Made by a program: the position numbers and the translations under genes
Assembly: GCA_035280505.1 (NCBI GenBank)
Contig: DATEFT010000635.1
Span: forward strand, 1,583 to 65,582
Source: Blastocatellia bacterium
Lineage (GTDB): Bacteria > Acidobacteriota > Blastocatellia > RBC074
Length of the DNA: 64,000 bases
Direction of reading: 5' to 3'
Part shown: positions 1 through 64,000 of the stretch, in pieces
Position numbering within the stretch: position 1 is the stretch's first letter
Layout of the letters: each line of letters starts with the position of its first letter
The notes under the pieces: generated by a model
The model's input: only the letters and a program-made list of their open reading frames with translations
What the model was told of the DNA's origin: nothing
The model's database searches: none

Positions 1-2529
1 ATCAACATCGTCTCCAAGAGCGGGACCAACGAGTTTCACGGCAATTTCTTCAACTATCTGCGCAGCGAGAGCATCGATTCGCGCAATACGTTCGCGACCG
101 GACTGCAACAGAAGCCGAAGTTCCGCCGCAACCAGCCCGGATTTACGCTCGGCGGTCCGATCAGAGACGATAAGACCTTCTTCTTCGCGGCCTACGAGGG
201 GCTCTTCCGGCGCGAATCGGCCATCTCGACGATCCTGGCCGATTCTTCGATCCTGCAGCCGTCCACCACCCAGCAGGCGATCATCAGCACGCTGCTCAGA
301 TCGAACAATCCCAATAACATTCAGTTGGCGCAGAAGCTCCAGGGCCTGCTGACGACCGCCCCCAACAGCCCGGTGCCGGGCGCCGGCCAGTTCTTTCCGC
401 AGAACCGCGCCACGTACAACTATCTCGCCAACTCGACCGGCGCGTTTCCGGTGGAGCAGAATGCGAGCACGGCCAGTTTTCGGCTCGACCATGCCTTCAC
501 GGAGCGGGACTACCTCTTCTTCCGCTACAGCCTGACCAACGACAGTCAGCATAATGCCGGAATCGGCGGACAGTTTGCGCCGTCGTCGGGATTCGACATC
601 GGGAGCCAGGACCACAGCTTCACCTTCGGGGAGACGCACGTCTTCAGAAGAAGCGGCGCCTCGAACGAATTTCGGCTGCAGCTCACGCGCAACATCTACA
701 ACATCAATACCGTCGATCCGTTCGGCCCGCGGGTTCAGATCGCGGGGATCGGATTCTTCGGTCGCGAGTTCGCCTCGCCTTCCGATCGAACCCAGCGGCG
801 CCTGCAATTTCTCGACAACCTGAGCCTGACGCGCGGCCGGCACAACTTCAAATTCGGTGGCGATTTCAGTCACTACAACGTCGACACGTTCAGCGCGGTC
901 TTCCTGGGCGGCACCGTCGATTTCGCCCAACTGCCCATTCCCCTGGCCGCGGTCCTGGACCCGATGGACCCGACCTTCACCGCCCAGTTGAGAGCCTCGC
1001 TGAACGCCCTGGGGCGGAGCGACCTGGCGGCGTCGATCAACGATCCCAATCAACCGCTGACCACCATCCAGCAGGTCAACTTCGGCCTGACGCGCTCGAT
1101 CAACCAGGGCTTCGGCAACCCGCGGGCGACCTTGCCGGGCAATATCCTGGGTTTCTATTGGCAGGACAGCGTCAAGGTCAAATCGAACCTGCAGCTCAGC
1201 TTCGGGATGCGCTACGACTACGACCTGCTGCCGCCCGGCACGCCGCGCGACAAGAACAATATCAGCCCCCGCTTCAGCTTCGCGTATGACCCGTTCAAGA
1301 CCGGACGGACGGTGATCCGGGGCGGCGGCGGAATCTACTATCAACAGTTCTTCGTCGGATCGGCCTTCATCTCCTCGATTCTGGGGACCGGGCAGATCAG
1401 CAACATTCTGGTTTCGGCCAATGCGGCGGCGACACCGGTGGGGCCGAACTCCACCTGCGGGACCGCCCAGATTCCGTCGGCCTGCTTCTACCGGGAGCTG
1501 GTCAGCCGCGGCCTGTTGACGCTGCCGTCGACCGGCACGATTCCGGAGTCGGCCTATGCGGACCTCCTGGGTCTGACCCGCCAGACCAGCAACAACCGGA
1601 TCGTGATCAGACTGGACCCGAACGCCGTCAACCCCTATGCGATTCAGTCCAGCCTGGGCATCGATCAACAGCTCGGCCGGGACTGGAACCTCTCGCTCAA
1701 CTATCTGATCAACCGCGGGATGAAACTGATCCGTCCCCGGCAGGTCAATGCCATCGCCGACCCGACGCAGCTCGACGCCTTCGGGCGCCCGGCCCTGATC
1801 GGAAGAATTGATCAGACCAGGTCGGCCGATTTCGTCACCGAGACCGCGGGCACCTCCGTCTATCACGGGCTGGCCGTCTCGATGAACAAACGGCTGAGCC
1901 GCCATTATCAGGTGATCGGGTCCTACACCTTCAGCAAGGCGATCGACGACGCCACCGACAACAACTTCGAGTTCACTCCCCAGGACCCGACCAATGCCCG
2001 CGCGGATCGCGCGCGTTCGGCCTTCGACGTGCGGCACGTCCTGTCGGTCGCGGCGATCGTCGACAGCCCGTTCCGGGGCGGCGCCGGCCGATCGTTGTAC
2101 GAGCGGGTCCTGTCCGATATGTACCTCTCTCCGATCGTGACCATGCGTTCCGGTTTCCCCTTCAACGTCCTGACCGGAATCGACGTCAACATGGACAACA
2201 ACCCCAACGACCGCCCGTTCGGTCTGGGACGCAACGCCGGGTTCGGCCCCGGCTACTTCAGCACCGATGTGCGGCTCGGCCGGCGCTTCCATCTGGGCTC
2301 CGACAACCCGCGCACGCTCGAGGTCAGCCTCGACACCTTCAATCTCTTCAATCGCGTCAATTATCGGGGGCTGAACAACAACACCGGTGGCGTCCTCTTT
2401 CTCGACCAGCTCACCAATTCGGATCTGGGACTCAAGGGTAGTCCCGACTTGCCGGCCAGCAGTTTCCGGGGATTCACCACGGCTTACGATCCTCGAATTC
2501 TGCAGCTCGGATTGAAACTCAATTTCTAA
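1..2529 (+). CDS. TonB-dependent outer-membrane receptor (CarboxypepD_reg/plug/barrel class), copy 1, 5-prime end cut by window edge
   Basis: Frame 1 is open from nt 1 (INIVSKSGTNEFHGNFF...FRRNQPGFTLGGP), upstream of the TTG-initiated ORF-track entry 325..2529. Colinear with residues ~245-1082 of the 4121..7369 paralog (~80-85% identical by eye). Ends in ...LKLNF. Confidence 0.9.
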   Translation: MNIVSKSGTNEFHGNFFNYLRSESIDSRNTFATGLQQKPKFRRNQPGFTLGGPIRDDKTFFFAAYEGLFRRESAISTILADSSILQPSTTQQAIISTLLRSNNPNNIQLAQKLQGLLTTAPNSPVPGAGQFFPQNRATYNYLANSTGAFPVEQNASTASFRLDHAFTERDYLFFRYSLTNDSQHNAGIGGQFAPSSGFDIGSQDHSFTFGETHVFRRSGASNEFRLQLTRNIYNINTVDPFGPRVQIAGIGFFGREFASPSDRTQRRLQFLDNLSLTRGRHNFKFGGDFSHYNVDTFSAVFLGGTVDFAQLPIPLAAVLDPMDPTFTAQLRASLNALGRSDLAASINDPNQPLTTIQQVNFGLTRSINQGFGNPRATLPGNILGFYWQDSVKVKSNLQLSFGMRYDYDLLPPGTPRDKNNISPRFSFAYDPFKTGRTVIRGGGGIYYQQFFVGSAFISSILGTGQISNILVSANAAATPVGPNSTCGTAQIPSACFYRELVSRGLLTLPSTGTIPESAYADLLGLTRQTSNNRIVIRLDPNAVNPYAIQSSLGIDQQLGRDWNLSLNYLINRGMKLIRPRQVNAIADPTQLDAFGRPALIGRIDQTRSADFVTETAGTSVYHGLAVSMNKRLSRHYQVIGSYTFSKAIDDATDNNFEFTPQDPTNARADRARSAFDVRHVLSVAAIVDSPFRGGAGRSLYERVLSDMYLSPIVTMRSGFPFNVLTGIDVNMDNNPNDRPFGLGRNAGFGPGYFSTDVRLGRRFHLGSDNPRTLEVSLDTFNLFNRVNYRGLNNNTGGVLFLDQLTNSDLGLKGSPDLPASSFRGFTTAYDPRILQLGLKLNF

Positions 2530-2597
2530 ATTCGACTTGGGCTCCCCTTCATTCCGTGGTGCCGGGAATGGATAGGAATGGTGGAATGATGAAGAGT

Positions 2598-2653
2598 GAA
2601 CGCGAATCGCACGAAACTGACACAAAGCCGAAAATTCGTGCGGTTCGCGTTTC
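2598..2653. repeat. Family-A-like imperfect palindrome in the receptor-partner gap
   Basis: Left arm GAACGCGAATCGCACGAA (2598..2615). Right arm TTCGTGCGGTTCGCGTTTC (2635..2653), which is the reverse complement with 1 mismatch and 1 bulge. Confidence 0.75.
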
Positions 2654-2671
2654 GCTCGTTCTTTAAAACTT

Positions 2672-3649
2672 ATGATGAAGATCTTCGCTATCCTGCTTAC
2701 GTTGTGGGCCGGAACCGAGACGCTGGCTCAATCCGTATCGTTCGAGAAACAGGCTCTGACCTCTGTTCAGCAGATGTTCGCTTCCAGCCTCGACCCCGAA
2801 CTGCCGTCACGCCCCTTCCAAACCTGGCTCAATGAGGTGATCGGCCCGCGCGCCGGAGTGGTCTGGCAACTGACCGAATGCGGCGAAGGAATCGTCAACG
2901 CCGGCGAGCCCGGACCGGATCTGCCGGCCTGCGCCGAAGTCAACGCCAGTCTGCCTGACGGACGCAAAGTGATCGTCGCCATCACCGTCGGGACCTTCAA
3001 GAAGGGGGTCACCGGCAAACCGGTCTTCTTCCGCGCCGTCGTCGAACGTGACGAACAGCTTCGCCTGGTCGCCCACCTGCGCGAGGTGCCGACGGCCCTC
3101 TTCTCCTCCCAGCAGCTCGCCGCCACCCCACGAGACCCCACGCCCCCGAGCCAGCCCAGCCCCGCGGCGCCCAAACCCGCGAAACGCTCGATTAATCTGC
3201 CTCCGCTGACCGCGAAGGGATGGGCCGTCAACTTCCCGCTCCATGCCTCCCAGATCGCCTCGGTCGACCACAACTCCGAGATCGCGCCACAGGGTCCGCG
3301 CGAGGAGGAGGCGCCGCCGCCGCCACCGGTGGCATCGCCGGCCAAACTTCCCGCCGCTCCCCAGGACGTGGCGGAGGGCATTCTGCAAGGTAAGGCCCTG
3401 TTCAAGGTCAGACCCGAATATCCGGCAAGCGCGAGAAAGATGAACGCCCTGGGCGCGGTGGAGGTCCAGATCGTGATCTCCGAAAGCGGAAAGGTCCTCG
3501 ACGCCAAGGCCGTCAGCGGGCACATGGCGCTGCGCAGCATCGCCGTGAAAGCCGCCTCTCAATGGATCTTCAAGCCGACCACCGTCAACGGAACCCCGGT
3601 CAAGGTTCAGGGCATCCTGACCTTCCTCTTCACCCCCAACTCAAAATAG
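2672..3649 (+). CDS. Secreted TonB C-terminal-domain protein, partner of receptor copy 1
   Basis: Signal-peptide-like MMKIFAILLTLWAGTETLAQ. Conserved domain (WQLTECGE...DLPACAEVNASLPDGRKVIV...GTFKKG). Pro-rich linker (EEAPPPPPVASPAKLP). TonB_C-like end (VRPEYPASARKMNALGAVEVQIVISESGKVLDAKAVSGH...WIFKPTTVNGTPVKVQGILTFLF). Confidence 0.8.
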   Translation: MMKIFAILLTLWAGTETLAQSVSFEKQALTSVQQMFASSLDPELPSRPFQTWLNEVIGPRAGVVWQLTECGEGIVNAGEPGPDLPACAEVNASLPDGRKVIVAITVGTFKKGVTGKPVFFRAVVERDEQLRLVAHLREVPTALFSSQQLAATPRDPTPPSQPSPAAPKPAKRSINLPPLTAKGWAVNFPLHASQIASVDHNSEIAPQGPREEEAPPPPPVASPAKLPAAPQDVAEGILQGKALFKVRPEYPASARKMNALGAVEVQIVISESGKVLDAKAVSGHMALRSIAVKAASQWIFKPTTVNGTPVKVQGILTFLFTPNSK

Positions 3650-3652
3650 CGA

Positions 3653-3681
3653 TTGCCAAGTGCAATCACCACCAGTATAAT
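3653..3681 (+). promoter_or_regulatory. Sigma70-like promoter candidate for receptor copy 2
   Basis: TTGCCA (3653..3658), 17-nt spacer, TATAAT (3676..3681). Lies 4 nt after the upstream stop and ~440 nt before the 4121 start. Confidence 0.45.
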
Positions 3682-3762
3682 TTGTTAATATTGATATTTT
3701 CCCGACCCCAAAGTTGTCCCAAATCTGTTGCCCACTCTCGATAAGCTAACTCTTTAGCATCA

Positions 3763-3794
3763 GGCGGCACGAAGCCGAGGCGGCACGAAGCCGA
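3763..3794. repeat. Perfect 16-bp tandem direct repeat (x2) in the leader
   Basis: GGCGGCACGAAGCCGA at 3763..3778 and again at 3779..3794. Followed by hairpin GAAATCC (3799..3805) / GGATTTC (3814..3820). Confidence 0.9.
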
Positions 3795-4120
3795 TCACGA
3801 AATCCCCGATCTTGGATTTCACGTCAGATAGATCGCGCCTAGTAGGATCAATACTAGGGAGACCTATCCTGCCGGAACTGGAAATATCATCTTGGCGCGG
3901 TGATGGTGTTAGGTGATGGGTGGTAGGTGATATACGCAGACCTAGACTCGTGAAGTAATCACGCCCTCATTATCCTCAAATTCAATTGAATATCCCCAGG
4001 GCTCCGCTTCCCTCCTGAACCGGCTTTCATCGGTCTCCGGAGGGAGACCAGGTCCATCCATTTTGGCTTTCAATGCGGCAGGCGCCACTGTTTGAACCAG
4101 ATCCTTAAATAGGAGGTCAA

Positions 4121-7100
4121 ATGCTCAAGCAATGCATCCATCTGGTCTGTATCCTGACCACACTCGCTCTGTTCAACATCCCCGTTTTGCCGCAAGCCCG
4201 CAGTTCGGCGGCCGACCTGACCGGCGTCGTCTCGGATCCGACCCAGCTCCGGCTGAAGGGTGCGACCGTGACCGCGGTCAATCTCTCGACCGGGTTCACC
4301 CGGTCATCGACCACCGACGCCACCGGGGCCTACCGTCTTCCGCTCTTGCCGCCCGGCCAATATGAGGTGCGGGTCGAGATCGCGGGCTACAACACGCAGA
4401 TCAAAAAGGGCGTCACGCTGATGGTCGGTCAGACGGTGGCGATCAACTTCGAGATGGCGGTCGGGTTCGCCAAGGAGATCGAGGTGATCCAGACCGACGC
4501 GCCGATCGGGGAGCCCGAGCGGACCCACCAGGCCGAGGTGATCACGCAGAGGCCGATCAACGACTTGCCGATCAACGGCCGCAACTTTCTGTCCTTCGTC
4601 AAATTGACGCCCGGCGTGACCGACGAGAATCCGGCCATCGCCGGCGCGCAGCCGGGGCCGCTGACCACCTCCGGCCTCTCCTTCGCCGGCCAGAACGCCC
4701 GCACCAACAGCGTCCAGATCGACGGCGTCGACAACAACGACGTCACCAGCAACGGCGTCCGGCCGACCATCGGCCAGGAGGCCGTCAGCGAGTTTCAGAT
4801 CAATCGCAACAGCTACAATCCGGAGTTCGGGCGCGCCACCGGCGGCGTGATCAACATCGTCTCCAAGAGCGGGACCAACGATTTTCATGGCAACCTCTTC
4901 GATTTCATCCGCAGCGACGAGATCGACGCGCGCAACAGTTTCGCCACCGGACAGCCGGAGCGGCCGGAATTTCGCCGGAACCAGCCCGGCTTCACCTTCG
5001 GGGGCCCGATCAGAACCGACAAGACCTTCTTCTTCGCGGCCTACGAGGGGCTCTTCCGGCGCGATTCGGCCATCACGACCATTCTGGCGGATCCCTCGAT
5101 CCTGCAGCCCACGACCGGCCAACAGGCCGTCATCCAGACCCTGCTCAGATCCGGGAATCCGACCAACATCTCGAATGCGTTGACGCTGCAGAGCCTGTTG
5201 ACGACCTCCGCCAACAGTCCGGCGCCGCCGTCCGGGCAGTTCTTTCCGCAGAACCGCGCCACATACAACTATCTCTCTCGTTCGACCGGCGCGTTCCCCA
5301 TCGATCAGAACGCGAGCACGGCCAGTTTCCGGCTCGACCACGCCTTCACCGAACAGGACTATCTCTTCTTTCGCTACAGTCTGACCAACGACAGCCTGCA
5401 CAACGCCGGGATCGGCGGACAGTTTGCGCCGTCGTCCGGGTTCGACATCGCGAATCATGATCACACCTTCACCTTCGGGGAGACGCACGTCTTCAAGAAC
5501 AGCGGGGCCTCGAACGAATTCCGCCTGCAACTGACGCGGAACGTCTACAACATCGACCCGGTCGACCCCAATGGACCGCGGCTCCAGATCGCCGGAATCG
5601 GCATGTTCGGCCGCGAGTTTGCTTCGCCCTCCGACCGGACCCAGCGGCGCGTGCAGTTTCTGGACAACCTGAGCTTCACCCGCGGCCGGCACAACTTCAA
5701 AGTCGGAGCCGATTTCAGCCATTACAACGTCGACACCTTCAGCGCGATCTTTCTCGGCGGCAATATCGACTTCGCGCAACTGCCGATCCCGGTCGCCGCG
5801 GTGCTCGACCAGGGGCTGACCAACCAGGTGATCAACGCGCTGGGCAACCTGGGACGGAGCGACCTGATTCCGGTGCTCACCAGTCCCAACCAGCCGCTGA
5901 CCACCGTCCAGCAGGTCAACTTCGGCCTGACGCGTTCGATCAGCCAGGGCTTCGGCAATCCGAGGGCCAAGTTCCCGGGCAATATTCTGGGGCTCTACTG
6001 GCAGGACAGCGTCCGGCTGAGACCGAACCTGCAACTCACCTTCGGGCTACGCTACGACTACGACCTGCTGCCCCCCGGCACGCCCCGCGACAAGAACAAT
6101 TTCGGTCCGCGCTTCAGCTTCGCCTACGACGTCTCCGGGAACGGCCGGACGGTGATCCGTGGCGGCGGCGGCAGTTTCTACCAGCAGTTCTTCGTGGGCT
6201 CGGCCTTCCTCTCGTCGGTGCTGGGCAGCGGGCAGATCAGCACCATCCTGGTCACGCCCGACCAGCGATTGACCCCGGTGGCTCCCAGCTCGCCCTGCGG
6301 CTCGACCTTCTCTCCGTCGGCCTGCTTCTACCAGTTGCTCGTCGGCAGCGGGTTGTTGGGAATGCCCGCGACCAGCCCCATCCCCGAATCGGCCTATGCC
6401 AGCCTGCTGGGTTTGACCCGCCAGACCAGCAACAACCGGCAGGTGATCAGACTGGACCAGAACGCCGTCAATCCCTACGTCATTCAGGCCAGCCTGGGGC
6501 TCGACCAGCAACTCGGTCAAGACTGGAATCTGTCGTTCAACTACCTCCTCAACCGCAGCGCGAAACTGATCCGTCCGCGTCAGGTCAACGCCCTGCCGGA
6601 CCCGACCAGACTCGACGCCTTCGGACGCCCGGCGCTCACGCGGCGCGCGGACCCGACGAAGCTGGCCGATTTCGTCACCGAGACCGCGGGCAACTCGATC
6701 TATCACGGGCTGGCCGTCTCGATGAATAAACGGCTGAGCCGCAACTATCAGGTGATCGGGTCCTACACGCTGAGCAAGACGATCGACGACACCACGGATC
6801 AGAACTATGAGCAGATCCCGCAAGACCCGACCAATACCCGGGTCGATCGCAGCCTCTCGTCGTTCGACGTCCGCCACATCCTCTCGCTGGCGGCGATCGT
6901 CGATAGCCCGTTCCAGGGCGGCGCCGGCAAATCGTTGTACGAGCGGGTCCTGGCCAACATGTACTTCTCGCCGATCATGACCGTGCGTTCCGGGTTCCCC
7001 TTCAATGTTCAGACCGGGATCGACATCAACATGGACAACAACGCCAATGACCGCCCCCTCGGTCTGGGACGCAACGCCGGAATCGGCCCCGGATACTTCA

Positions 7101-7369
7101 GCACCGATGTCCGGGTGGGCCGGCGCATCCGTTTCAGCCCCGACAGCCCGCGCTCGCTCGAGGTCATTCTCGATACCTTCAACCTCTTCAACCGGGTCAA
7201 TTTTAAGGGGGTCAACAACAATACCGCCGGCGTGCTCTATCTCGATCAGCTCGTCGGCTCCGAGATGAGCCTGAAAGGCACTTCGAGCCTGCCGGCGACC
7301 AGTTTCCGGGGCTTCACCTCGGCCTATGATCCCCGAATTGTTCAGCTCGGACTGAAACTCAATTTCTAA
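4121..7369 (+). CDS. TonB-dependent outer-membrane receptor, copy 2
   Basis: 1082 aa. RBS AGGAGGTCAA-ATG. Signal peptide, SSAADLTGVVSD CarboxypepD_reg-like start, plug motifs PINGRNFLSF and FRRNQPGFTFGGP, long barrel, terminal LKLNF. Confidence 0.92.
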   Translation: MLKQCIHLVCILTTLALFNIPVLPQARSSAADLTGVVSDPTQLRLKGATVTAVNLSTGFTRSSTTDATGAYRLPLLPPGQYEVRVEIAGYNTQIKKGVTLMVGQTVAINFEMAVGFAKEIEVIQTDAPIGEPERTHQAEVITQRPINDLPINGRNFLSFVKLTPGVTDENPAIAGAQPGPLTTSGLSFAGQNARTNSVQIDGVDNNDVTSNGVRPTIGQEAVSEFQINRNSYNPEFGRATGGVINIVSKSGTNDFHGNLFDFIRSDEIDARNSFATGQPERPEFRRNQPGFTFGGPIRTDKTFFFAAYEGLFRRDSAITTILADPSILQPTTGQQAVIQTLLRSGNPTNISNALTLQSLLTTSANSPAPPSGQFFPQNRATYNYLSRSTGAFPIDQNASTASFRLDHAFTEQDYLFFRYSLTNDSLHNAGIGGQFAPSSGFDIANHDHTFTFGETHVFKNSGASNEFRLQLTRNVYNIDPVDPNGPRLQIAGIGMFGREFASPSDRTQRRVQFLDNLSFTRGRHNFKVGADFSHYNVDTFSAIFLGGNIDFAQLPIPVAAVLDQGLTNQVINALGNLGRSDLIPVLTSPNQPLTTVQQVNFGLTRSISQGFGNPRAKFPGNILGLYWQDSVRLRPNLQLTFGLRYDYDLLPPGTPRDKNNFGPRFSFAYDVSGNGRTVIRGGGGSFYQQFFVGSAFLSSVLGSGQISTILVTPDQRLTPVAPSSPCGSTFSPSACFYQLLVGSGLLGMPATSPIPESAYASLLGLTRQTSNNRQVIRLDQNAVNPYVIQASLGLDQQLGQDWNLSFNYLLNRSAKLIRPRQVNALPDPTRLDAFGRPALTRRADPTKLADFVTETAGNSIYHGLAVSMNKRLSRNYQVIGSYTLSKTIDDTTDQNYEQIPQDPTNTRVDRSLSSFDVRHILSLAAIVDSPFQGGAGKSLYERVLANMYFSPIMTVRSGFPFNVQTGIDINMDNNANDRPLGLGRNAGIGPGYFSTDVRVGRRIRFSPDSPRSLEVILDTFNLFNRVNFKGVNNNTAGVLYLDQLVGSEMSLKGTSSLPATSFRGFTSAYDPRIVQLGLKLNF

Positions 7370-7474
7370 AGTTGAGAATTGCTGGGAATGATGATACAGA
7401 GAACGCGAAACACGCGAACTGATAATTTACTAACCGAGTATTTTGGAAATTTGGTTCTTGAGATCTGTGATGCC

Positions 7475-7538
7475 AACCGCGAAACACGCGAAATACGCGA
7501 AAGCCGTATGATTTAGCGTGTTTCGCGTATTTCGCGGT
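7475..7538. repeat. Family-A palindromic element (tandem CGCGAAAnn units) in the receptor-partner gap
   Basis: Left arm AACCGCGAAACACGCGAAATACGCGAAAG (7475..7503). Right arm GCGTGTTTCGCGTATTTCGCGGT (7516..7538). An extra half-copy GAACGCGAAACACGCGAAC lies at 7401..7419. Confidence 0.8.
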
Positions 7539-7605
7539 CAAGAGACAGATGGATCGCCAAATAACTTGGTGGCACATAATTTCGCGTTCTCTGTTTTTAA
7601 GATTT

Positions 7606-8553
7606 ATGAAGAAGATTTTGGTGATCCTGATGCTGTGCTGGGCCTGGGTGAAGACCCCGGCCCAAACTATTTCATTCGAGCAGCAAGCTTTGACCGCGGT
7701 TCAGCAGATGCCCGCCTCGAGCCTCGATCCCGAACTGCCGGCCCGCTCTTTCCAGACCTGGTTCAACGAACTGATCGGCCCCCGCGCCGGAGTGATCTGG
7801 CAGTTGACCGAGTGCGGTGAACGAATCTCCGCTCAGGGCGAAACCGAATCGGACCTGCCGGCCTGCGCGGAGGTCACCGCGGGCCTGCCGGATGGAGGCA
7901 AAGTGATCGTCGTGATCACCGTCGGGACCTTCAAAAAGGGGCTCACCGGCAGACCGGCCTTCTTTCGCGCCGTGGTCGAACGCAACGAACAGCTCCGTCC
8001 CGTCCAGCGCCTCTGCGAAGTGGCCGAGGTCCTGCTCATGAATACCACCCGGCCCCGCAGTCTGGGCCGCTCCAAATCGGGAGCGCTCTCCATCAAGCTG
8101 CCGGCGCTCAAACCCAATCCGGCGGGAATTAATTTCCCTTTTTATGCCGCCCGCATCTTGCCGACCAGTCCGATTTTTGAGATCGTTCCACAGGGGTTAA
8201 TTCGAGAAGAGGCGCCGGCTCCACCGCCGGCACCATCGTCCACTCCCCAGGCCTTGCCGGAAACACAGGATGTGGCGGAAGGAGTCTTACGGGGCAACGC
8301 CACGACCAAGGTCAAACCGAGTTACCCGCTAAGTGCGAGAAAGATGAATGCCTTAGGACCGGTAGAGGTCCGAATCTTGATCTCGGAGACCGGGACTGTA
8401 ATCGATGCCAAGGCCCTCAGCGGACATATGGCGCTGCGCGGCGCGGCAGTTGAGGCAGCATCCCGATGGGTCTTCAGACCCACGACCATCAACCGCACTC
8501 CCGTCAAGGTCCAGGGCATCTTGACCTTTATCTTTACGCCCAGTGAAAAATAG
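7606..8553 (+). CDS. Secreted TonB C-terminal-domain protein, partner of receptor copy 2
   Basis: Start chosen at internal ATG 7606 (MKKILVILMLCWAWVKTPAQ), matching the other partners. The ORF-track start at 7549 adds 19 aa that run out of the hairpin. Same WQLTECGE...DLPACAEV...GTFKKG domain, Pro-rich linker and TonB_C end. Confidence 0.8.
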   Translation: MKKILVILMLCWAWVKTPAQTISFEQQALTAVQQMPASSLDPELPARSFQTWFNELIGPRAGVIWQLTECGERISAQGETESDLPACAEVTAGLPDGGKVIVVITVGTFKKGLTGRPAFFRAVVERNEQLRPVQRLCEVAEVLLMNTTRPRSLGRSKSGALSIKLPALKPNPAGINFPFYAARILPTSPIFEIVPQGLIREEAPAPPPAPSSTPQALPETQDVAEGVLRGNATTKVKPSYPLSARKMNALGPVEVRILISETGTVIDAKALSGHMALRGAAVEAASRWVFRPTTINRTPVKVQGILTFIFTPSEK

Positions 8554-8592
8554 CGGCCCCTCACGACCGGAGCCCGGGATTGATTGGCGAAA

Positions 8593-8640
8593 ATAACGAA
8601 AGAAACGAATCTCGACCCCGCTTTTCGTTTGTTTCGTTAT
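8593..8640. repeat. Palindromic hairpin (AACGAAA variant), terminator candidate after partner 2
   Basis: ATAACGAAAGAAACGAA (8593..8609) pairs with TTCGTTTGTTTCGTTAT (8624..8640): 17-nt arms, 1 mismatch, no T-run. Confidence 0.6.
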
Positions 8641-8732
8641 CTTCGTTTATCTCGTATTCTGTAGGGTCATTTGAGTTATGATATTCAGCGTTTTTAAGAA
8701 TCCACAGAAAGAGTATTTCCGAGGTTCAAACG

Positions 8733-9917
8733 ATGCGATTACGGTTCAGACTGAGTGTCTTGGGTAGAGATCGAATCCTGAAGGCGGCTGTCTCCATCAA
8801 CCTCTTGCTGTTCTGCTGGAGCGCCACGATCTTCGGACAGACGAACGCGAAACGCGAGGCGGGTGACCTCTTTGCCGGGATTGAGCTGGGAACGGACGGC
8901 CTCAGAACGGTGGCCCTCCGCTTCTCCCGCGGAGAAGACGAGCCCAGTCTCAAGCTGCTCTATTCGGAGAATATCCATCTCGGCCTGGGTCGCACCAGCA
9001 GCGGAAAGTTCGCGCCGCGCGCCTCGGAGGAGGCCGCGCAGGCTCTCCAGAAATTGTTGGGGCGCCTGGATCAGCAATACCGCGTCCCCGCCGAACGAAT
9101 CTTTCTGATCGGCAGCAGCAGTCTCGGCGCCGACCATCCGGAGGACCTCCTCGGCACCATCGCCAAGGTCACGGGGCGCACCCTCAACTTTCTCGATGTG
9201 GAGACCGAAGTTCAGCTCAGCATCGTCGGAACCATCTCGCGGCGGGAGAGCATCGGCGATACCTGGATCGACAATCGCAACTCATCCGTCCTGATCGAGA
9301 TCGGCAGCGATAGCACAAAGGGCGGTTACCAGTTGCTGAAATATCTGCCTTCGGCGCCTCCCAGCTACGATTTCGTGACCATGAGCATTCCCCAGGGAAC
9401 GGTCAGCTTCGCCAACGAAATCAGCCGCGCCAACAAGACCGTCAGCGATCTGCCGGGATTCGCCCAGAAAGTCCAGGGCTCGGGCGCCGGCACTCTGCGG
9501 AACGCGCTCCGTAAAGAGTGCGAGAGCAAACCGGGCCTCGTGATTCGCAAACGCGTCTACCTGACGGGCGATATCGTCTGGGCTCTGGCGACCCTGGTCT
9601 ACCCCACCGACCGCCAAAATTTCGTGCCGCTCACGCCCAAGGACATCACCCTCTTCGCCGGCAAAATGGCCGAGAACCCCCAGGAGATGCTCACTCCCGA
9701 CCTCTCGAAGGTCACGGACCGCGACCTGGCTCAGGAGATCGAACGGGAATTGGAAGCCGTCAGAAACACCTTCACGCCCCAACAACTGATCGCCGGAGCC
9801 GAGTTGCTCAAGACCATCTCGACCGAACTCAAATGGCAGGAGAAGAAGATCTGGTTCGCCCGCTTCGGACAGTTGGGCCGCGTCCTGAGTTACGTTCGGC
9901 TCCAGGCCGGAAAGTAG
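8733..9917 (+). CDS. Hypothetical secreted protein, possibly a degenerate ASKHA (Ppx/GppA-like) fold
   Basis: 394 aa with GAGG 7 nt upstream of the ATG. N-terminal hydrophobic segment INLLLFCWSATIFGQ. By-eye resemblance to Ppx/GppA motifs: GIELGTDGLRTV, RIFLIGSSSLG, ETEVQLSIVGT, VLIEIGSDSTKGGY (the usual GGGS is degenerate). Confidence 0.45.
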   Translation: MRLRFRLSVLGRDRILKAAVSINLLLFCWSATIFGQTNAKREAGDLFAGIELGTDGLRTVALRFSRGEDEPSLKLLYSENIHLGLGRTSSGKFAPRASEEAAQALQKLLGRLDQQYRVPAERIFLIGSSSLGADHPEDLLGTIAKVTGRTLNFLDVETEVQLSIVGTISRRESIGDTWIDNRNSSVLIEIGSDSTKGGYQLLKYLPSAPPSYDFVTMSIPQGTVSFANEISRANKTVSDLPGFAQKVQGSGAGTLRNALRKECESKPGLVIRKRVYLTGDIVWALATLVYPTDRQNFVPLTPKDITLFAGKMAENPQEMLTPDLSKVTDRDLAQEIERELEAVRNTFTPQQLIAGAELLKTISTELKWQEKKIWFARFGQLGRVLSYVRLQAGK

Positions 9918-10067
9918 CTCGCGCGCCGGAAGCTAGTAACTTCCGCCCCCAGGTACCATCGATCCTGGTAATCGAAGCAGTAACTCCGGCTCATCCGGCT
10001 CATCCTCTAATTACAGCCTTGCAATAATTTAGACGCGCGCTTCCGCATGACCAGGGAAGTAACCCCA

Positions 10068-10095
10068 TTGACTTCGCACTCCGATAATGTATAGT
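10068..10095 (+). promoter_or_regulatory. Promoter candidate for receptor copy 3 (conserved block)
   Basis: TTGACT (10068..10073), 16-nt spacer, TATAGT (10090..10095), with TG just upstream. The block ATTGACTTC-N12-TGTATAGTTA is shared with 15065 and 19540. Confidence 0.5.
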
Positions 10096-10581
10096 TAGCG
10101 GTGTCTGTAAACTAACTAGCTAACACAAATAATTAATATCTGTCCATGCTTCTCAAAGGATCAAAGGATTGCTGTGTCAGGTTTCTCCCGATCTTTCTTT
10201 GAAAGCAGGTACCGGGCGGGCGTCGTTTTGCGCACCGCCTCCAGCTAGCCCCACTAGCACTGCAACATCTAGCCCAGGACTATGTTCGGCAGCAGAATAG
10301 TAATCTGGCGAATAATCAAGATCGTAAATTATTTATAATACGGCTATCACCTTTGACACCGCGCCCTCATTCCATGGGTGTGAGACCTACTTGTGGATAG
10401 TGGCAGTACTTTGTTTGGAAATCATCATAATCGATAAAGCTATTATGATCTCTTAATCATCAATCACTGCCATCCCGACCTCTATCCCTTGAGAGGAAGT
10501 AAGGTCGGATTAGTTACGAGTATCTAACGAGTGGAATTTCATTCTGCTCGTAACAGGTTAATCCACTTAGCAGGAGGTCAC

Positions 10582-13500
10582 ATGTTCAAGCAATTGATAA
10601 GGGGGTTGTGTCTGTTGGCCGTGCTTTGCCTCGGCGCGGTTCCGATTTGGGCTCAGGCCCAGGGCTCGTCGGCGGATTTGACCGGTACCGTCTTTGACCC
10701 TTCGAAAGCGTTAATCAAAGGTGCGACCGTCACCGCGACCAACGTCGAGACGATGTTGACCCGGGTCGTGACGTCCGGCCCGAACGGGGTCTATCGGATC
10801 TCGCTGCTGCCGCCCGGAACGTATGAGGTCAAGAGCGAGGCCCAGGGTTTCAGCCCTCAAGTCAAGCGGGGGGTCACGCTGACCGTCGGACAGACCGCCG
10901 TGATCAATTTCGAGCTGCCGCTGGGCGTCAAGATGGAGGTCGAAGTGATCGACACCTCGGTGCCGCTCCTCGAAATGGAGCGAACCCATCAAGCCAGCAC
11001 CATCACTCAAAAACCGATCAATAATCTGCCGATCAACGGGCGCAATTTTCTGGATTTCGCGAAGCTGACGCCCGGAGTCTCCGACGAGAGTCCGTTGGTG
11101 ACGAAGGTCGCGGTGCCCCAGATTCCGACGTCCGGGCTCTCGTTCGGCGGTCAGAACGGGCGAGCCAACAGCGTGCTGATCGACGGCGTGGACAACAACG
11201 ATATCGCCAGCAACGGCGTCCGCCCGACCATCAGTCAGGAGGCGGTCCGCGAGTATCAGATCAACCGTCAGGGCTATAACCCCGAATTCGGCCGCGCGAG
11301 CGCGGGAACCATCAACCTCGTCACCAAGAGCGGGACCAGCAAGTTCCACGGAAACGTCTACAACTATTTCCGCAACGAACAACTGGATGCCCGCAACACG
11401 TTCGCCACCTCGGCGTCGCAGGATCCGCCCTTCAAGCGGAACCAGCCCGGCTTCACGCTGGGCGGCCCGCTCAGAGCCAAGGCATTCTTCTTCGTTTCGC
11501 ACGAGGGGCTCTATCGCCGGGAGTCGGCGATCACGACCATCCTCTCCGATCCCTCGATTCTGCAACCGACTTCCGGACAGCAGGCGCTGATCAACGCGCT
11601 GCTCGGATCCGGCAATCCGGCCCTGGGTGTGAGGCTGCAAAACATGCTCAACATCGGCCCGAACGCCCAGCCGCCGTTCCAGCGGAATCTGGCGACCTAT
11701 CAATTCCTGAACAATGCGACCGGGATCTTCCCGATTCGCGAAAATTCCTCGACCTCCAACCTCCGGATCGATCAGGCGTTCAACGAACAGGACTATCTCC
11801 TGTTCCGATACAGCTTCACCAACGACGCGATCCATGGGGTCGGAGTCGGCGGTCTGCAGAGCCCTTCCCGAGGCTATGACATCGGAATCATCGATCACGG
11901 ATTCGTGGTGGGCGAGACCCATCTCTTCTCCGGGGGCTCGGCGAACGAGCTTCGTTTTCAGTTCGTGCGTAACACGTTCAACGCCAACACGGTCGATCCG
12001 TACGGTCCGCAGTACAACCTCTTTGGGATCGGAACCCTCGGCCGCGATTTCAGCGCGCCCTCGGATCGCCGGCAATATCGAACGCAATTGCTCGATAACT
12101 TTTCTCTGATGCGAGGAAAGAACAGGATCAAATTCGGCGGCGATTTCAACCGGTACAGCTTCAAGGTCAATCAACCGATCTTCGGAGGCGGCAACATCGA
12201 CTTCTCACCGATTCCGGTCCCGCTGGGCGCGATTCTGGACCCGGCCTATACCGGCCAGGTGCTGACCGCGCTCGGTCCGGGCGGACTGAACCGGCCGGAT
12301 CTGCAGGCGGTCCTGGGGCAGAACCTGACCGTCGTGCAGTTGCTGAATTATGGATTCCCGGCCTCGCTCAACCAGGGATACGGCAATCCCAGCGCCGATC
12401 TTTCGGGGTACCTCTTCGGGACCTACGCGCAAGACGGCGTGCAACTGAAGCCCAATCTGTTCCTGAACTTCGGTCTCCGCTACGATTACGACAAACCTCC
12501 GGCCGGAGTGAATCGCGATCGGAACAATTTCAGCCCGCGAATCGGTTTCTCGTACGATCCGTTCAAATCCGGCAAGACCGTGATCCGCGGCGGCGGCGGA
12601 ATGTTCTACCAACCGCTCTTCACGGCGACGGCCTTCATCTCGACGATTCTGGGCGGCGGACAGATCAGCAATATCCTGGTCACGGCCGATCCCTTGATCT
12701 CGCCGATCGATCCGAATTCATTTTGCGGCCGGCAGCTAGCGACCTCCAGAGTGCCGCCGTCCGCCTGCTTCTACCAGTCACTGGCCGCGCAGGGCGTGAT
12801 CACGCTCCCGTCGACCTCCACGATTCCTGAATCGGCCTACCAGCAACTGCTGGGCCTGAACCGCGCGGGGAGCGTCAATCGGGCGGTGCTGCGGCTGGCC
12901 GACAACGTCGTCAATCCGTATAGTTTTCAGGGCAGCATCGGGATCGATCATGAGTTCGGCCGTGACTTCTTCGTCTCGGTCAACTATCAGCTCAATCACG
13001 GCGTGAACCTGATCCGAAGCCGCCAGATCAACGCGCTCCCCAATCCCAACCGGCTGGATGCGCTGGGGCGCCCATCCCTCACCGGACGCGCCGACCAGAC
13101 GAAACTGATCGACTATATCTATGAGACGGGCGGCAATTCGATCTATCACAGCATGCAGGTGGAGGTGAATCGCAAGTTCGGCCGTTACTATCAGTTGATC
13201 GGAGCCTACACGCTGAGCAAGGCGATCGACGACGCGACCGATCTCGCTTTCGGACAGGGTCCGCAAGACCCGACCAACCCCGGAGCCGATCGCGGTCTTT
13301 CGGCGTTCGATGTCCGGCAACGGCTCACGCTCACCTCGCTGATCGATAGTCCGTTTAAAGGCGGCAGCGGCAAACCGCTCTATCAGCGGGTGCTCGCCAA
13401 CTTCTACTTCTCGCCGATCGCGACCGTGCGCTCCGGTTTCCCATTCAACATCGTCACCGGAATCGACGTCAACCTGGACAACAACATCAACGATCGTCCC

Positions 13501-13812
13501 TTTGCGGTCGGAAGAAATACCGGCCTCGGGCCCGGATTCTTCGCGATGGATCTGCGAATCGGTCGCCGGTTCCCGCTCGGAGCCGACGGTTCGCGTTCGA
13601 TCGAGGCGATCTTCGATACTTTCAATCTCTTCAACCGCGCCAACTACAAAGACCTGAACAACAACACCAGCGGACAGCTCTATCTCGACCGGGCCGGTTT
13701 CTCGGATGTCCGCGTGGCAGGTTGTACGGACCGGGCGACGAGCGCCCTCTGCGGGTTCACCGCGGCTTACGACCCACGCATTATTCAACTCGCGGTCAAG
13801 CTCAACTTCTAA
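10582..13812 (+). CDS. TonB-dependent outer-membrane receptor, copy 3
   Basis: Start set at ATG 10582 (MFKQLIRGLCLLAVLCLGAVPIWAQAQGSSADLTG), preceded by AGGAGGTCAC. The ORF-track GTG at 10531 lacks an RBS. Same domain order as copy 2; ends LKLNF. Confidence 0.9.
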   Translation: MFKQLIRGLCLLAVLCLGAVPIWAQAQGSSADLTGTVFDPSKALIKGATVTATNVETMLTRVVTSGPNGVYRISLLPPGTYEVKSEAQGFSPQVKRGVTLTVGQTAVINFELPLGVKMEVEVIDTSVPLLEMERTHQASTITQKPINNLPINGRNFLDFAKLTPGVSDESPLVTKVAVPQIPTSGLSFGGQNGRANSVLIDGVDNNDIASNGVRPTISQEAVREYQINRQGYNPEFGRASAGTINLVTKSGTSKFHGNVYNYFRNEQLDARNTFATSASQDPPFKRNQPGFTLGGPLRAKAFFFVSHEGLYRRESAITTILSDPSILQPTSGQQALINALLGSGNPALGVRLQNMLNIGPNAQPPFQRNLATYQFLNNATGIFPIRENSSTSNLRIDQAFNEQDYLLFRYSFTNDAIHGVGVGGLQSPSRGYDIGIIDHGFVVGETHLFSGGSANELRFQFVRNTFNANTVDPYGPQYNLFGIGTLGRDFSAPSDRRQYRTQLLDNFSLMRGKNRIKFGGDFNRYSFKVNQPIFGGGNIDFSPIPVPLGAILDPAYTGQVLTALGPGGLNRPDLQAVLGQNLTVVQLLNYGFPASLNQGYGNPSADLSGYLFGTYAQDGVQLKPNLFLNFGLRYDYDKPPAGVNRDRNNFSPRIGFSYDPFKSGKTVIRGGGGMFYQPLFTATAFISTILGGGQISNILVTADPLISPIDPNSFCGRQLATSRVPPSACFYQSLAAQGVITLPSTSTIPESAYQQLLGLNRAGSVNRAVLRLADNVVNPYSFQGSIGIDHEFGRDFFVSVNYQLNHGVNLIRSRQINALPNPNRLDALGRPSLTGRADQTKLIDYIYETGGNSIYHSMQVEVNRKFGRYYQLIGAYTLSKAIDDATDLAFGQGPQDPTNPGADRGLSAFDVRQRLTLTSLIDSPFKGGSGKPLYQRVLANFYFSPIATVRSGFPFNIVTGIDVNLDNNINDRPFAVGRNTGLGPGFFAMDLRIGRRFPLGADGSRSIEAIFDTFNLFNRANYKDLNNNTSGQLYLDRAGFSDVRVAGCTDRATSALCGFTAAYDPRIIQLAVKLNF

Positions 13813-13862
13813 CTGGAATTGAGATCGCACGGCTCTCGCAGACCGTGGCGAATTCCTGGAGA

Positions 13863-13906
13863 GAACGGAACGACGGAAAAGGAGAACTCCTTTTCCGTCT
13901 GTTCCG
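13863..13906. repeat. Palindromic hairpin (CGGAA variant) in the receptor-partner gap
   Basis: GAACGGAACGACGGAAAAGGA (13863..13883) pairs with TCCTTTTCCGTCTGTTCCG (13888..13906), with one bulge. A partial third unit CTTTTCCGTC follows, ending at 13920. Confidence 0.7.
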
Positions 13907-13969
13907 CCTGCTTTTCCGTCATTCGCGGTATTGTATAATCTACCCGAACGATCATAGATCAGGAGTGAG

Positions 13970-15007
13970 ATGAAGACCTCTGCGATGATCATAGCAATGG
14001 CGTTGCTGCTGTGTGCGGAGATCCGGGTCGCGGCCCAGACGGAGTCGTTCGAGAAGCAGGCCGTGGCGCTGGTCCGGCAGATGCCGGCCTCCGCGCTCGA
14101 CACGGAGTTGCCCAAACTTCCGTTCTCCACCTGGCTCACCCAACAGCTTGGCCCGCAAGCCGGCATCGTCTGGCAATTGACCGAATGCGGCGCCCCGATC
14201 AGGGACTCCGACCAGGCCGAGCCGGATCTGCGCGCCTGTACGGAGGTCAACGCCAGCCTGCCCGACGGCAGCAAGGTGATCATCGCCGTCATGGTCGGGA
14301 CGTTCAAGAAAGGAATCATCGGGACTCCGATCTTCTATTACGCCGTCGTGGAACGCGGCGAACAGCTCTATCAGATTGGCCGGTTGCACGAGGTCCCGCA
14401 GTCGATCTCCAAAGACAAGGCTCCGCTGGCGGTCCGGGGCTCTTCAAAATCGAGGGATCATTTCATCAAGTTGCCGGCCATCAATCTGGATCAGTTCGAT
14501 CGACAAGAGCGGACCGACCAGCAGTATCTCTTCGGAACCCAGCTCTTCTCACGGGCCAATCAGCCCTGGCTGCCGCTCCCTCGAGCGGACCTGGAAGAGA
14601 ATGTGGTTCCGCCGCCCACCGCCCCAGCATTCGCCAAATCAGGCACCAAACCGGGCGCCAAACCGGGCGCCAAACCGGGCCTCCCCTCCATTCCATCCGC
14701 CGAGACTGATTCATCGCCGCAGAGGGTCTCGGAGGGCGTCATCCAGGGCCAGACCATCACCCGAGTCAAACCGATCTACCCGCCCGCCGCCCGCATGCTG
14801 AACCTGAACGGAATGGTCATGGTCGAGATCACGATCTCGGAGACCGGCCAGGTGACGGCCGCCCACGCCACCAGCGGACATAAAGCCCTGCGCTCACCGG
14901 CCGAGGACGCCGCCTACAAATGGGTCTTCAGACCGACGCTGCTCAACGGCGATCCAGTCAAGGTTCAAAGTATCCTGACCTTCATCTTCACGCCCGGCGG
15001 AAAATAA
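13970..15007 (+). CDS. Secreted TonB C-terminal-domain protein, partner of receptor copy 3
   Basis: AGGAG RBS. MKTSAMIIAMALLLCAEIRVAAQ signal-like segment. WQLTECGAP...DLRACTEVNASLPDG...GTFKKG domain. TonB_C end (VKPIYPPAARMLNLNGMVMVEITISETGQV...WVFRPTLLNGDPVKVQSILTFIF). Confidence 0.8.
   Translation: MKTSAMIIAMALLLCAEIRVAAQTESFEKQAVALVRQMPASALDTELPKLPFSTWLTQQLGPQAGIVWQLTECGAPIRDSDQAEPDLRACTEVNASLPDGSKVIIAVMVGTFKKGIIGTPIFYYAVVERGEQLYQIGRLHEVPQSISKDKAPLAVRGSSKSRDHFIKLPAINLDQFDRQERTDQQYLFGTQLFSRANQPWLPLPRADLEENVVPPPTAPAFAKSGTKPGAKPGAKPGLPSIPSAETDSSPQRVSEGVIQGQTITRVKPIYPPAARMLNLNGMVMVEITISETGQVTAAHATSGHKALRSPAEDAAYKWVFRPTLLNGDPVKVQSILTFIFTPGGK
14643..14678. repeat. 12-bp tandem repeat x3 inside the partner-3 linker
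   Basis: GCACCAAACCGG GCGCCAAACCGG GCGCCAAACCGG, encoding GTKPGAKPGAKPG. Confidence 0.85.
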
Positions 15008-15064
15008 CAGGCGGATCGAGGCCCGATGTATAAATCATAATAGACGGCCGGCAGGTTAAAGTTA

Positions 15065-15092
15065 TTGACTTCACGAGGTAAAAACTATAGCT
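15065..15092 (+). promoter_or_regulatory. Promoter candidate for receptor copy 4 (conserved block)
   Basis: TTGACT (15065..15070), 15-nt spacer, TATAGC (15086..15091). Block ATTGACTTC-N11-ACTATAGCTTA. Confidence 0.45.
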
Positions 15093-15484
15093 TAGCCCTC
15101 GTTTGTTATTAACCATAGTCTACTAACTTATAACGATGCCAACATTGTTCTGATAGAGACTGCTATTTTGTTCTTAGATCTAAGCCAGGAGCGATAACTT
15201 CGATCAGCCCTATTCCGATCAGCCCCCGCGCTGCGCGCCCCAATAAACCAAGACCCGGCAAAGACCCAATGGAGATCCTCACCACCACACGCTCGGCGTG
15301 ATTGGCGTCCTCACTGCTGGATCCGGTGCTGCCCGGAGAAGCAGCCTCGCGACATTCTCACTCTCGGCGCCGCTCTATCAAAACAATCATCATTCTTGTG
15401 CGCTGCTCCACCATCCCGCTCCAGCGGAGGGTCGGGTGAGTTGTGCCTGATCGAGGCGGCGAACAATCGGTAATTGGAGGTTAA

Positions 15485-18400
15485 ATGCTCAGAGATCTAG
15501 TAAGGGTATGCTACGTGTTCAGCCTGCTGCTCCTGACCGCCGGGCCCGGTCTGGCCCAGGCGCAGAGTGCTTCAGCCGATCTGACCGGTTCCGTCGCGGA
15601 CCCGTCGAAGGCGGTGGTCTCCGGGGCGACCGTCACGGCGGTCAATCTCGAGACCGGGTTGATTCGAGTCGCGACGTCCGACCTCACCGGCGTCTATCGC
15701 GTCTCGCTGCTGCCGCCCGGCTGCTACGAGTTGAAGGTTCGCGCCGAGGGCTTCAACGTCCAGGTCAAGCGCAACATCATGCTGACCGTCGGCCAGACGG
15801 CGCTGATCAATTTCGATCTGGCGCTCGGCGTCAAGACCGAGACCGAGGTGATCGAGACCAGCACGCCGGTGATCGAGATGGAACGGACCCATCAGTCATC
15901 GACCATCACCCAGAGGCCGATCGATAACCTGCCGCTCAATGGACGCAACTTCCTGGATTTCGCCCGGCTCACACCCGGCGTGGTCGAGGAGAGCCCGGCG
16001 GTGGCGAAGGTCCTGGTTCCTCAACTCCCGACCTCCGGGCTCTCGTTCGCCGGGCAGAATGGACGCTCCAACAGCATCCAGATCGACGGGGTCGACAATA
16101 ACGACATCACCAGCAACGGGGTGCGCCCGACCATCAGTCAGGAGGCGGTCCGGGAGTTCCAGATCAATCGTCATGGCTACAATGCCGAGTTCGGCCGCGC
16201 CAGCGGCGGAGTCATCAACATCGTCTCCAAGAGCGGCTCGAACGAACTGCACGGAAACCTCTACGACTATTTCCGCAACGAGCGGCTCGACGCGCGCAAC
16301 GTCTTCGCCTCGGCCTATCGGCAGGATCCGCCCTTCAAACGCAATCAGCCCGGTTTCACGCTCGGCGGTCCCCTGCAGCGAGATCGAACCTTCTTCTTCG
16401 CCTCATATGAAGGACTGATCAGGCGCGAATCGACGATCTCGACGATCCTGGCCGATCCCTGGATCCTCAATCCGACGACCGGCCAGCAGTCCCTGATCGC
16501 CCCGCTGCTCGGATCGACCAACCCGGATGACGTCCTCCTGGGTCAACAGTTGCAGGCGCTGCTGACGACCACGGCCAACAGCGCACCTCAATCGATCGGC
16601 CCGGCTCTCCAGCAGAACCGCGCCACCTATCACTACCTCGCCGCGTCGACCGGAATCTTTCCCGTCAACGAGACCTCGAACACGGGCAGCCTCCGGATCG
16701 ACCATGCTTTCAGCGAGCAGGACTATCTCTTCTCCAGATACAACCTGACCAACGACAGCCAGCGGAATATCGGGATCGGCGGCCTCTTCGCGCCCTCGGC
16801 CGGTTTCGACTTGGCGATCATCGATCACACCTACGTCCTCGGCGAGACGCATCTCTTCCGGGGCGGTTCGACCAACGAACTGCGGCTCCAACTGGTCCGC
16901 AATGCCTTCAACGCCAACACGGTCGATCCCTTCGGCCCGCATTACCAGATCGCCGGGATCGGCACCTTCGGGCGCGACTTCACCGCCCCCTCGAATCGCA
17001 CGCAATGGCGCGGGCAGGTGCTGGACAACTACAGCGTCAAATGGGGCCGCCATAATTTCAAACTGGGCGGCGATTTCAACCGCTATGCGTTCGAGGTCTA
17101 CAATCCGGTCTTCGGCGGCGGCAACATCGATTTCACCCAGTTGCCGATTCCGCTCGGCGCGGTCTTGAACGGCAAGACCCAAGCGCAATTGAACGCGGCG
17201 CTCTCCAGGTTGGGACGACCCGAACTCGGCTCGGTGCTCCTCCAACCGCTGACCACGGTGCAACAGATCAATTTCGGATTGCCCAGCGCGATCAACCAGG
17301 GCTACGGCAATCCCAACACGAACCTGAACGGCAGCATCCTGGGGCTCTATCTGCAGGACGGCCTGCAGATCAAACCCGATCTCTATTTGAGTTTCGGCCT
17401 TCGTTACGACTACGAACTGCAACCGGACGGCACGCCCCGCGACGGCAACAACCTGGGCCCGCGCTTCGGGTTCACCTATACCCCGTTCAAAGGCGGCAAG
17501 ACCTTGATCCGGGGCGGCGGCGGCCTCTACTATCAATCGCTCTACACGGCGACCGCCTTCATCTCCACGATCCTGGGCCGGGGACAGATCAGCAACGTCC
17601 TGGTCTCGGCCGATCCGCTGCTGACGCCGATCGCCGCCAATTCGCCTTGCGGTCAGGCGCTGGCGTCCGGCCTGCAGCCGTCCTTCTGTTTCTATCAGCA
17701 ATTGGTCGCCGGCGGCCGATTGAGTTTCTCCCCGACCTCGACGATCCCGGAGTCGGCCTATTCGGATCTGCTCGGACTGACGCGCCAAACGAGCGCCAAC
17801 CGCGTGATCCTCAGGCTGGACAACAATGCCGTCAACCCCTACAGCGTTCAGGGCAGCCTCGGCATCGACCATCAGTTCGGGCGCGACCTCTCGCTCTCGG
17901 TCAACTACCTGATCAATCGCGGCACCAAGTTGATCCGAACCCGCCAGGTCAATGCCCTGCCGAACACCGTGATGACCGACGCCTTCGGACGCCCGGCGCT
18001 GACCAACCGCGTCGACCCGACCAGGCTGGCGGATTACGTCTATGAGACGGCGGGGAGTTCGATCTATCACGGTCTGGCCGTCTCTCTCAACAAACGGTTG
18101 AGCCGGCATTACCAGTTGATCGGAGCCTATACCTTCGGCAAGGCCATCGACGACGTGACGGATCTCAACTTCGAACAGGGTCCGCAAGACCCGACCCGGA
18201 TCGGGGCCGACCGGAGTCTCTCGTCATTCAACGTCAGCCACCGGCTTTCGTTGACCTCGCTCTTCGACAGCCCGTTCCGGGGCGGCGCCGGGAGACCGCT
18301 CTACGATCGGATCCTCGCCGATTTCTATCTCTCGCCGATCCTGACCCTCCGGTCCGGTTTCCCCTTCAACATTCGGACCGGAATCGACGTGAATATGGAC

Positions 18401-18733
18401 AACAACAACAACGACCGGCCCTTCGCCGTCGGGAGAAATACCGGCCTCGGACCCGGATTCTTCACCACGGATCTGCGGATCGGCCGCCGGTTCCGGCTCA
18501 GCCCCGACAGCCCGCGCACCATCGAGGCCATCTTCGACACCTTCAACCTCTTCAATCGGGTCAACTATAAAGAGGTGAACGGCAACACCGGCGGCGTGCT
18601 CTATCTCGAACAGTTGGGAATCACCGATTTCCGCGTGACCGGCTGTGCCGACCGGGCCGCCAGCAGCTTCTGCGGCTTCACCTCCGCCTATGAACCGCGC
18701 GTCATTCAACTGGCGGTGAAACTCAATTTCTAA
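15485..18733 (+). CDS. TonB-dependent outer-membrane receptor, copy 4 (no partner gene downstream)
   Basis: 1082 aa. RBS TGGAGGTTAA-ATG. Signal peptide ...GPGLAQAQSASADLTG, plug motifs PLNGRNFLDF and FKRNQPGFTLGGP, terminal LKLNF. Confidence 0.92.
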   Translation: MLRDLVRVCYVFSLLLLTAGPGLAQAQSASADLTGSVADPSKAVVSGATVTAVNLETGLIRVATSDLTGVYRVSLLPPGCYELKVRAEGFNVQVKRNIMLTVGQTALINFDLALGVKTETEVIETSTPVIEMERTHQSSTITQRPIDNLPLNGRNFLDFARLTPGVVEESPAVAKVLVPQLPTSGLSFAGQNGRSNSIQIDGVDNNDITSNGVRPTISQEAVREFQINRHGYNAEFGRASGGVINIVSKSGSNELHGNLYDYFRNERLDARNVFASAYRQDPPFKRNQPGFTLGGPLQRDRTFFFASYEGLIRRESTISTILADPWILNPTTGQQSLIAPLLGSTNPDDVLLGQQLQALLTTTANSAPQSIGPALQQNRATYHYLAASTGIFPVNETSNTGSLRIDHAFSEQDYLFSRYNLTNDSQRNIGIGGLFAPSAGFDLAIIDHTYVLGETHLFRGGSTNELRLQLVRNAFNANTVDPFGPHYQIAGIGTFGRDFTAPSNRTQWRGQVLDNYSVKWGRHNFKLGGDFNRYAFEVYNPVFGGGNIDFTQLPIPLGAVLNGKTQAQLNAALSRLGRPELGSVLLQPLTTVQQINFGLPSAINQGYGNPNTNLNGSILGLYLQDGLQIKPDLYLSFGLRYDYELQPDGTPRDGNNLGPRFGFTYTPFKGGKTLIRGGGGLYYQSLYTATAFISTILGRGQISNVLVSADPLLTPIAANSPCGQALASGLQPSFCFYQQLVAGGRLSFSPTSTIPESAYSDLLGLTRQTSANRVILRLDNNAVNPYSVQGSLGIDHQFGRDLSLSVNYLINRGTKLIRTRQVNALPNTVMTDAFGRPALTNRVDPTRLADYVYETAGSSIYHGLAVSLNKRLSRHYQLIGAYTFGKAIDDVTDLNFEQGPQDPTRIGADRSLSSFNVSHRLSLTSLFDSPFRGGAGRPLYDRILADFYLSPILTLRSGFPFNIRTGIDVNMDNNNNDRPFAVGRNTGLGPGFFTTDLRIGRRFRLSPDSPRTIEAIFDTFNLFNRVNYKEVNGNTGGVLYLEQLGITDFRVTGCADRAASSFCGFTSAYEPRVIQLAVKLNF

Positions 18734-18760
18734 AGATTCTCTTGACCGAATCGATGGCTA

Positions 18761-18824
18761 GACCGCGAAATCCGCGAAACACGCTGAATCAGCATTTTTT
18801 CGCGGATTTCGCGGGTTTCGCGGC
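18761..18824. repeat. Family-A palindromic element, terminator candidate after receptor copy 4
   Basis: GACCGCGAAATCCGCGAAACACG ... TTTCGCGGATTTCGCGGGTTTCGCGGC. TTTCGCGGATTTCGCGG (18798..18814) is the exact complement of 18763..18779. Shares CGCGAAACACGCTGAATC with the 37624 copy. Confidence 0.8.
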
Positions 18825-18954
18825 TTGAATCCAACCCGCCCCCCGCGCCGGTCCCCGGTTCCGGAAGTGGCCGTCAGCCCTAGCATGATGTGGAAGCTTT
18901 ATGATATGTTTCGGAACTTCGTGATCATCAGAGATTTTTAGAAGGAGTTTTTCA

Positions 18955-19191
18955 ATGGCTAAGAGATGTCAGGTCACGGGCAAGAAGCCCATGTCCGGTA
19001 ACAATGTTTCACACGCGAACAACAAAACGAAACGCCGTTTTGAACCGAATCTGCAACATCACCGTTTCTGGGTGCCGAGCGAAGGCCGCTGGGTGCGGCT
19101 GCGGGTGACCGCTCGTGGAATCAAGACCATCGACAAGCTCGGAATCGAAAAAGTGCTGGCCGAGATCCGCGCGCGCGGCGAAAAGGTCTAG
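18955..19191 (+). CDS. rpmB: 50S ribosomal protein L28
   Basis: 78 aa. [39 protein letters not shown]...[11 protein letters not shown] is colinear with the L28 family. GAAGGAG RBS. Confidence 0.95.
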
Positions 19192-19238
19192 TCCGTCGAC
19201 TCGAAAAGTAACTGCGCGGCCTGCACATTTCTTAAACT

Positions 19239-19276
19239 GCGAATACGCGAAGAGTCGATCCAATTCGCGTATTTCG
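19239..19276 (+). terminator. Hairpin after rpmB (family-A-like unit)
   Basis: GCGAATACGCGAA (19239..19251) pairs with TTCGCGTATTTCG (19264..19276): ~12-bp stem with one bulge and no strong T-run. Confidence 0.45.
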
Positions 19277-19539
19277 TAGTTTAGAAGTGACCAACCCGAG
19301 TACCTGGTTTTTAACTCCGACCTTCCAAGAATAACCTTCGAAGTACCTCGAGTTTACAATTGGTACCCGCCAAGTTAGCGAATATTCAGCCAATACCTAC
19401 TCGCCTGGTAAGGAAAATACCTACAAATTCCGTACCAATACAACATTTTTGATGCCGATATTATAGGGATAAGCCATCATCGATCAATCACTTATCGATA
19501 AAAAGCCGGATCGCCGCAGGGGCTGGTAGCAGTAATCCA

Positions 19540-19567
19540 TTGACATCTCCCTGCGAAATGTATAGCT
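19540..19567 (+). promoter_or_regulatory. Promoter candidate for receptor copy 5 (conserved block)
   Basis: TTGACA (19540..19545), 15-nt spacer, TATAGC (19561..19566). AGCAGTAATCCATTGACATC-N11-TGTATAGCTTA closely parallels GGAAGTAACCCCATTGACTTC-N12-TGTATAGTTA at 10054. Confidence 0.5.
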
Positions 19568-20022
19568 TATCGGCGCTCCTCATCAAAATGTGAACTGGTC
19601 AAGACGTGTACTAACGATTATTCATATTTATTTTATATCATCTTAAGAGGTGCTGTTCCCTCTTTCACTTTGCCTCTTAAGATTCGGAACAGATAGGCAC
19701 AGCCAATCACGACTCGCTTCAAAACTATGACCCCCGTGCAGGAGCCCCGTTAGTTAGTCCTAAGCGAGATGTAGCAGCGCAAATCAGAGAATTACACCGT
19801 TTCGCCCGATGTGAACCTTATCATCACAACCGGGTGGGGCCTCATATCGCAAAGCGCAGTCACGCTCTACGCTCGCCCATATCATACTTTTTTCAAGGCA
19901 ATTATGGATTCTTAAATGCCGCTCCGCGCGCATCTTCCCCCAAGGCGATGCAAGCGGAATAGATACGACTAACTTGCAGCGCGGCAGTCCTTGCCGCTCG
20001 GTCGAGCTAAGAAGGAGGTCCA

Positions 20023-23000
20023 ATGCTGAAGCCAATGATAAGGATATTATCTTTGTGTGCCCTGCTTGTTGTAAGCACCATTTCGGCTTTTGCCCAAGCC
20101 CAAGGTTCATCAGCCGATTTAACCGGCGTCGTCTTTGATTCTTCGAGATCGGTGGTCAGCGGAGCGACGATTACGGCCGTCAATCTGCAGACGCAGTTGA
20201 CGCGCACCACCACCAGCGACTCGAATGGTAACTATCGTATCTCCCTGCTGCCGCCGGGCGAGTATGAGATTAAGGTCAAGGCATCGGGTTTCAATCTTCA
20301 GGTTAAACGGGGTATCGTCCTGACCGTCGGACAGACCGCAGTGATCAATTTCGATCTGCTGATCGGGGTCAAGATGGAGACGGAAGTGATCGAGACCGCC
20401 ATGCCCCTGATCGAGCCCGAACGGACCCACCAGGCTTCGACGATCACCCAGAAACAGATCAGTAATCTGCCGATCAACGGGCGCAATTTTATGGAGTTTA
20501 CGAGGTTGGCGCCCGGCGTGGTCGAGGAGAGTCCGACCGTTACGAACACCCAGGCTCCGCAGTTGCCGACCTCGGGCCTCTCGTTTGCCGGTCAGAGCGG
20601 CCGCGCCAACAGCACTCAGATCGACGGCGTCAGCAACAACGACATCGCCAGTAACGGTGTCCGCCCGACTCTGAGCCAGGAAGCGATTCGGGAGTTTCAG
20701 ATCAATCGCCACGGCTACAGCGCCGAGTTCGGCCGCGCCAGCGGAGGCGTGATCAACATCGTCTCGAAGAGCGGGTCCAACGAATTTCACGGCAACTTCT
20801 ACAACTATTTCCGGAACGAACGGCTCGACGCGCGCAACACTTTCGCCTCGTCATTCCAGCAGGATCCTCCTTTCAAAAGGAATCAACCCGGCTTCACCTT
20901 CGGCGGACCGTTGAGAAGGGACCGCACCTTCTTCTTCCTCGCTTCCGAGGGCCTGCTCCGGCGCGAGTCGGCGATCACGACGGTCCTCAACGATCCTTCG
21001 ATCCTGAACCCGACCTCGGCCCAGCAGGACCTGATCAACACCCTGATCAATTCCGGCAATGCGGCCGCGGCGCTGCAGGGGCAACAGCTCCAGGCCCTGT
21101 TGACGACGGGACCGAACAGCCCGCCGCCGACGATGGGTCCGCTGCAACCGGGACAACCGTTCCAGCAGAATCTCTCGACTTTTAATTTCCTGACCTCCGC
21201 ACAGGGCATCTTCCCGGTGCAGGAGTCGTCGAGCACCACCAGTCTCCGGATCGATGAGGCTTTGAGAGAGCAGGACTATCTCTTCCTCCGGGCCAACTAT
21301 ACCAACGACACGCTGCACAACACCGGCGTGGGCGGCCTCTCGGGTCCGTCGGCGGGTTTCGACAACCGCATTATTGATCGCGCGATTGTTGTCGGTGAGA
21401 ACCATATCTTCAGAAACGGCGCCTCGAACGAGTTCCGCTTCGAGTTTTCGCGCAACGTCTTCAACGCTCACACGGTAGATCCGTTCGGCCCCCAGTATCT
21501 GGTGCCCAGCGTCGGCACCTTCGGCCGGGATTTCAATGCGCCGTCGGATCGCACCCAATATCGGTACCAGTTCCTCGATAATTACAGTTTCAAACGCGGC
21601 CGAAACAACGTCAAATTCGGCGGCGATTTCAGTCACTACCGGTTCAACGTCTCGACCCCGCTCTTCGGCGGCGGCGTCCTGGATTTCTCGCCGGTCGTCC
21701 CGCTCGGGACCTACCTGGCAGGCGTCTACGGTCCGGCCGCGCTCGCGCAATTGACCAACAACCTGCAGACGCCGGTCTCCGCCGGCGGCTTCGGCCGCCC
21801 GGATCTGGTCCAGGCGCTCTCGACGCCGTTGACCTCCGTGCAACATTTGAACCTGGGCCTGCCCCGGGTGATCAATCAGGGCTTCGGCGACCCGACGGCC
21901 AGAATCAGCGGCAATATCCTGGGGCTCTACGCCCAGGACGGTCTGCAATTGAAACCCAATCTCTACCTGAACCTGGGTCTGCGCTACGATTACGACCTGC
22001 AGCCGACGGGGACTCCGCGGGACCCCAACAATTTCGGCCCGCGCGTCGGATTCACGTATAGCCCGAGCCGGAACGGCAAGACCGTGATCCGAGGCGGCGG
22101 CGGTCTCTACTACCAGTCGCTGTACAGCGCGACCTCGTTCATCTCCAGGGTGCTGGGTCAGGGACAGATCACCAATATCCTGGTCTCGATCGATCCGACG
22201 ATGACGCCGGCGGCCCCCAACTCGGTCTGCGCGATGGCGCCGTCTCCGTCGGCCTGCTTCTACCAGACGCTGGTCTCGACCGGAGTCGTGGGTTTCAACT
22301 CGATCGGCAGCATCCCGCAGTCGGCCTACGCGAACCTGCTGGGGTTGACGACCGCGACGAGCAACAATCGGGTGGTGATCAGGCTGCATAACGGGGCGGT
22401 CAACCCCTACAGCCTGCAAGGGAGCCTCGGGGTCGACCGCGAGTTCGGACGAGACCTGTTCGTCTCGGTCAGCTACCTGGTCAATCACGGGGTCAAATTG
22501 GGCCGCACCCGGCAGTCCAACACCTTCGCCGATCCGACCCGGCTCGATGCCTTTGGACGGCCGTCGTTGACCGGACGCCTCGATCCCACCAGATTGGTCG
22601 ATTTCGTCTATGAGACGGCGGGCAATTCGATCTATCACGGGCTGGCCGTGTCGATGAACAAACGATTCAATCGCAACTTCCAATTGATCGCGGCTTACAC
22701 GGTGAGCAAGGCGATCGACGATGCCACCGATCTCAATCTGGACCAGGGACCGCAAGACCCGACCAATGCCCGGCTCGATCGCGGGCTGTCGTCGTTCAAC
22801 GTCGCCCATCGGCTCTCGCTCTCCTCGCTGATCGACAGCCCGTTCCGCAGCGGCGCGGGCCAACCGTTCTATCAGCGGGCGCTGTCCAATTTCTACATCT
22901 CGCCGATCGTGACGGCGCGGTCGGGATTCCCCTTCAACATCCAGACCGGTGTTGACATCAACGGGGACAACAACAACAACGATCGTCCGTTTGCGATCGG

Positions 23001-23301
23001 AAGAAATACCGGGATGGGACCGGCATTCTTCTCGACCGATCTGCGCGTCGGCCGCAAGTTCGCGCTCGGCGCCGACAACGCCCGGTCCATCGAGGCGATT
23101 CTCGACACGTTCAATATCTTCAACCGGGTCAATTATCGTGACGTCAACAACAACACGGGCGGGGTGCTCTACCTCGATCAATTGGGATATTCGGATAGCC
23201 GGATCTCGGGTTGTTCGGATAAATCGACGACTTCACTTTGCGGATTTACTTCCACCTATGACCCGCGAGTCCTTCAACTCGCGCTGAAGCTCAATTTCTA
23301 A
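20023..23301 (+). CDS. TonB-dependent outer-membrane receptor, copy 5
   Basis: 1092 aa. RBS AAGGAGGTCCA-ATG. Signal peptide ...ISAFAQAQGSSADLTG, plug motifs PINGRNFMEF and FKRNQPGFTFGGP, terminal LKLNF. Confidence 0.92.
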   Translation: MLKPMIRILSLCALLVVSTISAFAQAQGSSADLTGVVFDSSRSVVSGATITAVNLQTQLTRTTTSDSNGNYRISLLPPGEYEIKVKASGFNLQVKRGIVLTVGQTAVINFDLLIGVKMETEVIETAMPLIEPERTHQASTITQKQISNLPINGRNFMEFTRLAPGVVEESPTVTNTQAPQLPTSGLSFAGQSGRANSTQIDGVSNNDIASNGVRPTLSQEAIREFQINRHGYSAEFGRASGGVINIVSKSGSNEFHGNFYNYFRNERLDARNTFASSFQQDPPFKRNQPGFTFGGPLRRDRTFFFLASEGLLRRESAITTVLNDPSILNPTSAQQDLINTLINSGNAAAALQGQQLQALLTTGPNSPPPTMGPLQPGQPFQQNLSTFNFLTSAQGIFPVQESSSTTSLRIDEALREQDYLFLRANYTNDTLHNTGVGGLSGPSAGFDNRIIDRAIVVGENHIFRNGASNEFRFEFSRNVFNAHTVDPFGPQYLVPSVGTFGRDFNAPSDRTQYRYQFLDNYSFKRGRNNVKFGGDFSHYRFNVSTPLFGGGVLDFSPVVPLGTYLAGVYGPAALAQLTNNLQTPVSAGGFGRPDLVQALSTPLTSVQHLNLGLPRVINQGFGDPTARISGNILGLYAQDGLQLKPNLYLNLGLRYDYDLQPTGTPRDPNNFGPRVGFTYSPSRNGKTVIRGGGGLYYQSLYSATSFISRVLGQGQITNILVSIDPTMTPAAPNSVCAMAPSPSACFYQTLVSTGVVGFNSIGSIPQSAYANLLGLTTATSNNRVVIRLHNGAVNPYSLQGSLGVDREFGRDLFVSVSYLVNHGVKLGRTRQSNTFADPTRLDAFGRPSLTGRLDPTRLVDFVYETAGNSIYHGLAVSMNKRFNRNFQLIAAYTVSKAIDDATDLNLDQGPQDPTNARLDRGLSSFNVAHRLSLSSLIDSPFRSGAGQPFYQRALSNFYISPIVTARSGFPFNIQTGVDINGDNNNNDRPFAIGRNTGMGPAFFSTDLRVGRKFALGADNARSIEAILDTFNIFNRVNYRDVNNNTGGVLYLDQLGYSDSRISGCSDKSTTSLCGFTSTYDPRVLQLALKLNF

Positions 23302-23345
23302 CCGGACCTTCTTTGAGCGGTCAGGTGAGAGTAGAGGACAGGGAG

Positions 23346-23367
23346 CGCCAGTGATCTGGCACTGGCG
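23346..23367 (+). promoter_or_regulatory. Stem-loop in the receptor-partner gap
   Basis: CGCCAGTG (23346..23353) pairs with CACTGGCG (23360..23367): perfect 8-bp stem, 6-nt loop. Confidence 0.55.
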
Positions 23368-23453
23368 AAGCGGCTGATGACCGAGGTCCAGGTGGCTGGC
23401 GTTCCCCGCACTCAAATGAATGGAAGTCCGGAGGTAGCTGAAGGAGAAGGGAT

Positions 23454-24464
23454 ATGAAAGTCTCTGCGATTGCGATTGCGATTGCGGTGTGTTTAGCGGT
23501 AAACACCAGGTCGCAAACAGCGTCGTTCGAGAATCAGGCTCTGGCCTTAGTGCAACGCACCCTGGCCTCTGACCTGGACGCGGAATTGCCCAAACTTCCG
23601 TTCCCGACCTGGTTCAGTCAACTGCTGGGCCCACAGGCGGGGGTGATTTGGCAATTGACCGAGTGCGGCGAACCGATCAAGGCCTCCACCGAGGAGGGGC
23701 CGGATCTGTGTGCCTGTGCCGAGGTCAACGCCAGCCTGCCGGACGGCCGCAAAGTGATCGTCGCGATCACCATCGGAACCTTCAAAAAGGGGATCACCGG
23801 CACCCCGGCCTTCTTTCATGCCGTCATCGAACGCAACGAACAGCTCTATGATGCCCCCCGGTTGCGCGATCTCCCGGGAATGCTCTCCATGCCGAAACCC
23901 GCCGCGATTCCGGCCGCCAACCGAGCAAGCAAACGAGCCGTCAAGCTGCCCATCATCCGAGCGGAACGAACCAAACTTCAGTTCCTGGTTCAGGCCGATC
24001 CGCTGCGTCTGGCGCTGCTGGCCGCCCCAAACTCCAACCTGCGGCCCGATGTGTCCGACCTGGAACAGACCCCTCCGATTCCGTTAAAGACCGCGCCGAC
24101 GCCCGCCAACGCGCCTCAACCGGTTCCGGCATCCGGCGACACCTCTCAAACGACGGCCAGCCTGACACCGGACACGCCATCGGACGAGCAACTGTTGGAC
24201 GGCAAAGCCATCACCAGAGTCAAACCGGTCTATCCGCCCAACGCCAAATTGATGAACGCGCTCGGAGAGGTCAGGGTGCGAATTACCATCTCGGAACAAG
24301 GAAAGGTCATCGAGGCCAAGGCGATCACCGGGCACATGGCCCTGCGCGGGGCGGCGGTTGAAGCGGCCTTCAGGTGGGTCTTCAAACCGACAACCCTCAA
24401 CGGCGCTCCGGTCAAGGTGCGGGGCATCTTGACCTTCGACTTCACTCACAACTCCCAATACTGA
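23454..24464 (+). CDS. Secreted TonB C-terminal-domain protein, partner of receptor copy 5
   Basis: GGAG RBS. MKVSAIAIAIAVCLAVNTRSQ signal-like segment. WQLTECGEP...DLCACAEVNASLPDGRKVIV...GTFKKG domain. TonB_C end (VKPVYPPNAKLMNALGEVRVRITISEQGKV...WVFKPTTLNGAPVKVRGILTFDF). Confidence 0.8.
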   Translation: MKVSAIAIAIAVCLAVNTRSQTASFENQALALVQRTLASDLDAELPKLPFPTWFSQLLGPQAGVIWQLTECGEPIKASTEEGPDLCACAEVNASLPDGRKVIVAITIGTFKKGITGTPAFFHAVIERNEQLYDAPRLRDLPGMLSMPKPAAIPAANRASKRAVKLPIIRAERTKLQFLVQADPLRLALLAAPNSNLRPDVSDLEQTPPIPLKTAPTPANAPQPVPASGDTSQTTASLTPDTPSDEQLLDGKAITRVKPVYPPNAKLMNALGEVRVRITISEQGKVIEAKAITGHMALRGAAVEAAFRWVFKPTTLNGAPVKVRGILTFDFTHNSQY

Positions 24465-24473
24465 CCGCCGAAA

Positions 24474-25877
24474 CTACTTGCCCAGTTGCGCCAGGATCCG
24501 GCGCATCCGGGCGACGATCTTGATCAGGTGCGGGTCGTCGATCGGTTCCCCGTTCAGCACCAGTTCGCCCGCGCTCAGAGCCTGCCGAACCTCCATCTCT
24601 GAAACCGGCACTTGACGACGTCGTAGGCTGGAGACGATCTCCTCCACCGTGGCGCGAGATGAGAGCCCCAGCCGGCGGCAGAGCTGCGTCTTGAATCGGG
24701 AATAGATATTTTCGATCGCCAGATCCCGCGCCCTCGCCACCCGCTGCAAATTGGCCATGGAGCTGACGAACTCGAGCGGTGAGTGACGATCCGGCCGGGC
24801 CAGGGGTAAGGGTCGCACAAATCGCCGCGCCGAGCTGTAGAGAATCAAGAGACCCAGCAGCAGCCCCTGGACCAACAGCCAGAGCATCGGCGTGCCGCGA
24901 AAATAGCTGATCAGCGGGTTGCCCCCGCTCTGATACCCGTGATGAAACTCGTCGAAGAGAATCCGGCGCGGCGTCTCATCCTCGCCGACGCTGAGCGAAT
25001 CTATCAAGTTGAGCGCCAACTCCAGGTTCGCGCCGCGGGCGACGCCGTTATTGGCAATCACAAACGGATCCGAGAGGAAGACGACTCGCCCCTCACCGAA
25101 GGCAAAATCGGCCAGAACGGCGCCGTCTTTATCGCCCAGATGAATCACGGGCGCCGCGAGCGCCAAAAGCTCTTTCTCCTCTTCGGCGACGGGTTCGGAG
25201 GGAGGGGGCGGAGGTGAAGGTGAAGGCGAAGGTGAAGGCGAAGCCTCGGGAGCGGGCGCCACCTCCTTCTCCGTTTCGTCATTTTGATCGGGCGCTTCCT
25301 CAGAGGCCTCGCTCTCCTGAGAGTCGGGAGGGTCGAACTTCATCCTGGCCGCGAGCGTGGAGAGCGCCAGCCCCTTCAGACCTCTCGTCAAATCGGTCGG
25401 CTGCACGATCAACAAGTCGCTGCGGTCGTCGACCAACGACTCGGGCGGCGCCTGCCAGAGCGGAGGTTTGGCCGTGATCTCCGAATGGATCACCGAATCA
25501 CCGAGTTGGACGACCGGGGTGCGGCTGATGATCAGGGCATTGCCGCCCGCGGCAATCCACGCCTGCAACGCCAGGGTCTCTTCGGGCGGCAGCTCTCGAC
25601 CGAACTGAAACGGCCCGACCACTACGAGCAACGCCTTATCGGCTTTTTCACCGAGCGATTGATACGATTCGCGCCATCGAGCGATCGGCCGGTTCGTCTC
25701 TTCGAGCAGTTGATAGAAAGCCCGCGTTCCGGTCGGCCCGCTGCTGTAACTCGAACGAATCGGCCGCTGCTCGCTCTCTTCCGGCCGATCAAATTCGACA
25801 CTGCCCGCCGCGCTCAAAGCCAGAAGCACGGCCAGCACCAACAGCCCGGTAATGATCAATCCCAAGTAACGACGCAT
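24474..25877 (-). CDS. DUF4350-like membrane-anchored protein
   Basis: 467 aa. N-terminal TM helix (YLGLIITGLLVLAVLLAL). SSYSSGPTGTRAFYQLLEE and ALLVVVGP blocks, low-complexity SPSPSPSPSPPPPP insert, FDEFHHGY and a second TM helix. Family assignment is from memory of this architecture. Confidence 0.6.
   Translation of the reverse strand: MRRYLGLIITGLLVLAVLLALSAAGSVEFDRPEESEQRPIRSSYSSGPTGTRAFYQLLEETNRPIARWRESYQSLGEKADKALLVVVGPFQFGRELPPEETLALQAWIAAGGNALIISRTPVVQLGDSVIHSEITAKPPLWQAPPESLVDDRSDLLIVQPTDLTRGLKGLALSTLAARMKFDPPDSQESEASEEAPDQNDETEKEVAPAPEASPSPSPSPSPPPPPSEPVAEEEKELLALAAPVIHLGDKDGAVLADFAFGEGRVVFLSDPFVIANNGVARGANLELALNLIDSLSVGEDETPRRILFDEFHHGYQSGGNPLISYFRGTPMLWLLVQGLLLGLLILYSSARRFVRPLPLARPDRHSPLEFVSSMANLQRVARARDLAIENIYSRFKTQLCRRLGLSSRATVEEIVSSLRRRQVPVSEMEVRQALSAGELVLNGEPIDDPHLIKIVARMRRILAQLGK
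25213..25242. repeat. Hexamer tandem repeat (GGTGAA/GGCGAA x5)
   Basis: Encodes the SPSPSPSPSP tract of the minus-strand gene. Confidence 0.85.
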
Positions 25878-25884
25878 AATCTCT

Positions 25885-25981
25885 AAGTCTAGGGAAGTCT
25901 AGAAAAGTCTAGAAAAGTCAAAACCGGTCCCGATTCAGACTTCTCCAGATTTCTCCCGACCTTTCTAGACTTTTCTAGACT
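25885..25981. repeat. Family-B palindromic element (GAAGTCTAGA-type decamer arms), intercistronic
   Basis: Left arm AAGTCTAGGGAAGTCTAGAAAAGTCTAGAAAAGTC (25885..25919). Right arm GACTTCTCCAGATTTCTCCCGACCTTTCTAGACTTTTCTAGACT (25938..25981). Fills almost the whole gap between the 25982 stop and the 25877 start. Confidence 0.85.
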
Positions 25982-27037
25982 CTATTTTAGAGAGTCCTGG
26001 TATTGCGAAAGAACTCCGTTGAACTCCTCTTCGGTTGCCCGAGTCTGTCCATACCAGGCCTTCTCGAAGACCCAGGTCATGGCCGAGAAGGGCGGAAAGA
26101 TCTCGGGCATCGACCGCAAATCATCGAGATAGTCGCGATTGGTCTTCGAGCGATGCAGTTGCAATCGGCCGCGGTGCTCCATCTCGATCAGCACCGCCAG
26201 ATAGACCCGGCGAATGGCCGCTCGATAATCTCCCTGCCTGGCGAGTTCGGTGGCGTGCATGAGCAGATCCTGGGCGGTCACCTCCCTGCCGATCGTTTCA
26301 CCCAGGACCTCGCGCGGGCCGGACGGCTGGACGGACTTACGTTGTTTCCACAGACGTTTGCCCAGATAGATGGAGCCGAAGATCAATGCGGCCAGAACCA
26401 CCGCCAGGACCAGGATCCGAATCCCTTCCACGGCGCCTCCGATAGCCACCCCGCCGACCGGAGCCGAAGCCGGCCGGAGTTTGCTCAACAGGCGCCGCAG
26501 AGCCTCGGCCAGTTGTTTGAGCCATTTTTTTATGATCGACTCCTGCTCTACTTCGGCACCGTATTCCGGGCGGGCGAGAATTCGGTCGAGTTGCGCCCGC
26601 CGATCATCGGCCCCGGATGACGATTGAGACCCGGCGGCCTCGACTCTCTCCTCCAGGCTGAGCAGCCGCTCGCTAATTTCGCCCAGCAGCGCCCGCCGCA
26701 GTTCGAGATCGGCGGCGGCATTCTGGAAGACGTCGTCGACCGCTTCCGACAACCAGGCATTATCGACCCGCACCTCCTGACCCTCAAACTCGACGACCTC
26801 CCGCTGAGGGAGCAGGTCTTTGACCGCCGTCAGGGACGAGAGCCACCGGCCGTCGGTAGCTTCGCTCTCGATCAATTGATCGATGATCTTCCGGGCTCGC
26901 GACAACCGCTCCGCGTAGTCTGTCAGCGGGACCGCGGCGGCAACCGGCAAGACCATCAACAGCGTGAAGAGCCATCCGCCGATCAACCCCGGACGCAGAG
27001 CCCCTCCCCCATTTCTGAGCTGAAGATTCATGGCCAT
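25982..27037 (-). CDS. DUF4129-like membrane protein
   Basis: 351 aa. N-terminal and central TM helices. C-terminal block typical of DUF4129 (TAQDLLMHATELARQGDYRAAIRRVYLAVLIEMEHRG...RSKTNRDYL...FEKAWYGQ). Confidence 0.6.
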   Translation of the reverse strand: MAMNLQLRNGGGALRPGLIGGWLFTLLMVLPVAAAVPLTDYAERLSRARKIIDQLIESEATDGRWLSSLTAVKDLLPQREVVEFEGQEVRVDNAWLSEAVDDVFQNAAADLELRRALLGEISERLLSLEERVEAAGSQSSSGADDRRAQLDRILARPEYGAEVEQESIIKKWLKQLAEALRRLLSKLRPASAPVGGVAIGGAVEGIRILVLAVVLAALIFGSIYLGKRLWKQRKSVQPSGPREVLGETIGREVTAQDLLMHATELARQGDYRAAIRRVYLAVLIEMEHRGRLQLHRSKTNRDYLDDLRSMPEIFPPFSAMTWVFEKAWYGQTRATEEEFNGVLSQYQDSLK

Positions 27038-27040
27038 CGA

Positions 27041-28351
27041 TTAAAAAAGGGCGCCGCAGACGCGGCAAAAACGGTCTTCGACATCGGCCTCCGTTCGACA
27101 CCATCGACAGAGTCGCCGCCCGACCTGCAATTGAACGGCCGGATCGTCGGCCACCGCGGTCTCGGATCTGGGCAACGCCGCGGGCAGTTCGACCGGCGGG
27201 ACATTGAGCGCGGCGGCCGCTGGATCGAATGAATCCGGCAGACTCGGCGCCGGCAATTCCGGGGTCGAAGTCATCGGAGGCTCGTCGTTAAATTCCATCG
27301 TCGGAGCGGCGTCGTCCAAGGGCCCTGTATCCCTCACCGGCCGAAGCGCGTCGGGATCTAACAGCGGCGCCTGAGGAATCGGATAAGTAGGAGGCAGCAA
27401 GACCCGATTGGCCAGCAGTTCCACATCAAACCCCTCCTTCCGAACCCGGCTGTCGATATAGAGCAAGGTAAATCCGAGCATGACGATCGGCGCGATCAGA
27501 ATTTGACTGATCTGCGTCAGAGCCTCCTGCGCGATGGTAAACCAAAAAGGAACATCATCGCCGAAGAAGTTGAGATCGCCCTCGACCCAGCGCCCGTAGA
27601 TGAGCAACGGAAAGATCAGCAACAACCATAACGACCAGGCCACATAGGTCCAGAAGAGGATGATCACGCCAATCCGCGGCAACGATCCTCCGGCCAGTTC
27701 GAAGCTGCGGCCGATCGAACTTAGCACCCCTTTGCCCTCGACCATCATCACCTGAGGCACGTAGATAATCCGGCTGAACAGCATTAAGATCATGACGATC
27801 ATGAAGGCGAACGTCAGCACGGCGAAGATCACGATCATCACCAATCGAAGCCATTCCGGAAGGAGGCCGCCGGCAATACTGGCCAGAAACAGAAAGAGCA
27901 CCAAGAGCAGGCCCAGGACCACGTAGATCAAGACGCCGAAAGCGAGGATCACCAGCGAGACCACAAAAATGGCCAGGATCAGGGGACCCAACTTTTCGCG
28001 GACGGCCTGATAGATCGCGCGCGCGCGCAGCGGAGTGCCGTCGAAGAAGTGGTAGACCAGAGTTCGTGAGGCGCCTCCCAGGACGGCGAAGAGGGCTGCG
28101 GTCCCGACCAGCCGAAGCAAACCGCCGCCGATCACCATGAGCACGGTTAGAACCAACCGGGACTCGCCCCGCACCATCGAGAAGTTACGAACGCCCAGCA
28201 GCAGCAGGATCGAACCGGCATAGGCCACCAGACTCGGCACCAGCACAATCTGCAGCAGCACCTTGAAGTTCCGCCGATAGAGCCGCGCCGCCCGGTCGAT
28301 AATGTCACCGGCGGACATCGGCGTGATGGTGAAGGTGTCGAAAGAGTTCAT
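27041..28351 (-). CDS. Polytopic membrane protein (GDPD-membrane-domain-like) with a Pro-rich tail and C-terminal zinc ribbon
   Basis: 436 aa. Start DIIDRAARLYRRNFKVLLQIVLVP plus about 6-7 hydrophobic helices. C-terminal CRWCRTEADVEDRFCRVCGALF (CxxC-N10-CxxC). Confidence 0.6.
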   Translation of the reverse strand: MNSFDTFTITPMSAGDIIDRAARLYRRNFKVLLQIVLVPSLVAYAGSILLLLGVRNFSMVRGESRLVLTVLMVIGGGLLRLVGTAALFAVLGGASRTLVYHFFDGTPLRARAIYQAVREKLGPLILAIFVVSLVILAFGVLIYVVLGLLLVLFLFLASIAGGLLPEWLRLVMIVIFAVLTFAFMIVMILMLFSRIIYVPQVMMVEGKGVLSSIGRSFELAGGSLPRIGVIILFWTYVAWSLWLLLIFPLLIYGRWVEGDLNFFGDDVPFWFTIAQEALTQISQILIAPIVMLGFTLLYIDSRVRKEGFDVELLANRVLLPPTYPIPQAPLLDPDALRPVRDTGPLDDAAPTMEFNDEPPMTSTPELPAPSLPDSFDPAAAALNVPPVELPAALPRSETAVADDPAVQLQVGRRLCRWCRTEADVEDRFCRVCGALF

Positions 28352-28557
28352 TCAATTCCAGCCCGATCCTCGAGTTTCGGTAAGCTTTCCGCGCACATCT
28401 TAAGCGATTTGATCCAGGCTTGGAAAACATTCGGGTCCAGGTTGGAAATTGTCGTCAGAGATAAGATAAGATTGCAACTCAGCACGGTGCAACCGCGTAG
28501 ATCCACGGCGAGGTTCGGGAGAGCGGTCTCCCACTAATATCGATCGGAGATTATCTA

Positions 28558-29349
28558 ATGAAGCGATATACAGCCACTGCCCTCGGGCTTCTAATGACGT
28601 TGACCTGCGCAACGCCAAGCTGGGCCCGCTCCAAGGCTGAAGCGAGAGAACGAGCGCAGAGAGCCGCGCAGGCATTTCAGGAGATTATGGCCGCTCCCGA
28701 CCAGGCCGTGCCGCAGGACCTGCTCGACCGCGCCTATTGCATTGCCGTCTTCCCCTCGGTCAAAAAGGGAGGATTCGTCTTCGGCGGCCAGTACGGCAAG
28801 GGTCTCATCAGTTGTCGCCGGCCCGAAGGTTCGTGGGGCGCACCAGCCTACTTCACGATCGGCGGCGGCAGCTTCGGGCTGCAGATCGGCGGTCAGACGG
28901 TCGATCTGGTGCTCTTGATTATGAATCAATCCGGCGTCGAGGGCCTGCTCCAGGATAAATTCGAGATCGGAGCCGGAGCCGCCGCTTCGGCGGGGCCGGT
29001 CGGCCGCAATACCCATGCCTCGACCGATATTCTGCTGAAATCGCAAATCCTCTCCTATTCGCGCAGCCGGGGCCTCTTCGCCGGGTTGGAGTTGAAGGGA
29101 GCCGTGATCATGCCGGACAAGGATTCCAACAAAGATATCTACGAACAGGAGATCACCGCCCGCGAAATCATCATCGACGGCAAGGCTCGCACGCCATCGA
29201 CCATTCTGATCTTCCCGCAAACCCTGCGTAAATATTCAGCCGCGAAGGAGTCGGGGAAACAGCCAGCGAATAAAGAAGAGCCGGCGAAAGAGCCGGAACC
29301 GGAAAATGCCGAGCCGGCGAGGGAGCCGGTGAAAGAGCCGACGAATTAA
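28558..29349 (+). CDS. SYLF (Ysc84/DUF500) lipid-binding domain protein, secreted
   Basis: 263 aa. Signal peptide ...[35 protein letters not shown]...[31 protein letters not shown]. Confidence 0.75.
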
Positions 29350-29388
29350 AATCCGGCGCGCCGGCAGACCGGCGACCGGGAGGGCGGT

Positions 29389-30357
<969 letters not shown>

Positions 30358-30432
30358 TCATTAGAGGTGAAACCCGATGAGAATTTTAGAATTTGAATTT
30401 TGTGGATTTGGATGCTAGATTGGCGGGCTGCT

Positions 30433-31281
30433 ATGGCGATCAAGTTACTTGCACTCGATATCGACGGAACGTTGCTGACACCGCGAGGGGAACTCTCAGC
30501 ACGAAATCAGGCCGCCCTCCACAAAGCACGTCTAGCCGGAGTAGAGGTCGTCCTGGTCACCGGGCGCCGGTTCGACTCGGCCCGCTTGCTGCTGCAGGAT
30601 TTGCGCCTCGAGCTGCCGGTGATCTCGCATAACGGGGCGTTGAGCAAAGATCCCCTCTCGCTTGAAACCTTCGACCTGCATTCGCTCGAGGTCGAGGTCG
30701 CGAGGGAGATCGTCCTGACGGCGCGCGGGGCCGGCATCGATATGATCTGTTGCTGGGATGAACCGCTCGGCGTCGGAGTCATGGTCTTTGATTACGTCTC
30801 CGAGACCAATGTTCTGCTGCGCCGATATCTGGAGAAATATCGGGATTCGGTCGTTGAAGTGGCCGACTTGATCGGATATATCGATCGTCCGCCGATCCAG
30901 ATTATGTTTTCAGGTCCGTGCGAACCCATGGATCGATTCGCGGAGGATCTGCAATCGGTAATGCGTGAACGAATCCAGATCTTTAAAACGCGTTATCCGG
31001 CGGCGGACCTGACGATCCTGGATGCCCTCAGCGTTCGAGCGTCAAAAGGCCAGAGCCTGGCCAAGTTCGCCGGCCAACGAGGGATCGCCCGGGAGGAGGT
31101 CATGGCCATCGGCGACAATCATAATGACCTGCCGATGCTCCAGTACGCCGGGCTCGGCGTGCTGATGGCCAATGCCGAAGAAGAATTAAAGCAGATGGGT
31201 TTCGTCATGACGTCTTCCAATAATGAAGACGGAGTGGCCGAAGCCATAGAGAAATTTATATTACAGAAGGAGCCAACATGA
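30433..31281 (+). CDS. Cof-type HAD-IIB hydrolase
   Basis: Start set at ATG 30433 ([15 protein letters not shown]). C-terminal [22 protein letters not shown]. Confidence 0.8.
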
Positions 31282-31727
31282 CAGAGACCAAAAATCGGAC
31301 AGTGGTGATCGAAACCGACAAGGGTTCCATCAAGATTCTGCTGGCCGAAGATCTCGCCCCGACGACCACGGGGAATTTTATTGAACTGACCGAAAAAAAA
31401 TTCTATGACGGCTTGAAGTTTCATCGAGTGGAACCGAATTTTGTCGTTCAGGGAGGCTGCCCGCACGGAACCGGGACGGGAGGATCGGGCAAAAATATCC
31501 CGCTCGAGGTCAGCCCGAACCTGAAACACGGCGAGGCCGGCGCCGTCGCCATGGCCCGCGCGACGGATCCCAACAGCGCCAGTTCGCAGTTCTACATCAC
31601 GCTGGCGCCGACCCCGTTTCTCGACGGCAATTATGCGGTCTTCGGCCGCGTCACCGAGGGGTTGGAGGTGGTGCGTCAGATTCGCGTCGGTGACGCGATC
31701 AAGCGAGTCTACCTGTTCCAGGAGTAG
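31278..31727 (+). CDS. Peptidyl-prolyl cis-trans isomerase, cyclophilin type
   Basis: 149 aa. [47 protein letters not shown]. Overlaps the upstream stop by 4 nt. Confidence 0.9.
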
Positions 31728-31766
31728 ATGGTGGAAACGAGCCGGGTCCGCCCGACGGGTCAGAAC

Positions 31767-32264
31767 CTATCTCTCTTTCCGCCCTCGCTTTCCGGTCTCC
31801 GGCTCGGCCGGCTGTGTGATGAATCGCTTGGTGACGGGCGATGAGAGAACGATGGAGGTCGTCGTCGTCCCGTAGGGCAACAATTTTTCGATGACATGTT
31901 CCAGGTGAGCAACTGAGGAGACGCGCACTTTCAGAATAAAAGAATCTCCGCCCGTCCCACGGTGACACTCTGTCACTTCAGCCAGATCTTTCATTAAATC
32001 GACGATCCGCGCCGAGACATTTCCGGTAATGCTCATCCGAATATAGGCCAGGATCGGATAGCCAATCTTTTCAAAATTCACCTCGGCGTGATAGCCGGTG
32101 ATGATCCCCGCGTCCTCCATCCGGCGAACCCGTTCGGTCACCGCCGGGATCGAAAGTCCGACCCGCCGTCCCAGCTCGGAAAAGGATATTCGCCCGTTAT
32201 CCTGCAACTCTTTCAGAATATGCCAGCCAATGTCGTCCAGCAATTTTTCATTTTCTAAAGCCAT
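31767..32264 (-). CDS. Lrp/AsnC-family transcriptional regulator
   Basis: 165 aa. HTH region [47 protein letters not shown] plus a RAM-type C-terminal domain. Confidence 0.9.
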
Positions 32265-32370
32265 TTTGCGGAATAACTTTAAATATTAGGCGCGGTCGTT
32301 GCAATACCTTCAATCAGATCTTCATCGGTTTTTACGCGCGCTCTATGATTTTGGAACAGGAGGAGAGGCG

Positions 32371-33336
32371 ATGTCATTTGAGAAAACGCGATGGCTTTGG
32401 CACAACGGCAAACTGGTCTTGTGGAATGGAGCGCAGATCCACGCATCGGCCTTCGGGCTTCATTACGGCACCGGCGTCTTCGAGGGCATTCGCGCCTATC
32501 AGACGGAAGAGGGCCCGGCCATCTTCCGGCTGAAAGAGCATCTGGACCGCTTCGATGCCTCCGCCCGGGCCTATGGAATCGAGATCGGATATTCGCCCGA
32601 AGAGCTGAGCGAAGCGATCAGCGAAACCGTCATTCTCAACGACTTCCAAAACTGCTACATCCGGCCGATCGCCTATTACGACAGCGGCAGCCTGGGAATT
32701 CGTTCGACCTGCCCGGTCAGCGTCACCATCATCAGTTGGGAATGGCCCAATGCGCTGGATGCTGAAAAGAAGGCCCGGGGATTGCGCGTCACCATCTCGC
32801 CGTGGAGAAAATTCCATCACAGTATGATGCCTACTACGGCCAAATCGACCGGCCAGTATCTCAATTCGATCCTCGCCGTGCGCGACGCCGCCGCGCGCGG
32901 TTTTGACGAGGCGCTCCTGCTCGATATGGACGGCAATCTGGCCGAGGGCGCGGTCGAGAACATCTTTCTGGTGCGGAACGGCCAACTGCTGACGAATGAC
33001 GAGAGGTCTTCCATTCTGCTCGGGGTGACGCGGGCGTCGGTCATCGAAATCGCTCGGCATCTGGGCTACGAGGTTGAGATCCGCACGCTCACGCTCGATG
33101 ATCTTTGGAGCGCCGACGAAGCCTTCCTGACCGGGACGGCCGTCGAGATCGCGCCGATCCGCGAAGTCGACGGCCGGTCTATCGGGGACGGCCGGACGCG
33201 ACCGGTCACCGACCGGATTCAAGCGATCTTCTCCGGCATCGTCTCCGGAGGCGGCCGGTCATCGGAAGAATCGACTCTGCAACCCTATCGGCATTGGCTC
33301 TACCCGGTAGAGACCCTGGTCGGCGCGGCCGCGTAG
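32371..33336 (+). CDS. ilvE: Class IV (branched-chain amino acid) aminotransferase
   Basis: Start set at ATG 32371 (GGAGGAG RBS). [68 protein letters not shown]. Confidence 0.8.
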
Positions 33337-33378
33337 TAGTCTCAGGACTATCGATTTTGCGAGCGGAGGTTTCATCAG

Positions 33379-35352
33379 ATGACCATGCAATTCCGCAATG
33401 ACAACGCGATCGCCTGGCGCCCTTCCGCGGAGGTCGTCGCGCGCGCGCAATTGACCCGCTTTCTCTCATTCTGCGGGCTCCAAACCTTCGACGAACTCTA
33501 CCGGCGCTCGATCGAAGACGTCGCCTGGTTCACTGAACAGTTGGTGCGTTTTCTCGATCTGCAGTTCGACCGGCCCTATCGCCGGATTCTGGATCTCTCC
33601 CGGGGTCCGCAATGGCCCAGATGGTGCGTGGACGGGCAGCTCAATATCACCAGGAACTGCCTGGATCGCTGGATCGAGGAGGAGTCGACCGCGCAGACGC
33701 CCGCCGTGATCTGGGAGGGCGAAGCCGGGGAGACTCGTTCGCTCAACTATCAGGAGCTCTGGGACGAGGTCGGTCTCTGCGCCGCCGGACTTCGCGCCTG
33801 CGGATTGAAGAAAGGGGACGCGGTCGGACTGCATCTGCCGATGGTCCCGGAGACGGTGATCGCCCTGCTGGCGATCAATCGGATCGGCGGGATCGCCGTG
33901 CCGCTCTTCTCCGGTTACGGCCCGTCGGCGATCGAATCGCGGCTGAGCGACGTCGGCGCCAAAGCCGTCTTCACCTGCGACGGATTCTTCCGCCGGGGCA
34001 GAAAGGTCGCCGCCAAGACCGTCATCGACGAGGCCGTCGCCAAGCTGCCGGAGATCACGCGGGTCTTCGTCGTGCGTCGTTCGATGGAGACCGTTCCGAT
34101 CAAGGTCGGCCGTGACCTCTATTTCGACCAGCTCCTGGCCACCGGCGCGAAGAACGCCGGGCTCAGACAGGCGGAGATCACCGAGGCGGAAGACCCGCTG
34201 ATCGCCATCTACACCTCGGGAACCACCGGAAAACCCAAGGGAATCCTGCACACCCACTGCGGCTTTCCCGTCAAATCGGCTCAGGACATGTGTTTCGGCA
34301 CGGATGTCGGGCGCGGAACCCGCATCGCGTGGCTCACCGATCTGGGCTGGATGATGGGCCCCTGGCTGATCTATGGAGCGCTGATCCTGGGCGGCACGAT
34401 CGTGCTCTTCGACGGCGCGCCCGATTATCCCGGCCCCGACCGCATGTGGAATTTCTGCGAGCGGCATCAGGTGGAGGTGCTGGGCCTCTCGCCCTCGCTG
34501 GTCCGGGCGCTCGCGACTCACGACGACCATTGGACCACGCGGCATGATCTCTCCAAACTCCGAATCCTGGCCTCGACCGGCGAGCCCTGGAATCCAGATC
34601 CCTGGTGGTGGTTGTTCGAGAAGGTCGGAAAGGGCCGCGTGCCGATCATCAACTACTCCGGAGGCACCGAGATCTCGGGCGGCATCCTGATGAGCAACCC
34701 GCTGCTGCCGATCAAACCCTGTGCGTTCTCGGCCCCCTGTCCGGGAATTGCGGCCGACGTCGTCGATGAACACGGCGCTTCGGTGCACGGGGCGGTCGGA
34801 GAGCTGGCGATCCGCAGTCCGTGGATCGGTCAGGCTCGCGGGTTCTGGAAAGATCCGGAACGCTATTTGCGTACTTATTGGTCACGGTTTCCAGAGATCT
34901 GGATCCACGGCGATTGGGCCCAAATCGACGCCGAGGGCCACTGGCAGATTCTGGGACGCAGCGATGACACGCTCAAGATCGCCGGCAAGCGCGTGGGCCC
35001 CGCCGAAGTCGAGTCGATCCTGGTGGGCCATCAATCGGTGCTCGAAGCCGCCGCCATCGGTGTGCCCGATGAACTGAAGGGGACCGCGCTGGTCGTCTTC
35101 TGCGTGCCGGCGCCCGGGGCGGAGACCACGCCACAACTGGCGGAGACCTTGAAGGCCAGGGTGGCGGCCGAGTTGGGCAAACCGCTGCGGCCCGAAACAG
35201 TGCTCTTTGTTCCGGCGTTGCCCAAAACCCGGAATGCCAAAGTGATGCGCCGCGTCATCCGCGCGGCCTACCTGGGCGAAGAGATCGGCGACGTGACCGC
35301 GCTGGATAATCCGGCGGCGGTCGATGAAATAAAGAAGTCTAGAGAAGTCTAG
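33379..35352 (+). CDS. AMP-forming acyl-CoA synthetase (acetyl-CoA synthetase family)
   Basis: 657 aa. [12 protein letters not shown]...[13 protein letters not shown]-binding motif [12 protein letters not shown], ...[12 protein letters not shown]. The last 6 codons and the stop lie inside repeat 35333..35530. Confidence 0.8.
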
Positions 35353-35530
35353 AGAAGTCTAGAGAGGTCTCGGAGTTGCCGTTTCGCCCCAGTTTCAGCG
35401 GATGTTGAGGAGAGATCGAGAGAAGTCTAGAAGCCTAGATGAATGACACTCTCTGCCTATTGGCCTCCTCTAGACCTAGACTTCCCTCGATCTCTCCCGG
35501 CTTTCCTGGACTTCTCTAGACTTTTCCTGG
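35333..35530. repeat. Family-B compound palindromic element (nested arms of GAAGTCTAGA decamers)
   Basis: Outer left arm GAAGTCTAGA x3 plus GAGGTCTCGG (35333..35370). Inner arms 35409..35439 and 35469..35497 (GGAGAGATCGAGAGAAGTCTAGAAGCCTAGA / TCTAGACCTAGACTTCCCTCGATCTCTCC). Outer right arm CTGGACTTCTCTAGACTTTTCCTGG (35506..35530). Confidence 0.85.
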
Positions 35531-35537
35531 GAGAAAG

Positions 35538-36398
35538 ATGTCCATATCAACTGCACCCATCGAAGATTTTTTGACTTCCGACGTGGGGTTTGAGGAGATC
35601 AGCCTCTTACCGATCGATCATCCGGGCGCGCATGACCCGGAGTACCGGGTTCGGCGCGACTTCATCGCCCGGCTGGCCAAACAGTATCGCGAAGATCCGA
35701 AGCACGTTATTCCGGTGGTCGACTATACCAGGCAGGAGACGGCGATCTGGCGGCACGTTTATGACCAGTTGGAAGAGACCCAGCAACGCCGCGCCTGTTC
35801 GTTCTATCTGACCGCCAAACGCGCGCTCGGGATCTGCCGCAACCGAATTCCGCAGGTCGATGAGATGGCCGAAAAACTGCGCCGGATGACCGATTTTCGC
35901 CTCGCTCCGATCGAGGGCCTGGTCGAGACGCGCGCGTTCCTGAGCTGGCTGAGCAAACGCGTCATGCTCTGCACTCAATACATCCGGCATCACTCGCGAC
36001 CGGACTATACCCCCGAGCCGGATATCGTGCACGAGGCCATCGGCCACATCCCCAACTTCACGCATCCTGATTTCTGCGATTTTTCCCAGTTCATCGGCCA
36101 GGGAGCCGTGATCGCCGACGATCGACAGTTGGAGCAGTTGGGCCGGCTCTACTGGTTCACCGTCGAATTCGGCCTGATCGAAGAAGGTGACGAGATCAAG
36201 GCCTTCGGCGCGGGCCTGCTGTCGTCCTACAGCGAACTGGAACACGCGTTCGGCGAGACGGTCGAGCGCCGCCAATTCGACCTGGAAGAGGTCATCAACA
36301 CCCCATATGACTACTCGGAGATGCAACCGACGCTCTTCGTCATTCCGTCATATGGATCTTTGAAAGAAGTAACCAGAAAGTTCATCGAGAGCTTTTGA
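35538..36398 (+). CDS. phhA: Phenylalanine 4-monooxygenase (aromatic amino acid hydroxylase)
   Basis: 286 aa. [30 protein letters not shown] (iron ligands), [21 protein letters not shown]. Confidence 0.9.
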
Positions 36399-36430
36399 AC
36401 GATCGCCCGAGGCGATCCGACAGGTGAGTT

Positions 36431-37522
36431 ATGAGCAGCGATCTAATAAAAATCAAGAAGATTCATCATCTCGAGTTTTATACCGGCAATGCCAAACAGG
36501 CCGATTACTATTATCGCCAGGCTTTCGGTTTTTCGCGCATCGCCTATGCCGGGCTGGAGACCGGCGACCGCGAACAGACCGCCTATGCGCTTCAGCAGGG
36601 TACGATCAAATTGGTCCTGACCACTCCGCACCACTCCGACTCGCACCTCGCCGATCATCTGCGCCGCCACGGCGACGGGGTCAAGGATATCGCCCTCGAA
36701 GTGGAAGACGCCGACCAGGCGTTCCAGTTGGCGGTCTCACGCGGAGCGATTCCGAATGTCGAGCCCCGGACCCTGAAAGACGATCATGGCTCGATCCGCC
36801 AAGCCAGCGTCAAAGTCTACGGCGACACGATCCATTCGTTCATCTCCAGGGCGAACTACCAGGGGCCCTTCCTGCCGGGCTTCATCGAATCCCGGGTCGA
36901 GGGCCGTTCGGCGGACCTGCTCCGGATCGACCATTTCGTCGCCAATGTCGAACTCGGCAAGATGGCCGAATGGGAGGAGTGGTATCAGCGGGTCTTCGGC
37001 TTCACGCGCTTTATGACCTTTGACGATAAGGACATTTCGACCGAGTATAGCGCGCTCAACAGCGTCGTCATGGCCAACGATTCGCGGAGCGTCAAGTTCC
37101 CGATCAACGAACCGGCGCCCGGTCGCCGCAAGAGCCAGATCCAGGAGTATCTGGAATGCTATGATGGCCCCGGAGTTCAGCACATCGCGCTGACGACGGC
37201 CGACATCGTCTCGACCGTCAGCCGGCTGCGCGCCAACGGCGTGGAGTTTCTGGAGGTGCCCGACACTTACTACGGATCGCTGACCACGCGGGTTGGAAGG
37301 ATCGACGAAGAGATCGAGCAGTTGCGCCAATTGAAGCTGCTGGTCGATCGCGACGAAGAAGGCTATCTGCTCCAGATCTTCACCAAGCCGGTCGAAGATC
37401 GCCCGACCCTCTTCTTCGAGATCATCCAGCGCAAGGGCTGCCAGGGCTTCGGCAAAGGCAATTTCAAGGCCCTCTTTGAAGCGATCGAGCGCGAGCAGGC
37501 GCGGCGCGGCAACCTGGTCTAA
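36431..37522 (+). CDS. hppD: 4-hydroxyphenylpyruvate dioxygenase
   Basis: 363 aa. [80 protein letters not shown]. Confidence 0.92.
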
Positions 37523-37530
37523 GAGAGGGA

Positions 37531-37586
37531 GAACGCGAGGCACGCGAAAGAGACGATCCACGCGAAGAGGCGGTAATTTCGCGGGG
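37531..37586. repeat. Family-A-like unit cluster with a small hairpin after hppD
   Basis: GAACGCGAGGCACGCGAAAGAG ... CGCGAA (37561..37566) pairs with TTCGCG (37578..37583). Followed by GGGGTCGTCTTTTT. Confidence 0.55.
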
Positions 37587-37623
37587 GTCGTCTTTTTCTA
37601 TGCGCCTCCAATAATTGGCCGAT

Positions 37624-37690
37624 CAACCGCGAACCGCGCGAAACACGCTGAATCGTCCATCTTTCGCGTATTTCGCGTGTTTCGCGGTTG
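37624..37690. repeat. Family-A palindromic element upstream of hmgA
   Basis: CAACCGCGAACCGCGCGAAACACG (37624..37647) pairs with TTTCGCGTATTTCGCGTGTTTCGCGGTTG (37662..37690). It reads as FRVFRVFRG in the spurious N-terminal extension of the ORF-track entry at 37476. Confidence 0.85.
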
Positions 37691-37715
37691 GGATCCCGAT
37701 TTTGTAAACAGAGTG

Positions 37716-39020
37716 ATGAATATGCGAACAGAAAAATTTCTCTACCAGTCGGGCTTCGGCAATGAATTGGCGACCGAGGCCCTCCCCGGAGCCCTCCCCC
37801 AGGGTCAGAATTCGCCGCAAAAAGCGCCGTATGGCCTGTACGCCGAGCAATTCAGCGGCTCGCCCTTCACGGCGCCGCGGGCCGCGAATCGCCGTTCCTG
37901 GCTCTACCGGATCCGCCCCTCGGTCCTGCATCGACCGTTCAACCAGATATCCAATCTCCGGTTGCGGAGCGCCCCCTTCAACGAGGCGCCGCCTCCTCCC
38001 AACCAGTTGCGTTGGGATCCCCTGCCGGTGCCGGACGAACCGACCGATTTTATCGACGGTCTGACGACCATGGCCGGGTGCGGGGACGTGGGAATTCAGA
38101 CCGGGGTCGGAATTCAGATCTATGCCGCCAATATCCCCATGCAGGGCCGTTTCTTTTATAATGCTGACGGCGAGATGCTAATTGTGCCTGAACTCGGGAG
38201 GTTGACCATCCAGACCGAACTCGGGTGGCTGGGAGTAGCGCCCGGTGAAATCTGCGTCTTGCCGCGAGGACTGAAATTTCGTGTTGAACTGCCGGACGGG
38301 TCTGCGCGCGGGTATCTCTGCGAAAATTATGGCGCGCATTTCAAGTTACCGGAACTGGGGCCGATCGGTGCCAACGGATTGGCCAATCCCAGACATTTTC
38401 TGGTGCCGATTGCGGCGTATGATGATCAAGAAGGTGATTTTCGTCTGATCGCCAAATTCCAGGGCAACCTGTGGGAGGCCGCGATCGGCCATTCACCGCT
38501 CGACGTCGTGGCCTGGCACGGCAACTACGCGCCGTACAAGTATGACCTGGCCGATTTCAACCCGATCAATTCCGTAGGTTTCGATCATCCGGATCCTTCG
38601 ATCTTCACCGTGCTGACCTCACCCTCAGAGACGCTCGGGATGGCGAATGTGGACTTTGTGATCTTTCCGCCCCGCTGGGTGGTGGCGGAACACACCTTCC
38701 GCCCGCCATATTTCCATCGAAACGTGATGAGCGAATTTATGGGATTGATCTTCGGTCAATACGATGCGAAGGCCGAAGGCTTTCTGCCGGGCGGCGCCAG
38801 CCTGCACAACTGCATGTCGGGCCACGGCCCGGACGCCGAGACCTTCGAGCGGGCCAGCCAGGCGGAACTCAAACCGCAGCGCTACGACAACACGCTGGCC
38901 TTCATGTTCGAGACCCGGTACGTCATGCGACCGACCAGCTTCGCCCTGGAGACGACGGCCCGGCAAAAAGATTATGATGCGTGCTGGCAGGGGCTGAAGA
39001 AGAATTTCTCGGCCTGGTGA
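37716..39020 (+). CDS. hmgA: Homogentisate 1,2-dioxygenase
   Basis: Start set at ATG 37716 (or 37722): [55 protein letters not shown]. The upstream part of the ORF-track entry is repeat DNA. Confidence 0.92.
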
Positions 39021-39049
39021 TCTTGAAGGAGTTTAAATTCCCCTAATCT

Positions 39050-39934
39050 ATGAACCCGATAATTCGTGACTTGTTGACAGGTTTGATCGATTACGCCGGT
39101 CTGTTCCCGCCGGCCACGCTCGATATGGCTTCGGCGACCCGCAATTTCGCCAAGTATAGCCTGGGGCCCGACGCGCCCTGGCTCGGGCGATTCGTGATCC
39201 CGGTCGAGCGGCTGGGTGAGTACGAACAGGCCGTGAAGGGTCTGGAGAAGAGCGAGCAGCCATGGCGGCTGAGCGCGCTGAGCAGCGTCAAGCTGGAGAG
39301 AGATCTCGGGAAGATCGCCGAGTTCAACGAGCGTCATACGGACGACGGGGTCCTCATCGACACGATCGAGATCAAGGCCATGGGCAGCACGGAGATCGAA
39401 TCGGCGATGGGATCGATCCCCGGCACCCTGACTCCATATTTCGAAATCTCGATGGCCGGCGATCCGATCGACCTGATCAAGGCGATCGCGGCCACCGGCG
39501 CGCGGGCCAAAGTGCGGGCCGGCGGCGTCTCGGTCGAGTCTTTTCCGCCGCCCTTCAATCTGGCCCGGTTCATCAAGAGCTGCGCCGATGAAGACGTCGC
39601 CTTCAAGGCCACGGCGGGACTGCATCACGCGCTGCGCTCGATCAACAAACTGACCGCCGAACCGGAGAGCCCCCGGGCATTGATGCATGGATTTTTGAAT
39701 CTCTTTCTGGCCGCCGCCTTCGCCCAGGTCGGAGTGGAGCGGGAGTGGCTGGTCGAATTGCTCGAAGAGCGATCATTGGAAGCTTTTCAGTTGGAGGAAG
39801 ACAGCGTACACTGGCGCGGACACTTGGTCGTCAGGTCTCACGTGAGAAACTCGCGAAGGCTCTTCGCCGTCGCCTTCGGGTCCTGCTCGTTTGAAGAACC
39901 TGTCGGCGAATTAAGAAAACTCGGGTTGCTGTAA
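39050..39934 (+). CDS. Conserved-looking hypothetical protein embedded between hmgA and fahA
   Basis: 294 aa. 29 nt after the hmgA stop and 17 nt before the fahA start, same strand. I could assign no family motif; notable block KVRAGGVSVESFPPPFNLARFIKSCADEDVAFKATAGLHHAL. Confidence 0.7.
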   Translation: MNPIIRDLLTGLIDYAGLFPPATLDMASATRNFAKYSLGPDAPWLGRFVIPVERLGEYEQAVKGLEKSEQPWRLSALSSVKLERDLGKIAEFNERHTDDGVLIDTIEIKAMGSTEIESAMGSIPGTLTPYFEISMAGDPIDLIKAIAATGARAKVRAGGVSVESFPPPFNLARFIKSCADEDVAFKATAGLHHALRSINKLTAEPESPRALMHGFLNLFLAAAFAQVGVEREWLVELLEERSLEAFQLEEDSVHWRGHLVVRSHVRNSRRLFAVAFGSCSFEEPVGELRKLGLL

Positions 39935-39951
39935 ACATCACGTGCTCAATC

Positions 39952-41280
39952 ATGGCCTATTCGATTAACGAAACTCATGATCCGAATCTGAAAAGCTGGG
40001 TCGAGTCGGCAAACGATCCTACCGGCGATTTTCCCATCCAGAACCTGCCTTTCGGGATCTTCACCCGACCGGAGAGCGAAGAGTTACCCTGCATCGGAGT
40101 GGCGATCGGAGACCAGATTCTGGATCTGGCCGCCGTGGCCGACGAGTTCTGGAGTCTCGACTTTACGGATGACATCGGCGATGCCTGCTCTTACGAATCG
40201 CTGGATATGATGATGACGCTGGAGCCGGAAAGCATGTCGGAGCTTCGCCGGCGGGTCAGCAAGCTGCTGCGTGCCGACAATTTCAGCGATGAGCGTTATA
40301 TCGTCGAAGATTTTCTGATCCCGATGGATGAGGTCGAGATGCTGCTCCCGATCAATATCGGGGACTACACCGACTTTTACGCCTCGATCTTTCACGCCAC
40401 CAACGTCGGCAAGATGTTCCGTCCCGACAATCCGTTGATGCCGAACTACAAATGGGTCCCGATCGGTTATCACGGGCGGGCCTCTTCCGTCATGCTGAGC
40501 GGGACGCCGGTCTACCGGCCCACCGGCCAGACCAAAGACGACCAGGCGGAGACGCCGTCCGTCGGCCCGAGCCGAATGTTGGACTATGAGTTGGAGGTCG
40601 GCATTCTGATCGGCTCCGGCAATCGACCGGGAGCAACGATCCGGATCACGGAGGCTGAAGACCACATCTTCGGGCTCTGCCTGGTCAACGACTGGTCGGC
40701 CCGCGACCTCCAACGATGGGAGTACCAACCCCTGGGACCGTTTCTCTCCAAGAGCTTCGCCACGACGATCTCGCCCTGGATCATTACCATGGAGGCGTTG
40801 GCGCCTTTTCGGGCCCCGGCTTTTAAACGTCCGGCCGGAGACCCGGACCCGCTGCCCTATCTCGATTCGCTGCGGAACCGCGAGCGCGGAGGCTTCGACA
40901 TCAAGCTGGAGGTCTACCTCTCGACGCCGGAGATGCGGAACCGGCACCTGGCGCCGCACCGTCTGACCGGCGACAGCAACACCAAGGATCTCTACTGGAC
41001 CTTCGCCCAGATGGTCACCCACCACGCCGGCAACGGCTGCAACCTGCGGCCGGGCGACCTGATCGCCAGCGGCACCGTCTCGGGCGCGACCAAAGAGAGT
41101 CTGGGCTGCCTGCTGGAGCTGACCCAGCGCGGAACCGAGCCGATCCAACTGCCGACCGGCGAAGTGCGACGTTTTCTGCAGGACGAAGACGAAGTGATCT
41201 TACGCGGTTACTGCGAACGCGACGGATTCAGACGGATCGGTTTCGGCGAATGCCTCGGCCGAATCGGCTTACCAAAGTAG
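39952..41280 (+). CDS. fahA: Fumarylacetoacetase
   Basis: 442 aa. FPIQNLPFGIF N-terminal domain, YTDFYAS, GYHGRASSV, DYELEVG, SARDLQRWEYQPLGPF, GDLIASGTVSG. Confidence 0.92.
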   Translation: MAYSINETHDPNLKSWVESANDPTGDFPIQNLPFGIFTRPESEELPCIGVAIGDQILDLAAVADEFWSLDFTDDIGDACSYESLDMMMTLEPESMSELRRRVSKLLRADNFSDERYIVEDFLIPMDEVEMLLPINIGDYTDFYASIFHATNVGKMFRPDNPLMPNYKWVPIGYHGRASSVMLSGTPVYRPTGQTKDDQAETPSVGPSRMLDYELEVGILIGSGNRPGATIRITEAEDHIFGLCLVNDWSARDLQRWEYQPLGPFLSKSFATTISPWIITMEALAPFRAPAFKRPAGDPDPLPYLDSLRNRERGGFDIKLEVYLSTPEMRNRHLAPHRLTGDSNTKDLYWTFAQMVTHHAGNGCNLRPGDLIASGTVSGATKESLGCLLELTQRGTEPIQLPTGEVRRFLQDEDEVILRGYCERDGFRRIGFGECLGRIGLPK

Positions 41281-41468
41281 CCTGGCTTCAGTTTTAAAGC
41301 CCGGTTGGAAAAATTGGCCTATCTCCCGGCAACCCCACTAAAGCCAGGTTGCACGCGTTCCCCTCGTCGAGACGTAATCCCGGTATACTCGTTGGTGAAG
41401 CGGCCAAGGCCGGATATTTTTCCTGGAATCATCCAGCCTTCGATCACGTCAGACAATTTTTGCTCAGC

Positions 41469-42209
41469 CTATAATCGCCCCTGAAGCAGCGCCGGCAAGA
41501 CCTTGCCGATCTCATCGTTCAGAACTACATCCGCCATGCCGTCGAGCGGCGTCGAGGTGCGGTTGATGATGATCAGCACCGCTCCGATCTGTTTGGCGAT
41601 CACCGGCAGCGAGGCCGCCGGATGCACGACCAGCGACGAACCCACCGCCAGAAAGACGTCACAGTCCGCGCAAGCCGCCAGGGCCAATTGCATGGCCCGC
41701 GCCGGCATGGCCTGACCGAACGAGATCGTGGCCGGTTTGAGCAGCCCGCCGCACAGTTCGCATTCGGGCGCCTCGTCGCCGGCTTCGATCAGCGCGACGG
41801 CGTCGTCCATCGAGATTCGCCGCTGACAATCCAGACACTCAACCTTCGTCGTCGTGCCGTGCAGTTCGATCACATTCTTCTGCCCGGCTTTCTGGTGCAG
41901 CCCATCGATGTTCTGCGTGATCAGGGCCCGCAACCGGCCCTGCCGCTCGATTTCGACAAAGGCCGCGTGACCGGCGTTCGGCTCGGCGTCCCGCATGGGA
42001 GGCCAGATCGCCACTTTCTGCCGCCAGTATTCAATGCGCCCCCCACGGCTGTTCAGGAACTCGTCATATTCGATCGTGCGGTTATTCGCCCAGATTCCCT
42101 GCGGGCTGCGGAAATCGGGAATCCCCGACTCCGTTGAGATACCGGCGCCCGAAAATCCGACGATCCGTTTTGATTGAGCGATAAATTCGACGGCTTCTGA
42201 GAATTTCAT
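41469..42209 (-). CDS. cobB: NAD-dependent protein deacylase (Sir2 family)
   Basis: 246 aa. GAGISTESGIPDFRSPQGIW, QNIDGLH, HG, Zn-module CLDCQRR...CELCGG, VGSSLVVHPA. Confidence 0.88.
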   Translation of the reverse strand: MKFSEAVEFIAQSKRIVGFSGAGISTESGIPDFRSPQGIWANNRTIEYDEFLNSRGGRIEYWRQKVAIWPPMRDAEPNAGHAAFVEIERQGRLRALITQNIDGLHQKAGQKNVIELHGTTTKVECLDCQRRISMDDAVALIEAGDEAPECELCGGLLKPATISFGQAMPARAMQLALAACADCDVFLAVGSSLVVHPAASLPVIAKQIGAVLIIINRTSTPLDGMADVVLNDEIGKVLPALLQGRL

Positions 42210-42315
42210 AACCTGACACTCCCTAAAGATCTGGTCCCTCAGTTGACACTTTTAACTGGCTCTGACAACCTGACCCTGACGCCTGGATAAATTGTCTTAG
42301 CTAGGAGTAGAACTC

Positions 42316-44247
42316 ATGAAAAAAAAACCGGCCCTCATTGGTTTATTCATTTTCTGGTGTTTGTCAACCATGTCTTTTCGAAATACCCTGCCAGCCCATT
42401 CGCAACAAGTTCCACCAACCGAGATCGAGACTCCTGACTCGCGCGATTCGCATTCATATGCCAACCCGGGGCAGGTCCGCGTGCGCCACGTGGATCTCGA
42501 ACTGGAAGTGCAGTTTGAGCGCCGAGTCCTGAAAGGCTCGGCGACCCTCTCGATTGAACGCGCGCCGAATGGCGCCGACCCGCTCCGGCTCGATACCCGT
42601 GATCTGAAGATCGTCAAAGCCGAGGCGTCGAGCGACGGAAATAATTTCACGCCGGCCCAGTTCACTCTCGGCGAGGCGGATAAGATTCTCGGCTCCGCAC
42701 TGACCATTCAACTGCCGGCGAACGCGACCCGGGTCCGAATCGAATACGAGACCAGTCCGCATGCCTCCGGCGTCCAATGGCTCGAACCGGCGCAGACGGC
42801 CGGCAAAAAACATCCGTACGTCTTCACTCAGTCGGAGGCGATTCATGCCCGAAGCTGGATCCCCCTGCAGGATTCGCCCGGCGTGCGCGTCACCTACTCG
42901 GCCCGCATTCTCACGCCGAAAGGATTGCGCGCGGTGATGAGCGCGGAGTCGGTCGCGTTCAAAGGATCGCCGGGTTCGGGTCAAAGCGGTTACGCCTTTA
43001 AGATGGAGCAGGCGATCCCCTCGTACTTGATTGCGCTGGCAGCCGGCGACCTGGCCTACAAATCGCTCGGGCCGCGAACCGGGGTCTACACCGAACCGGC
43101 CATGCTCGAAAAAGCCGCGCACGAACTGGCCGATACCGAAAAGATGGTCGCGGCCACCGAGAAGCTCTACGGTCCTTACCGGTGGGGGCGTTACGACGTC
43201 CTCGTGTTACCGCCCAGTTTCCCGATCGGCGGCATGGAGAACCCGCGGTTGACGTTCGCCACGCCGACCATCCTGGCCGGAGATCGAAGCCTGGTCTCGC
43301 TGATCGCGCATGAACTGGCCCATTCGTGGTCCGGCAACCTGGTCACCAACGCCACCTGGCGCGATTTCTGGCTCAATGAAGGATTCACGACCTATCTCGA
43401 ACGGCGAATCATCGAAGCGATCTACGGCCGTCCACGCGAAGAGATGGAGGCGACGCTCGGACGGCAGACACTGGGCAGAGAGTTAGCCTCGAATGATGCC
43501 CGCGACCAGATTCTGCATATCGACCTCCAGGGCCGCGATCCGGATGATGGTTTCACCGAGATCCCCTATGAGAAGGGCGCGCTCTTCCTGCGGCATCTGG
43601 AAGAGACCTATGGCCGCGAACGTTTCGATCGATTCCTGAAAGGCTACTTCGAGCATTACTCCTTCCAGAGCATCACCACGGCGACCTTTATCGAGTACCT
43701 GCAGAAGAATCTGCTCGATTCCGACGCTCAACTCGCGGCGAAGGTCCCGGTCGAGGAGTGGATCTTCAAACCGGGCCTGCCGCCTGGAGCGCCGCAACCC
43801 AAATCCGACGCTTTCGCCAAAATCGAGGAGCAGGCGCAAGGTTGGCTCGACGGAAAGATTCCGGCGGCCAAGTTGAATACTAAAGACTGGTCAACCCAGC
43901 AATGGCTGCATTTCCTGCGCTTCCTGCCGCAGCAGTTGAATCCGCAGAAGATGCAGGAACTCGACCAGGCTTTCAACCTGACGAAAGCCGGCAACGCCGA
44001 GATCGCCCATCAATGGCTCCTGATCTCGATTCGTAATCAATACCATCCGGCCGATCGGCGCCTCGAAGAGTACCTGACCTCCATCGGCCGGCAAAAACTG
44101 ATCAAGCCGTTGTATGAAGAGCTGGTCAAGACGCCCGAAGGTAAGGAACGGGCCCTGAGCATCTATCAAAAAGCCCGCGCCGGTTATCATCCGATCGCGC
44201 AAACCTCGGTCGACAAGATCGTTAAAGGTAGAACCAGCGGCGACTGA
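42316..44247 (+). CDS. M1-family zinc aminopeptidase (leukotriene A4 hydrolase-like), secreted
   Basis: 643 aa. Signal peptide. GGMENP, HELAHSWSGNLVTNATWRDFWLNEGFTTYLE (HExxH-N18-E), and a Leuk-A4-hydrolase-like C-terminal helical domain. Confidence 0.88.
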   Translation: MKKKPALIGLFIFWCLSTMSFRNTLPAHSQQVPPTEIETPDSRDSHSYANPGQVRVRHVDLELEVQFERRVLKGSATLSIERAPNGADPLRLDTRDLKIVKAEASSDGNNFTPAQFTLGEADKILGSALTIQLPANATRVRIEYETSPHASGVQWLEPAQTAGKKHPYVFTQSEAIHARSWIPLQDSPGVRVTYSARILTPKGLRAVMSAESVAFKGSPGSGQSGYAFKMEQAIPSYLIALAAGDLAYKSLGPRTGVYTEPAMLEKAAHELADTEKMVAATEKLYGPYRWGRYDVLVLPPSFPIGGMENPRLTFATPTILAGDRSLVSLIAHELAHSWSGNLVTNATWRDFWLNEGFTTYLERRIIEAIYGRPREEMEATLGRQTLGRELASNDARDQILHIDLQGRDPDDGFTEIPYEKGALFLRHLEETYGRERFDRFLKGYFEHYSFQSITTATFIEYLQKNLLDSDAQLAAKVPVEEWIFKPGLPPGAPQPKSDAFAKIEEQAQGWLDGKIPAAKLNTKDWSTQQWLHFLRFLPQQLNPQKMQELDQAFNLTKAGNAEIAHQWLLISIRNQYHPADRRLEEYLTSIGRQKLIKPLYEELVKTPEGKERALSIYQKARAGYHPIAQTSVDKIVKGRTSGD

Positions 44248-44259
44248 AGACTTCAGGGT

Positions 44260-44304
44260 TACCAACCGCGAAATCAACACTCTCCGCGTGTTTCGCGGTT
44301 GGTA
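44260..44304. terminator. Family-A hairpin between convergent genes (bidirectional terminator candidate)
   Basis: TACCAACCGCGAAA (44260..44273) pairs with TTTCGCGGTTGGTA (44291..44304): perfect 14-bp stem. Lies 13 nt after the plus-strand stop and 3 nt from the minus-strand stop. Confidence 0.7.
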
Positions 44305-44306
44305 TG

Positions 44307-45350
44307 TCAACCTGGAAGTTCAGCCCTCAACTCGTCGAACTCCCGCCGAAACTCCTGTTCCATCTGCAGTCGGGCCGATTCGGGCAGCAAGCTGGCCCGG
44401 ACGCCATTGAGCACCAATCGCTCGATCATCTCGACCTGGTAGCCGAAGGCCGCGGCAATCCGCAGGTATTCGTCGGTCAGCGTGGTATTGAACAGGGCCG
44501 GGTCGTCGGAGTTGATAGTAACATACAGCCCCGCATCCAGCAGCCGAGGTAAAGGATGCTCCGCCAGGTTCGGAGCAATTCCGAGGCAAACGTTGCTACT
44601 GGGACAGACCTCCAGAGGGACCTGGCGTTCGCGCAAGAGGTGGACGAGGTCCGGATCTTCCAGGCAGCGGACTCCGTGACCGAGGCGCTGGGCCTGCAGG
44701 AAGTCCAGTGCGCCCCGAACGCTCTCGGCGCCCGCCATCTCGCCGGCATGGGGCACGCTCCCCAATCCCGCCCGGAGCGCCCGGGCGAAAGCCTCCTGGA
44801 ACCACTCCGGCGGATGGCCGGCTTCGAGACCGCCGAGTCCGAGAGCGACCACGCCGCGGCTCTTTCCGCTGATCGCCCACTCCGCGACCTGCAACGAATG
44901 TTCGCTCGGGGCTTGGTTTCGGACGATGTCGAAGACCCACCCGACCTCGACGCCCAGTTCGGCCGCGGCCCATTCACGGGCCCGGCTCAAGGACTCCAGT
45001 TGCGTGGCGAAAGGGATCTGCCGGTTCCGGCTGAAATGCGTGTAGGGCGTATAGGTCACTTCGCTATAACAAATCCGTTGGGCGGCCTGCCCTCGCAGAA
45101 ATTCACGGGCGATCAGCTCGATGTCTTCAGGCGTACAGATGCAAGACGAGACCGTCAGATAGATCTCGATGAAGTGAGCGAAGTCGGTGAAGAGGTACCA
45201 TTGGCGCAGGGCCTCCACGGAATCGGCGGGAAGTTTAACGCCGTTACGTTGCGCCAGTTGCAACAAGGTCTCCGGCCCGATCGAGCCTTCCAGATGGACG
45301 TGTAGCTCGACCTTCGGCATGCGGTGAATAAAATCGGTGAGAGGTAACAT
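44307..45350 (-). CDS. add: Adenosine deaminase
   Basis: 347 aa. MPKVELHVHLEGS, HAGE, INSDDPALF. Confidence 0.9.
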   Translation of the reverse strand: MLPLTDFIHRMPKVELHVHLEGSIGPETLLQLAQRNGVKLPADSVEALRQWYLFTDFAHFIEIYLTVSSCICTPEDIELIAREFLRGQAAQRICYSEVTYTPYTHFSRNRQIPFATQLESLSRAREWAAAELGVEVGWVFDIVRNQAPSEHSLQVAEWAISGKSRGVVALGLGGLEAGHPPEWFQEAFARALRAGLGSVPHAGEMAGAESVRGALDFLQAQRLGHGVRCLEDPDLVHLLRERQVPLEVCPSSNVCLGIAPNLAEHPLPRLLDAGLYVTINSDDPALFNTTLTDEYLRIAAAFGYQVEMIERLVLNGVRASLLPESARLQMEQEFRREFDELRAELPG

Positions 45351-45608
45351 CGACCTCGAACTCCTTTTCCTTCGACGTTTGATTCAATCAATAAACATGC
45401 TCAATCCTTAAGCACTTTCAATATTTTTATGAACATATCATAGTGCCGCGAATTCTCTTCCTAACCGGCTAGTGAAAATGCTATTTTATCGTTGCCTGGA
45501 TCTCCCCCAATGATAGCTCACTCTCAGTTGGTTAAGTTCATTGAGCCAGTTCCCCCAACCAGAAAATAAAAAGAAGACTTAAGAAGTAATCGGGAAGGAG
45601 ATTCGTCA

Positions 45609-46226
45609 ATGATTATTTGTCCATCTTGTGGAAGTTCACACATTCGCAACGATTACAAACCGGCCCCGCTGACGCTCCGGATGGTTGGAATACGAGCCCT
45701 GTTATGTGATCACTGCAACCATCAATTCCGCGCCTTCGCTCTGACGCCCCCCAAAAGTCGAGGTTCAGACAAGCCGCCCCATCTCGCCGACGTTTTCACT
45801 CCCGCACCGGTCGTGGATCTGAAGCGAATCAACCAGAATGCCAACGGCCAAAGCCAGAAACAGACCGCCCGAATCATTCTGAACCCGTTCCCGAGAACGA
45901 CGGAGGCCCAGCCGACCGTCACCGGCGAACTGATCATGACGGATCGTCGCGATCTGCGCACTCAGATCACCAAACTGTATGATTACGGCGCCAAGGCCGT
46001 TCCCAGTCATCAGGGATCGAAGCAGGTGATCCCGCTGCATCCGAATGTCCTGTGCCCGGAATGCAATTCGCAGAACGTCCGGCGCCGGCACCGCAACGGA
46101 TTCGAGCGCGCGGTCTTCTCCTTTATCCACTACAAAGCTTTTACGTGTCAGGCCTGCGCCGCCTCGTTCTATGCCAGAATCAGTGAGAATGGAGGAAAAT
46201 CGAGGACGACCAATTTCCCGAGATAG
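45609..46226 (+). CDS. Hypothetical protein with two zinc-ribbon modules
   Basis: 205 aa with GGAAGGAG RBS. CPSCGSSHIRN...CDHCNHQF and CPECNSQNVRRRHR...CQACAASF, separated by a low-complexity linker. Confidence 0.6.
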   Translation: MIICPSCGSSHIRNDYKPAPLTLRMVGIRALLCDHCNHQFRAFALTPPKSRGSDKPPHLADVFTPAPVVDLKRINQNANGQSQKQTARIILNPFPRTTEAQPTVTGELIMTDRRDLRTQITKLYDYGAKAVPSHQGSKQVIPLHPNVLCPECNSQNVRRRHRNGFERAVFSFIHYKAFTCQACAASFYARISENGGKSRTTNFPR

Positions 46227-46231
46227 GGCGT

Positions 46232-46819
46232 TCACTGAGGTTTCTTCCAGAGCGTAAAGAGCATTCTCCGCTCACCGTAGACCAAAACTCCCATGCGCGT
46301 CTGATCAGGCAGACGCGGAAAACTGAGCGTGGCTTCAAAAGCCTGACCCGGACTGAGGCGGATTCGTCCGTCTTGTGGGCCCAGGGTCTGTTCGGCGGCG
46401 AAGCCTCGATCTTTCAACTTATATTGGCGGCAGGCCTCATCGACCAGATAGACGCGCCTCTTCTCATTGATCAACCACCGGCCGCTGCTCATCCGGTAGA
46501 CCGGCAGATCGAAATCGACGGCGCGCCCGGTGGCATAAGCCACGATCCGCACCAGGGTCTCATCCGGCTTGAGCGTGGTCTCGGCCAGGACCAGCTTGAA
46601 GCTCTCTTCGAGATTCTCTTCCGGGCTCTCTTCCCGCAGGCAGGAACCCAGCTTCACCATCGTCTCCTCGACCGACGGCACCCGCGCCTGCTCCGCCTCG
46701 CGAGACGAACATCCAATCAAAAATAGACCGGCCAAAAACAACGAAAGCGCCCGGAAAGGTCGCGATCTTCGCGGCCTTTCGTTATTTGCGGATGTTGCGT
46801 ATTCTCTCTCAGGTCTCAT
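46232..46819 (-). CDS. Hypothetical lipoprotein
   Basis: 195 aa with lipobox-like LFLIGCSS after a basic N-region. No family recognised. The start is uncertain because its ATG shares CATG with the tilS start. Confidence 0.5.
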   Translation of the reverse strand: MRPEREYATSANNERPRRSRPFRALSLFLAGLFLIGCSSREAEQARVPSVEETMVKLGSCLREESPEENLEESFKLVLAETTLKPDETLVRIVAYATGRAVDFDLPVYRMSSGRWLINEKRRVYLVDEACRQYKLKDRGFAAEQTLGPQDGRIRLSPGQAFEATLSFPRLPDQTRMGVLVYGERRMLFTLWKKPQ

Positions 46820-48236
46820 GACAAAACTTGAAAAAAAATTGGGGGCCAGTCTTCAGAGATTGGGAATCGACGCTGATTCGACGGTCGTGATCGCCGTCTC
46901 GGGAGGCGCCGACTCGACCGCCCTCTTCGATGCGCTCGTCCGCTCGCGCGAGCAGACCGGGATTCCGAAACAGATCTTCGCCGCTCACCTCAACCATCAG
47001 CTCCGGGGCGCGGAGTCGGATGAAGACGAGCGATTCGTGGCTGACCTGGCCGCTCGATCCGCGCTCACCTGCGCGATCGAGCGAATCGATCTGGCCGATC
47101 AGCTCCGCCGGGAGCCTCGGAACCTCGAAGCCACGGCGCGACGGCTGCGTTACGATTTCCTGCGGCGAGTCGCCGAGCAGCAAGGGGCGGAGATGGTGTT
47201 GACGGCGCATACCCGCGACGATCAGGTCGAGACCGTCCTGATGCGCTGGTTGCGAGGCAGCGGACCGCCGGGACTCCGCGGGATTCACGCGATCAGACCG
47301 CTCAGCGAACAGGTGCACCTGATCCGGCCCATGCTCGGCATCACTCGCGACGAGGTGATCCGGCATTGCCGACACTACGAACTCGCTTTCTGCACCGACA
47401 GTTCAAACTTCTCCCTCGACTTCACGCGCAACCGCGTGCGCCACGAACTCCTGCCGTTGTTACGGGACTTCAATCCGCGGATCGATCTGGCCCTGCTCCA
47501 GACCTCGGAACTGATCACGGAGGATGAAGACTATCTGCACCAGCTCGCCTCGGAGTTCTACACCAAAATCAGCGACGGCAACAAGCTCGAGATCGAACCG
47601 CTCAAAAACCTCCACCCGGCGATTCGGCGGCGCATCATTCGCCGGTGGCTGAACGAGATCCGGGGCGGCCTGCAACGGATCGATTCAATACATCTATTTG
47701 CCATTGAACAGCTTATGGTCCGCCAGCAGAGCGGGCGCACGATCGAACTGCCGGGCGGCTGGCTGGTCCTCCGGGAATTCGACCGGCTGCGGCTCTCCCG
47801 CTCGCAAGTTAATGAACCTAAAGCCCTTCAGATTAATTTTCCGCAAGATCAAAAACATTATTTTGGCCCCTTCCTCTTGACTTTACGAAGAAATGTTCCA
47901 CGTGAAAGCTTGATGGATGCACAACCTAGCGGCATGGAATCGTACAGCGCCCGGCTGCGCGAAAGCAAAGAGCTGAGTGATTTGAAGTTACGGACACGGC
48001 GCCAGGGCGACGCCTATGTCCCGGCGGGCAAGCGCCATCCGATGAAATTGAAGACTCTGATGATTCGCCACCAGGTCCCTCTTTCGCAGCGCGACGAGTA
48101 TCCGGTGCTGGTGACCGGAGACGACCGGATCGTCTGGTCGCCCGGGCTGCCTATTGCGAGGGAGTTTGCGGCATCCGAGTTTGAGAACGAGGCGTGTTGC
48201 GCGTTGGTGACGGCGGAAAAGTTGAACACGAAATGA
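46818..48236 (+). CDS. tilS: tRNA(Ile)-lysidine synthetase
   Basis: Start set at ATG 46818 (MTKLEKKLG...VVIAVSGGADSTAL PP-loop). The upstream part of the ORF-track entry at 46569 is antisense to the lipoprotein gene. Confidence 0.88.
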   Translation: MTKLEKKLGASLQRLGIDADSTVVIAVSGGADSTALFDALVRSREQTGIPKQIFAAHLNHQLRGAESDEDERFVADLAARSALTCAIERIDLADQLRREPRNLEATARRLRYDFLRRVAEQQGAEMVLTAHTRDDQVETVLMRWLRGSGPPGLRGIHAIRPLSEQVHLIRPMLGITRDEVIRHCRHYELAFCTDSSNFSLDFTRNRVRHELLPLLRDFNPRIDLALLQTSELITEDEDYLHQLASEFYTKISDGNKLEIEPLKNLHPAIRRRIIRRWLNEIRGGLQRIDSIHLFAIEQLMVRQQSGRTIELPGGWLVLREFDRLRLSRSQVNEPKALQINFPQDQKHYFGPFLLTLRRNVPRESLMDAQPSGMESYSARLRESKELSDLKLRTRRQGDAYVPAGKRHPMKLKTLMIRHQVPLSQRDEYPVLVTGDDRIVWSPGLPIAREFAASEFENEACCALVTAEKLNTK

Positions 48237-48475
48237 GCGAAAAATTTTTCGATAAAAATATTTCGCGAGCGCTCTAGACTTTTTTGAGCCTCCTGGTCGC
48301 GGTCGGATCATTCGCGAGATGATCATCGGGAAGAACCCGGCGCGCTGAGTGATGGGGATAATGTTGAAACCGCGCCGGAAGGCCTCTCGTCAACAACTTT
48401 GTTGAGAAAGGGGGGCGCGAAATTTGTTGAAATAGGCTAGAATGTGTGGGTAGGTTTTCAACGGAGGTAAACATT

Positions 48476-50392
48476 TTGAACTCGACAATCAGACAAGTGA
48501 TCCTATGGGTGGTAATCATCGGTGGGGTGATTTTACTCTACCGTTTCTTCCACAACCCCAGTGTCAATCAGCCGTTATCGCTCTCCTACTCCGATTTGCT
48601 GGAAAAAGTCGAAAGCAAGGGGGTGAAGACGGCGACGATCGAGAGAGAAAAGATCTACGGTAAGTTGAGCAACGAGCAGAACTATACGACCAAACTCGGT
48701 AACGACTTTGTCGCTCGCGATCTGGCCGATGCGATGAAGAGGAACGGAGTGAAAGTCGATTTCGATCCGTCATCGAGCAGCGGCCTCTGGGCCAACATGC
48801 TGGTGATGTATGCACCATTCATCCTGATCATCGCGTTCTGGATATTCATGCTTCGGCAGATGCAATCCGGCGGCAACAAAGCGTTGTCCTTCGGCAAGAG
48901 CCGCGCGAAGCTCCTCTCCAATCAACAGAAGCGCGTCACCTTCAAGGATGTGGCCGGTGTTGAAGAAGCGAAGGAAGAGTTACAAGAGATTATTGAGTTC
49001 CTCAAAGAGCCTCAGAAGTTTCAGAAGTTGGGTGGGCGAATTCCGAAAGGCGTCCTGATGATGGGCCCTCCGGGCACCGGCAAGACGCTGCTGGCGCGAG
49101 CCATTGCGGGCGAGGCGAACGTTCCGTTCTTCTCGATCTCCGGCTCCGATTTTGTCGAGATGTTCGTCGGAGTGGGAGCCAGCCGGGTTCGTGACCTGTT
49201 CGAGCAGGGCAAGAAGAATGCGCCCTGCATCATCTTCATCGACGAGATCGATGCCGTCGGCCGCCATCGAGGGGCCGGTCTGGGCGGCGGTCACGATGAA
49301 CGCGAACAGACGCTCAACCAACTGCTCGTCGAGATGGACGGATTTGAGTCCAACGACGGCGTGATTTTGATTGCCTCCACCAACCGTCCCGACGTCCTGG
49401 ATCCGGCCTTGTTGCGGCCCGGCCGCTTCGATCGGCGGGTCATCGTCAACCGTCCGGACGTCAAGGGCCGCGAAGGTATTCTGGCCGTTCATACCCGCAA
49501 GATTCCGCTCAGCGAAGATGTCGACATCTCCGTGATCGCGCGCGGAACTCCGGGATTCACGGGAGCGGACCTCGCCAACCTGGTCAACGAAGCGGCGCTC
49601 AACGCCGCCCGTTACAACAAGAAGGTCGTTTCGATGCACGACTTCGAGTGGGCCAAAGACAAGGTCCTGATGGGCTCGGAGCGTAAATCGGCGGTCATGT
49701 CCGAAGAGGAGAAGACCACCACGGCCTATCACGAAGCGGGTCACACGGTGGTCGGCCTGAAGGTCCCGAACGCGGATCCGGTTCACAAAGTGACCATCAT
49801 TCCGCGCGGGATGGCGCTCGGTCTGACGCAGCAACTGCCCGAAGGAGATCGATATACCCACACCCGTGAGTACATCGAGGGCTCGATCGCCATCCTGATG
49901 GGCGGACGTTTGGCCGAAGAGATCTTCCTGGGCAAGATCACGACCGGAGCTTCAAACGATATCGAACGGGCCACTGAACTGGCCCGGCGGATGGTTTGTG
50001 AATTCGGGATGTCGAATCTGGGTCCGCTGACCTTCGGCAAGAAGGAAGAGCAGATCTTCCTGGGCCGCGAGATCGCTCAGCATCAGGACTACAGCGAGGA
50101 CACGGCGATCAAGATCGATCAGGAGGTCAAACGGATCGTGATCGAGCAGTACGAACGCGCCCGTCAGATCATCCTCGATCATCGCGACGCTCTCGACCGC
50201 CTGGCTCAGGCCCTGCTGTCGCTGGAGACGCTCGATTCCGTTCAAATTCGGCGAGTGGTGGCCGGACTTCCGCTGGACGATGATACTCCGGCGCCCAAGA
50301 TCCACACCGATAAGGATAAGCCCGCCGATAAGGAACCGATGTTGAAACCGATTCTGCCGCCGATTACGGGCGGTAATCCTGCACCGGCCTAA
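48476..50392 (+). CDS. ftsH: ATP-dependent zinc metalloprotease FtsH
   Basis: TTG start at 48476, 8 nt after GGAGG (48463..48467); the ORF-track GTG at 48446 is the alternative. Two TM helices, Walker [18 protein letters not shown] region, HEAGH. Confidence 0.95.
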
Positions 50393-50413
50393 GCTCGATT
50401 AGGCCGCAATCCG

Positions 50414-50459
50414 GACCGCGAAAGACGCCGACGACGGCATTTTTCGCGGTCTTTTTTTT
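50414..50459 (+). terminator. Rho-independent terminator of ftsH (family-A stem base)
   Basis: GACCGCGAAA (50414..50423) pairs with TTTCGCGGTC (50442..50451), then T8 (50452..50459). An inner GCCG/CGGC stem is also present. Confidence 0.85.
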
Positions 50460-50460
50460 G

Positions 50461-51666
50461 TCACGCCAACATCAGATCTGCCGCAATCGGGTCATGATCC
50501 GAGATCTGCCCGCCCTGCCCGTTCTTCAATCCCGGGATACTTTGCGGTCTCCGGCTGGCCTGGCCGCTCACCGAGTCCACGATCTCGTCCTGGCCCAGCG
50601 GCCTGACTCTGCGGCCGACGATCCAATCGAGGCGAAAATCGAGATGGTAGTCGAACCGCGCCATCCGGGACTCGAAAGCATCGGCCAGAAATCTCGGCAA
50701 GGCCGAACGGTCCTCGAACCCACGCATCGGCACGATGCAGGTGGTCGCCGGGCAATTGAACCCCTGCTCGGTGAATCCGTGACGGCGGAGAACGTCGAAC
50801 AACGGTTCCTGGAGTTGCGGATTGGCAAAGAGGTGGGTCAAACGATCCTTGTCGGCGAATGAGAGCCGCAAGGCGGCACGCAAGGTGCGCCACCAGCCGC
50901 CCCGTGGAGTGGCGTTGGTGTTGAAATCTCCGGCAATGACGGCGGCCTCCTGGCCGTGCAGGGCCTCGACCAGCGCCTGGATCTGCCGGGCCCGGCACCC
51001 GGGTTTATTCCGGACCTCCAGATGGGTGCTGGCAAAGGCCAGCGTCCCGCCCCCCACCGAGATCTCGGCGGCGACCGCCTGCCGCGCGCCGATACGTTGC
51101 TCCTGATGCGCGAAATGATCGAAACAGACCGGGAGTTTGAGAATCCGCGGATTGCGAAGCTCATAACGCGAGAGGATGGCGTTTCCCTGGAGCGCGATCG
51201 TATTTTCGCCCGGAATCTTCAAATCCTCGCCATAGCCTTTCGAGAACTCCAGATAGGCCGGCGCAAACAGGCAGTGCATGCCGAGGGCGGCGCCCAGTTC
51301 GCGGGCGATAAACCGCTGCCCCGAGCGGTTCATCCCGACGTCGGCTTCATTGAGCGAGATCAGGTCGGCTTCGCGCAGAATCGGATGCCGGCGAAAGACC
51401 TCGATGATCTCGTCCAGATATCGCCCTTTCTCGATGTTCCAATGGGCGAGGCGGACGAAATCACGGATCCGCGGGCGCGCCTCGGGAACCGGGAAGAGCC
51501 TCGGCTGTTCCAGGAGGTCGGCCAGATATTCACGATGACGCCGATAGGCCGCCGATTCCTGCAGTTCGCCCAGGGTCTTGAAGCCCCTCAACTCGGCAAT
51601 CAGGGCCTGATGGTCGGTGTATTCAGTCGACATGGGACGGCCCCTATTTTCGGTGCGACCTGGCAT
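50461..51666 (-). CDS. Endonuclease/exonuclease/phosphatase (EEP) family protein
   Basis: 401 aa. [16 protein letters not shown]-terminal ISDHDPI. An alternative ATG at 51633 would remove the overlap with the upstream gene. Confidence 0.7.
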
Positions 51667-52738
51667 ATTCGGTCTGCAGCAGATTCATCATCTCGCCGCG
51701 TCGATCGTACAGACGCTTCAACTGGCGCGGCGCGCGCTTCGCCAGGGCGTAGGCGGTGATCAAGGGCAAGGCCACCGTCGAGTCGAGATAGCAGACGACC
51801 GTGCCCGGCAACTGGTCGGGATCGATCTTCCCCCAACTGACGGCCTCGCTCGGAGTGGCCCCCGACAACCCGCCGGTATCCGGGCGCGCGTCCGTCAACT
51901 GCAGAAAATAGTCGTGCCCCTTCTCTTCGATTCCGAGCACCTCCTGAATCTGGGGTTCGGTCTGGAGGGCGAAATTTTTGGGGCTGCCGCCGCCGCAGAT
52001 GAAAATCCCCGATTTTCCGCCCGTGCGTTTGGCGTTGAGAACGATCGCCGCCGTCTCGTTCACGTCCGCCGAAGGATTGAGCCGGAGCTTTCCTCCCTGC
52101 AACTCCATCGCCGCCACGTTCATCCCGATCGAACTATCGCCGGGCGACGAGGTGTAGACCGGGACCCCGTAATGATAGGCCGCGGCCAGCAAGGATTGAC
52201 TCTTCAGACCGAGCACGCGCTCGCGCTCGGCGATATATTTGCCGCAGAGATAGTGGAATTCGGCGGTTGACATCTCATGCTGGAACTCCTCGGCCCGGAT
52301 GATCTCCCGAAAAAAGGCATCGGTCGAGAGCAGAACTTCATAATCGAAGAAGATGTCGTAGATCCGGACCACCCCCTCTTCGCGCAGCACGACATCGCTG
52401 ATCTGGTGGCTGCCGCGATGCATCGAGAGGCCCAGTCCGAAATGCGCATCGTGATAGAGATTGGCGCCGGTCGAGATGATCCAGTCGACGAATCCCGCCT
52501 CGATCAAGGGAATGAGGACCGAGATGCCCAATCCGGCCGGAGTCAAAGCGCCGGTGAGCGTGAGCCCGACCGTCACCTCATCCTGCAGCATCCGGTCGCT
52601 GAACAGTTGGGCGCCTTCGCGCAACCGCCCGGCGTTATAAGCCTGAAAATTGCTTTCGATCAATTGCACGACCGTCGTCTCTTTGGTGATCGGCGTCGGA
52701 GCAATGCGGCGGCCTTGCAAATACTTGCTCTGATTCAT
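51644..52738 (-). CDS. Deoxyhypusine synthase-like (homospermidine synthase-like) protein
   Basis: 364 aa. [47 protein letters not shown]. Family call from memory of DHS motifs. Confidence 0.65.
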
Positions 52739-52987
52739 GAAATTCTCCCAGGTCTGTTAGATGATTGATTAAGGCGCGAGTTTAAGATTTCGAGCCTCGA
52801 AACTCAAACGACCTGCCTCGGAATAGCCGCCGGAGCGGTCACTGACTCGACTTAATTCATTATGATATACTCTTCGCGATTTTCGCCCCTGCATGAAACT
52901 TACAGATTTGACCCGGGTCAAACCAAGAGAGGAGGAGTTTCATCAGATGATCTGGCCAGGCAATACCATCTGATGATCAAAGAGGCT

Positions 52988-54202
52988 ATGAAAAAACTGC
53001 TTGCGACGATAGCCCTGCTGACACTGCTGGGAAGCGCGGTCTTTGCCGATACCCTCTATTTAAAGAACGGCAGCGTCCTCAAAGGAACGTTCATCGGGTA
53101 TGAGAACGGCGAGTTCGTCTTCGAACTCGGCAGCGGCCGCCGGGTTAATTTCCCGGCCGGCGAAGTCTCGCGAGTGGCGCTCGATCGCGATTACTCCGGC
53201 AACAGCGGCGGCGGCAGTGTGGGCAACAGTGGTTCCGACCGTGGCGATTCAGGGAGGCCGATTCTCACCCGCCGCGGGACCGAACGCCGGAGCCCGGATC
53301 CGAGCGATTCTGACAGCGTCGACTCGCTCCCGCCCCCGGAACGGCCGGCCGAACGGCCGGCTGAACGACCGGATCGGAGCGGCAGCGTGCTGTCGCGCGG
53401 CGGCGGCAGATCGTCTTCGTCGCCGGGATCGACCTCTTCGGTGGAAGTGAAGTTGGAAGGCCAGTGGGTCCGTTCCCAGGTGCAGGTCTCGCGCGGTCAG
53501 CGCGTGCGGGTTGACGCCGGCGGAACCATCTACCTCGACGGGCGGACGCCTACCGGCCCCGATGGATTGAGCGGCCGCCGCGATCCCGAGGCCCCGCTGC
53601 CCAATGAGAACGACGGGGCGTTGATCGCCGCGATCGGTCAAGACCCGAACTCTCCATCGATCCTGATTGGACGCTCGAATGAGTTCACGGCGGACCGGGA
53701 CGGAGTGCTCTACTTCACGGTCAATCACTGGGAGACTCAGGGCGCGCGCGGAGCGTTCAACGTCAATGTCTCCGTGAGCCGCGGCAGCGGCCGCAGCGAG
53801 AGTTCCGAAGCCTCCGGACAGCAACAAGGGGCGCGTGAACGCACGATCACCGTCCAGAGCAATCAGCCCTGGACCGATACCGGAATCGATGTCGAACCGA
53901 ATATGACGTTCGAGATTGTGGCTGAGGGCCAGATCGATCTCGGCAACCGCCAGGCCAGCGGCCCGGACGGCAATCGCGATGCGATCGTCAGATCGGCGAA
54001 CTACCCGCTGCCGGGCGAGGGCGTCGGCGCCTTGATCGGCAAGATCCGCTATCGAAACGGCCGCGACTCGAACCTGGTCTTCATCGGTTCCCGCGGAACT
54101 CCCACGACCGAGCAGAACGAATACGGGCGTCTCCTCCTCGGGATCAACGACGACAACCTGCGCGATAATCGCGGCTCGTATACCGTCAGAATCAGATGGT
54201 AG
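52988..54202 (+). CDS. Secreted protein: small N-terminal beta domain, disordered linker, two PA-IL/LecA-like repeats
   Basis: Start set at ATG 52988 ([20 protein letters not shown]). [31 protein letters not shown]-rich linker. Two similar ~115-aa repeats (...GPDG...PLP...GALI..I...IG...G.L...(V/I)N...) ending NVNVSV and YTVRIRW. Confidence 0.5.
53339..53374. repeat. 12-bp tandem repeat x3 in the linker
   Basis: GAACGGCCGGCC GAACGGCCGGCT GAACGACCGGAT, encoding [12 protein letters not shown]. Confidence 0.85.
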
Positions 54203-54227
54203 TGAGGAAAGCCTGGAGACCTTTCGA

Positions 54228-54273
54228 AACCGCGAAAGACGCGAAAATCACTAAATTCGCGTCTTTCGCGGTT
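54228..54273. terminator. Family-A hairpin between convergent genes
   Basis: AACCGCGAAAGACGCGAA (54228..54245) pairs with TTCGCGTCTTTCGCGGTT (54256..54273): perfect 18-bp stem, 10-nt loop. Confidence 0.75.
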
Positions 54274-54299
54274 GATCAACCGATCTTCTCGACCAGATC

Positions 54300-55253
54300 T
54301 TAACTCACCGCGGACTCATCAATCCTCAATCTGGCCTGATCGATCTCGAGCGTGGCCCTGACTCCGAGGGGCAGGGTCAGGTTGCCGTGCGGGCTGTGGC
54401 CGCTGGGCATGCCGAAGAGCACCGGCACCCTCAAATCGGCGGTACATTCGGCCAGGACGTCCTGAATGCGATAGCCCTGATCGGCATGTTGGATGCAATC
54501 CAGCATCTCGCCAAAGACGATCCCGCGAACTTCCGTGAACTTTCCGGCCCATCTCAGTTGTTGCAGCATCCGATCGATGGCGAAGGGTTTGGTCCCGGTG
54601 TCTTCGAGAAAGAGGATCGAGTCCCGGGTCTCGAGTTCATCGGGCGTGCCCATCAAGGCGGAGATCAACGAGAGACACCCGCCCAGCAATCGCCCACTCA
54701 CCGGGCGCCCGTCTCCGGCGTGCAAGACTTCGGTCCCGGAGGCCATGATCTCGCCGACGGGCGTGGTTTGCGTGATGGACCGGATCAAGGTTTCACGATC
54801 GTAGTGATCTTCGCCGCCGGCCAGATCCTTGGCGACCATGGGCCCGTGAAAGGTCACCCAGTTGAATCGCCGGTGGAGATAGAGATGCAGGGCCGTCAAA
54901 TCGCTGTATCCGATAAAGATCTTCGGGTTCGAGCGGAGTTCGCGGTCGTCGAGCAGACCGAAGAGCCGCATCATCCCGTATCCGCCGCGCGCGGCCCACA
55001 CGGCTTTGACCTCCGGATCGCGGAAAGCCTCCATCAACTCCCGGGCGCGACGCTCGTCGCTGCCCGCAGTGTACCGGTCTTTCGAGAGAATGCTCTCGGC
55101 AGACTTCACCCGAAAGCCCAGCCGCTCCAGTTCCGCGACGCCGCGCGCCAGATAGTCGGACTTGAGATTGCTCGCCGGAGCGACCACGGCCACCGTCTCG
55201 CCTCTCCGCAGGGCTCCGGGCTTGATGATTTGAGGAATTTGAATTGTCGACAT
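54300..55253 (-). CDS. ldcA: LD-carboxypeptidase (peptidase S66)
   Basis: 317 aa. [26 protein letters not shown] (Ser nucleophile), ...GMPSGHSP. Confidence 0.8.
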
Positions 55254-55452
55254 ATGTCAAGTCTCGGCAATCGAAGTGGGCGCGGCGCCTGATCACACCC
55301 TCAATCCTTGCATCGGCGCGTGATCATCACCTATGATGCTCTCCATCTCTCATACACACTGGGCCAATTAGCCTCCAGCCAGTGATAAATCTTATTCGAT
55401 TGTAACAGCAAGCTATCGTACTTGCTCTATACTTTTTTGAGGAGAAACCAAA

Positions 55453-56100
55453 GTGGAGATAGTTGATCGTGTGCGGGAACTGGGAATCATTCCCGTCGTC
55501 AGCATACCCAAGCTTGAATATGCGTTGCCGCTCGCTGAAGCCCTGCTCAAAGGAGATTTGCCATGCGCCGAGATTACGTTCCGGACGGCGGCGGCGGCGG
55601 AATCGATCGCGGAGATTCGCGCCAAACATCCGGACTTATTTCTCGGCGCCGGCACCATCCTGACGCCCGAACAGGCGGAAGTCGCGCTCAACGCCGGAGC
55701 GCAGTTCATCGTCTCGCCCGGCACCAATCCGGCGGTGGTCGATTACTGCATCACGCAAGGCGTGACGATCTTTCCCGGCGTCTGCACCCCGACCGAGATC
55801 GAGATCGCGCTGGCCAAGGGCCTCGACGTCCTGAAATTTTTTCCGGCCGAGCAGATGGGCGGCGTGAAGTTCCTGCAGGCGATCTGCGCCCCTTACCGGC
55901 AGGTCCATTTCATTCCGACCGGAGGAATCGATCCTCACAATCTGGGATCCTATCTGGCGCTGCCGCAGGTCATCGCTTGCGGTGGAAGCTGGATGGTCAA
56001 CTCCGAATTGATGAGCACCGGGCAGTTCGACCGAATCCAGGAACTGGCGAAAGAAGCCGTGAGGCTGGTGAAAGAGGAGAGAGAGAAAACCCATGCCTAG
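55453..56100 (+). CDS. eda: 2-dehydro-3-deoxyphosphogluconate / 4-hydroxy-2-oxoglutarate aldolase
   Basis: 215 aa with GTG start after GAGGAG. IIPVV, AEITFRT, LGAGTIL, FIVSPG, LKFFPAE, FIPTGGI. Confidence 0.88.
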   Translation: MEIVDRVRELGIIPVVSIPKLEYALPLAEALLKGDLPCAEITFRTAAAAESIAEIRAKHPDLFLGAGTILTPEQAEVALNAGAQFIVSPGTNPAVVDYCITQGVTIFPGVCTPTEIEIALAKGLDVLKFFPAEQMGGVKFLQAICAPYRQVHFIPTGGIDPHNLGSYLALPQVIACGGSWMVNSELMSTGQFDRIQELAKEAVRLVKEEREKTHA

Positions 56101-57193
56101 CCTGAAGCTCAAATCGAAAGATCAATGCAGGTGGGATCTGGTGGCGCTCGGCGAAGTCATGCTCCGGCTCGATCCGGGCGAGGGGCGCATCCACACCACC
56201 CGCGAGTTCAAAGCCTGGGAGGGCGGCGGCGAATACAATGTGGCGCGTGGACTGAAGAGGTGCTTCGGCCTGGAGACGGCGGTGGTGACGGCGTTCGCCG
56301 ACAATCCGGTCGGCCGGCTGATTCAAGATCTGATCTACCAGGGAGGAGTCGATCAATCGCATGTGAAATGGGTCAAGTACGACGGCGTCGGACGCACGGT
56401 GCGAAACGGCCTCAATTTCACGGAGCGCGGTTTCGGAGTCCGTGCCGCGCTCGGTTGTTCGGATCGCGGGCAGACCGCCGCCTCGCAGCTCAAACCGGGA
56501 GAGATCGACTGGGAACGGATCTTCGGCCGCGAAGGCGCGCGCTGGTTTCATTGCGGCGGCATCTTCTGCGCGCTCTCGGAGACGACGCCCCTGGTGGCCA
56601 CAGAGGCGATGGAAGCCGCCAGACAATACGGAACCGTCATCTCTTACGACCTCAACTATCGAGACTCGCTCTGGAGATCGATCGGCGGTCAGGCGCGGGC
56701 CCGAGAGGTCAATCAGGCGCTGGCGCCGCTGATCGACGTCATGATCGGCAACGAAGAAGACTTTACCGCAGCCCTGGGGTTCAAGGTCGAGGGGTTGGAT
56801 GAACATCTTTCGAACCTGGATCCCGGCAATTTCCGGAAGATGATGGAACGCGCCGTTCAGGAGTATCCGAATTTCCAGGTCGTGGCCACCACGCTCCGCA
56901 ATGCCAAAACCGCCACGATCAACGACTGGAGCGCCGTCTGTTTCCACCAGAACGAACTCTACCAGGCCCCCCTGCGCGAGGATCTGGAGATCTTCGATCG
57001 CGTCGGCGGGGGCGATTCATTCGCCTCGGGGCTGATCTACGGCTTCCTGACCGATCAAGGCGCGCAGCGCGCGATTGAATACGGCGCCGCGCACGGCGCG
57101 CTGGCGATGACCACCCCCGGAGATACCTCCATGGTGACCCTGGCCGAGGTCGAGAGCGTGATGAAGGGCGGCGGCGCGCGCGTCAACAGGTAA
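56093..57193 (+). CDS. kdgK: PfkB-family sugar kinase (2-dehydro-3-deoxygluconokinase-like)
   Basis: 366 aa, overlapping eda by 8 nt. GGGEYNVA and DRVGGGDSFASGLIYG motifs. Confidence 0.75.
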   Translation: MPSLKLKSKDQCRWDLVALGEVMLRLDPGEGRIHTTREFKAWEGGGEYNVARGLKRCFGLETAVVTAFADNPVGRLIQDLIYQGGVDQSHVKWVKYDGVGRTVRNGLNFTERGFGVRAALGCSDRGQTAASQLKPGEIDWERIFGREGARWFHCGGIFCALSETTPLVATEAMEAARQYGTVISYDLNYRDSLWRSIGGQARAREVNQALAPLIDVMIGNEEDFTAALGFKVEGLDEHLSNLDPGNFRKMMERAVQEYPNFQVVATTLRNAKTATINDWSAVCFHQNELYQAPLREDLEIFDRVGGGDSFASGLIYGFLTDQGAQRAIEYGAAHGALAMTTPGDTSMVTLAEVESVMKGGGARVNR

Positions 57194-57194
57194 A

Positions 57195-57323
57195 AGAGAA
57201 GTCCAGAGAAGCCTGGAAAAGTCAAAAATCTATCTCGGAATCGCCCTTTGCGCCGGATAATTTCCAGGCTAAGTATCCGACTTCTCTAGACTTCTCTGGA
57301 CTGTTCCCGACTTCTCTAGACTC
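57195..57323. repeat. Family-B palindromic element
   Basis: Left arm AGAGAAGTCCAGAGAAGCCTGGAAAAGTC (57195..57223). Right arm CCAGGCT...GACTTCTCTAGACTTCTCTGGACTGTTCCCGACTTCTCTAGACTC (57264..57323). Shares GAAAAGTCAAAA with the 25885 copy. Confidence 0.85.
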
Positions 57324-57462
57324 CCCTAATTGTCTGAAATAATTTTTGGCGAATCCGTCATATAAATTACACCGTCTGAGCCAACAGGCTGCTAGGATTA
57401 GTTGCTCAGGAAACAATTATTCCCCTTGAGTGACGGATACCATTAAAAAGAGGAGAACATCG

Positions 57463-57996
57463 ATGATCAAGAAACGATTGATACTTCATCTAACCATTAT
57501 CAGTTTGCTGGGGCTAATTCCGGCATTTGCCGCGCCGGTCGGAGAGTTGCCGGAGGTGGGCAAGGCGGCGCCGGAATTCAGTCTCAAGACCGATGCGGGG
57601 AAGGACGTGAATTTGAAGGATTATCGCGGTAAATGGGTAGTCCTCTACTTCTATCCGAAGGACTTCACTTCCGGGTGCACGGTTCAAGCACGGAATTTCC
57701 AGAAAGACCTGGCGGCATATCAACAGGCCAACGCCGTCATTTTAGGGGTCAGCGTCGACACGGTTGAATCGCACAAAGGGTTCTGCGAAAAAGAGGGATT
57801 GAACTTCACGCTGCTGGCGGATACCGAAACCAAGGTCTCGGCTTCCTACGGTTCGCTGAACGACAACAAGCTCTCCGCGCGCAATACCTTCATCATCGAT
57901 CCGGAAGGAAAAGTGGTCAAGGTCTTCCCGAAGGTCAGCGTGGCGAAGCACAGCGAGGAAGTTCTGGCGGCCCTGGCGGAGTTACAGAAGAAGTAA
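57463..57996 (+). CDS. bcp: Peroxiredoxin (Bcp/thiol peroxidase type), secreted
   Basis: Start set at ATG 57463 after AAGAGGAG. Signal-like MIKKRLILHLTIISLLGLIPAFA. WVVLYFYPKDFTSGCT. Confidence 0.85.
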   Translation: MIKKRLILHLTIISLLGLIPAFAAPVGELPEVGKAAPEFSLKTDAGKDVNLKDYRGKWVVLYFYPKDFTSGCTVQARNFQKDLAAYQQANAVILGVSVDTVESHKGFCEKEGLNFTLLADTETKVSASYGSLNDNKLSARNTFIIDPEGKVVKVFPKVSVAKHSEEVLAALAELQKK

Positions 57997-58100
57997 CCGA
58001 GCCACCGTCGATGGAGTTGCTGTCAAACGAAAGCCCCGGAATAATCGTTCGATTTTCGATTATTCCGGGGCTTTTTCTATCGGCCCCGGTTCACCGAGAG

Positions 58101-58466
58101 CTATTCTTCATCGTTAAGCAGACCGCGTTCCTGGAGTTCCTGGCAGGTGATGCAGTAACGAACCCAGGGTAGAGCCTCCAAGCGTTTCGGCTGAATTTCA
58201 TTGCCGCAATTGGCGCAGACGCCGTATTCTTCGTCGTCGATCCGCTGGAGAGCCTCTTCGATCTGCGTGAGGATGAGCCGGTCGTTGGTCGACTGGCTGA
58301 AGAGTAGTTCTTTGGTGTAGGAGTTTGAAGCTTTGTCAGCCGGATCTTGCGTAGCTTCGATGTCGGCTTCGCGTCCATAGTCCTCATTGCGTCCGACCAC
58401 GCCAATCAGAGCCGAACGCTCTTCGACCAGACGGTCACGGTAAGTTTTCAGTTTCTTTTTTTCCAT
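58101..58466 (-). CDS. DksA/TraR-family C4 zinc-finger protein
   Basis: 121 aa. [25 protein letters not shown]. Confidence 0.85.
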
Positions 58467-58578
58467 CTACTCTTCTCCTCATCAAGAGATCGGCGGCAAG
58501 TGACGGCTAACAGTGACGAGTGTTCGATGCCTGAAATGTCACTTGCCACGCTTCACTCGTCACTCTAGGGGGTTGAAG

Positions 58579-59046
58579 TTAAAACTTGTGATAAGGCCAT
58601 CCTGCCAACAACGTAAAAGCGCGATAGAGCTGCTCAGATAAAAAAACGCGCGCCAGTTCATGCGTCAACGTCATCTTCGAGAGAGCCATTCTCAAGTCTG
58701 CACGATCCTTAACTTTCTGGCTGACGCCGGCGAACCCTCCGATCACGAAGGCCAACCGCTTGATCCCGACCCGCTGCTTGGTCCCGATCAACTCAGCCAA
58801 TTCTGGCGATGAAAGTTCCCGGCCGTCTTCATCAAGCAAGATTACAAAGTCATCACGCTCGATCGCGGCGAGGATCCGGGCGCCCTCGGCCTCTACGACA
58901 CGCCTCTTATCGGCTTCACCTTTGGGCTCCTTTAACTCGCCCACCTCCAGCGTGACGAAATGTTCCATCCTCTTCAAATAACCGTCAATCAACGCCGCAC
59001 AATGGCGATCCTTGGTTCTACCTATCCAGACGATGTGAAGACGCAT
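58579..59046 (-). CDS. rlmH: 23S rRNA (pseudouridine1915-N3)-methyltransferase
   Basis: Start set at ATG 59046 ([13 protein letters not shown]), typical of the family. [22 protein letters not shown]. Confidence 0.85.
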
Positions 59047-59072
59047 CCGGTCACGGACTCCACGTCGCACCC

Positions 59073-59486
59073 TTAAAGTTCGACTTTTTCAGCGTCGCGC
59101 CACAATCGTTCGAGATCGTAGAAGCGGCGTGACTCTTCGGTGAAGATGTGAACGATGAAAGCCCCATAATCGATCAGGATCCATTCCCCGCTGTTGTAGC
59201 CTTCGGTATTGAGCGGGCGGACGCCGGAGAGTTTCAACTGCTCGACGATCGCATCGGCGATGGCCTGAGTCTGCCGCGTCGAACTCCCCGAACAGATCAT
59301 GAAGTAATCGGTAAATTCCGTGATGGCTGACAGCCGAAGCAGCAGCAGATCCTGCGTCTTCTTCTCTTCGGCGGCGGCCGCGGCCAGTTTGACCTGCTCA
59401 AAGATCTGCTGGTCCTCGGGAGCGAGAACAGCGGTCCCGGTCAACTGTTCGTTCTGCGCAATTTCTTCGTTTAGGACTTTTGACAT
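59073..59486 (-). CDS. rsfS: Ribosome silencing factor
   Basis: 137 aa. [50 protein letters not shown]. Confidence 0.9.
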
Positions 59487-60181
59487 TCAGACTTCCGATA
59501 CAACCCGTATTTGACGAGATAGGCGGCAACCGCCGGCGGAACCAGCCCCTCGATGGCTGCTCCCCGCGCGGCAGCTTCGCGCACATTTGTAGCCGACACA
59601 TCGACCTCTATGTAATCAGTTAAATAGATCCGGGGCCATGCCAATGTTTCATCGGACGGAAACCGTCCCCCCCGCAGATCCACGACTCTCGCCCGTAATT
59701 CGGGCGTCAGCCGCGAAACCACGCTCTGATCCTGACCATACCCCGGACGGGTGGCGACTATCACATCGTATTCGCTCAGGATCCGTTCGTATTCATGCCA
59801 AGTCATCACGTCTTTAAACGAATCCTCTCCCATGACAAAGAACAATCGAACCTCGGGATTCTCGCTCTGCAATCTCTGCAGCGTCTCGACCGTGTAGGGG
59901 CGGGACGGCGCCTCCAGTTCAACGCTGGAGACGAACATTCTGGGCGATTGAGCCGTCGCCAGAATCAACATCGCCAGGCGATGATACGGCGAACTGATCA
60001 GGTGCCCCCGTTTATGAGGGGGCACATAAGCAGGAACGAAAAGCAGCCGATCCATTGCAAAAGCCCGTAAGACCGCCTCGGCGACCTGCCAATGGCCGTT
60101 GTGCATCGGATCGAACGTGCCGCCATAGACGCCGACGCGTTTCTCCAAAGCTTCCTCGCTCAGCTCGATTCCATCGCCCAT
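59471..60181 (-). CDS. nadD: Nicotinate-nucleotide adenylyltransferase
   Basis: 236 aa. [21 protein letters not shown]. Confidence 0.88.
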
Positions 60182-60184
60182 CGC

Positions 60185-61222
60185 TCAAGCCGGGGCGGCG
60201 ACCAGATTCTTCGAATCGTCGTCCTGCTTGAGGCGGTCCAGCCGGCGCTCGACCGCTCGCAACATCTCCTGAACTCCCTGACCGGTGACGGCCGAGATCC
60301 CGTAAAATTCCAGCCCCTCCTGCTCGCAGAAGCGCGCCAGCTCGCCGATCCGTTCCGGATCATCGAGCGCGTCGAGCTTCGTGGCCACCACGATCTTGGG
60401 CTTCTTCGCCACCTGGGGACTATAGGCCTCCAGTTCGCGGGCGACCGTCCGGTAATCGGCGATCGGGTCCCGGGCCAGGCCGGAGACGTCGACCAGATGC
60501 AGGAGTATTTGAGTGCGCTCGATATGGCGCAAAAAACGATCCCCAAGCCCGGCTCCGAGATGGGCCCCTTCGATCAATCCTGGGATGTCGGCGACGACCA
60601 TAGTCTTGAAATCGCCCAGATCGACCACCCCCAGATTGGGTTCGAGAGTGGTAAAGGGATAGTCGGCAATCTTCGGACGCGCTGCTGAAATGCGTGAGAT
60701 CAGCGTCGATTTGCCGGCATTCGGCAGGCCTGCCAGTCCGACATCGGCGATCAGTTTGAGCTCCAGCATCAACCATCGATCCTGGCCGGTCCGGCCGTCT
60801 TCGTGGTGACGCGGCGCGCGATTGGTGGGAGTGGCGAACTGAGCGTTGCCTCGACCGCCCCGCCCTCCGGCCGCAACCAGAACCTTCTCTCCGGCGCGGG
60901 TGAAATCGTGAATCAGTTCTCCAGTCCCCACATCCGTCACGATCGTGCCGATCGGAACCTGCAGGACGATGTTTTCGCCGTTCGCTCCATGTCGCTTGTC
61001 CCCCTCGCCGTGCCGTCCACGACCGGCGATCTGTTCCGGGCTATAGCGAAAGTGGAGCAAAGTGTTGAGACTCCCGGTGGATTCAAAATAGATCGATCCA
61101 CCGCGTCCGCCGTCACCGCCTGAAGGACCACCGCGCGGGACAAACTTTTCACGGCGAAAAGCGGTTACTCCATTACCACCGTCCCCGCCTTTCACGTGGA
61201 TTTTCGCGCGGTCAATAAACAT
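60185..61222 (-). CDS. obg: GTPase Obg
   Basis: 345 aa. [18 protein letters not shown]...[22 protein letters not shown]-domain [23 protein letters not shown]. Confidence 0.95.
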
Positions 61223-61334
61223 AAAACCTGATGAGTGATAAGCCCGAACGAGAGTAAAGAGGAACTCTTCACTCCGAACCTATCGCTAATCGACGCTACT
61301 CTTCCGGCCGACTCTGCCGGCCTATTCCGCGGGC

Positions 61335-61592
61335 CTACTCTGCGGGATAGACGCTGATGAAGCGCCCTTTGCGGCCCCGGTCTTCGAACTTCACGACCCC
61401 GGTGATCTTGGCGAAGAGCGTATCATCGCTGCCGATCCCGACATTCCGGCCGGGCTTAAAACGCGTGCCGCGTTGGCGAACCAGAATCGAGCCGCCACTG
61501 ACCTGCTCACCGCCGAAGCGTTTGACGCCCAGCCGTTGAGACTGCGAATCCCGTCCGTTCCTTGAACTACCTACTCCTTTTTTATGTGCCAT
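61335..61592 (-). CDS. rpmA: 50S ribosomal protein L27
   Basis: 85 aa. [24 protein letters not shown]. Confidence 0.95.
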
Positions 61593-61632
61593 TGAACAAT
61601 TCCTTCTCTCTCGATCTCATCGACCGCCACAC

Positions 61633-61953
61633 TCATGAGATCGCGTCGATCTTGACTGCCGTATAGTCTTGACGGTGTCCCTGTTTCCGCTTGTACTGTT
61701 TCCGCCGCTTGAACTTGAAGACGATGATCTTGGGTCCGCGGCCGTTCTTCACGACCGTTCCTGTCACGCGTGCGCCCTCCAACATCGGCGCGCCGATCCG
61801 AAGCCCCTTGTCGCCGCCCTCGGCGAGAACTTCAGTGAACTCCACCGTATCGCCAGCATTCTTGCCCGCAAGCGATGGAATGCGCACCACATCACCAGGA
61901 CTAACTCGGAACTGTTTCCCACCTGTTCGGATGATTGCGTATTCCACTCCCAT
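61633..61953 (-). CDS. rplU: 50S ribosomal protein L21
   Basis: Start set at ATG 61953 ([16 protein letters not shown]) just after GGAGG; GTG at 61947 is the alternative. The ORF-track extension to 62019 begins in the promoter -35 box. Confidence 0.9.
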
Positions 61954-61989
61954 AATTCCTCCATTCATTCTTATAGTAGAAAGCCGAAA

Positions 61990-62019
61990 ATTATAGGTCG
62001 TATAATCTGTGGGTGTCAA
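61990..62019 (-). promoter_or_regulatory. Sigma70-like promoter of the rplU-rpmA-obg operon
   Basis: On the minus strand: TTGACA (62019..62014), 18-nt spacer, TATAAT (61995..61990), about 35-40 nt upstream of the rplU start. Confidence 0.6.
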
Positions 62020-62323
62020 CCGTCTCTACCGATTTCCAGCGCGATTGTCGGGAGCCCCAATGTTTACGGGCACTAAAGGGCAATTAAAAAGGTCCATCCA
62101 TCGCGGTCCGGCGCTCGACGGTCGATTAATGAGGTTATTTTTTCGCTCGAGATCCTACCAAATTAGAACGTTGAGATCCTGAAATTTGGATCCCGACCGG
62201 TCGATTAGATCGTGGAGTAAAGAACCAGTAAGCGGGGGCGCGTCTTGACAGCGCCACCTACGAAATAGTTTGATAATGGTTGCTCTATCAGAAATGCCCG
62301 GGAGAGCTTTACACCTTATTACG

Positions 62324-62962
62324 ATGACGCACCGTCGCTTTCTTCTCATTTCACTACTGATCGCCGTCACCGGCTTTCTCTTTGTTCACTTCAAGGTGCA
62401 TGGCTACGACGACCGTATCATCACGGAAATAAGGGATCTGGACACCAGTCAATGGCCGAAGCCGCGCGTGGCCGTCGTCTTCGGGGCCAGTGTCTACGGC
62501 AGCGGCGAGCTCTCGCCGGTCCTGGAAGATCGGGTCAACATGGCGATCGAACTCTACCGGGTCCGGAAAGTGGATCGGATCCTGGTCTCCGGCGACAATC
62601 GACATCCGAGTTATAACGAACCGAAAGCCATGCAGGAGTACCTGATCTCGCATGCCGTGGCGGCGCGGGACGTGGTGGTCGATTACGGAGGACGCTCGAC
62701 CTACGAGACCTGTCTCCGGGCCAAGGACGTCTTCGGACTGAAACGGGCGGTGCTGGTCTCCCAGGGCTACCATCTGCCGCGCGCGCTCTACATCGCCAAC
62801 GAGCTGGGGCTCGATGCCGTCGGGATGTCTTCGGACCTGCAATCCAAAAATCCGATCGACTACCGGAACCTCCGGGAGTGGGGAGCGGAGATCAAAGCCT
62901 ACTTCAATCTGCATGTGATCTCGCCTGAGGTGGAGCTGGGGGAGCGGACCCCGGTCAAGTGA
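62324..62962 (+). CDS. SanA/DUF218-family membrane protein
   Basis: Start uncertain (TTG 62270, ATG 62276/62294/62324). MTHRRFLLISLLIAVTGFLFV TM helix, VVFGASV, ILVSGDNRHPSYNEPKAM, VDYGGRSTYETCLRAK, VSQGYHLPRAL. Confidence 0.75.
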   Translation: MTHRRFLLISLLIAVTGFLFVHFKVHGYDDRIITEIRDLDTSQWPKPRVAVVFGASVYGSGELSPVLEDRVNMAIELYRVRKVDRILVSGDNRHPSYNEPKAMQEYLISHAVAARDVVVDYGGRSTYETCLRAKDVFGLKRAVLVSQGYHLPRALYIANELGLDAVGMSSDLQSKNPIDYRNLREWGAEIKAYFNLHVISPEVELGERTPVK

Positions 62963-62984
62963 GCCGGCGAAGGCCCGGAATTTC

Positions 62985-63013
62985 TTGACTCCGCGTGACG
63001 CATTGCGGATAAT
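62985..63013 (+). promoter_or_regulatory. Sigma70-like promoter of an orphan short transcription unit
   Basis: TTGACT (62985..62990), 17-nt spacer, GATAAT (63008..63013). Confidence 0.55.
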
Positions 63014-63062
63014 GCCCGGCGCGGCGGTTTTTCAGACGGCTGCCGCCGTTATCTTAACTTTT

Positions 63063-63218
63063 ATGAGACATATGAGAATCTGGCTCGCCACCATGCAAAC
63101 CATCATCGATCGTGCGGTTTCGCGCATCCAGGGATGGTCTGCCTGGCGCTTCTCCTTTGGATATAGCTTCTATTTCTACTTTAGCAGCTCCAGAGGGGTC
63201 GGAGGTTCGTTAGCCTGA
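63063..63218 (+). CDS. Possible 51-aa small protein (alternatively part of a non-coding RNA)
   Basis: ATG 63063 is in frame with the ORF-track entry at 62985. MRHMRIWLATMQTIIDRAVSRIQGWSAWRFSFGYSFYFYFSSSRGVGGSLA. No clear Shine-Dalgarno sequence. Many C-ending codons. Confidence 0.25.
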   Translation: MRHMRIWLATMQTIIDRAVSRIQGWSAWRFSFGYSFYFYFSSSRGVGGSLA

Positions 63219-63243
63219 GCCAGGCATAAACGGAATGATGATC

Positions 63244-63285
63244 AAGGCCCCTCGTTCAAAGCTGAACGGGGGGCCTTTTAGTTTT
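63244..63285 (+). terminator. Rho-independent terminator
   Basis: AAGGCCCCTCGTTC (63244..63257) pairs with GAACGGGGGGCCTT (63264..63277): 14-bp stem with one G-U pair, 6-nt loop, then TTAGTTTT. Confidence 0.8.
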
Positions 63286-63301
63286 AAATAGGCACTAGTA
63301 A

Positions 63302-64000
63302 ATGACGTATCAAATCCATAGACATTCAAGCAACCAGTCGAAAATTCCACGGGTGGCCTACCAGGGCGAACCCGGAGCTTTCAGCGGAGAGGCCGCCCGC
63401 CGACTCTTCAGAGAAGAGGTCGAGATCGTACCGTGTGAGACGTTCGAGAAGATGTTCAGCGAAGCCGAGAATGAGACGTGCGACTACTGTCTGGCGCCGA
63501 TCGAGAATTCGCTCTACGGTTCGGTCTATCAGAACTACGATCTGTTGCTGAAGCACAATCTGCAGATCGTCGGCGAGACCTACCTGCGGATCGTCCATCA
63601 CCTGATGGCCGCGCCGGAGACGAAGATCGAGGACGTGAAACGCGTCTACTCTCATCCGGTGGCCCTGGGCCAATGCCTGCGCTTCTTCAACGACCACCCG
63701 AAGATGCGGCCGGTCGCCGCGTACGACACGGCCGGCAGCGTCAAGATGATTATGGAGAACCGGGAGGAGGGGGCGGCGGCGATCGCCGGCGCCATGACGG
63801 CCGACTACTACGGCGCGCGGGTCCTGGCGGCCGGAATCGAAGACAATCGGCAAAACTACACCCGGTTTCTGCTGCTCTCCCACAACGACCGCGGCAACGA
63901 ACCTCCGGCCGACGCGGACAAGACCTCGATCGTCTTCGCGCTCGGCAACCAGATCGGATCTCTCTACCGGGCCATGGCCGTCTTTGCCCTGCGCGACATC
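63302..64000 (+). CDS. pheA: Prephenate dehydratase (3-prime end beyond window)
   Basis: Open frame from ATG 63302 to the window end; it is absent from the ORF track because no stop is reached. VAYQGEPGAFSGEAA, APIENSLYGSV, VYSHPVALGQC, TRFLLL, TSIVFAL (start of ACT domain). Start is uncertain; GTG 63353 is possible. Confidence 0.85.
   Translation, partial: MTYQIHRHSSNQSKIPRVAYQGEPGAFSGEAARRLFREEVEIVPCETFEKMFSEAENETCDYCLAPIENSLYGSVYQNYDLLLKHNLQIVGETYLRIVHHLMAAPETKIEDVKRVYSHPVALGQCLRFFNDHPKMRPVAAYDTAGSVKMIMENREEGAAAIAGAMTADYYGARVLAAGIEDNRQNYTRFLLLSHNDRGNEPPADADKTSIVFALGNQIGSLYRAMAVFALRDI

Follow-up and report, generated by a model that had tools for sequence, protein, structure and literature searches.

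A tandem array of Oar-class TonB-dependent transporter genes paired with genes for predicted exported TonB_C-domain proteins in a Blastocatellia genome

The Oar subclass of TonB-dependent transporters has been described (PMC6434023), and its member discussed in the literature, Oar of Myxococcus xanthus, secretes a protein, PopC (PMC6434023, PMC11658791). The oar gene adjoins exbB, exbD and tonB1 and has no partner gene encoding only a TonB_C domain. HasB of Serratia and FusB of Pectobacterium are TonB-family proteins, each encoded beside one transporter and specific for it (PMC3602595, PMC7593965). Both keep an inner-membrane anchor and work with ExbBD. In B. thetaiotaomicron 11 TonB homologues are found, domain fusions among them; one of these, TonB8 (BT3673, DUF4488 plus TonB_C), is encoded at the end of the RG-II PUL3 and is uncharacterised, and TonB proteins with added domains are stated never to have been functionally characterised (10.1101/2023.07.07.548152). 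The roles of "extra" TonB homologues have also been stated to be unknown (PMC11658791).

Acidobacteriota, which rank with the most abundant bacteria of soils, possess very many Oar-type transporters. In a soil Acidobacteriota genome, a Blastocatellia MAG, a tandem run of five large outer-membrane transporter genes (R1 to R5) on the same strand was analysed within a window of 64 kb, the window being the whole stretch of DNA studied. Four of the five are followed by a gene for a TonB_C-domain partner (P1, P2, P3 and P5), and a further gene, X, lies between P2 and R3. Unlike the oar locus, the array contains no motor genes; it contains five tandem paralogues, four of them with an apparently anchorless TonB_C protein. 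The partners resemble HasB and FusB in being TonB-family proteins encoded beside a transporter, but in place of the anchor a short Sec-type leader is predicted, together with an additional globular domain. Like TonB8, they carry a domain that mostly stands alone and in a minority of cases is fused to TonB_C, and they belong to a transporter locus. They differ from TonB8 in the nature of the extra domain, in phylum, in being multi-copy and co-duplicated with the receptor, and in their linkage to X. A preliminary description of this DNA held that the second component falls outside the usual model of one TonB serving many receptors; HasB, FusB and the 11 homologues of B. thetaiotaomicron are already known exceptions to that model. 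The reading favoured here, with a probability of roughly 45%, is that the array is a tandemly amplified R-P(-X) outer-membrane transport module, in which P would dock on R without transducing energy and the pulling force would be supplied by a conventional TonB-ExbB-ExbD encoded elsewhere in the genome. P would then probably be a docking accessory and not the private power supply of its transporter.

Layout of the array and its transporters

All five receptor and four partner ORFs listed in the preliminary description were located at the positions given there, on the plus strand. R1 (1..2529, +) is cut by the window start, and its full length of 1085 aa was read from a second assembly (L027). 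R2 (4121..7369, +, 1082 aa), R3 (10582..13812, +, 1076 aa, ORF and Pfam), R4 (15485..18733, +, 1082 aa) and R5 (20023..23301, +, 1092 aa, ORF) follow, so that the earlier length range of 1082-1093 aa holds for all copies except R3. The predicted exported partners P1 (2672..3649, +, 325 aa), P2 (7606..8553, +, 315 aa, ORF and Pfam), P3 (13970..15007, +, 345 aa, ORF and Pfam) and P5 (23454..24464, +, 336 aa, Pfam and Foldseek) start 142, 236, 157 and 152 nt downstream of their receptors, in agreement with the spacing of 142-236 nt reported before; the reported lengths of 325-345 aa fit all but P2. The ORFs of P1, P3 and P5 begin at the first possible start codon, an upstream extension of P1 being impossible, and an alternative ATG for P2 at 7549 would add 19 charged, non-transmembrane residues. 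The P5 sequence was identical to a database protein of a Blastocatellia MAG. R4 lacks a partner gene, and tblastn at E<=10 detected no remnant of such a gene downstream of it.

The run of five paralogues is not a pure receptor array as first described, since X (8733..9917, +, 394 aa) and rpmB (18955-19191), the latter between R4 and R5, had been overlooked. Paralogy is confirmed by DNA-level repeat families. Pairwise identity was 77% between R1 and R2, lower than the 80-85% estimated by eye, 64-66% among R3-R5, within the estimate of about 60-70%, and 49-64% among the partners. Genes for exbB, exbD, tonB, SusD and ECF sigma factors were absent across the whole 64 kb window, which extends the absence of exbB/exbD, SusD and ECF sigma reported for the array.

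Pfam matches of the receptors consisted of CarboxypepD_reg (PF13620, E 2e-21, residues 33-112) and an OMP_b-brl_4 barrel (PF25183, E 1e-106 to 1e-112), and every copy ended in KLNF, with its terminal aromatic residue. In R2 a signal peptide precedes the CarboxypepD_reg domain (33-112), which is followed by a putative divergent plug and by the barrel from residue 247. The isolated plug region, 113-260, aligned to positions 8-107 of the 107 of Plug (PF07715) at E 7e-4 and 20.5 bits, below the gathering score of 23.9, and the FusA plug was matched weakly in the PDB. The SSADLTG, PINGRNF and NRNQPGFT motifs were present, and the start context GGAGGT-N3-ATG occurred at 4/4 visible starts; both the common architecture and the near-identical start contexts had been correctly recognised from the first reading. 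A TonB-box-like motif, E-x-[VIE]-V-[IV]-x-T, was conserved ahead of the plug region at residues 119-125 in 14/14 aligned receptors. In R2 it reads EIEVIQT (4475..4495, +) and follows the N-terminal extension, ahead of the putative plug; E118 and I122 of the Oar TonB box occupy the equivalent place (PMC6434023). Signal peptide, CarboxypepD_reg extension, very large barrel and a size of ~1,060-1,090 aa are common to R and Oar (PMC6434023), and the TonB-box-like motif and putative plug of R would match the TonB box, at about 118-125, and the plug of Oar, and this likeness in predicted architecture assigns R to the Oar subclass.

The TonB_C-domain partner proteins

Each partner is composed, in order, of a leader of 18-21 aa, a new two-cysteine domain of ~125 aa, a proline-rich linker of ~100 aa and a TonB domain. 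TonB_C (PF03544) was matched at the extreme C-terminus of P1, P2, P3 and P5 with E 6e-15 to 2e-13, as had been proposed. The remainder of P had no Pfam match, DUF4488 included. In P5 the N-domain (residues 21-150; 23514..23903, +) is a new alpha+beta domain, predicted to be exported, in which two Cys and the motifs WQLxECG, AC and GxFK are invariant. It is followed by the disordered linker (about residues 151-250; 23904..24203, +) and by the TonB C-terminal domain (about residues 251-336; 24204..24461, +), the latter delimited by Pfam, alignment and Foldseek. Residues Y260-P261 (YP), G271, G283, W308 and, in the final strand, L326/F328/F330 were invariant among 25 family members. Foldseek matched the C-terminal domain with probability 1.00 to FusB and to the TonB domains seen in crystal structures with FoxA, BtuB and FhuA, and it superposed on the FusB (7zc8, probability 1.00) and HasB (2m2k, probability 0.80) domains. 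The N-domain is an independent module with 697 cluster representatives, occurring alone, doubled or fused to TonB_C. Its stand-alone homologues carry textbook AxA-Q signal peptides ending at the same Q as in P.

From Met to this invariant Q the leader of P has a median uncharged run of 10 residues and is variable in sequence; neither a cytoplasmic tail nor a long transmembrane helix was found in this region. The exact cleavage site is uncertain because Pro or Gly-Val-Pro precedes the invariant Q in many homologues. The leader is predicted to be a short Sec-type export leader. P does not appear to be a TonB in the working sense, as the N-terminal membrane anchor and the ExbB-coupling SHLS/His motif are missing (His or SxxxH before the invariant Q in 0/97 homologues) and an exported domain is found instead. 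Of the "private TonB" proposed in the preliminary description, the TonB_C domain and the co-duplication with R hold, whereas the anchor and the motif do not. The database names of the partner family are automatic only ("TonB family protein"), and a characterised function for it was not found, so an ordinary TonB role has not already been assigned to it.

It could be argued that P is nevertheless a genuine dedicated TonB paralogue, either signal-anchored or captured by the motor in trans through the N-domain or a D-box-like linker strand, which passes the force of ExbBD to the neighbouring receptor as in HasB-HasR and FusB-FusA. The C-terminal domain is canonical with all hallmark residues invariant, the linker with its PPPP runs and about 100 disordered residues is long enough to cross the periplasm, and the gene adjoins and co-duplicates with that of the receptor, like hasB and fusB (PMC3602595, PMC7593965). 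Furthermore, the linker has a conserved motif, [KN]R-x-[VI]-x-L-P-x-I-x-A-D, immediately ahead of its polyproline stretch, a place comparable to that of the ExbD-binding D-box in E. coli TonB (PMC10907165). However, the motif resembles the D-box QPISVTMVTPAD only weakly, at 4/10 positions and with Pro mid-strand. The leader, which has ~10-14 hydrophobic residues and is not preceded by a cytoplasmic tail, is unconserved and lacks Ser/His in 97/97 homologues, whereas the transmembrane helix of canonical TonB retains a conserved SHLS/His motif (PMC12204202). The N-domain also exists as a free exported protein behind cleavable signal peptides, and in the flanks examined at related loci neither exbB, exbD nor tonB adjoined P. 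A dedicated TonB is for these reasons considered unlikely.

Linkage and co-variation of R, P and X

The linkage survey comprised 33 P genes from the window and related loci. R was directly upstream of P in 17/31 assessable cases, an arrangement recurring in other Blastocatellia MAGs, and an Oar-class transporter was present within the examined flanks of 29/33 P genes. X was directly downstream of P in 13/27 cases, and at one locus (L028) two R-P-X triads are found in tandem. For 14 R-P pairs the distance matrices of receptor and partner agreed with each other (r=0.88, Mantel p=1e-4), and P and X distances co-varied as well (r=0.90, Mantel p=1e-4). Shared phylogeny accounts in part for this co-variation of R, P and X. 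Every region of R and P co-varied about equally, so that no R-P interface can be mapped. R-P is a real, repeatedly duplicated module in which the third gene X is often included; the checks on co-duplication and on adjacency in relatives thus bear out the duplication that was first proposed, although not the restriction to two genes.

The AF2 model of X (pLDDT 85.5) has a two-lobed ASKHA fold, which Foldseek matched at E 1e-14 and TM 0.6-0.7 to Ppx/GppA and NTPDases (3cer, 6pbz, 7epq, 1t6c, 4bra). The sequence itself fails the gathering score of Pfam PF02541 (16.2 bits, where 27 are needed), and E was 0.1 when PDB sequences were searched with a profile. Residues E51, E159, E/D189, G191, G198 and G279 were conserved across 27 homologues. 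By eye, E51, E159, E/D189, G198 and G279 are taken to be the equivalents of the ASKHA phosphate-1, catalytic-Glu, phosphate-2 and adenosine motifs. X thus shares the fold and the presumed phosphate-loop and catalytic-Glu motifs with these enzymes, but differs in its sub-threshold sequence, in that both loop aspartates are mostly replaced by Glu, and in its predicted export. Ppx/GppA enzymes are cytoplasmic. A C-terminal HD-like domain was not detected in X by Pfam. On the strength of the model X may be described as an exported ASKHA phosphohydrolase-fold protein, "phosphohydrolase-like". The earlier statement that nothing hints at a substrate did not take X into account: X is the only such hint, and points to a phosphoanhydride compound, for example polyphosphate or nucleotides. 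It would provide a first concrete substrate hypothesis for one transporter clade, namely that polyphosphate or nucleotides are taken up or released.

Alternatively, the module might export, as Oar of Myxococcus secretes PopC, with X (acting outside the cell), P or both as cargo and the C-terminal domain of P as an adaptor bringing cargo to the periplasmic face of the receptor. In favour of this are the assignment of R to the subclass whose studied member secretes a protein (PMC6434023, PMC11658791) and the Sec-type leaders predicted for both P and X, which are tightly linked and co-vary. Among the nearest structural relatives of X there are also NTPDases, for instance that of Legionella. The Legionella NTPDase is secreted. 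On the other hand, 3/4 modules in the window lack X, no sequence mark of a surface or extracellular location is present on P or X, PopC secretion requires no TonB_C-bearing adaptor, and import is the job of most TonB-dependent transporters. Export is accordingly regarded as quite unlikely.

Proposed mode of action

In the docking reading, the unit would consist of an Oar-class transporter followed by its dedicated exported accessory P, with X after P in the fuller form. After export, P would be a soluble protein made up of a disulfide-type N-domain, a proline-rich tether of ~100 residues and a canonical TonB C-terminal domain. It would dock on its cognate receptor by a beta-strand handshake, as TonB does with the TonB box. 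Docking would keep the N-domain under the barrel, together with X in units that have it, and there they may receive, process or gate cargo. The P family would in this case represent a TonB docking domain parted from its membrane anchor, paired one-to-one with receptors and linked to a phosphohydrolase-like gene, and would be a natural test case for the TonB-box handshake beyond force transmission.

A broader view, put forward tentatively as a possibility, is that P represents a novel type of soluble adaptor in the periplasm, using the TonB docking domain for a non-energy job, such as bringing cargo, for example X, to or from an Oar-type transporter, or else an anchorless transducer captured in trans. 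In either case R-P-X would be an undescribed three-component transport or secretion module amplified in Acidobacteriota.

That P acts as a decoy or negative regulator, sitting on the TonB box of its cognate receptor so that this transporter stays uncoupled from TonB until a signal arrives, and thereby sharing out a limited TonB supply among dozens of receptors or blocking bacteriocin or phage entry, is very unlikely: it would fit the intact TonB domain without an anchor, the one-to-one, co-evolving R-P pairing and the fact that TonB-dependent transporters far outnumber TonB while the roles of extra TonBs are unknown (PMC11658791), but the conserved N-domain, which also occurs without TonB_C, the linker motif and the linked enzyme-like X would all be superfluous, and an inhibitor co-transcribed with its target is wasteful without a release mechanism, none of which is visible.

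Several observations run counter to the docking reading. The short leader of P, if uncleaved, could act as an anchor. A periplasm-spanning linker of 100 residues suits a transducer between inner and outer membrane, and the need for it in a docking subunit is not obvious. Periplasmic fragments of E. coli TonB inhibit transport. With a soluble TonB domain sitting on the TonB box, the real TonB would face competition for this site, and a purely docking role would for this reason need a hand-over step. Finally, X is present in only one of the four modules of the window, and several P-X pairs either lack an adjoining R (L020) or are parted by a cupin gene from a distant TonB-dependent transporter (L012, L014 and L017).

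Receptor and partner genes of the array

The studied stretch, part of a metagenome-assembled genome (MAG) of Blastocatellia (Acidobacteriota), contains a TonB-dependent transporter (TBDT) locus in which the transporter has a dedicated partner from the TonB family. The anatomy of the module, a receptor gene (R), a TonB_C-domain partner gene (P) and sometimes a third gene (X), is solid and unusual; its function and mechanism are what we infer from it. The five receptor and four partner genes of the preliminary description, all on the plus strand at 1-24,464, were reproduced by the ORF list and translations: R1 (1-2529, truncated), R2 (4121-7369), R3 (10582-13812), R4 (15485-18733) and R5 (20023-23301), with P1 (2672-3649), P2 (7606-8553), P3 (13970-15007) and P5 (23454-24464) behind R1, R2, R3 and R5. 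Two further plus-strand genes inside the array had been overlooked, X (8733-9917, 394 aa) 3' of P2 and rpmB for ribosomal protein L28 (18955-19191) between R4 and R5. The identity of R1 and R2, previously put at about 80-85%, was measured as 77%; it was 57-66% for the remaining receptors and 49-64% for the partners. DNA repeat families in the array followed the same register as this paralogy. A protein 100% identical to P5 is recorded in a Blastocatellia MAG. Sequence beyond the window start was also sought; the R2 protein had no database record, and the only record of P1 was on a contig of 5.5 kb.

As described earlier, each of the four receptors whose start is visible has the common start context GGAGGT-N3-ATG. 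When the 260 nt preceding R2-R5 were aligned, nothing was conserved beyond the Shine-Dalgarno sequence and ATG. Alternative starts exist for P2 (ATG 7549, +19 aa) and R3 (GTG 10531, +17 aa), and in both cases the downstream start agrees with the family alignments, for R3 also with the Shine-Dalgarno context. A degraded partner behind R4 was not detected by tblastn at E<=10; the R4-R5 gap contains rpmB. No Rfam family reached its gathering score in the whole window, and promoter and terminator scans gave counts at shuffle level, with no match between R and P. The best sigma-70-like match of the region (TTGCCA-17-TATAAT, 11/12, 3653-3681, plus strand) lies immediately 3' of the stop codon of P1, 440 nt ahead of R2; the regional promoter count did not exceed that of shuffles.

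Pfam domains of R were CarboxypepD_reg (residues 33-112) and OMP_b-brl_4 (PF25183, from residue 247), and the region between them spanned the full Plug model below threshold (E 7e-4). Directly after the N-terminal extension follows a conserved TonB-box-like motif, E-x-[VIE]-V-[IV]-x-T (R2 residues 119-125); the TonB box of Oar occupies the equivalent position, with E118 and I122 (PMC6434023). On the strength of both domains and this motif at the Oar position, R is by sequence an Oar-subclass TBDT, a predicted plugged barrel with a TonB-box-like motif. The plug is its best-conserved region (mean identity 76%). R2 searched against PDB sequences gave a weak match to the FusA plug and nothing else.

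The reported lack of motor genes held, exbB, exbD and tonB being absent from the 64 kb window. The other 40 kb carry ordinary housekeeping and catabolic genes, including ftsH, tilS and obg. What looks like a Phe/Tyr catabolic cluster (35538-41280, plus strand) comprises a biopterin-dependent aromatic amino-acid hydroxylase, a 4-hydroxyphenylpyruvate-dioxygenase-like glyoxalase-fold protein, homogentisate 1,2-dioxygenase, a 294 aa protein without a Pfam hit and fumarylacetoacetase.

Architecture of P and X

The C-terminal approximately 85 residues of P form a TonB C-terminal domain (CTD), matched by both Pfam and NCBIfam and by Foldseek at probability 1.00 to the TonB CTDs of FoxA, BtuB and FhuA complexes and to FusB. 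YP, Gly, Gly, Trp and the final strand (L326, F328, F330) are invariant; the first four are hallmarks of TonB CTDs (10.1101/2023.07.07.548152). The leader measures 18-21 residues from Met to an invariant Gln, is variable in sequence, has an uncharged run of median 10 residues, and contained His or SxxxH in 0/97 homologues. The ORFs of P1, P3 and P5 offer no start codon between the upstream stop and the one used, so a hidden cytoplasmic or transmembrane extension is ruled out. Window leaders end in TLA-Q, TPA-Q, VAA-Q and TRS-Q, acceptable signal-peptidase sites; the site is non-canonical in many homologues. The preliminary description gave P as a private TonB_C-domain partner of its receptor. 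P lacks the anchor that defines a TonB and is thus not classed as one. A lipoprotein anchor was rejected as well: Cys is not a conserved residue of the leader and is missing from that of P1, and there is no lipobox in front of it.

The Gln is followed by an N-domain of about 125 residues with invariant WQLxECG, AC and GxFK and two invariant cysteines, modelled by AlphaFold as helices and then a five-stranded sheet (pLDDT 80-97). It had no Pfam match and no convincing neighbour in the PDB. An NTF2-like or ketosteroid-isomerase-like fold reached Foldseek probabilities of 0.1-0.28 at best, and no fold is therefore given. A profile search with this domain returned 697 cluster representatives in three groups, TonB_C fusions of about 300 aa, stand-alone proteins of about 150 aa and tandem doubles. 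The stand-alone proteins have classical AxA-Q signal peptides whose end falls on the same Gln as that of the P leader. The three forms indicate that the N-domain is exported and is a module in its own right, and that P is this module tethered to a TonB docking domain. The linker between them, about 100 residues, disordered and proline-rich, has one conserved motif, [KN]R-x-[VI]-x-L-P-x-I-x-A-D. It is the fastest-evolving part of P (about 36% identity), and short tandem peptide repeats occur in P3 (AKPGAKPGAKPG, 14630-14700) and in the related locus L028 (TGAKTGAKTGAK, about 4130-4200).

X has a signal-peptide-like N-terminus and belongs to no Pfam or NCBIfam family; its profile found nothing significant among PDB sequences. 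The predicted structure (pLDDT 85.5) has two lobes and the ASKHA fold known from exopolyphosphatase/GppA and NTPDases (Foldseek E 1e-14, TM 0.6-0.7). Conserved in 27 homologues are E51, which we take to be in the phosphate-1 loop, E159, presumably the catalytic Glu, E/D189, G191 and G198, assumed to form the phosphate-2 loop, and G279 of a presumed adenosine motif. X is the sole hint at chemistry and points to a putative phosphoanhydride substrate, e.g. polyphosphate or nucleotides.

Occurrence in related genomes

A scan of species-representative genomes gave 26 loci, of which nearly all belong to Blastocatellia MAGs; each genome has 4-7 P genes. Together the window, the scan loci and L028 provided 33 P genes. 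The receptor-partner neighbourhood proposed earlier recurs: an Oar-class receptor, 56-66% identical to those of the window, lies within 450 nt upstream of P in 17/31 assessable cases. X follows within 450 nt in 13/27, and 29/33 P genes have an Oar-class TBDT somewhere in the fetched flanks. L028 contains two R-P-X triads in succession, and locus L003/L009 has the order R-P-R-P-R-P. Pairwise distances of R and P (r=0.88, 14 pairs) and of P and X (r=0.90, 12 pairs) were correlated (Mantel p=1e-4 for both), which fits the co-duplication suggested for receptors and partners, and co-evolution, a signal that is partly shared species history. A region-by-region mirror-tree analysis for the R-P interface was uninformative, the correlations being similar in every region (0.76-0.85).

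Locus L020 (6001-10804) has the order P-X-rpmB-DUF4350-DUF4129, and the same genes flank R4-rpmB-R5-P5 in the window. These shared flanks make the array look as if it had expanded locally at a conserved position of the chromosome, and suggest insertion of R-P modules around a P-X-rpmB site that is itself conserved. Directly 3' of the array (24474-28351, minus strand) are DUF4350 (467 aa) and DUF4129 (351 aa) genes, both syntenic in L020, and a 436 aa protein without a Pfam match.

In a second recurring context a Tat-signal cupin protein stands between a distant Oar-class TBDT and P, and P is followed by X and then a 600-790 aa protein. The arrangement from the cupin gene onwards was seen in L012 (4256-5632, 8095-9909), L014, L017, L011 and L015. 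The cupin protein (about 460 aa) has the twin-arginine-type signal SRREFV. The 600-790 aa protein has no Pfam match and is followed in L012, L014 and L015 by panB and a phosphopantothenate-synthetase-like gene. L017 (TBDT-cupin-P-X) and L022 (a P gene) come from MAG records labelled 'uncultured Heliobacteriaceae' (Firmicutes) with an Acidobacteriota-type locus; either the records are probably mislabelled or the bin is contaminated. The P homologue of L024 (6001-6937) was matched by tblastn as two segments whose frames differ (residues 1-81 and 71-332); it is either a pseudogene with a frameshift or the result of faulty assembly.

Possible role of P

P is an exported protein without the ExbB-binding helix of TonB and with the TonB docking domain intact; it is inherited with R, often also with X. 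P could be a dedicated periplasmic accessory that docks on the TonB box of R through beta-augmentation and places its N-domain, together with X if there is one, at the transporter exit; force would come from a conventional Ton system encoded elsewhere. This reading is tentative, with a probability of roughly 0.45. Its weak points are the competition with TonB to be expected from a soluble TonB CTD, the long linker, which a membrane-to-membrane transducer would need, and the non-canonical cleavage site in many homologues. We consider it unlikely that P is a genuine dedicated paralogue of TonB that has an unusual anchor or is captured in trans by ExbD; the linker motif was compared with the D-box, and the resemblance was weak and did not support equivalence (PMC10907165). 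Somewhat less likely still is an Oar/PopC-like export module, in which exported X would be the cargo of the Oar-class receptor and P the adaptor. A regulator or decoy that occupies the TonB box through the docking domain is improbable.

HasB and FusB are known receptor-dedicated TonB paralogues, but unlike P both keep their anchors. TonB8 of B. thetaiotaomicron resembles P in being a mostly stand-alone domain fused to TonB_C inside a transporter locus (10.1101/2023.07.07.548152), although its extra domain is different and TonB8 itself is uncharacterised. A literature search found no paper on the R-P system of Acidobacteriota; new here are the lack of an anchor in P, the exported domain family to which its N-domain belongs, the arrangement in multi-copy arrays and the triad of R, P and X. 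A stand-alone N-domain copy (143 aa) was also observed in two other loci (L029, 7225-9316; L030, 2716-4789) with Phenol_MetA_deg (PF13557) genes on both sides. As this family presumably forms outer-membrane barrels, this would be another pairing of the N-domain with outer-membrane channels.

Follow-up and report, generated by a model that had tools for sequence, protein, structure and literature searches.

TonB C-terminal domains (TonB_C) have been described in several settings that bear on the proteins considered here. In B. thetaiotaomicron, TonB7, TonB8 and TonB11 combine TonB_C with an extra periplasmic domain, and their function is uncharacterised (PMC10350073). The gene for TonB8 closes a polysaccharide-utilisation locus, and its accessory domain is DUF4488, which putatively binds small ligands; most copies of DUF4488 stand alone, and 19 of 146 are fused to TonB_C (PMC10350073). 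The same work takes a YP motif, Gly174, Gly186 and Trp213 as the criteria for a functional TonB_C (PMC10350073). In Myxococcus xanthus, the transporter Oar requires its TonB box for function; the box binds a TonB C-terminal domain, and its residues E118 and I122 have been tested experimentally (PMC6434023). Nearer the membrane, the D-box that binds the ExbD dimer is a Pro-flanked ΦζΦζΦΦζ strand just after the anchor, and Loll et al. propose that this contact, not the helix, may carry force, in which case the helix may only localise TonB (PMC10907165).

The window, by which we mean the whole 64,000-nucleotide stretch analysed here, comes from a soil Acidobacteria (Blastocatellia) genome and encodes four TonB_C proteins on the + strand (hereafter partners), among a series of Oar-type TonB-dependent transporters (receptors). 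The original prediction that the four open reading frames share one layout is confirmed at the expected coordinates: the partners are paralogues that align end to end at 48–64% identity, and each comprises a short, predicted signal peptide of the cleavable type, an N-terminal domain of ~127 aa with two invariant Cys (N-domain), a disordered Pro-rich linker of 65–132 aa with a VxLPxΦ motif, and TonB_C at the C-terminus. The features of the locus are as follows.

1..2529, + strand: Oar-type TonB-dependent transporter, 3′ part, cut by the window edge (OMP_b-brl_4, E 2e-86)
2672..3649, + strand: partner 1, HKX30312.1, GenBank name 'energy transducer TonB'; predicted signal peptide 2672-2728, N-domain 2729-3109, disordered linker 3110-3379, TonB_C ~3380-3634
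3191..3208, + strand: conserved linker motif I-N-L-P-P-L of partner 1; equivalents at 8092-8109, 14465-14482 and 23940-23957
3653..3681, + strand: sigma-70-like promoter match TTGCCA-17-TATAAT, ~440 nt 5′ of the receptor gene that follows (consensus match only)
4121..7369, + strand: Oar-type TonB-dependent transporter (CarboxypepD_reg, E 2e-21; OMP_b-brl_4, E 2e-110)
4475..4495, + strand: TonB box EIEVIQT
7606..8553, + strand: partner 2, HKX30314.1; predicted signal peptide 7606-7662, N-domain 7663-8043, TonB_C ~8284-8538
8733..9917, + strand: predicted secreted protein of 394 aa, no family assignment (Ppx-GppA at E 0.007 only)
10068-10095: second sigma-70-like promoter match (consensus match only)
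10582..13812, + strand: Oar-type TonB-dependent transporter, start moved from GTG 10531 to ATG 10582 on account of a GGAGG site
10936-10956, + strand: TonB box EVEVIDT
13970..15007, + strand: partner 3, HKX30317.1; predicted signal peptide 13970-14035, N-domain 14036-14416, TonB_C ~14738-14992
15485..18733, + strand: Oar-type TonB-dependent transporter without a partner gene, followed by rpmB (18955-19191)
15839-15859, + strand: TonB box ETEVIET
20023..23301, + strand: Oar-type TonB-dependent transporter, identified with Pfam
20377-20397, + strand: TonB box ETEVIET
23454..24464, + strand: partner 4, HKX30321.1; predicted signal peptide 23454-23513, N-domain 23514-23894, TonB_C ~24192-24449

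The motifs quoted in the original prediction are all invariant in the four partners, namely (in partner 1 numbering) W65-Q-L-T-E-C70-G, D83-L-x-A-C87-x-E-V-x-A-x-L-P-D-G-x-K-V-I, G107-T-F-K-K-G and E125-R-x-E-Q-L, as is the N-terminal motif Q-(S/T)-x-S-F-E-x-Q-A. For partners 3 and 4, AGGAG ribosome-binding sites and in-frame stops 5 codons upstream fix the start, and the stops rule out a longer N-terminus from an upstream start; for HKX30317.1, GenBank places the start 5 codons downstream of the one used here. The architecture is seen again in 11 genome loci and 80 metagenome loci, and all 138 domain copies from the wider family retain both Cys, so it cannot be put down to chance.

The N-termini of the partners differ from the anchor of TonB in length and composition. 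The four partners have uncharged N-terminal runs of 12–14 residues, and the median over 141 family members is 13; in E. coli TonB the run is 21 residues under a looser rule that also tolerates His. The original prediction of His-free hydrophobic segments is borne out in all four N-termini and extends to the whole family (0 of 141 runs with His), and the partners lack the Ser-x3-His-x6-Leu-x3-Ser (SHLS) pattern of the uncleaved transmembrane helix. By heuristic rules, each partner instead begins with an n-h-c signal peptide with small −3/−1 residues (TLA↓Q, TPA↓Q, VAA↓Q and TRS↓Q), and a −3/−1 signal-peptidase site is found in 138 of 141 family N-termini. A canonical TonB anchor thus appears to be missing, as had been proposed. 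The proposed cleavage position, on the other hand, has to be moved, since the −3/−1 rule fits one residue earlier in all four partners, and the conserved Gln is consequently predicted to be residue +1 of the mature protein. The signal segment varies in sequence among the paralogues, and the residue just after it is conserved. Free-standing N-domain homologues of ~150 aa have textbook signal peptides (e.g. ...SAAQ and ...ASAQ), and those of the window receptors end in the same ...A↓Q style. Lipoprotein anchoring was considered and rejected: the lipobox [LVI][ASTVI][GAS]C is absent from the four partners, and lipobox-like matches occur in 4 of 178 family members, all inside the h-region. On these sequence grounds the partners are predicted to lack a membrane anchor and to be exported, and 'energy transducer TonB' is probably wrong as a mechanistic label for them.

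The N-domain has no match in Pfam, NCBIfam or PDB sequence searches, and neither these nor Foldseek assigned it to a known family with an established function; the match that would have counted against the original prediction did not turn up. The AlphaFold2 model (pLDDT 91, pTM 0.83) has three helices, five strands and one helix in that order, which is compatible with an NTF2-like fold. The Foldseek comparison that had been suggested, run against the PDB, did return NTF2-like structures as top matches, but these were non-significant (best E 0.2, TM 0.34, rmsd >5 Å), and membership of the NTF2/SnoaL/ketosteroid-isomerase cone was not adopted for this reason. Hydrophobic residues, Gly and Cys make up nearly all of the conserved positions, just one of which is acidic, and the loop between the two Cys is the most variable part of the domain (31% identity versus 50% elsewhere in the four paralogues). 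Judged from this pattern, the N-domain looks like a binding module and not an enzyme. It is also widespread. An exhaustive profile search yielded 809 cluster representatives, correcting a first word-indexed protein search in which 35 matches had suggested a tiny family, a sensitivity artefact. Among 180 classified proteins, 41 join the N-domain to TonB_C, 9 have a tandem double N-domain and 130 have a single N-domain, many of the latter being truly free secreted proteins of ~150 aa and others fragments. One subgroup of free N-domains sits in a β-propeller/N-domain/VIT-VWA operon. The two-Cys domain of the original prediction is therefore present in all four partners and folds confidently in the model, but it is not peculiar to them, being mostly free-standing. 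With its confidently modelled, novel-looking fold, the N-domain appears to be a previously undescribed disulfide-bearing domain, and one that deserves a family entry.

At the other end of the protein, TonB_C (PF03544) is the sole Pfam match of the partners at E ≤ 0.01, with E-values of 6e-15 to 2e-13 and scores of 51–56 bits against a gathering cutoff of 24.6; DUF4488 (PF14869) is absent at this threshold. Residues Y250-P251, G261, G273 and W298 occur at the spacing of E. coli Y163-P164, G174, G186 and W213, and are invariant or nearly so in the family alignment. The model of the domain superposes on TonB from the BtuB:TonB (2gsk_B) and FoxA:TonB (6i97_D) complexes with a Foldseek TM of 0.78, and phmmer matches its sequence to the TonB2 structure 2k9k. 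The partner C-terminus keeps every hallmark and is a bona fide, competent TonB C-terminal domain. The Pro-rich, periplasm-spanning linker of TonB also has its counterpart here: across the family the linker is 65–132 aa long (median 86), Pro accounts for 17% of it, and PPPP occurs ahead of the C-terminal domain. In the full-length AlphaFold2 model (pTM 0.48) both domains score ~95 and the linker (residues ~146–230) 42–62, with no confident interdomain contact that would dock the linker motif or the N-domain on TonB_C. The one conserved motif in the linker lies a median of 18 residues after the N-domain and has the family consensus (R/K)x(R)xVxLPx(I/V/L)(K/N), with P177 at least 90% conserved in otherwise variable surroundings. 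It was rejected as a D-box, since an invariant Pro in mid-motif does not match the pattern. The length and conservation of the linker, together with its short conserved motif, go beyond the needs of a purely local adaptor and hint at a distant second attachment.

The receptors show the hallmarks of Oar-type transporters, with PF13620 at E 2e-19 to 2e-22 and PF25183 at E 1e-105 to 1e-110; the Pfam Plug model gives a sub-threshold match to one receptor only (23.2 bits versus 23.9). The receptor at 4121 consists of a signal peptide, a CarboxypepD_reg N-terminal extension, TonB box, plug and barrel, in that order, and its residues 244–1082 are 76% identical to the truncated receptor at 1..2529 (tblastn). 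The strand EIEVIQT at 4475..4495, originally put forward as a docking site for the partner, is present, and has equivalents in three further receptors. It is nothing new, though, but the receptor's TonB box itself (residues 119–125, between N-terminal extension and plug), in which E119 and I123 correspond to Oar E118 and I122. The TonB box varies little among the window receptors, and the 12 pairs for which the sequences of TonB box and TonB_C strand were listed are too few for a meaningful test of covariation.

Each partner in the window lies 3′ of a receptor across a gap of 142–236 nt, so that the cognate of the partner at 2672-3649 is the receptor that ends at 2529 and not the one that starts at 4121. 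In all 12 complete pairs the partner lies within 17–240 nt after the receptor. The receptor–partner gaps contain no promoter-like sites; two receptor upstream regions have one each, and an element ATTGACTTC...TATAGCT is conserved upstream of three receptors. The ~440-nt receptor leaders were also considered as a clue to substrate, and Rfam gave no match to a riboswitch or other known RNA across the whole window. No degenerate partner was found after the unpartnered receptor at 15485-18733, where the gap holds rpmB. The 394-aa secreted protein is a frequent third gene, with homologues after the partner in loci L002, L003, L005 and L007 and in 23 of 49 assessable metagenome loci. Pfam identified no ExbB, ExbD, tolQR or canonical TonB among the window ORFs to ~61 kb, no motor genes carry Pfam labels among the called genes near homologues, and the fetched loci of relatives encode no further TonB_C protein.

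The linkage of receptor and partner extends to close relatives, but is not constant. An Oar-type transporter is directly upstream in 57 of 65 assessable soil-metagenome loci (88%), in all genome loci of close relatives with enough upstream sequence and in L026, and the pairs are often amplified in tandem, as in the L010 and L011 arrays. Distances among receptors correlate strongly with those among partners (Mantel r = 0.92, p = 2e-4), although part of this correlation may stem from the shared descent of linked genes and not from functional co-adaptation. Conversely, ~12% of close relatives have no upstream receptor, orphan copies exist, and distant fusion proteins (33–37% identity) reside not beside transporters but in a conserved nucleoside-salvage cluster, PNP/uridine kinase/cytidine deaminase/fusion/amidohydrolase/TPR-TonB_C, which has no receptor and includes a second secreted TonB_C protein, TPR-TonB_C. 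The family therefore has no intrinsic need of a dedicated receptor. Seen as a whole, the original prediction is supported in part: it stands as regards the missing anchor, the folded domain of disulfide type and TonB_C; EVIxT is ordinary, and the picture given of the N-domain and of receptor linkage is incomplete or unsupported in its original form.

The best reading of the partners, which we hold tentatively and at slightly under an even chance, is that of a periplasmic, non-energising adaptor docking on the TonB box of its own transporter. From the features above we infer that the signal peptide is cleaved, that TonB_C docks on the TonB box of the cognate receptor, that the N-domain binds a ligand and that the protein acts as an adaptor. 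The partner and the Oar-type transporter upstream are probably co-transcribed. Sec would export the partner, and cleavage of the signal peptide, probably before the conserved Gln, would release a soluble periplasmic protein resembling two beads on a string. The C-terminal bead, TonB_C, would dock by β-strand addition on the TonB box E-x-E-V-I-x-T of the upstream-encoded transporter, where it would necessarily compete with the real TonB. The N-terminal bead, a putative non-catalytic, disulfide-stapled α+β module that many bacteria seem to use alone, would bind a second ligand, either cargo or another envelope protein, and the ~85-residue Pro-rich linker would give it reach across the periplasm, with the protein still held beneath the receptor. 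Because it has no membrane helix to engage ExbB, the partner itself would transmit no proton-motive force. It would be an adaptor dedicated to one receptor, bringing in or taking over something on the periplasmic side of the transporter. Several observations sit against an adaptor: one of the window receptors does without a partner, the long linker and its motif exceed what a local adaptor calls for, and neither the fusions at 33–37% identity nor ~12% of close relatives have an adjacent receptor.

The facts that suggest an adaptor (a soluble protein, an intact TonB C-terminal domain, a gene that accompanies the receptor) would equally suit a receptor-specific brake or decoy, in which TonB_C holds the TonB box and lets go only when the N-domain senses a signal. 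Such a protein would keep the true TonB, or phages and bacteriocins that hijack TonB, off the transporter, and its main role would be inhibition or gating, not cargo handling. There is a precedent in the work of Howard et al. 2001 (J Bacteriol 183:5885), where periplasmically expressed TonB C-terminal fragments reportedly inhibit FhuA- and FecA-dependent transport in E. coli. We nevertheless consider a brake unlikely: it would be an odd design to co-transcribe each copy of the target with its own inhibitor in a fixed ratio, regulator genes are absent nearby, and the long conserved linker, the VxLPxΦ motif and the widespread free N-domain would all go unexplained. Gene-order hitch-hiking, whereby TonB_C binds some other target (peptidoglycan, a β-strand ligand or any TonB box) in a general envelope role, would account for the orphan copies and for the distant fusions and secreted TPR-TonB_C of the receptor-less nucleoside-salvage cluster, and the near-alike TonB boxes of the window receptors leave little room for specificity. 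The tight spacing, the receptor directly upstream in 88% of assessable loci, the repeated co-duplication of the pair as a unit and the strong correlation of partner and receptor divergence make it improbable.

Two further explanations would keep the partners attached to the inner membrane. Were the N-terminus left uncleaved as a signal-anchor, the partner would be an inner-membrane TonB paralogue like HasB or FusB that had lost the Ser/His motif. Dedicated TonB paralogues next to receptors, such as these two, are well known, GenBank names the genes TonB, and AlphaFold2 shows a single continuous helix over residues 3–34; yet 12–14 uncharged residues are too short to span a bilayer, 138 of 141 family members have a −3/−1 site, the segment is unconserved among paralogues when the next residue is conserved, homologous free-standing proteins of ~150 aa bear textbook signal peptides, and the receptors, which are necessarily cleaved to reach the outer membrane, share the ...A↓Q style. 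We regard a signal-anchor as very unlikely. The chance is small, if slightly better than that of hitch-hiking, that the partner is a true force transducer with an unconventional anchor, its N-domain and/or VxLPxΦ docking on a motor of the inner membrane, be it an ExbD/TolR-like dimer or a different protein, so that the proton-motive force still pulls the TonB box of the receptor. The layout does parallel that of TonB in its anchor, short β-prone motif, Pro-rich spacer and C-terminal domain; the linker (65–132 aa, median 86, 17% Pro) is long enough to span the periplasm, VxLPxΦ is positionally conserved, and the D-box force argument of Loll et al. (PMC10907165) points the same way. Against this, the motif with its invariant mid-motif Pro misfits Pro-ΦζΦζΦΦζ-Pro and is modelled with low confidence by AlphaFold2, exbB, exbD and tolQR were not found among the window ORFs scanned or near homologues, the fetched loci encode no further TonB_C protein, and free-standing N-domains occur in motor-less operons. 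The bolder form of this idea, a helix-less TonB that still transduces force while attached to a motor of the inner membrane or to some other fixed part of the envelope, is a long shot. If true, each Oar-type transporter would have a private exported energy coupler, the transmembrane helix of TonB would be dispensable for coupling, as the D-box model suggests, and the partners would form a new class of periplasmic force transducer.

If the partners dock on the TonB box of their transporter, each receptor would gain a private periplasmic accessory layer, be it adaptor, gate or cargo hand-off. The transporters in question, the Oar-type family, have undergone a very large expansion in soil Acidobacteria and have few known substrates. 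A conserved, amplified, anchor-less exported TonB_C protein also conflicts with the database label 'energy transducer TonB', and TonB counts based on TonB_C matches alone overestimate the energy transducers in such genomes. Compared with canonical TonB (E. coli TonB, P. aeruginosa TonB1), the partners share a TonB_C with YP, Gly, Gly and Trp that matches BtuB- and FoxA-bound TonB, and a Pro-containing periplasmic linker of similar length; unlike it, they are predicted to be soluble, have no uncleaved transmembrane helix, SHLS motif or D-box pattern, carry an extra folded N-terminal domain of 127 aa, and have no exbBD nearby. Our literature search found no description of natural signal-peptide-bearing TonB_C proteins of this type. 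The engineered fragments of Howard et al. 2001, membrane-free TonB C-terminal domains delivered by a signal peptide, are said to bind TonB boxes and compete with full-length TonB. They resemble the partners in bringing a membrane-free TonB C-terminal domain to the periplasm via a signal peptide, but are artificial, lack an N-terminal module and are not linked to a receptor; their inhibitory effect indicates a capacity that a soluble TonB_C in nature might have, and does not show how the partners act.

Among natural systems, the partners share with TonB8 a modular logic, in which a mostly free domain is sometimes fused to TonB_C at a transporter locus. They differ from TonB7, TonB8 and TonB11 in accessory domain and phylum, and from TonB8 in domain order, and tandem receptor–partner arrays have not been reported for the B. 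thetaiotaomicron TonB_C proteins. The receptors are built like Oar of M. xanthus, with a CarboxypepD_reg extension, a TonB box at ~118–125, plug and barrel, but the neighbours of the Oar gene are exbB, exbD and a tonB whose product is membrane-anchored (PMC6434023), whereas an anchor-less TonB_C gene and no motor genes are found here. HasB (Serratia) and FusB (Pectobacterium) keep the inner-membrane helix, depend on ExbBD, lack an extra globular domain and do not form tandem arrays with their receptors, unlike the partners. They are alike in that the gene adjoins one particular TonB-dependent transporter, which the protein is presumed to serve. The C-terminal domain of FusB also contacts substrate, and a TonB-family protein can therefore combine receptor docking with cargo contact.

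Five large plus-strand genes, four of them each with a gene of ~320–345 aa behind it, occupy the opening 24.5 kb of the window, which derives from a metagenome-assembled genome of Blastocatellia (Acidobacteriota). Pfam matches to a CarboxypepD_reg N-terminal extension (E ~1e-20) and the PF25183 barrel (E ~1e-105 to 1e-110) identify the large genes as Oar-type TonB-dependent transporters (receptors). GenBank names the small genes, here termed partners, "energy transducer TonB" or "TonB family protein".

Receptor and partner genes of the array
1–2529, + strand, Oar-type TonB-dependent transporter gene, cut by the window edge
2672–3649, + strand, partner 1 gene (HKX30312.1)
4121–7369, + strand, Oar-type TonB-dependent transporter gene
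7606–8553, + strand, partner 2 gene (HKX30314.1)
10582–13812, + strand, Oar-type TonB-dependent transporter gene
13970–15007, + strand, partner 3 gene (HKX30317.1)
15485–18733, + strand, Oar-type TonB-dependent transporter gene
20023–23301, + strand, Oar-type TonB-dependent transporter gene
23454–24464, + strand, partner 4 gene (HKX30321.1)

For the third receptor gene, the longest ORF begins at GTG 10531; paralogue alignment and a GGAGG site favour ATG 10582 as the true start. Where a partner gene is missing between two receptor genes, rpmB (ribosomal protein L28, 78 aa; 18955–19191, +) stands alone. A minus-strand trio directly follows the last partner gene (24474–28351; DUF4350, 467 aa; DUF4129, 351 aa; an unassigned 436-aa ORF). 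Further on lies a full Phe/Tyr degradation set (35538–41280, +: biopterin-dependent hydroxylase, HPPD-like dioxygenase, homogentisate 1,2-dioxygenase, an unassigned 294-aa ORF and fumarylacetoacetase), with an AsnC-type regulator, a class IV aminotransferase and an acyl-CoA synthetase upstream.

The four partners are paralogues (48–64% identity end to end), and alignment confirmed that all motifs quoted in the original prediction are invariant among them. Each begins with one or two basic residues and an uncharged run of 12–14 residues, followed by a predicted cleavage site (T-L-A/Q, T-P-A/Q, V-A-A/Q or T-R-S/Q) that obeys the –3/–1 rule in 4/4 cases and places Gln at +1; for partners 3 and 4 the start codon is pinned by AGGAG sites and in-frame stops five codons upstream. 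Over 141 family members this run is 13 residues long at the median, against 21 for E. coli TonB measured under a less strict rule that accepts His as well; none of the 141 contains His in it, and 138 show a –3/–1 site. Lipobox-like matches occur in only 4/178. Receptor signal peptides end in a similar style (AQA/Q), and outer-membrane receptors require signal-peptide cleavage to reach their destination. By sequence, a TonB-type anchor is absent from the partners, which are probably cleaved and soluble in the periplasm. The anchor-less architecture is a real observation, and the short run, missing His and –3/–1 site support the core proposal that these are periplasmic TonB_C proteins, soluble or differently tethered.

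Gln occupies +1 of the predicted signal-peptidase site (AQA/Q, xxA/Q or FG/Q) in 9/9 exported proteins of the array (genes at 4121, 10582, 15485, 20023, 2672, 7606, 13970, 23454 and 8733) and in 67/141 members of the wider family, a pattern resembling the 'Q-rule' described as Bacteroidetes-specific (PMC5837995). Many metagenome homologues (P0001–P0004, P0009–P0012, P0014, P0015 and others) have Arg/Asp/Glu/Thr-rich extensions of 40–70 aa N-terminal to the real signal peptide (for example MPQRHGDTEKGRR...RDRETKRR, with Leu/Ser-rich stretches next), which seem to be gene models drawn too far upstream, across a low-complexity DNA repeat.

The partner linker (65–132 aa, median 86; 17% Pro) is predicted by AlphaFold2 to be disordered and carries a positionally conserved motif, (R/K)x(R)xVxLPx(I/V/L)(K/N), 10–22 residues past the N-domain, the Pro of which is at least 90% conserved. 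The C-terminus scores above the Pfam TonB_C gathering threshold and possesses the YP motif, two Gly and Trp that serve as criteria for a TonB C-terminal domain (PMC10350073), at the spacing of E. coli TonB; it superposes on the TonB of BtuB and FoxA complexes with TM 0.78 (Foldseek). Sequence and model together show an intact domain of the TonB-box-binding type. No interdomain packing was evident in the full-length AlphaFold2 model (pTM 0.48), which depicts two beads on a string, with a second independent folded domain and a flexible spacer.

That second domain, the two-Cys N-domain (residues 20–146), was modelled by AlphaFold2 (pLDDT 91, pTM 0.83) as three helices, a five-stranded antiparallel sheet and a C-terminal helix, with the Cys pair bracketing the strand 1–strand 2 loop. 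It matched nothing in Pfam or NCBIfam and no PDB sequence at E ≤ 10; the best Foldseek match was to NTF2-like proteins (E 0.2, TM 0.34). A profile search run exhaustively against 1.84 billion cluster representatives recovered 809 proteins at E ≤ 1e-3, of which 491 reach E ≤ 1e-10. Among 180 classified proteins, 130 have a single N-domain (many being real ~150-aa proteins with textbook signal peptides, others fragments), 41 combine it with TonB_C and 9 carry it in tandem; the domain is not private to receptor partners. One free-standing subgroup belongs to a tight operon (L020 7972–12868, L021, L022, L014–L017) encoding a 675-aa β-propeller (Reg_prop), a ~150-aa N-domain protein whose start codon abuts the β-propeller gene with zero gap, and a 786-aa VIT-VWA protein. 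Both Cys are invariant in 138/138 copies, and conservation is otherwise confined to hydrophobic residues, Gly, Pro and a single Asp, a pattern that speaks for a structural binding module and against an enzyme or metal site.

Partner genes start 142–236 nt after the receptor stop and end about 470 nt before the next receptor. Two receptors have a sigma-70-like site upstream (3653–3681, 10068–10095), and a sigma-70-like element, ATTGACTTC...TATAGCT, is conserved ahead of three; the receptor–partner gaps contain neither. Receptor leaders of ~400–450 nt, downstream of such an element, lie within 3650–4120, 9918–10581, 15008–15484 and 19560–20022; they match no Rfam family, and a strong GGAGG site precedes the start codon of each receptor gene concerned. 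The receptor-then-partner order recurs in every related genome locus whose flank is long enough (all from Blastocatellia or Acidobacteriota MAGs), including three-pair tandem arrays at L010 and L011, and in 57/65 assessable soil-metagenome loci, with the TonB_C end retained in 69/70. Receptor and partner distance matrices correlate closely (Mantel r = 0.92, p = 2e-4; 12 complete pairs). Comparative sequence analysis shows the two genes being inherited, duplicated and diverging as a unit. A 394-aa predicted secreted protein (8733–9917, +; signal peptide ...TIFG/Q), also present in L002, L003, L005, L007 and L109, belongs to no assigned family and has a sole Ppx-GppA/ASKHA-like match (E 0.007) around its GIELGTDGLR motif; since a homologue stands behind the pair in 23/49 assessable metagenome loci, the module may include this protein as a third component.

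N-domain–TonB_C fusions 33–37% identical to partner 1 also occur in a conserved nucleoside cluster on five independent contigs (L023 4092–9685; L024; L027–L029), ordered purine-nucleoside phosphorylase (PNP), uridine kinase, cytidine deaminase, fusion, amidohydrolase and a secreted TPR + TonB_C protein. The last has a signal peptide, a Thr/Pro-rich stretch, TPR-like helices and a truncated TonB_C, giving the cluster two TonB_C proteins that lack an anchor, with no receptor gene among its members. One further fusion gene stands ahead of an MFS gene, and family members at least 42% identical, L026 included, are receptor-linked and amplified. Judged from these relationships, the fusion predates its receptor linkage. 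Given the receptor-free fusions and the TPR–TonB_C protein, secreted TonB_C proteins without an anchor, bearing N-terminal modules of various kinds, seem to recur across this group.

The receptor "EVIxT" strand, originally put forward as a docking site, does lie between the N-terminal extension and plug (residues 119–125), but corresponds in position to Oar E118 and I122, TonB-box residues whose substitution impairs Oar function (PMC6434023). It is therefore the TonB box, an expected rather than novel docking site; relatives carry ESILVET, EAVVIET, DSVSVET and similar, typical TonB-box beta-strand patterns. Receptor-specific docking by the partners is plausible.

Our preferred reading, held tentatively at somewhat short of even chances, is that each partner is a receptor-dedicated periplasmic adaptor, itself without energy transduction, whose TonB_C would dock on the cognate TonB box and whose N-domain would bind ligand. 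A partner sitting on the TonB box might instead be a brake or decoy, a main rival that we consider unlikely. The other main rival is a true transducer anchored via the N-domain or VxLPxΦ motif. Its appeal lies in a layout that parallels TonB and in the argument of Loll et al. that load may be carried by the D-box instead of the helix (PMC10907165). However, the VxLPxΦ motif does not fit the D-box pattern, the window ORFs that were scanned with Pfam include no motor gene, and the homologous loci examined encode no further TonB_C protein; we regard this rival as quite improbable. A general envelope role with incidental receptor linkage, weighed alongside both the receptor-free fusions and the correlated distance matrices, ranks just below it, and retention by an uncleaved signal-anchor, in view of the short uncharged run and frequent –3/–1 site, is the least credible reading.

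No description of the partner architecture or N-domain was found in the literature searched. The helix with its SHLS motif and the D-box are defining tests of TonB proper, and the partners fail both. HasB and FusB resemble the proposed adaptor in being dedicated to one receptor. By analogy, a lone periplasmic TonB C-terminal domain would be closest in its way of working, and closest in organisation are the uncharacterised multi-domain TonB_C proteins of Bacteroides, such as TonB8, which joins TonB_C to DUF4488, a mostly free-standing, putative ligand-binding domain, at the end of a transporter locus (PMC10350073).

Follow-up and report, generated by a model that had tools for sequence, protein, structure and literature searches.

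The window analysed here, a 64,000-nucleotide stretch of contig DATEFT010000635.1 from a Blastocatellia bacterium, was found to carry an unassigned gene, here called gene X, between the genes for homogentisate 1,2-dioxygenase (hmgA) and fumarylacetoacetase (fahA), and the product of this gene is the best candidate for a glutathione-independent isomerase of tyrosine breakdown. The homogentisate pathway is the central aerobic route of phenylalanine and tyrosine breakdown, and the gene for its isomerase is known only in producers of glutathione. X is the sole unassigned gene of its operon and lies in pathway order, between hmgA and fahA. That it encodes a maleylacetoacetate cis–trans isomerase which is not a glutathione S-transferase (GST) and uses its own cysteine is judged probable, with considerable doubt remaining, and the activity is untested. 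The analysis established that the gene exists, which family and fold class it belongs to, which residues are conserved and how it is linked in genomes; the reaction and its mechanism are inferred.

Gene X is a 294-aa open reading frame starting with ATG 29 nt after the TGA stop codon of hmgA, with AGGAG within this gap, and its TAA stop codon is followed after 17 nt by the ATG of fahA; the frame and both gaps agree exactly with those given by an earlier, sequence-only reading of this DNA. An alternative database gene call (P0001, 287 aa) begins seven codons downstream at a TTG, though alignments of homologs support the ATG as the likely start. The gene is considered real, as thousands of homologs can be aligned across its full length. 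The operon is colinear in the order aminotransferase–acyl-CoA ligase–phhA–hppD–hmgA–X–fahA (Table 1), no terminator-like sites were found between its genes, all of which lie on the + strand, and the identities of phhA, hppD, hmgA and fahA were upheld by curated models. The aminotransferase probably performs the conversion of tyrosine to 4-hydroxyphenylpyruvate. An assignment of the AMP-binding acyl-CoA ligase as acetoacetyl-CoA synthetase could not be confirmed, since it scored under the curated cut-offs for acetate-CoA ligase and for acetoacetate-CoA ligase. The divergent Lrp/AsnC-family protein is probably the regulator of the operon. A regulator of this family also stands beside the cluster in Terriglobales loci (neighbour cluster c7) and on a Priestia megaterium plasmid.

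Table 1. Genes of the operon and conserved segments of gene X, in positions of the window.
Feature	Assignment	Position	Strand	Basis
Regulator gene	Lrp/AsnC-family regulator, divergently transcribed	31767..32264	-	PF13412, PF13404, PF01037
Aminotransferase gene	IlvE-type class IV aminotransferase, first operon gene	32371..33336	+	NF005146 355 bits (cut-off 279); PF01063
Acyl-CoA ligase gene	ACS-family acyl-CoA ligase, substrate possibly acetoacetate	33379..35352	+	Below both ligase model cut-offs; syntenic in related loci
phhA	Phenylalanine 4-monooxygenase	35538..36398	+	PF00351; NF008877 265 bits (cut-off 247)
hppD	4-Hydroxyphenylpyruvate dioxygenase	36431..37522	+	TIGR01263 463 bits (cut-off 277)
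hmgA	Homogentisate 1,2-dioxygenase, makes maleylacetoacetate	about 37725..39020	+	TIGR01015 704 bits (cut-off 511); PF20510, PF04209
Gene X	Unannotated (β/α)8-barrel family member, candidate glutathione-independent maleylacetoacetate isomerase	39050..39934	+	ORF; homologs; AlphaFold; fahA linkage
X, N-terminal motif	D14-Y-A-G-x-F-P-P-A, β1 and next loop	39089..39115	+	D14, P20 and P21 each in 353/354
X, E107		39368..39370	+	353/354
X, E132		39443..39445	+	354/354
X, conserved core	K154-x-R156-x-G-G ... F-K186-x-T-A-G-L-H192-H193; β6, β7 and the loop that follows β7; residues proposed to bind carboxylates and act as acid/base	39509..39634	+	K154 353/354, R156 354/354, K186 354/354, H192 353/354, H193 353/354
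X, C-terminal motif	F-G-S-C279-S-F-x-E-P, C-terminal end of β8	39875..39901	+	C279 352/354, G277 351/354, P284 350/354
X, C279	Proposed catalytic nucleophile; no activity data	39884..39886	+	
fahA	Fumarylacetoacetase, consumes trans isomer	39952..41280	+	TIGR01266 530 bits (cut-off 375)

Gene X matched no family of Pfam or NCBIfam at E ≤ 0.1 and, as a single protein, no sequence of the PDB; a profile of its family likewise gave no PDB match at E ≤ 10. The absence of a GST signature from X and of any GST-like gene from the window, both claimed by the sequence-only reading, was borne out: Pfam scans revealed no GST domain among 20 window ORFs of fitting size and all large ORFs, and a phmmer search with a genuine maiA as query had no hit at E ≤ 10 among all six-frame window ORFs 60 aa or longer. 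X is thus not a zeta-class GST (MaiA/GSTZ1), having neither the GST_N plus GST_C sequence nor the fold, which is predicted with confidence by AlphaFold to be an eight-fold β/α barrel. Membership in the DinB/MDMPI maleylpyruvate isomerases also failed for want of a Pfam match and on account of the predicted α/β barrel. X falls outside the Asp/Glu racemase superfamily, to which maleate cis–trans isomerase belongs and which is defined by a two-domain fold with a cysteine pair, because it has no Pfam or NCBIfam match, a single barrel domain and one conserved cysteine (C279).

The family of X, with at least 7,984 close homologs and 5,422 clusters at 50% identity, is very large and unannotated; it occurs in at least 598 species genomes and in at least nine bacterial phyla. 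Modelled with a diverse alignment, the protein gave a (β/α)8 barrel at pLDDT 97.6, superseding an earlier AlphaFold model from a shallow alignment (53–72% identity; pLDDT 78.9) with two disordered segments. The β-strands, alternating with helices, were placed at residues 13–15, 45–51, 72–77, 101–109, 128–133, 152–156, 185–188 and 273–278, and two extra β-hairpins at 197–212 and 252–261. The structural check proposed earlier returned a predicted barrel and not a GST, and TIM barrels made up most of the top 50 Foldseek matches, the probability reaching 1.00, so that X meets the definition of the (β/α)8 TIM-barrel fold class. Assignment to a specific superfamily was taken to require a TM above 0.5 or else significance in a profile search, and this was reached neither by Foldseek with either model nor by the PDB profile search, the nearest solved structures having a best TM of 0.42, a best E of 4e-3 and 8–16% identity. 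One predicted protein (P0237) joins X to an FAA_hydrolase_N domain through a linker of about 90 aa; as a single case and a possible gene-call read-through, it is at most suggestive, weak evidence of a functional link with fumarylacetoacetase. A second fusion (P0169, an Rce1-like domain with X) was uninformative on function.

Conservation was counted over 354 family members (Table 1). The block KVRAGG...FKATAGLHHAL, singled out by the sequence-only reading as distinctive, is present at residues 154–195, and no other part of the family is as strongly conserved. Nine residues, D14, E107, E132, K154, R156, K186, H192, H193 and C279, are each kept in at least 352 of the 354 members, and all are located in or just after the C-termini of β-strands, as judged from the strand positions of the model and not from inspection of coordinates. 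C279 is invariant in a wide alignment including Bacillota, Actinomycetota and Cyanobacteriota, and the two of the 354 members that lack it have alanine instead. The near-invariant acidic triad D14/E107/E132 is a possible metal site. Given the high-confidence barrel model and the nine conserved polar or charged residues, X looks like an enzyme.

Genomic linkage was analysed in 80 loci of ±8 kb from Acidobacteriota, Gemmatimonadota, Bacteroidota, Planctomycetota, Latescibacteria, Ignavibacteria and Chloroflexota, taken as seven phyla, and 77 of the loci were informative. Since a codon-model gene caller failed to call X in 15 loci, the counts are based on tblastn. Greedy longest-ORF calling loses X to antisense ORFs in about 30 loci of high GC content. 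Of the 77 informative loci, 59 have fahA directly downstream of X (within 150 nt on the same strand) and 69 have it somewhere within the locus; the eight without fahA nearby are mostly from Phycisphaerales. A classic or divergent hmgA lies directly upstream of X in 24 loci of this set, and wherever hmgA occurs within the locus it flanks X or the X–fahA pair directly, in every such lineage. The remaining neighbours show no conservation. X–fahA occurs without hmgA within 8 kb in Gemmatimonadota, Bacteroidota and others. The fahA partners are 39–76% identical to the window fumarylacetoacetase over the full length. Two very different HmgA types, a classic one of about 430 aa and a short cupin of about 390 aa with 26–30% identity, accompany X, which indicates that X tracks the pathway and not one lineage. 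With its co-directional adjacency to fahA or hmgA in distant taxa X thus qualifies as a member of the homogentisate-pathway cluster, and the co-occurrence named earlier as a check holds across at least nine phyla and is far above expectation from shared ancestry.

On RefSeq-annotated replicons X is labelled "hypothetical protein". The arrangement is hppD–X–fahA–aminotransferase–hmgA on a Priestia megaterium plasmid, hmgA–X–fahA in Pseudonocardia, hmgA–X–fahA–CoA transferase A/B in Streptomyces, and a gene for an HmgA-like cupin followed by X–fahA in Rhodococcus, and in the cyanobacterium Kovacikia X–fahA adjoins hppD and an hmgA-like gene. Three of these five replicon groups show a 4-nt overlap between X and fahA. 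The X orthologs of Priestia megaterium, Streptomyces and Pseudonocardia include WP_223269024.1, WP_331721661.1 and WP_197520027.1, respectively. The tight and often overlapping pair suggests that the two genes may be co-translated, perhaps with hand-over of a reactive intermediate. On one group of Streptomyces plasmids a gene for a DinB-type "maleylpyruvate isomerase N-terminal domain" protein was found about 1 kb upstream of X–fahA, and it could be the true thiol-dependent isomerase in that group. X homologs are thus present in Bacillota and Actinomycetota, phyla that do not synthesize glutathione.

No maiA-like ORF was detected by phmmer in 84 X-bearing loci (two further loci, L089 and L090, were left out of the scan), and a canonical control locus had hmgA–fahA–maiA and no X. 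Among plasmid and chromid records, maiA was found on 227, the listed genera being all proteobacterial, and X on 22, none of them proteobacterial, so that the ranges of the two at replicon level are taxonomically disjoint and complementary. Mutual exclusion of maiA and X is accordingly supported at the 84 loci and at replicon level only, the whole genomes of the source organism and of the MAGs being outside the scope of the comparison, which had ±8 kb per locus. Recurrent small neighbours of X (clusters c6, c49, c114, c63 and others), considered as possible GSTs, were instead identified as proteins of the SET-domain, Uma2, thioredoxin-like, RuvC, signal peptidase and similar types. Maleylacetoacetate can also isomerize non-enzymatically with free thiols, as in GSTZ1-deficient mice; the absence of maiA alone therefore does not demand a replacement enzyme.

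In the mechanism proposed here, X would be a cytoplasmic barrel enzyme that converts 4-maleylacetoacetate, the product of HmgA, into 4-fumarylacetoacetate, the substrate of FahA, as a non-homologous replacement of the zeta-class GST MaiA. Cys279, at the end of β8, would take the role of the glutathione thiolate of MaiA, adding to C2 of the enone and leaving after rotation about C2–C3. Both carboxylates would be held by the conserved basic residues R47, K154, R156, K186 and R269, which would also stabilize the enolate, H192/H193 would serve as acid/base, and D14/E107/E132 may carry a divalent metal chelating the 4,6-diketo group in an FahA-like manner. The isomerase of the sequence-only reading had been called possibly thiol-independent, and this label is probably not quite right: the conservation of C279 suggests, by inference, that thiol chemistry would be kept in enzyme-borne form. 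The in silico checks that were run, on fold, linkage and absence of maiA at locus level, all favoured the proposed candidacy of X as a non-GST isomerase, an activity that is itself inferred.

As no biochemical or genetic data are available, and guilt by association cannot distinguish an isomerase from an enzyme that works differently on this metabolite or a neighbouring one, other explanations had to be weighed. X might act on maleyl- or fumarylacetoacetate by different chemistry, either as an ene-reductase or hydratase whose product (succinylacetoacetate or a hydrated compound) would then be cleaved by FahA, or as a keto-enol tautomerase that readies the substrate for FahA. The genomic linkage fits this equally well, liver fumarylacetoacetase takes several 2,4- and 3,5-diketo acids, and the weak Foldseek matches are often flavin- or phosphate-binding proteins (IMPDH, GMP reductase, aldo-keto reductases); we nevertheless regard it as unlikely, given that X has no nucleotide- or flavin-binding family signature in Pfam or NCBIfam, that the cis-to-trans problem would remain or extra cofactors be required, that FahA of the window clearly ranks as an equivalog of the true fumarylacetoacetase, and that a conserved cysteine is better suited to nucleophilic isomerization. 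The loci lacking hmgA raise the further question of whether X–fahA belongs to a different pathway, for instance another diketo-acid route, with the homogentisate operon as a secondary setting and a true maiA, or an isomerase dependent on mycothiol or bacillithiol, encoded elsewhere; the DinB-type gene of the Streptomyces group and the restriction of the maiA data to ±8 kb, not whole genomes, leave room for this. The direct flanking by hmgA in every lineage where it is in the locus, the full-length similarity of the fahA partners and the lack of recurring alternative-pathway genes beside X in the loci compared all count against such a pathway, which appears distinctly unlikely.

Two explanations have still less to commend them. 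Known maleate isomerases act through an enzyme-borne cysteine nucleophile, and X has fahA rather than hmgA as its partner, both of which would suit a scheme where FahA cleaves the cis compound to maleate and acetoacetate and X is a maleate cis–trans isomerase or maleate hydratase. However, X lies upstream of fahA, and between hmgA and fahA where hmgA is present, which is the order expected for the isomerase pathway, FahA is well over the curated fumarylacetoacetase cut-off, and the five conserved basic residues of X exceed the needs of a small C4 diacid; the scheme is therefore thought very improbable, even with the precedent of certain bacteria whose gentisate pathway hydrolyses maleylpyruvate as such, with no isomerization step (PMC11603403). 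Least credence is given to X as a non-catalytic accessory or assembly factor of FahA or HmgA: the nine strand-end residues have the signature of an active site and not of an interface, and FahA functions alone in proteobacteria and animals, even if the overlap of X and fahA suggests stoichiometric co-production. The precedent here is fungal HmgX, from the tyrosine-degradation cluster of Aspergillus fumigatus (PMC3203155), which goes with hppD, whereas X goes with fahA even without hppD or hmgA nearby.

For the isomerase, the preferred reading, a history of orphan activity exists. Hagedorn, Chapman and co-workers (J Bacteriol 1985) reportedly described isomerase activities on maleylacetoacetate and maleylpyruvate that did not depend on glutathione, in Gram-positives including Bacillus megaterium, and no paper was found in the literature that names the X family or gives a gene to a glutathione-independent maleylacetoacetate isomerase. 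We lean, if only just, towards a wider proposal, namely that the X family provides the gene of this Gram-positive activity and is a third, structurally unrelated solution to the step, a new TIM-barrel superfamily without need of a thiol cofactor, using its own cysteine, possibly with a metal, probably coupled physically to FahA and present in thousands of soil and aquatic bacteria of at least nine phyla, Streptomyces and Priestia megaterium among them. If X is the isomerase, this would close a gap in the annotation of thousands of genomes (Acidobacteriota, Gemmatimonadota, Bacteroidota, Planctomycetota, Actinomycetota, Bacillota, Cyanobacteriota), supply the gene for an orphan activity and put right those metabolic models in which tyrosine catabolism counts as incomplete. 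It would also be a clean case of non-homologous enzyme replacement, by a new barrel family with possibly enzyme-thiol and perhaps metal-assisted cis–trans chemistry.

Compared with known systems, X shares with MaiA/GSTZ1 (EC 5.2.1.2) the proposed reaction, the place in the pathway, the occurrence in operons with hmgA and fahA, and a thiolate nucleophile in the proposed mechanism. MaiA differs in being about 210 aa long and in combining a thioredoxin-like with a helical part, with no sequence or fold kinship to the predicted 294-aa barrel, and its thiol is that of glutathione whereas that of X would be an enzyme cysteine; the taxonomic ranges are complementary. The closest analogue of the inferred mechanism is maleate cis–trans isomerase of the Asp/Glu racemase superfamily, which is cofactor-independent and attacks an activated C=C substrate with an active-site cysteine nucleophile. 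It is of another fold and family, has a C4 diacid and not a C8 diketo-diacid as substrate, and is not known to be linked to fahA. The mycothiol- and L-cysteine-dependent maleylpyruvate isomerases (DinB/MDMPI) are non-GST answers to the analogous gentisate step in Gram-positives without glutathione, and their existence shows, according to reviews, that the isomerization step has been reinvented more than once. Unlike X, which has no MDMPI_N or DinB match, they are all-helical, depend on a low-molecular-weight thiol as cofactor and have maleylpyruvate as their substrate. Generic TIM barrels (KDO8P synthase, TrpA, IGPS, DERA, IMPDH) have the same eight β/α units and conserved residues at the strand C-termini, and metal-dependent KDO8P synthases have a Cys/His/Glu/Asp set, yet TM values reach only 0.42 and X adds two β-hairpins. 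Last, HmgX (AFUA_2G04210) is, like X, an uncharacterised protein encoded in a tyrosine-degradation cluster; it has no conserved domains and is essential to the pathway, at the HppD step (PMC3203155). It differs in having hppD as its partner, in being confined to ascomycetes and in its length of about 256 aa, whereas X is bacterial and has fahA as its partner.

The unassigned 294-aa gene between hmgA and fahA, here referred to as X, was recovered by ORF analysis with exactly the placement, strand and length given in the sequence-only reading. It begins 29 nt after the hmgA stop codon, in a gap that carries AGGAG, and its TAA stop codon is separated by 17 nt from the ATG of fahA. No terminator-like sites were found between the genes of the operon. 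The ACS-family acyl-CoA ligase gene at the operon head, where it is conserved in Blastocatellia, scored 574 against a curated cut-off of 657 for acetate-CoA ligase and 428 against 639 for acetoacetate-CoA ligase, and as both scores fall short no substrate is assigned to it. The location of the gene, within an operon for tyrosine catabolism, suggests a divergent acetoacetate-activating enzyme. The Sir2-family deacylase and M1-like peptidase genes downstream of fahA keep their synteny with the operon in L001-L004, the Blastocatellia loci closest to the window.

Coordinates of the features discussed (L-handles denote loci fetched from other genomes or replicons)
Feature	Position	Strand	Remarks
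Receptor/TonB modules	325-24464		five tandem copies
First module copy	325-2529		734 aa, β-barrel domain only
TonB C-terminal domain genes (module gene 2)	2672-3649, 7549-8553, 13970-15007, 23454-24464		about 325-345 aa
Receptor gene	15485-18733		no partner scanned after it
Lrp/AsnC regulator	31767-32264		divergent to operon
IlvE-type class IV aminotransferase	32371-33336	+	upstream of X
ACS-family acyl-CoA ligase	33379-35352	+	upstream of X
PhhA	35538-36398	+	PF00351; NF008877 above cut-off
HppD	36431-37522	+	TIGR01263, 463 bits (cut-off 277)
HmgA	about 37725-39020	+	TIGR01015, 704 (cut-off 511)
X	39050-39934	+	294 aa, ATG start
FahA	39952-41280	+	TIGR01266, 530 (cut-off 375)
Sir2-family deacylase	41469-42209	-
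M1/leukotriene-A4-hydrolase-like peptidase	42316-44247	+
Deoxyhypusine synthase-like	51644-52738	-	PF01916
DinB-type gene, Streptomyces sp. NBC_00727	L090:4346-5002
Short HmgA-like cupin	L029:6810-7970, L055:6760-7935		also L034, L048, L063, L082-L084, L088, L089
Rce1-like gene (neighbour cluster c12)	L041:9639-10382		example

Elsewhere in the window, each receptor/TonB module consists of a TonB-dependent-receptor-like gene followed by a TonB gene. The receptor-like protein typically has about 1,082-1,093 aa and combines a CarboxypepD_reg domain with an outer-membrane β-barrel; the array is an unusual local amplification of such pairs. Bacterial homologues of deoxyhypusine synthase are known, usually with an unclear role.

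X had no family match in Pfam or NCBIfam, and none among PDB sequences with either the single sequence or a family profile. A word-indexed search yielded no fewer than 7,984 relatives, every one named "hypothetical protein"; an exhaustive profile search gave 5,422 clusters at 50% identity (E<=1e-3), 2,305 of them at E<=1e-30, and a genome scan detected the family in 598 or more species-level genomes. The AlphaFold2 model built from a diverse alignment (mean pLDDT 97.6, pTM 0.93, all residues at least 90) displays eight β/α units, with strands at 13-15, 45-51, 72-77, 101-109, 128-133, 152-156, 185-188 and 273-278, and two β-hairpins (197-212 and 252-261). Foldseek matched it in the PDB almost exclusively to TIM barrels (KDO8P synthase, TrpA, IGPS, DERA, IMPDH, TIM and aldo-keto reductases), at TM values of 0.42 or less and E no better than 4e-3; on this basis the predicted fold is assigned to the (β/α)8 barrel class, but no known superfamily can be named.

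Conservation was counted over 354 distinct family members. E132, R156 and K186 occur in all of them, D14, E107, K154, H192 and H193 in 353, C279 in 352, and N217 and R269 in 351; these residues remained invariant when distant members from Bacillota, Actinomycetota and cyanobacteria were added in a wide alignment. Most lie in, or directly past the C-terminal end of, a predicted β-strand, and TIM-barrel active sites are located at the C-terminal ends of the strands. As judged from alignment and model, this pattern is the signature of an enzyme and not of a scaffold; spatial clustering of the residues is expected from barrel topology and has not been shown.

The surroundings of X were compared in 80 loci from Acidobacteriota, Gemmatimonadota, Bacteroidota, Planctomycetota (Phycisphaerales and a Brocadiaceae), Latescibacteria, Ignavibacteria and Chloroflexota. 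Of these loci, 59 have a full-length fumarylacetoacetase gene no more than 150 nt past X and co-directional with it, a further eight have it within 1.5 kb after X, and in two it lies farther off in the locus; the contig ends right past X in three, and fahA is absent from the remaining eight, mostly Phycisphaerales. In the Phycisphaerales loci without fahA after X (L031, L036, L062, L067 and L075), genes for a PD40 β-propeller protein (c9) and an acetyl-xylan-esterase-like hydrolase (c51) precede X, and in these Planctomycetota a second function or context is possible for the family. Classic hmgA is directly upstream of X in 19 loci, all from Acidobacteriota, and five others have upstream of X a divergent short HmgA-like cupin (26-27% identity; Pfam HgmA_N, Cupin_2 and HgmA_C). 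Otherwise the neighbours vary by lineage and are unrelated housekeeping genes (RuvC, signal peptidase, SET domain, ApaG and others). One 512-aa database protein (P0237) joins X to a fumarylacetoacetase N-terminal domain, a single example that may be a read-through. Another, of 545 aa (P0169), joins X to an Rce1-like CAAX protease domain, and loci from Gemmatimonadota repeatedly carry Rce1-like genes a short distance, a few genes, past X-fahA.

Annotated replicons added three phyla, and in every one the RefSeq name of X is "hypothetical protein". The gene orders are hppD-X-fahA-aminotransferase-hmgA beside an Lrp/AsnC regulator in Priestia (Bacillus) megaterium plasmids, hmgA-X-fahA in Pseudonocardia, hmgA-X-fahA-CoA transferase A/B in a Streptomyces plasmid and HmgA-like cupin-X-fahA in Rhodococcus rhodochrous pNit, and in the cyanobacterium Kovacikia X-fahA is back to back with genes for HppD, a short HmgA-like protein and an ACS-like ligase. 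A 4-nt overlap between the X stop and the start of fahA, present in the Gram-positive records, suggests translational coupling. The short cupin (about 385-400 aa, 25-30% identity to classic HmgA) occupies the hmgA position beside X in some Acidobacteriota and a Brocadiaceae MAG as well as in a cyanobacterium and in Gram-positive bacteria. Its RefSeq name is 'homogentisate 1,2-dioxygenase' in part of the records, and the Rhodococcus gene is labelled 'cupin domain-containing protein'.

The sequence-only reading had found no GST-like gene in the window, and Pfam scans of every plausible ORF agreed with it. The canonical proteobacterial order is hmgA-fahA-maiA, as in Sphingobium RAC03, and the genuine maiA of this strain served as phmmer probe, with its self-match (E 9e-147) as positive control. 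It gave no match among all six-frame window ORFs even at E<=10, and no maiA- or GST-like ORF was detected in the window or in 84 X-bearing loci, a set without L089 and L090, about 1.1 Mb in total; this covers the loci only, not whole genomes. Among plasmid and chromid records, true maiA (E<=1e-30) is on 227, all genera among the matches listed being proteobacterial, and X is on 22, from Streptomyces, Priestia, Pseudonocardia, Nonomuraea, Rhodococcus and Kovacikia, none proteobacterial. Glutathione is not made by Bacillota and Actinomycetota, and a GST-type isomerase would therefore be unworkable there. In Streptomyces sp. NBC_00727, whose X locus contains no hmgA, a DinB-type gene with a 'maleylpyruvate isomerase N-terminal domain' lies about 1 kb upstream of X-fahA, probably likewise in seven similar plasmids (H41-H47). 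This domain is abundant in Streptomyces, and the gene could be a coincidence or a competing isomerase candidate.

Four other readings are likewise compatible with linkage alone. X could act on maleylacetoacetate or fumarylacetoacetate in a different way, by reducing, hydrating or tautomerising it, convert maleate after direct hydrolysis of the cis compound, or belong with fahA to a pathway other than that of homogentisate. It could also be a non-catalytic partner of FahA, analogous to HmgX of fungi, on which the HppD step depends (PMC3203155). Against these stand the gene order, in which X precedes fahA and, given both hmgA and fahA, lies between them, the identity of FahA as a clear equivalog of fumarylacetoacetase, the isomerase as the one step without a gene in several compact clusters, and the catalytic type of residue conservation. 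Caveats to the isomerase assignment are the lack of a genome-wide check for maiA, the eight loci without fahA and the Streptomyces DinB-type gene; free thiols can also isomerise maleylacetoacetate slowly without enzyme. We are confident that X is an enzyme whose function is linked to FahA within the homogentisate pathway, and regard it as more probable than not that it is the maleylacetoacetate isomerase of these organisms. The proposal of a non-GST isomerase is backed by all computable evidence and lacks biochemical proof.

In maleylacetoacetate, two carboxylates and a β-diketone flank an enone. In all known isomerases of compounds of this type (MaiA, the thiol-dependent maleylpyruvate isomerases and maleate isomerase), a thiolate adds to the double bond, and rotation and elimination follow. 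The sole conserved cysteine of X, C279, is in a G-S-C-S motif after β8 and might supply such a thiol from the enzyme itself; the five conserved basic residues would suit two carboxylates and an enolate, a His-His pair follows β7, and a divalent metal might be bound by the Asp/Glu/Glu triad, much as FahA binds one for its diketo acid. From the thiolate chemistry of the known isomerases and these conserved residues, X is inferred to be a putative cofactor-free, enzyme-thiol and possibly metal-assisted cis-trans isomerase.

A full-text literature search found no paper naming the family or assigning a gene to a glutathione-independent maleylacetoacetate isomerase, and the GapMind catabolism paper does not discuss this step. 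Hagedorn, Chapman and co-workers (J Bacteriol, 1985) reportedly described glutathione-independent maleylacetoacetate and maleylpyruvate isomerase activities in Gram-positive bacteria including B. megaterium; the connection to X is a lead, not evidence. If settled, the assignment would annotate thousands of genes and resolve an old orphan activity. The reaction and its place in the pathway are known; the enzyme family proposed for them is unrelated to the known isomerases, unannotated and of unproven activity. X belongs to none of the GST, DinB/MDMPI and maleate isomerase families, tests for their defining sequence and fold features having been negative; the proposed likeness to all three is the use of a thiolate, and to maleate isomerase also that the thiol would be carried by the enzyme itself.
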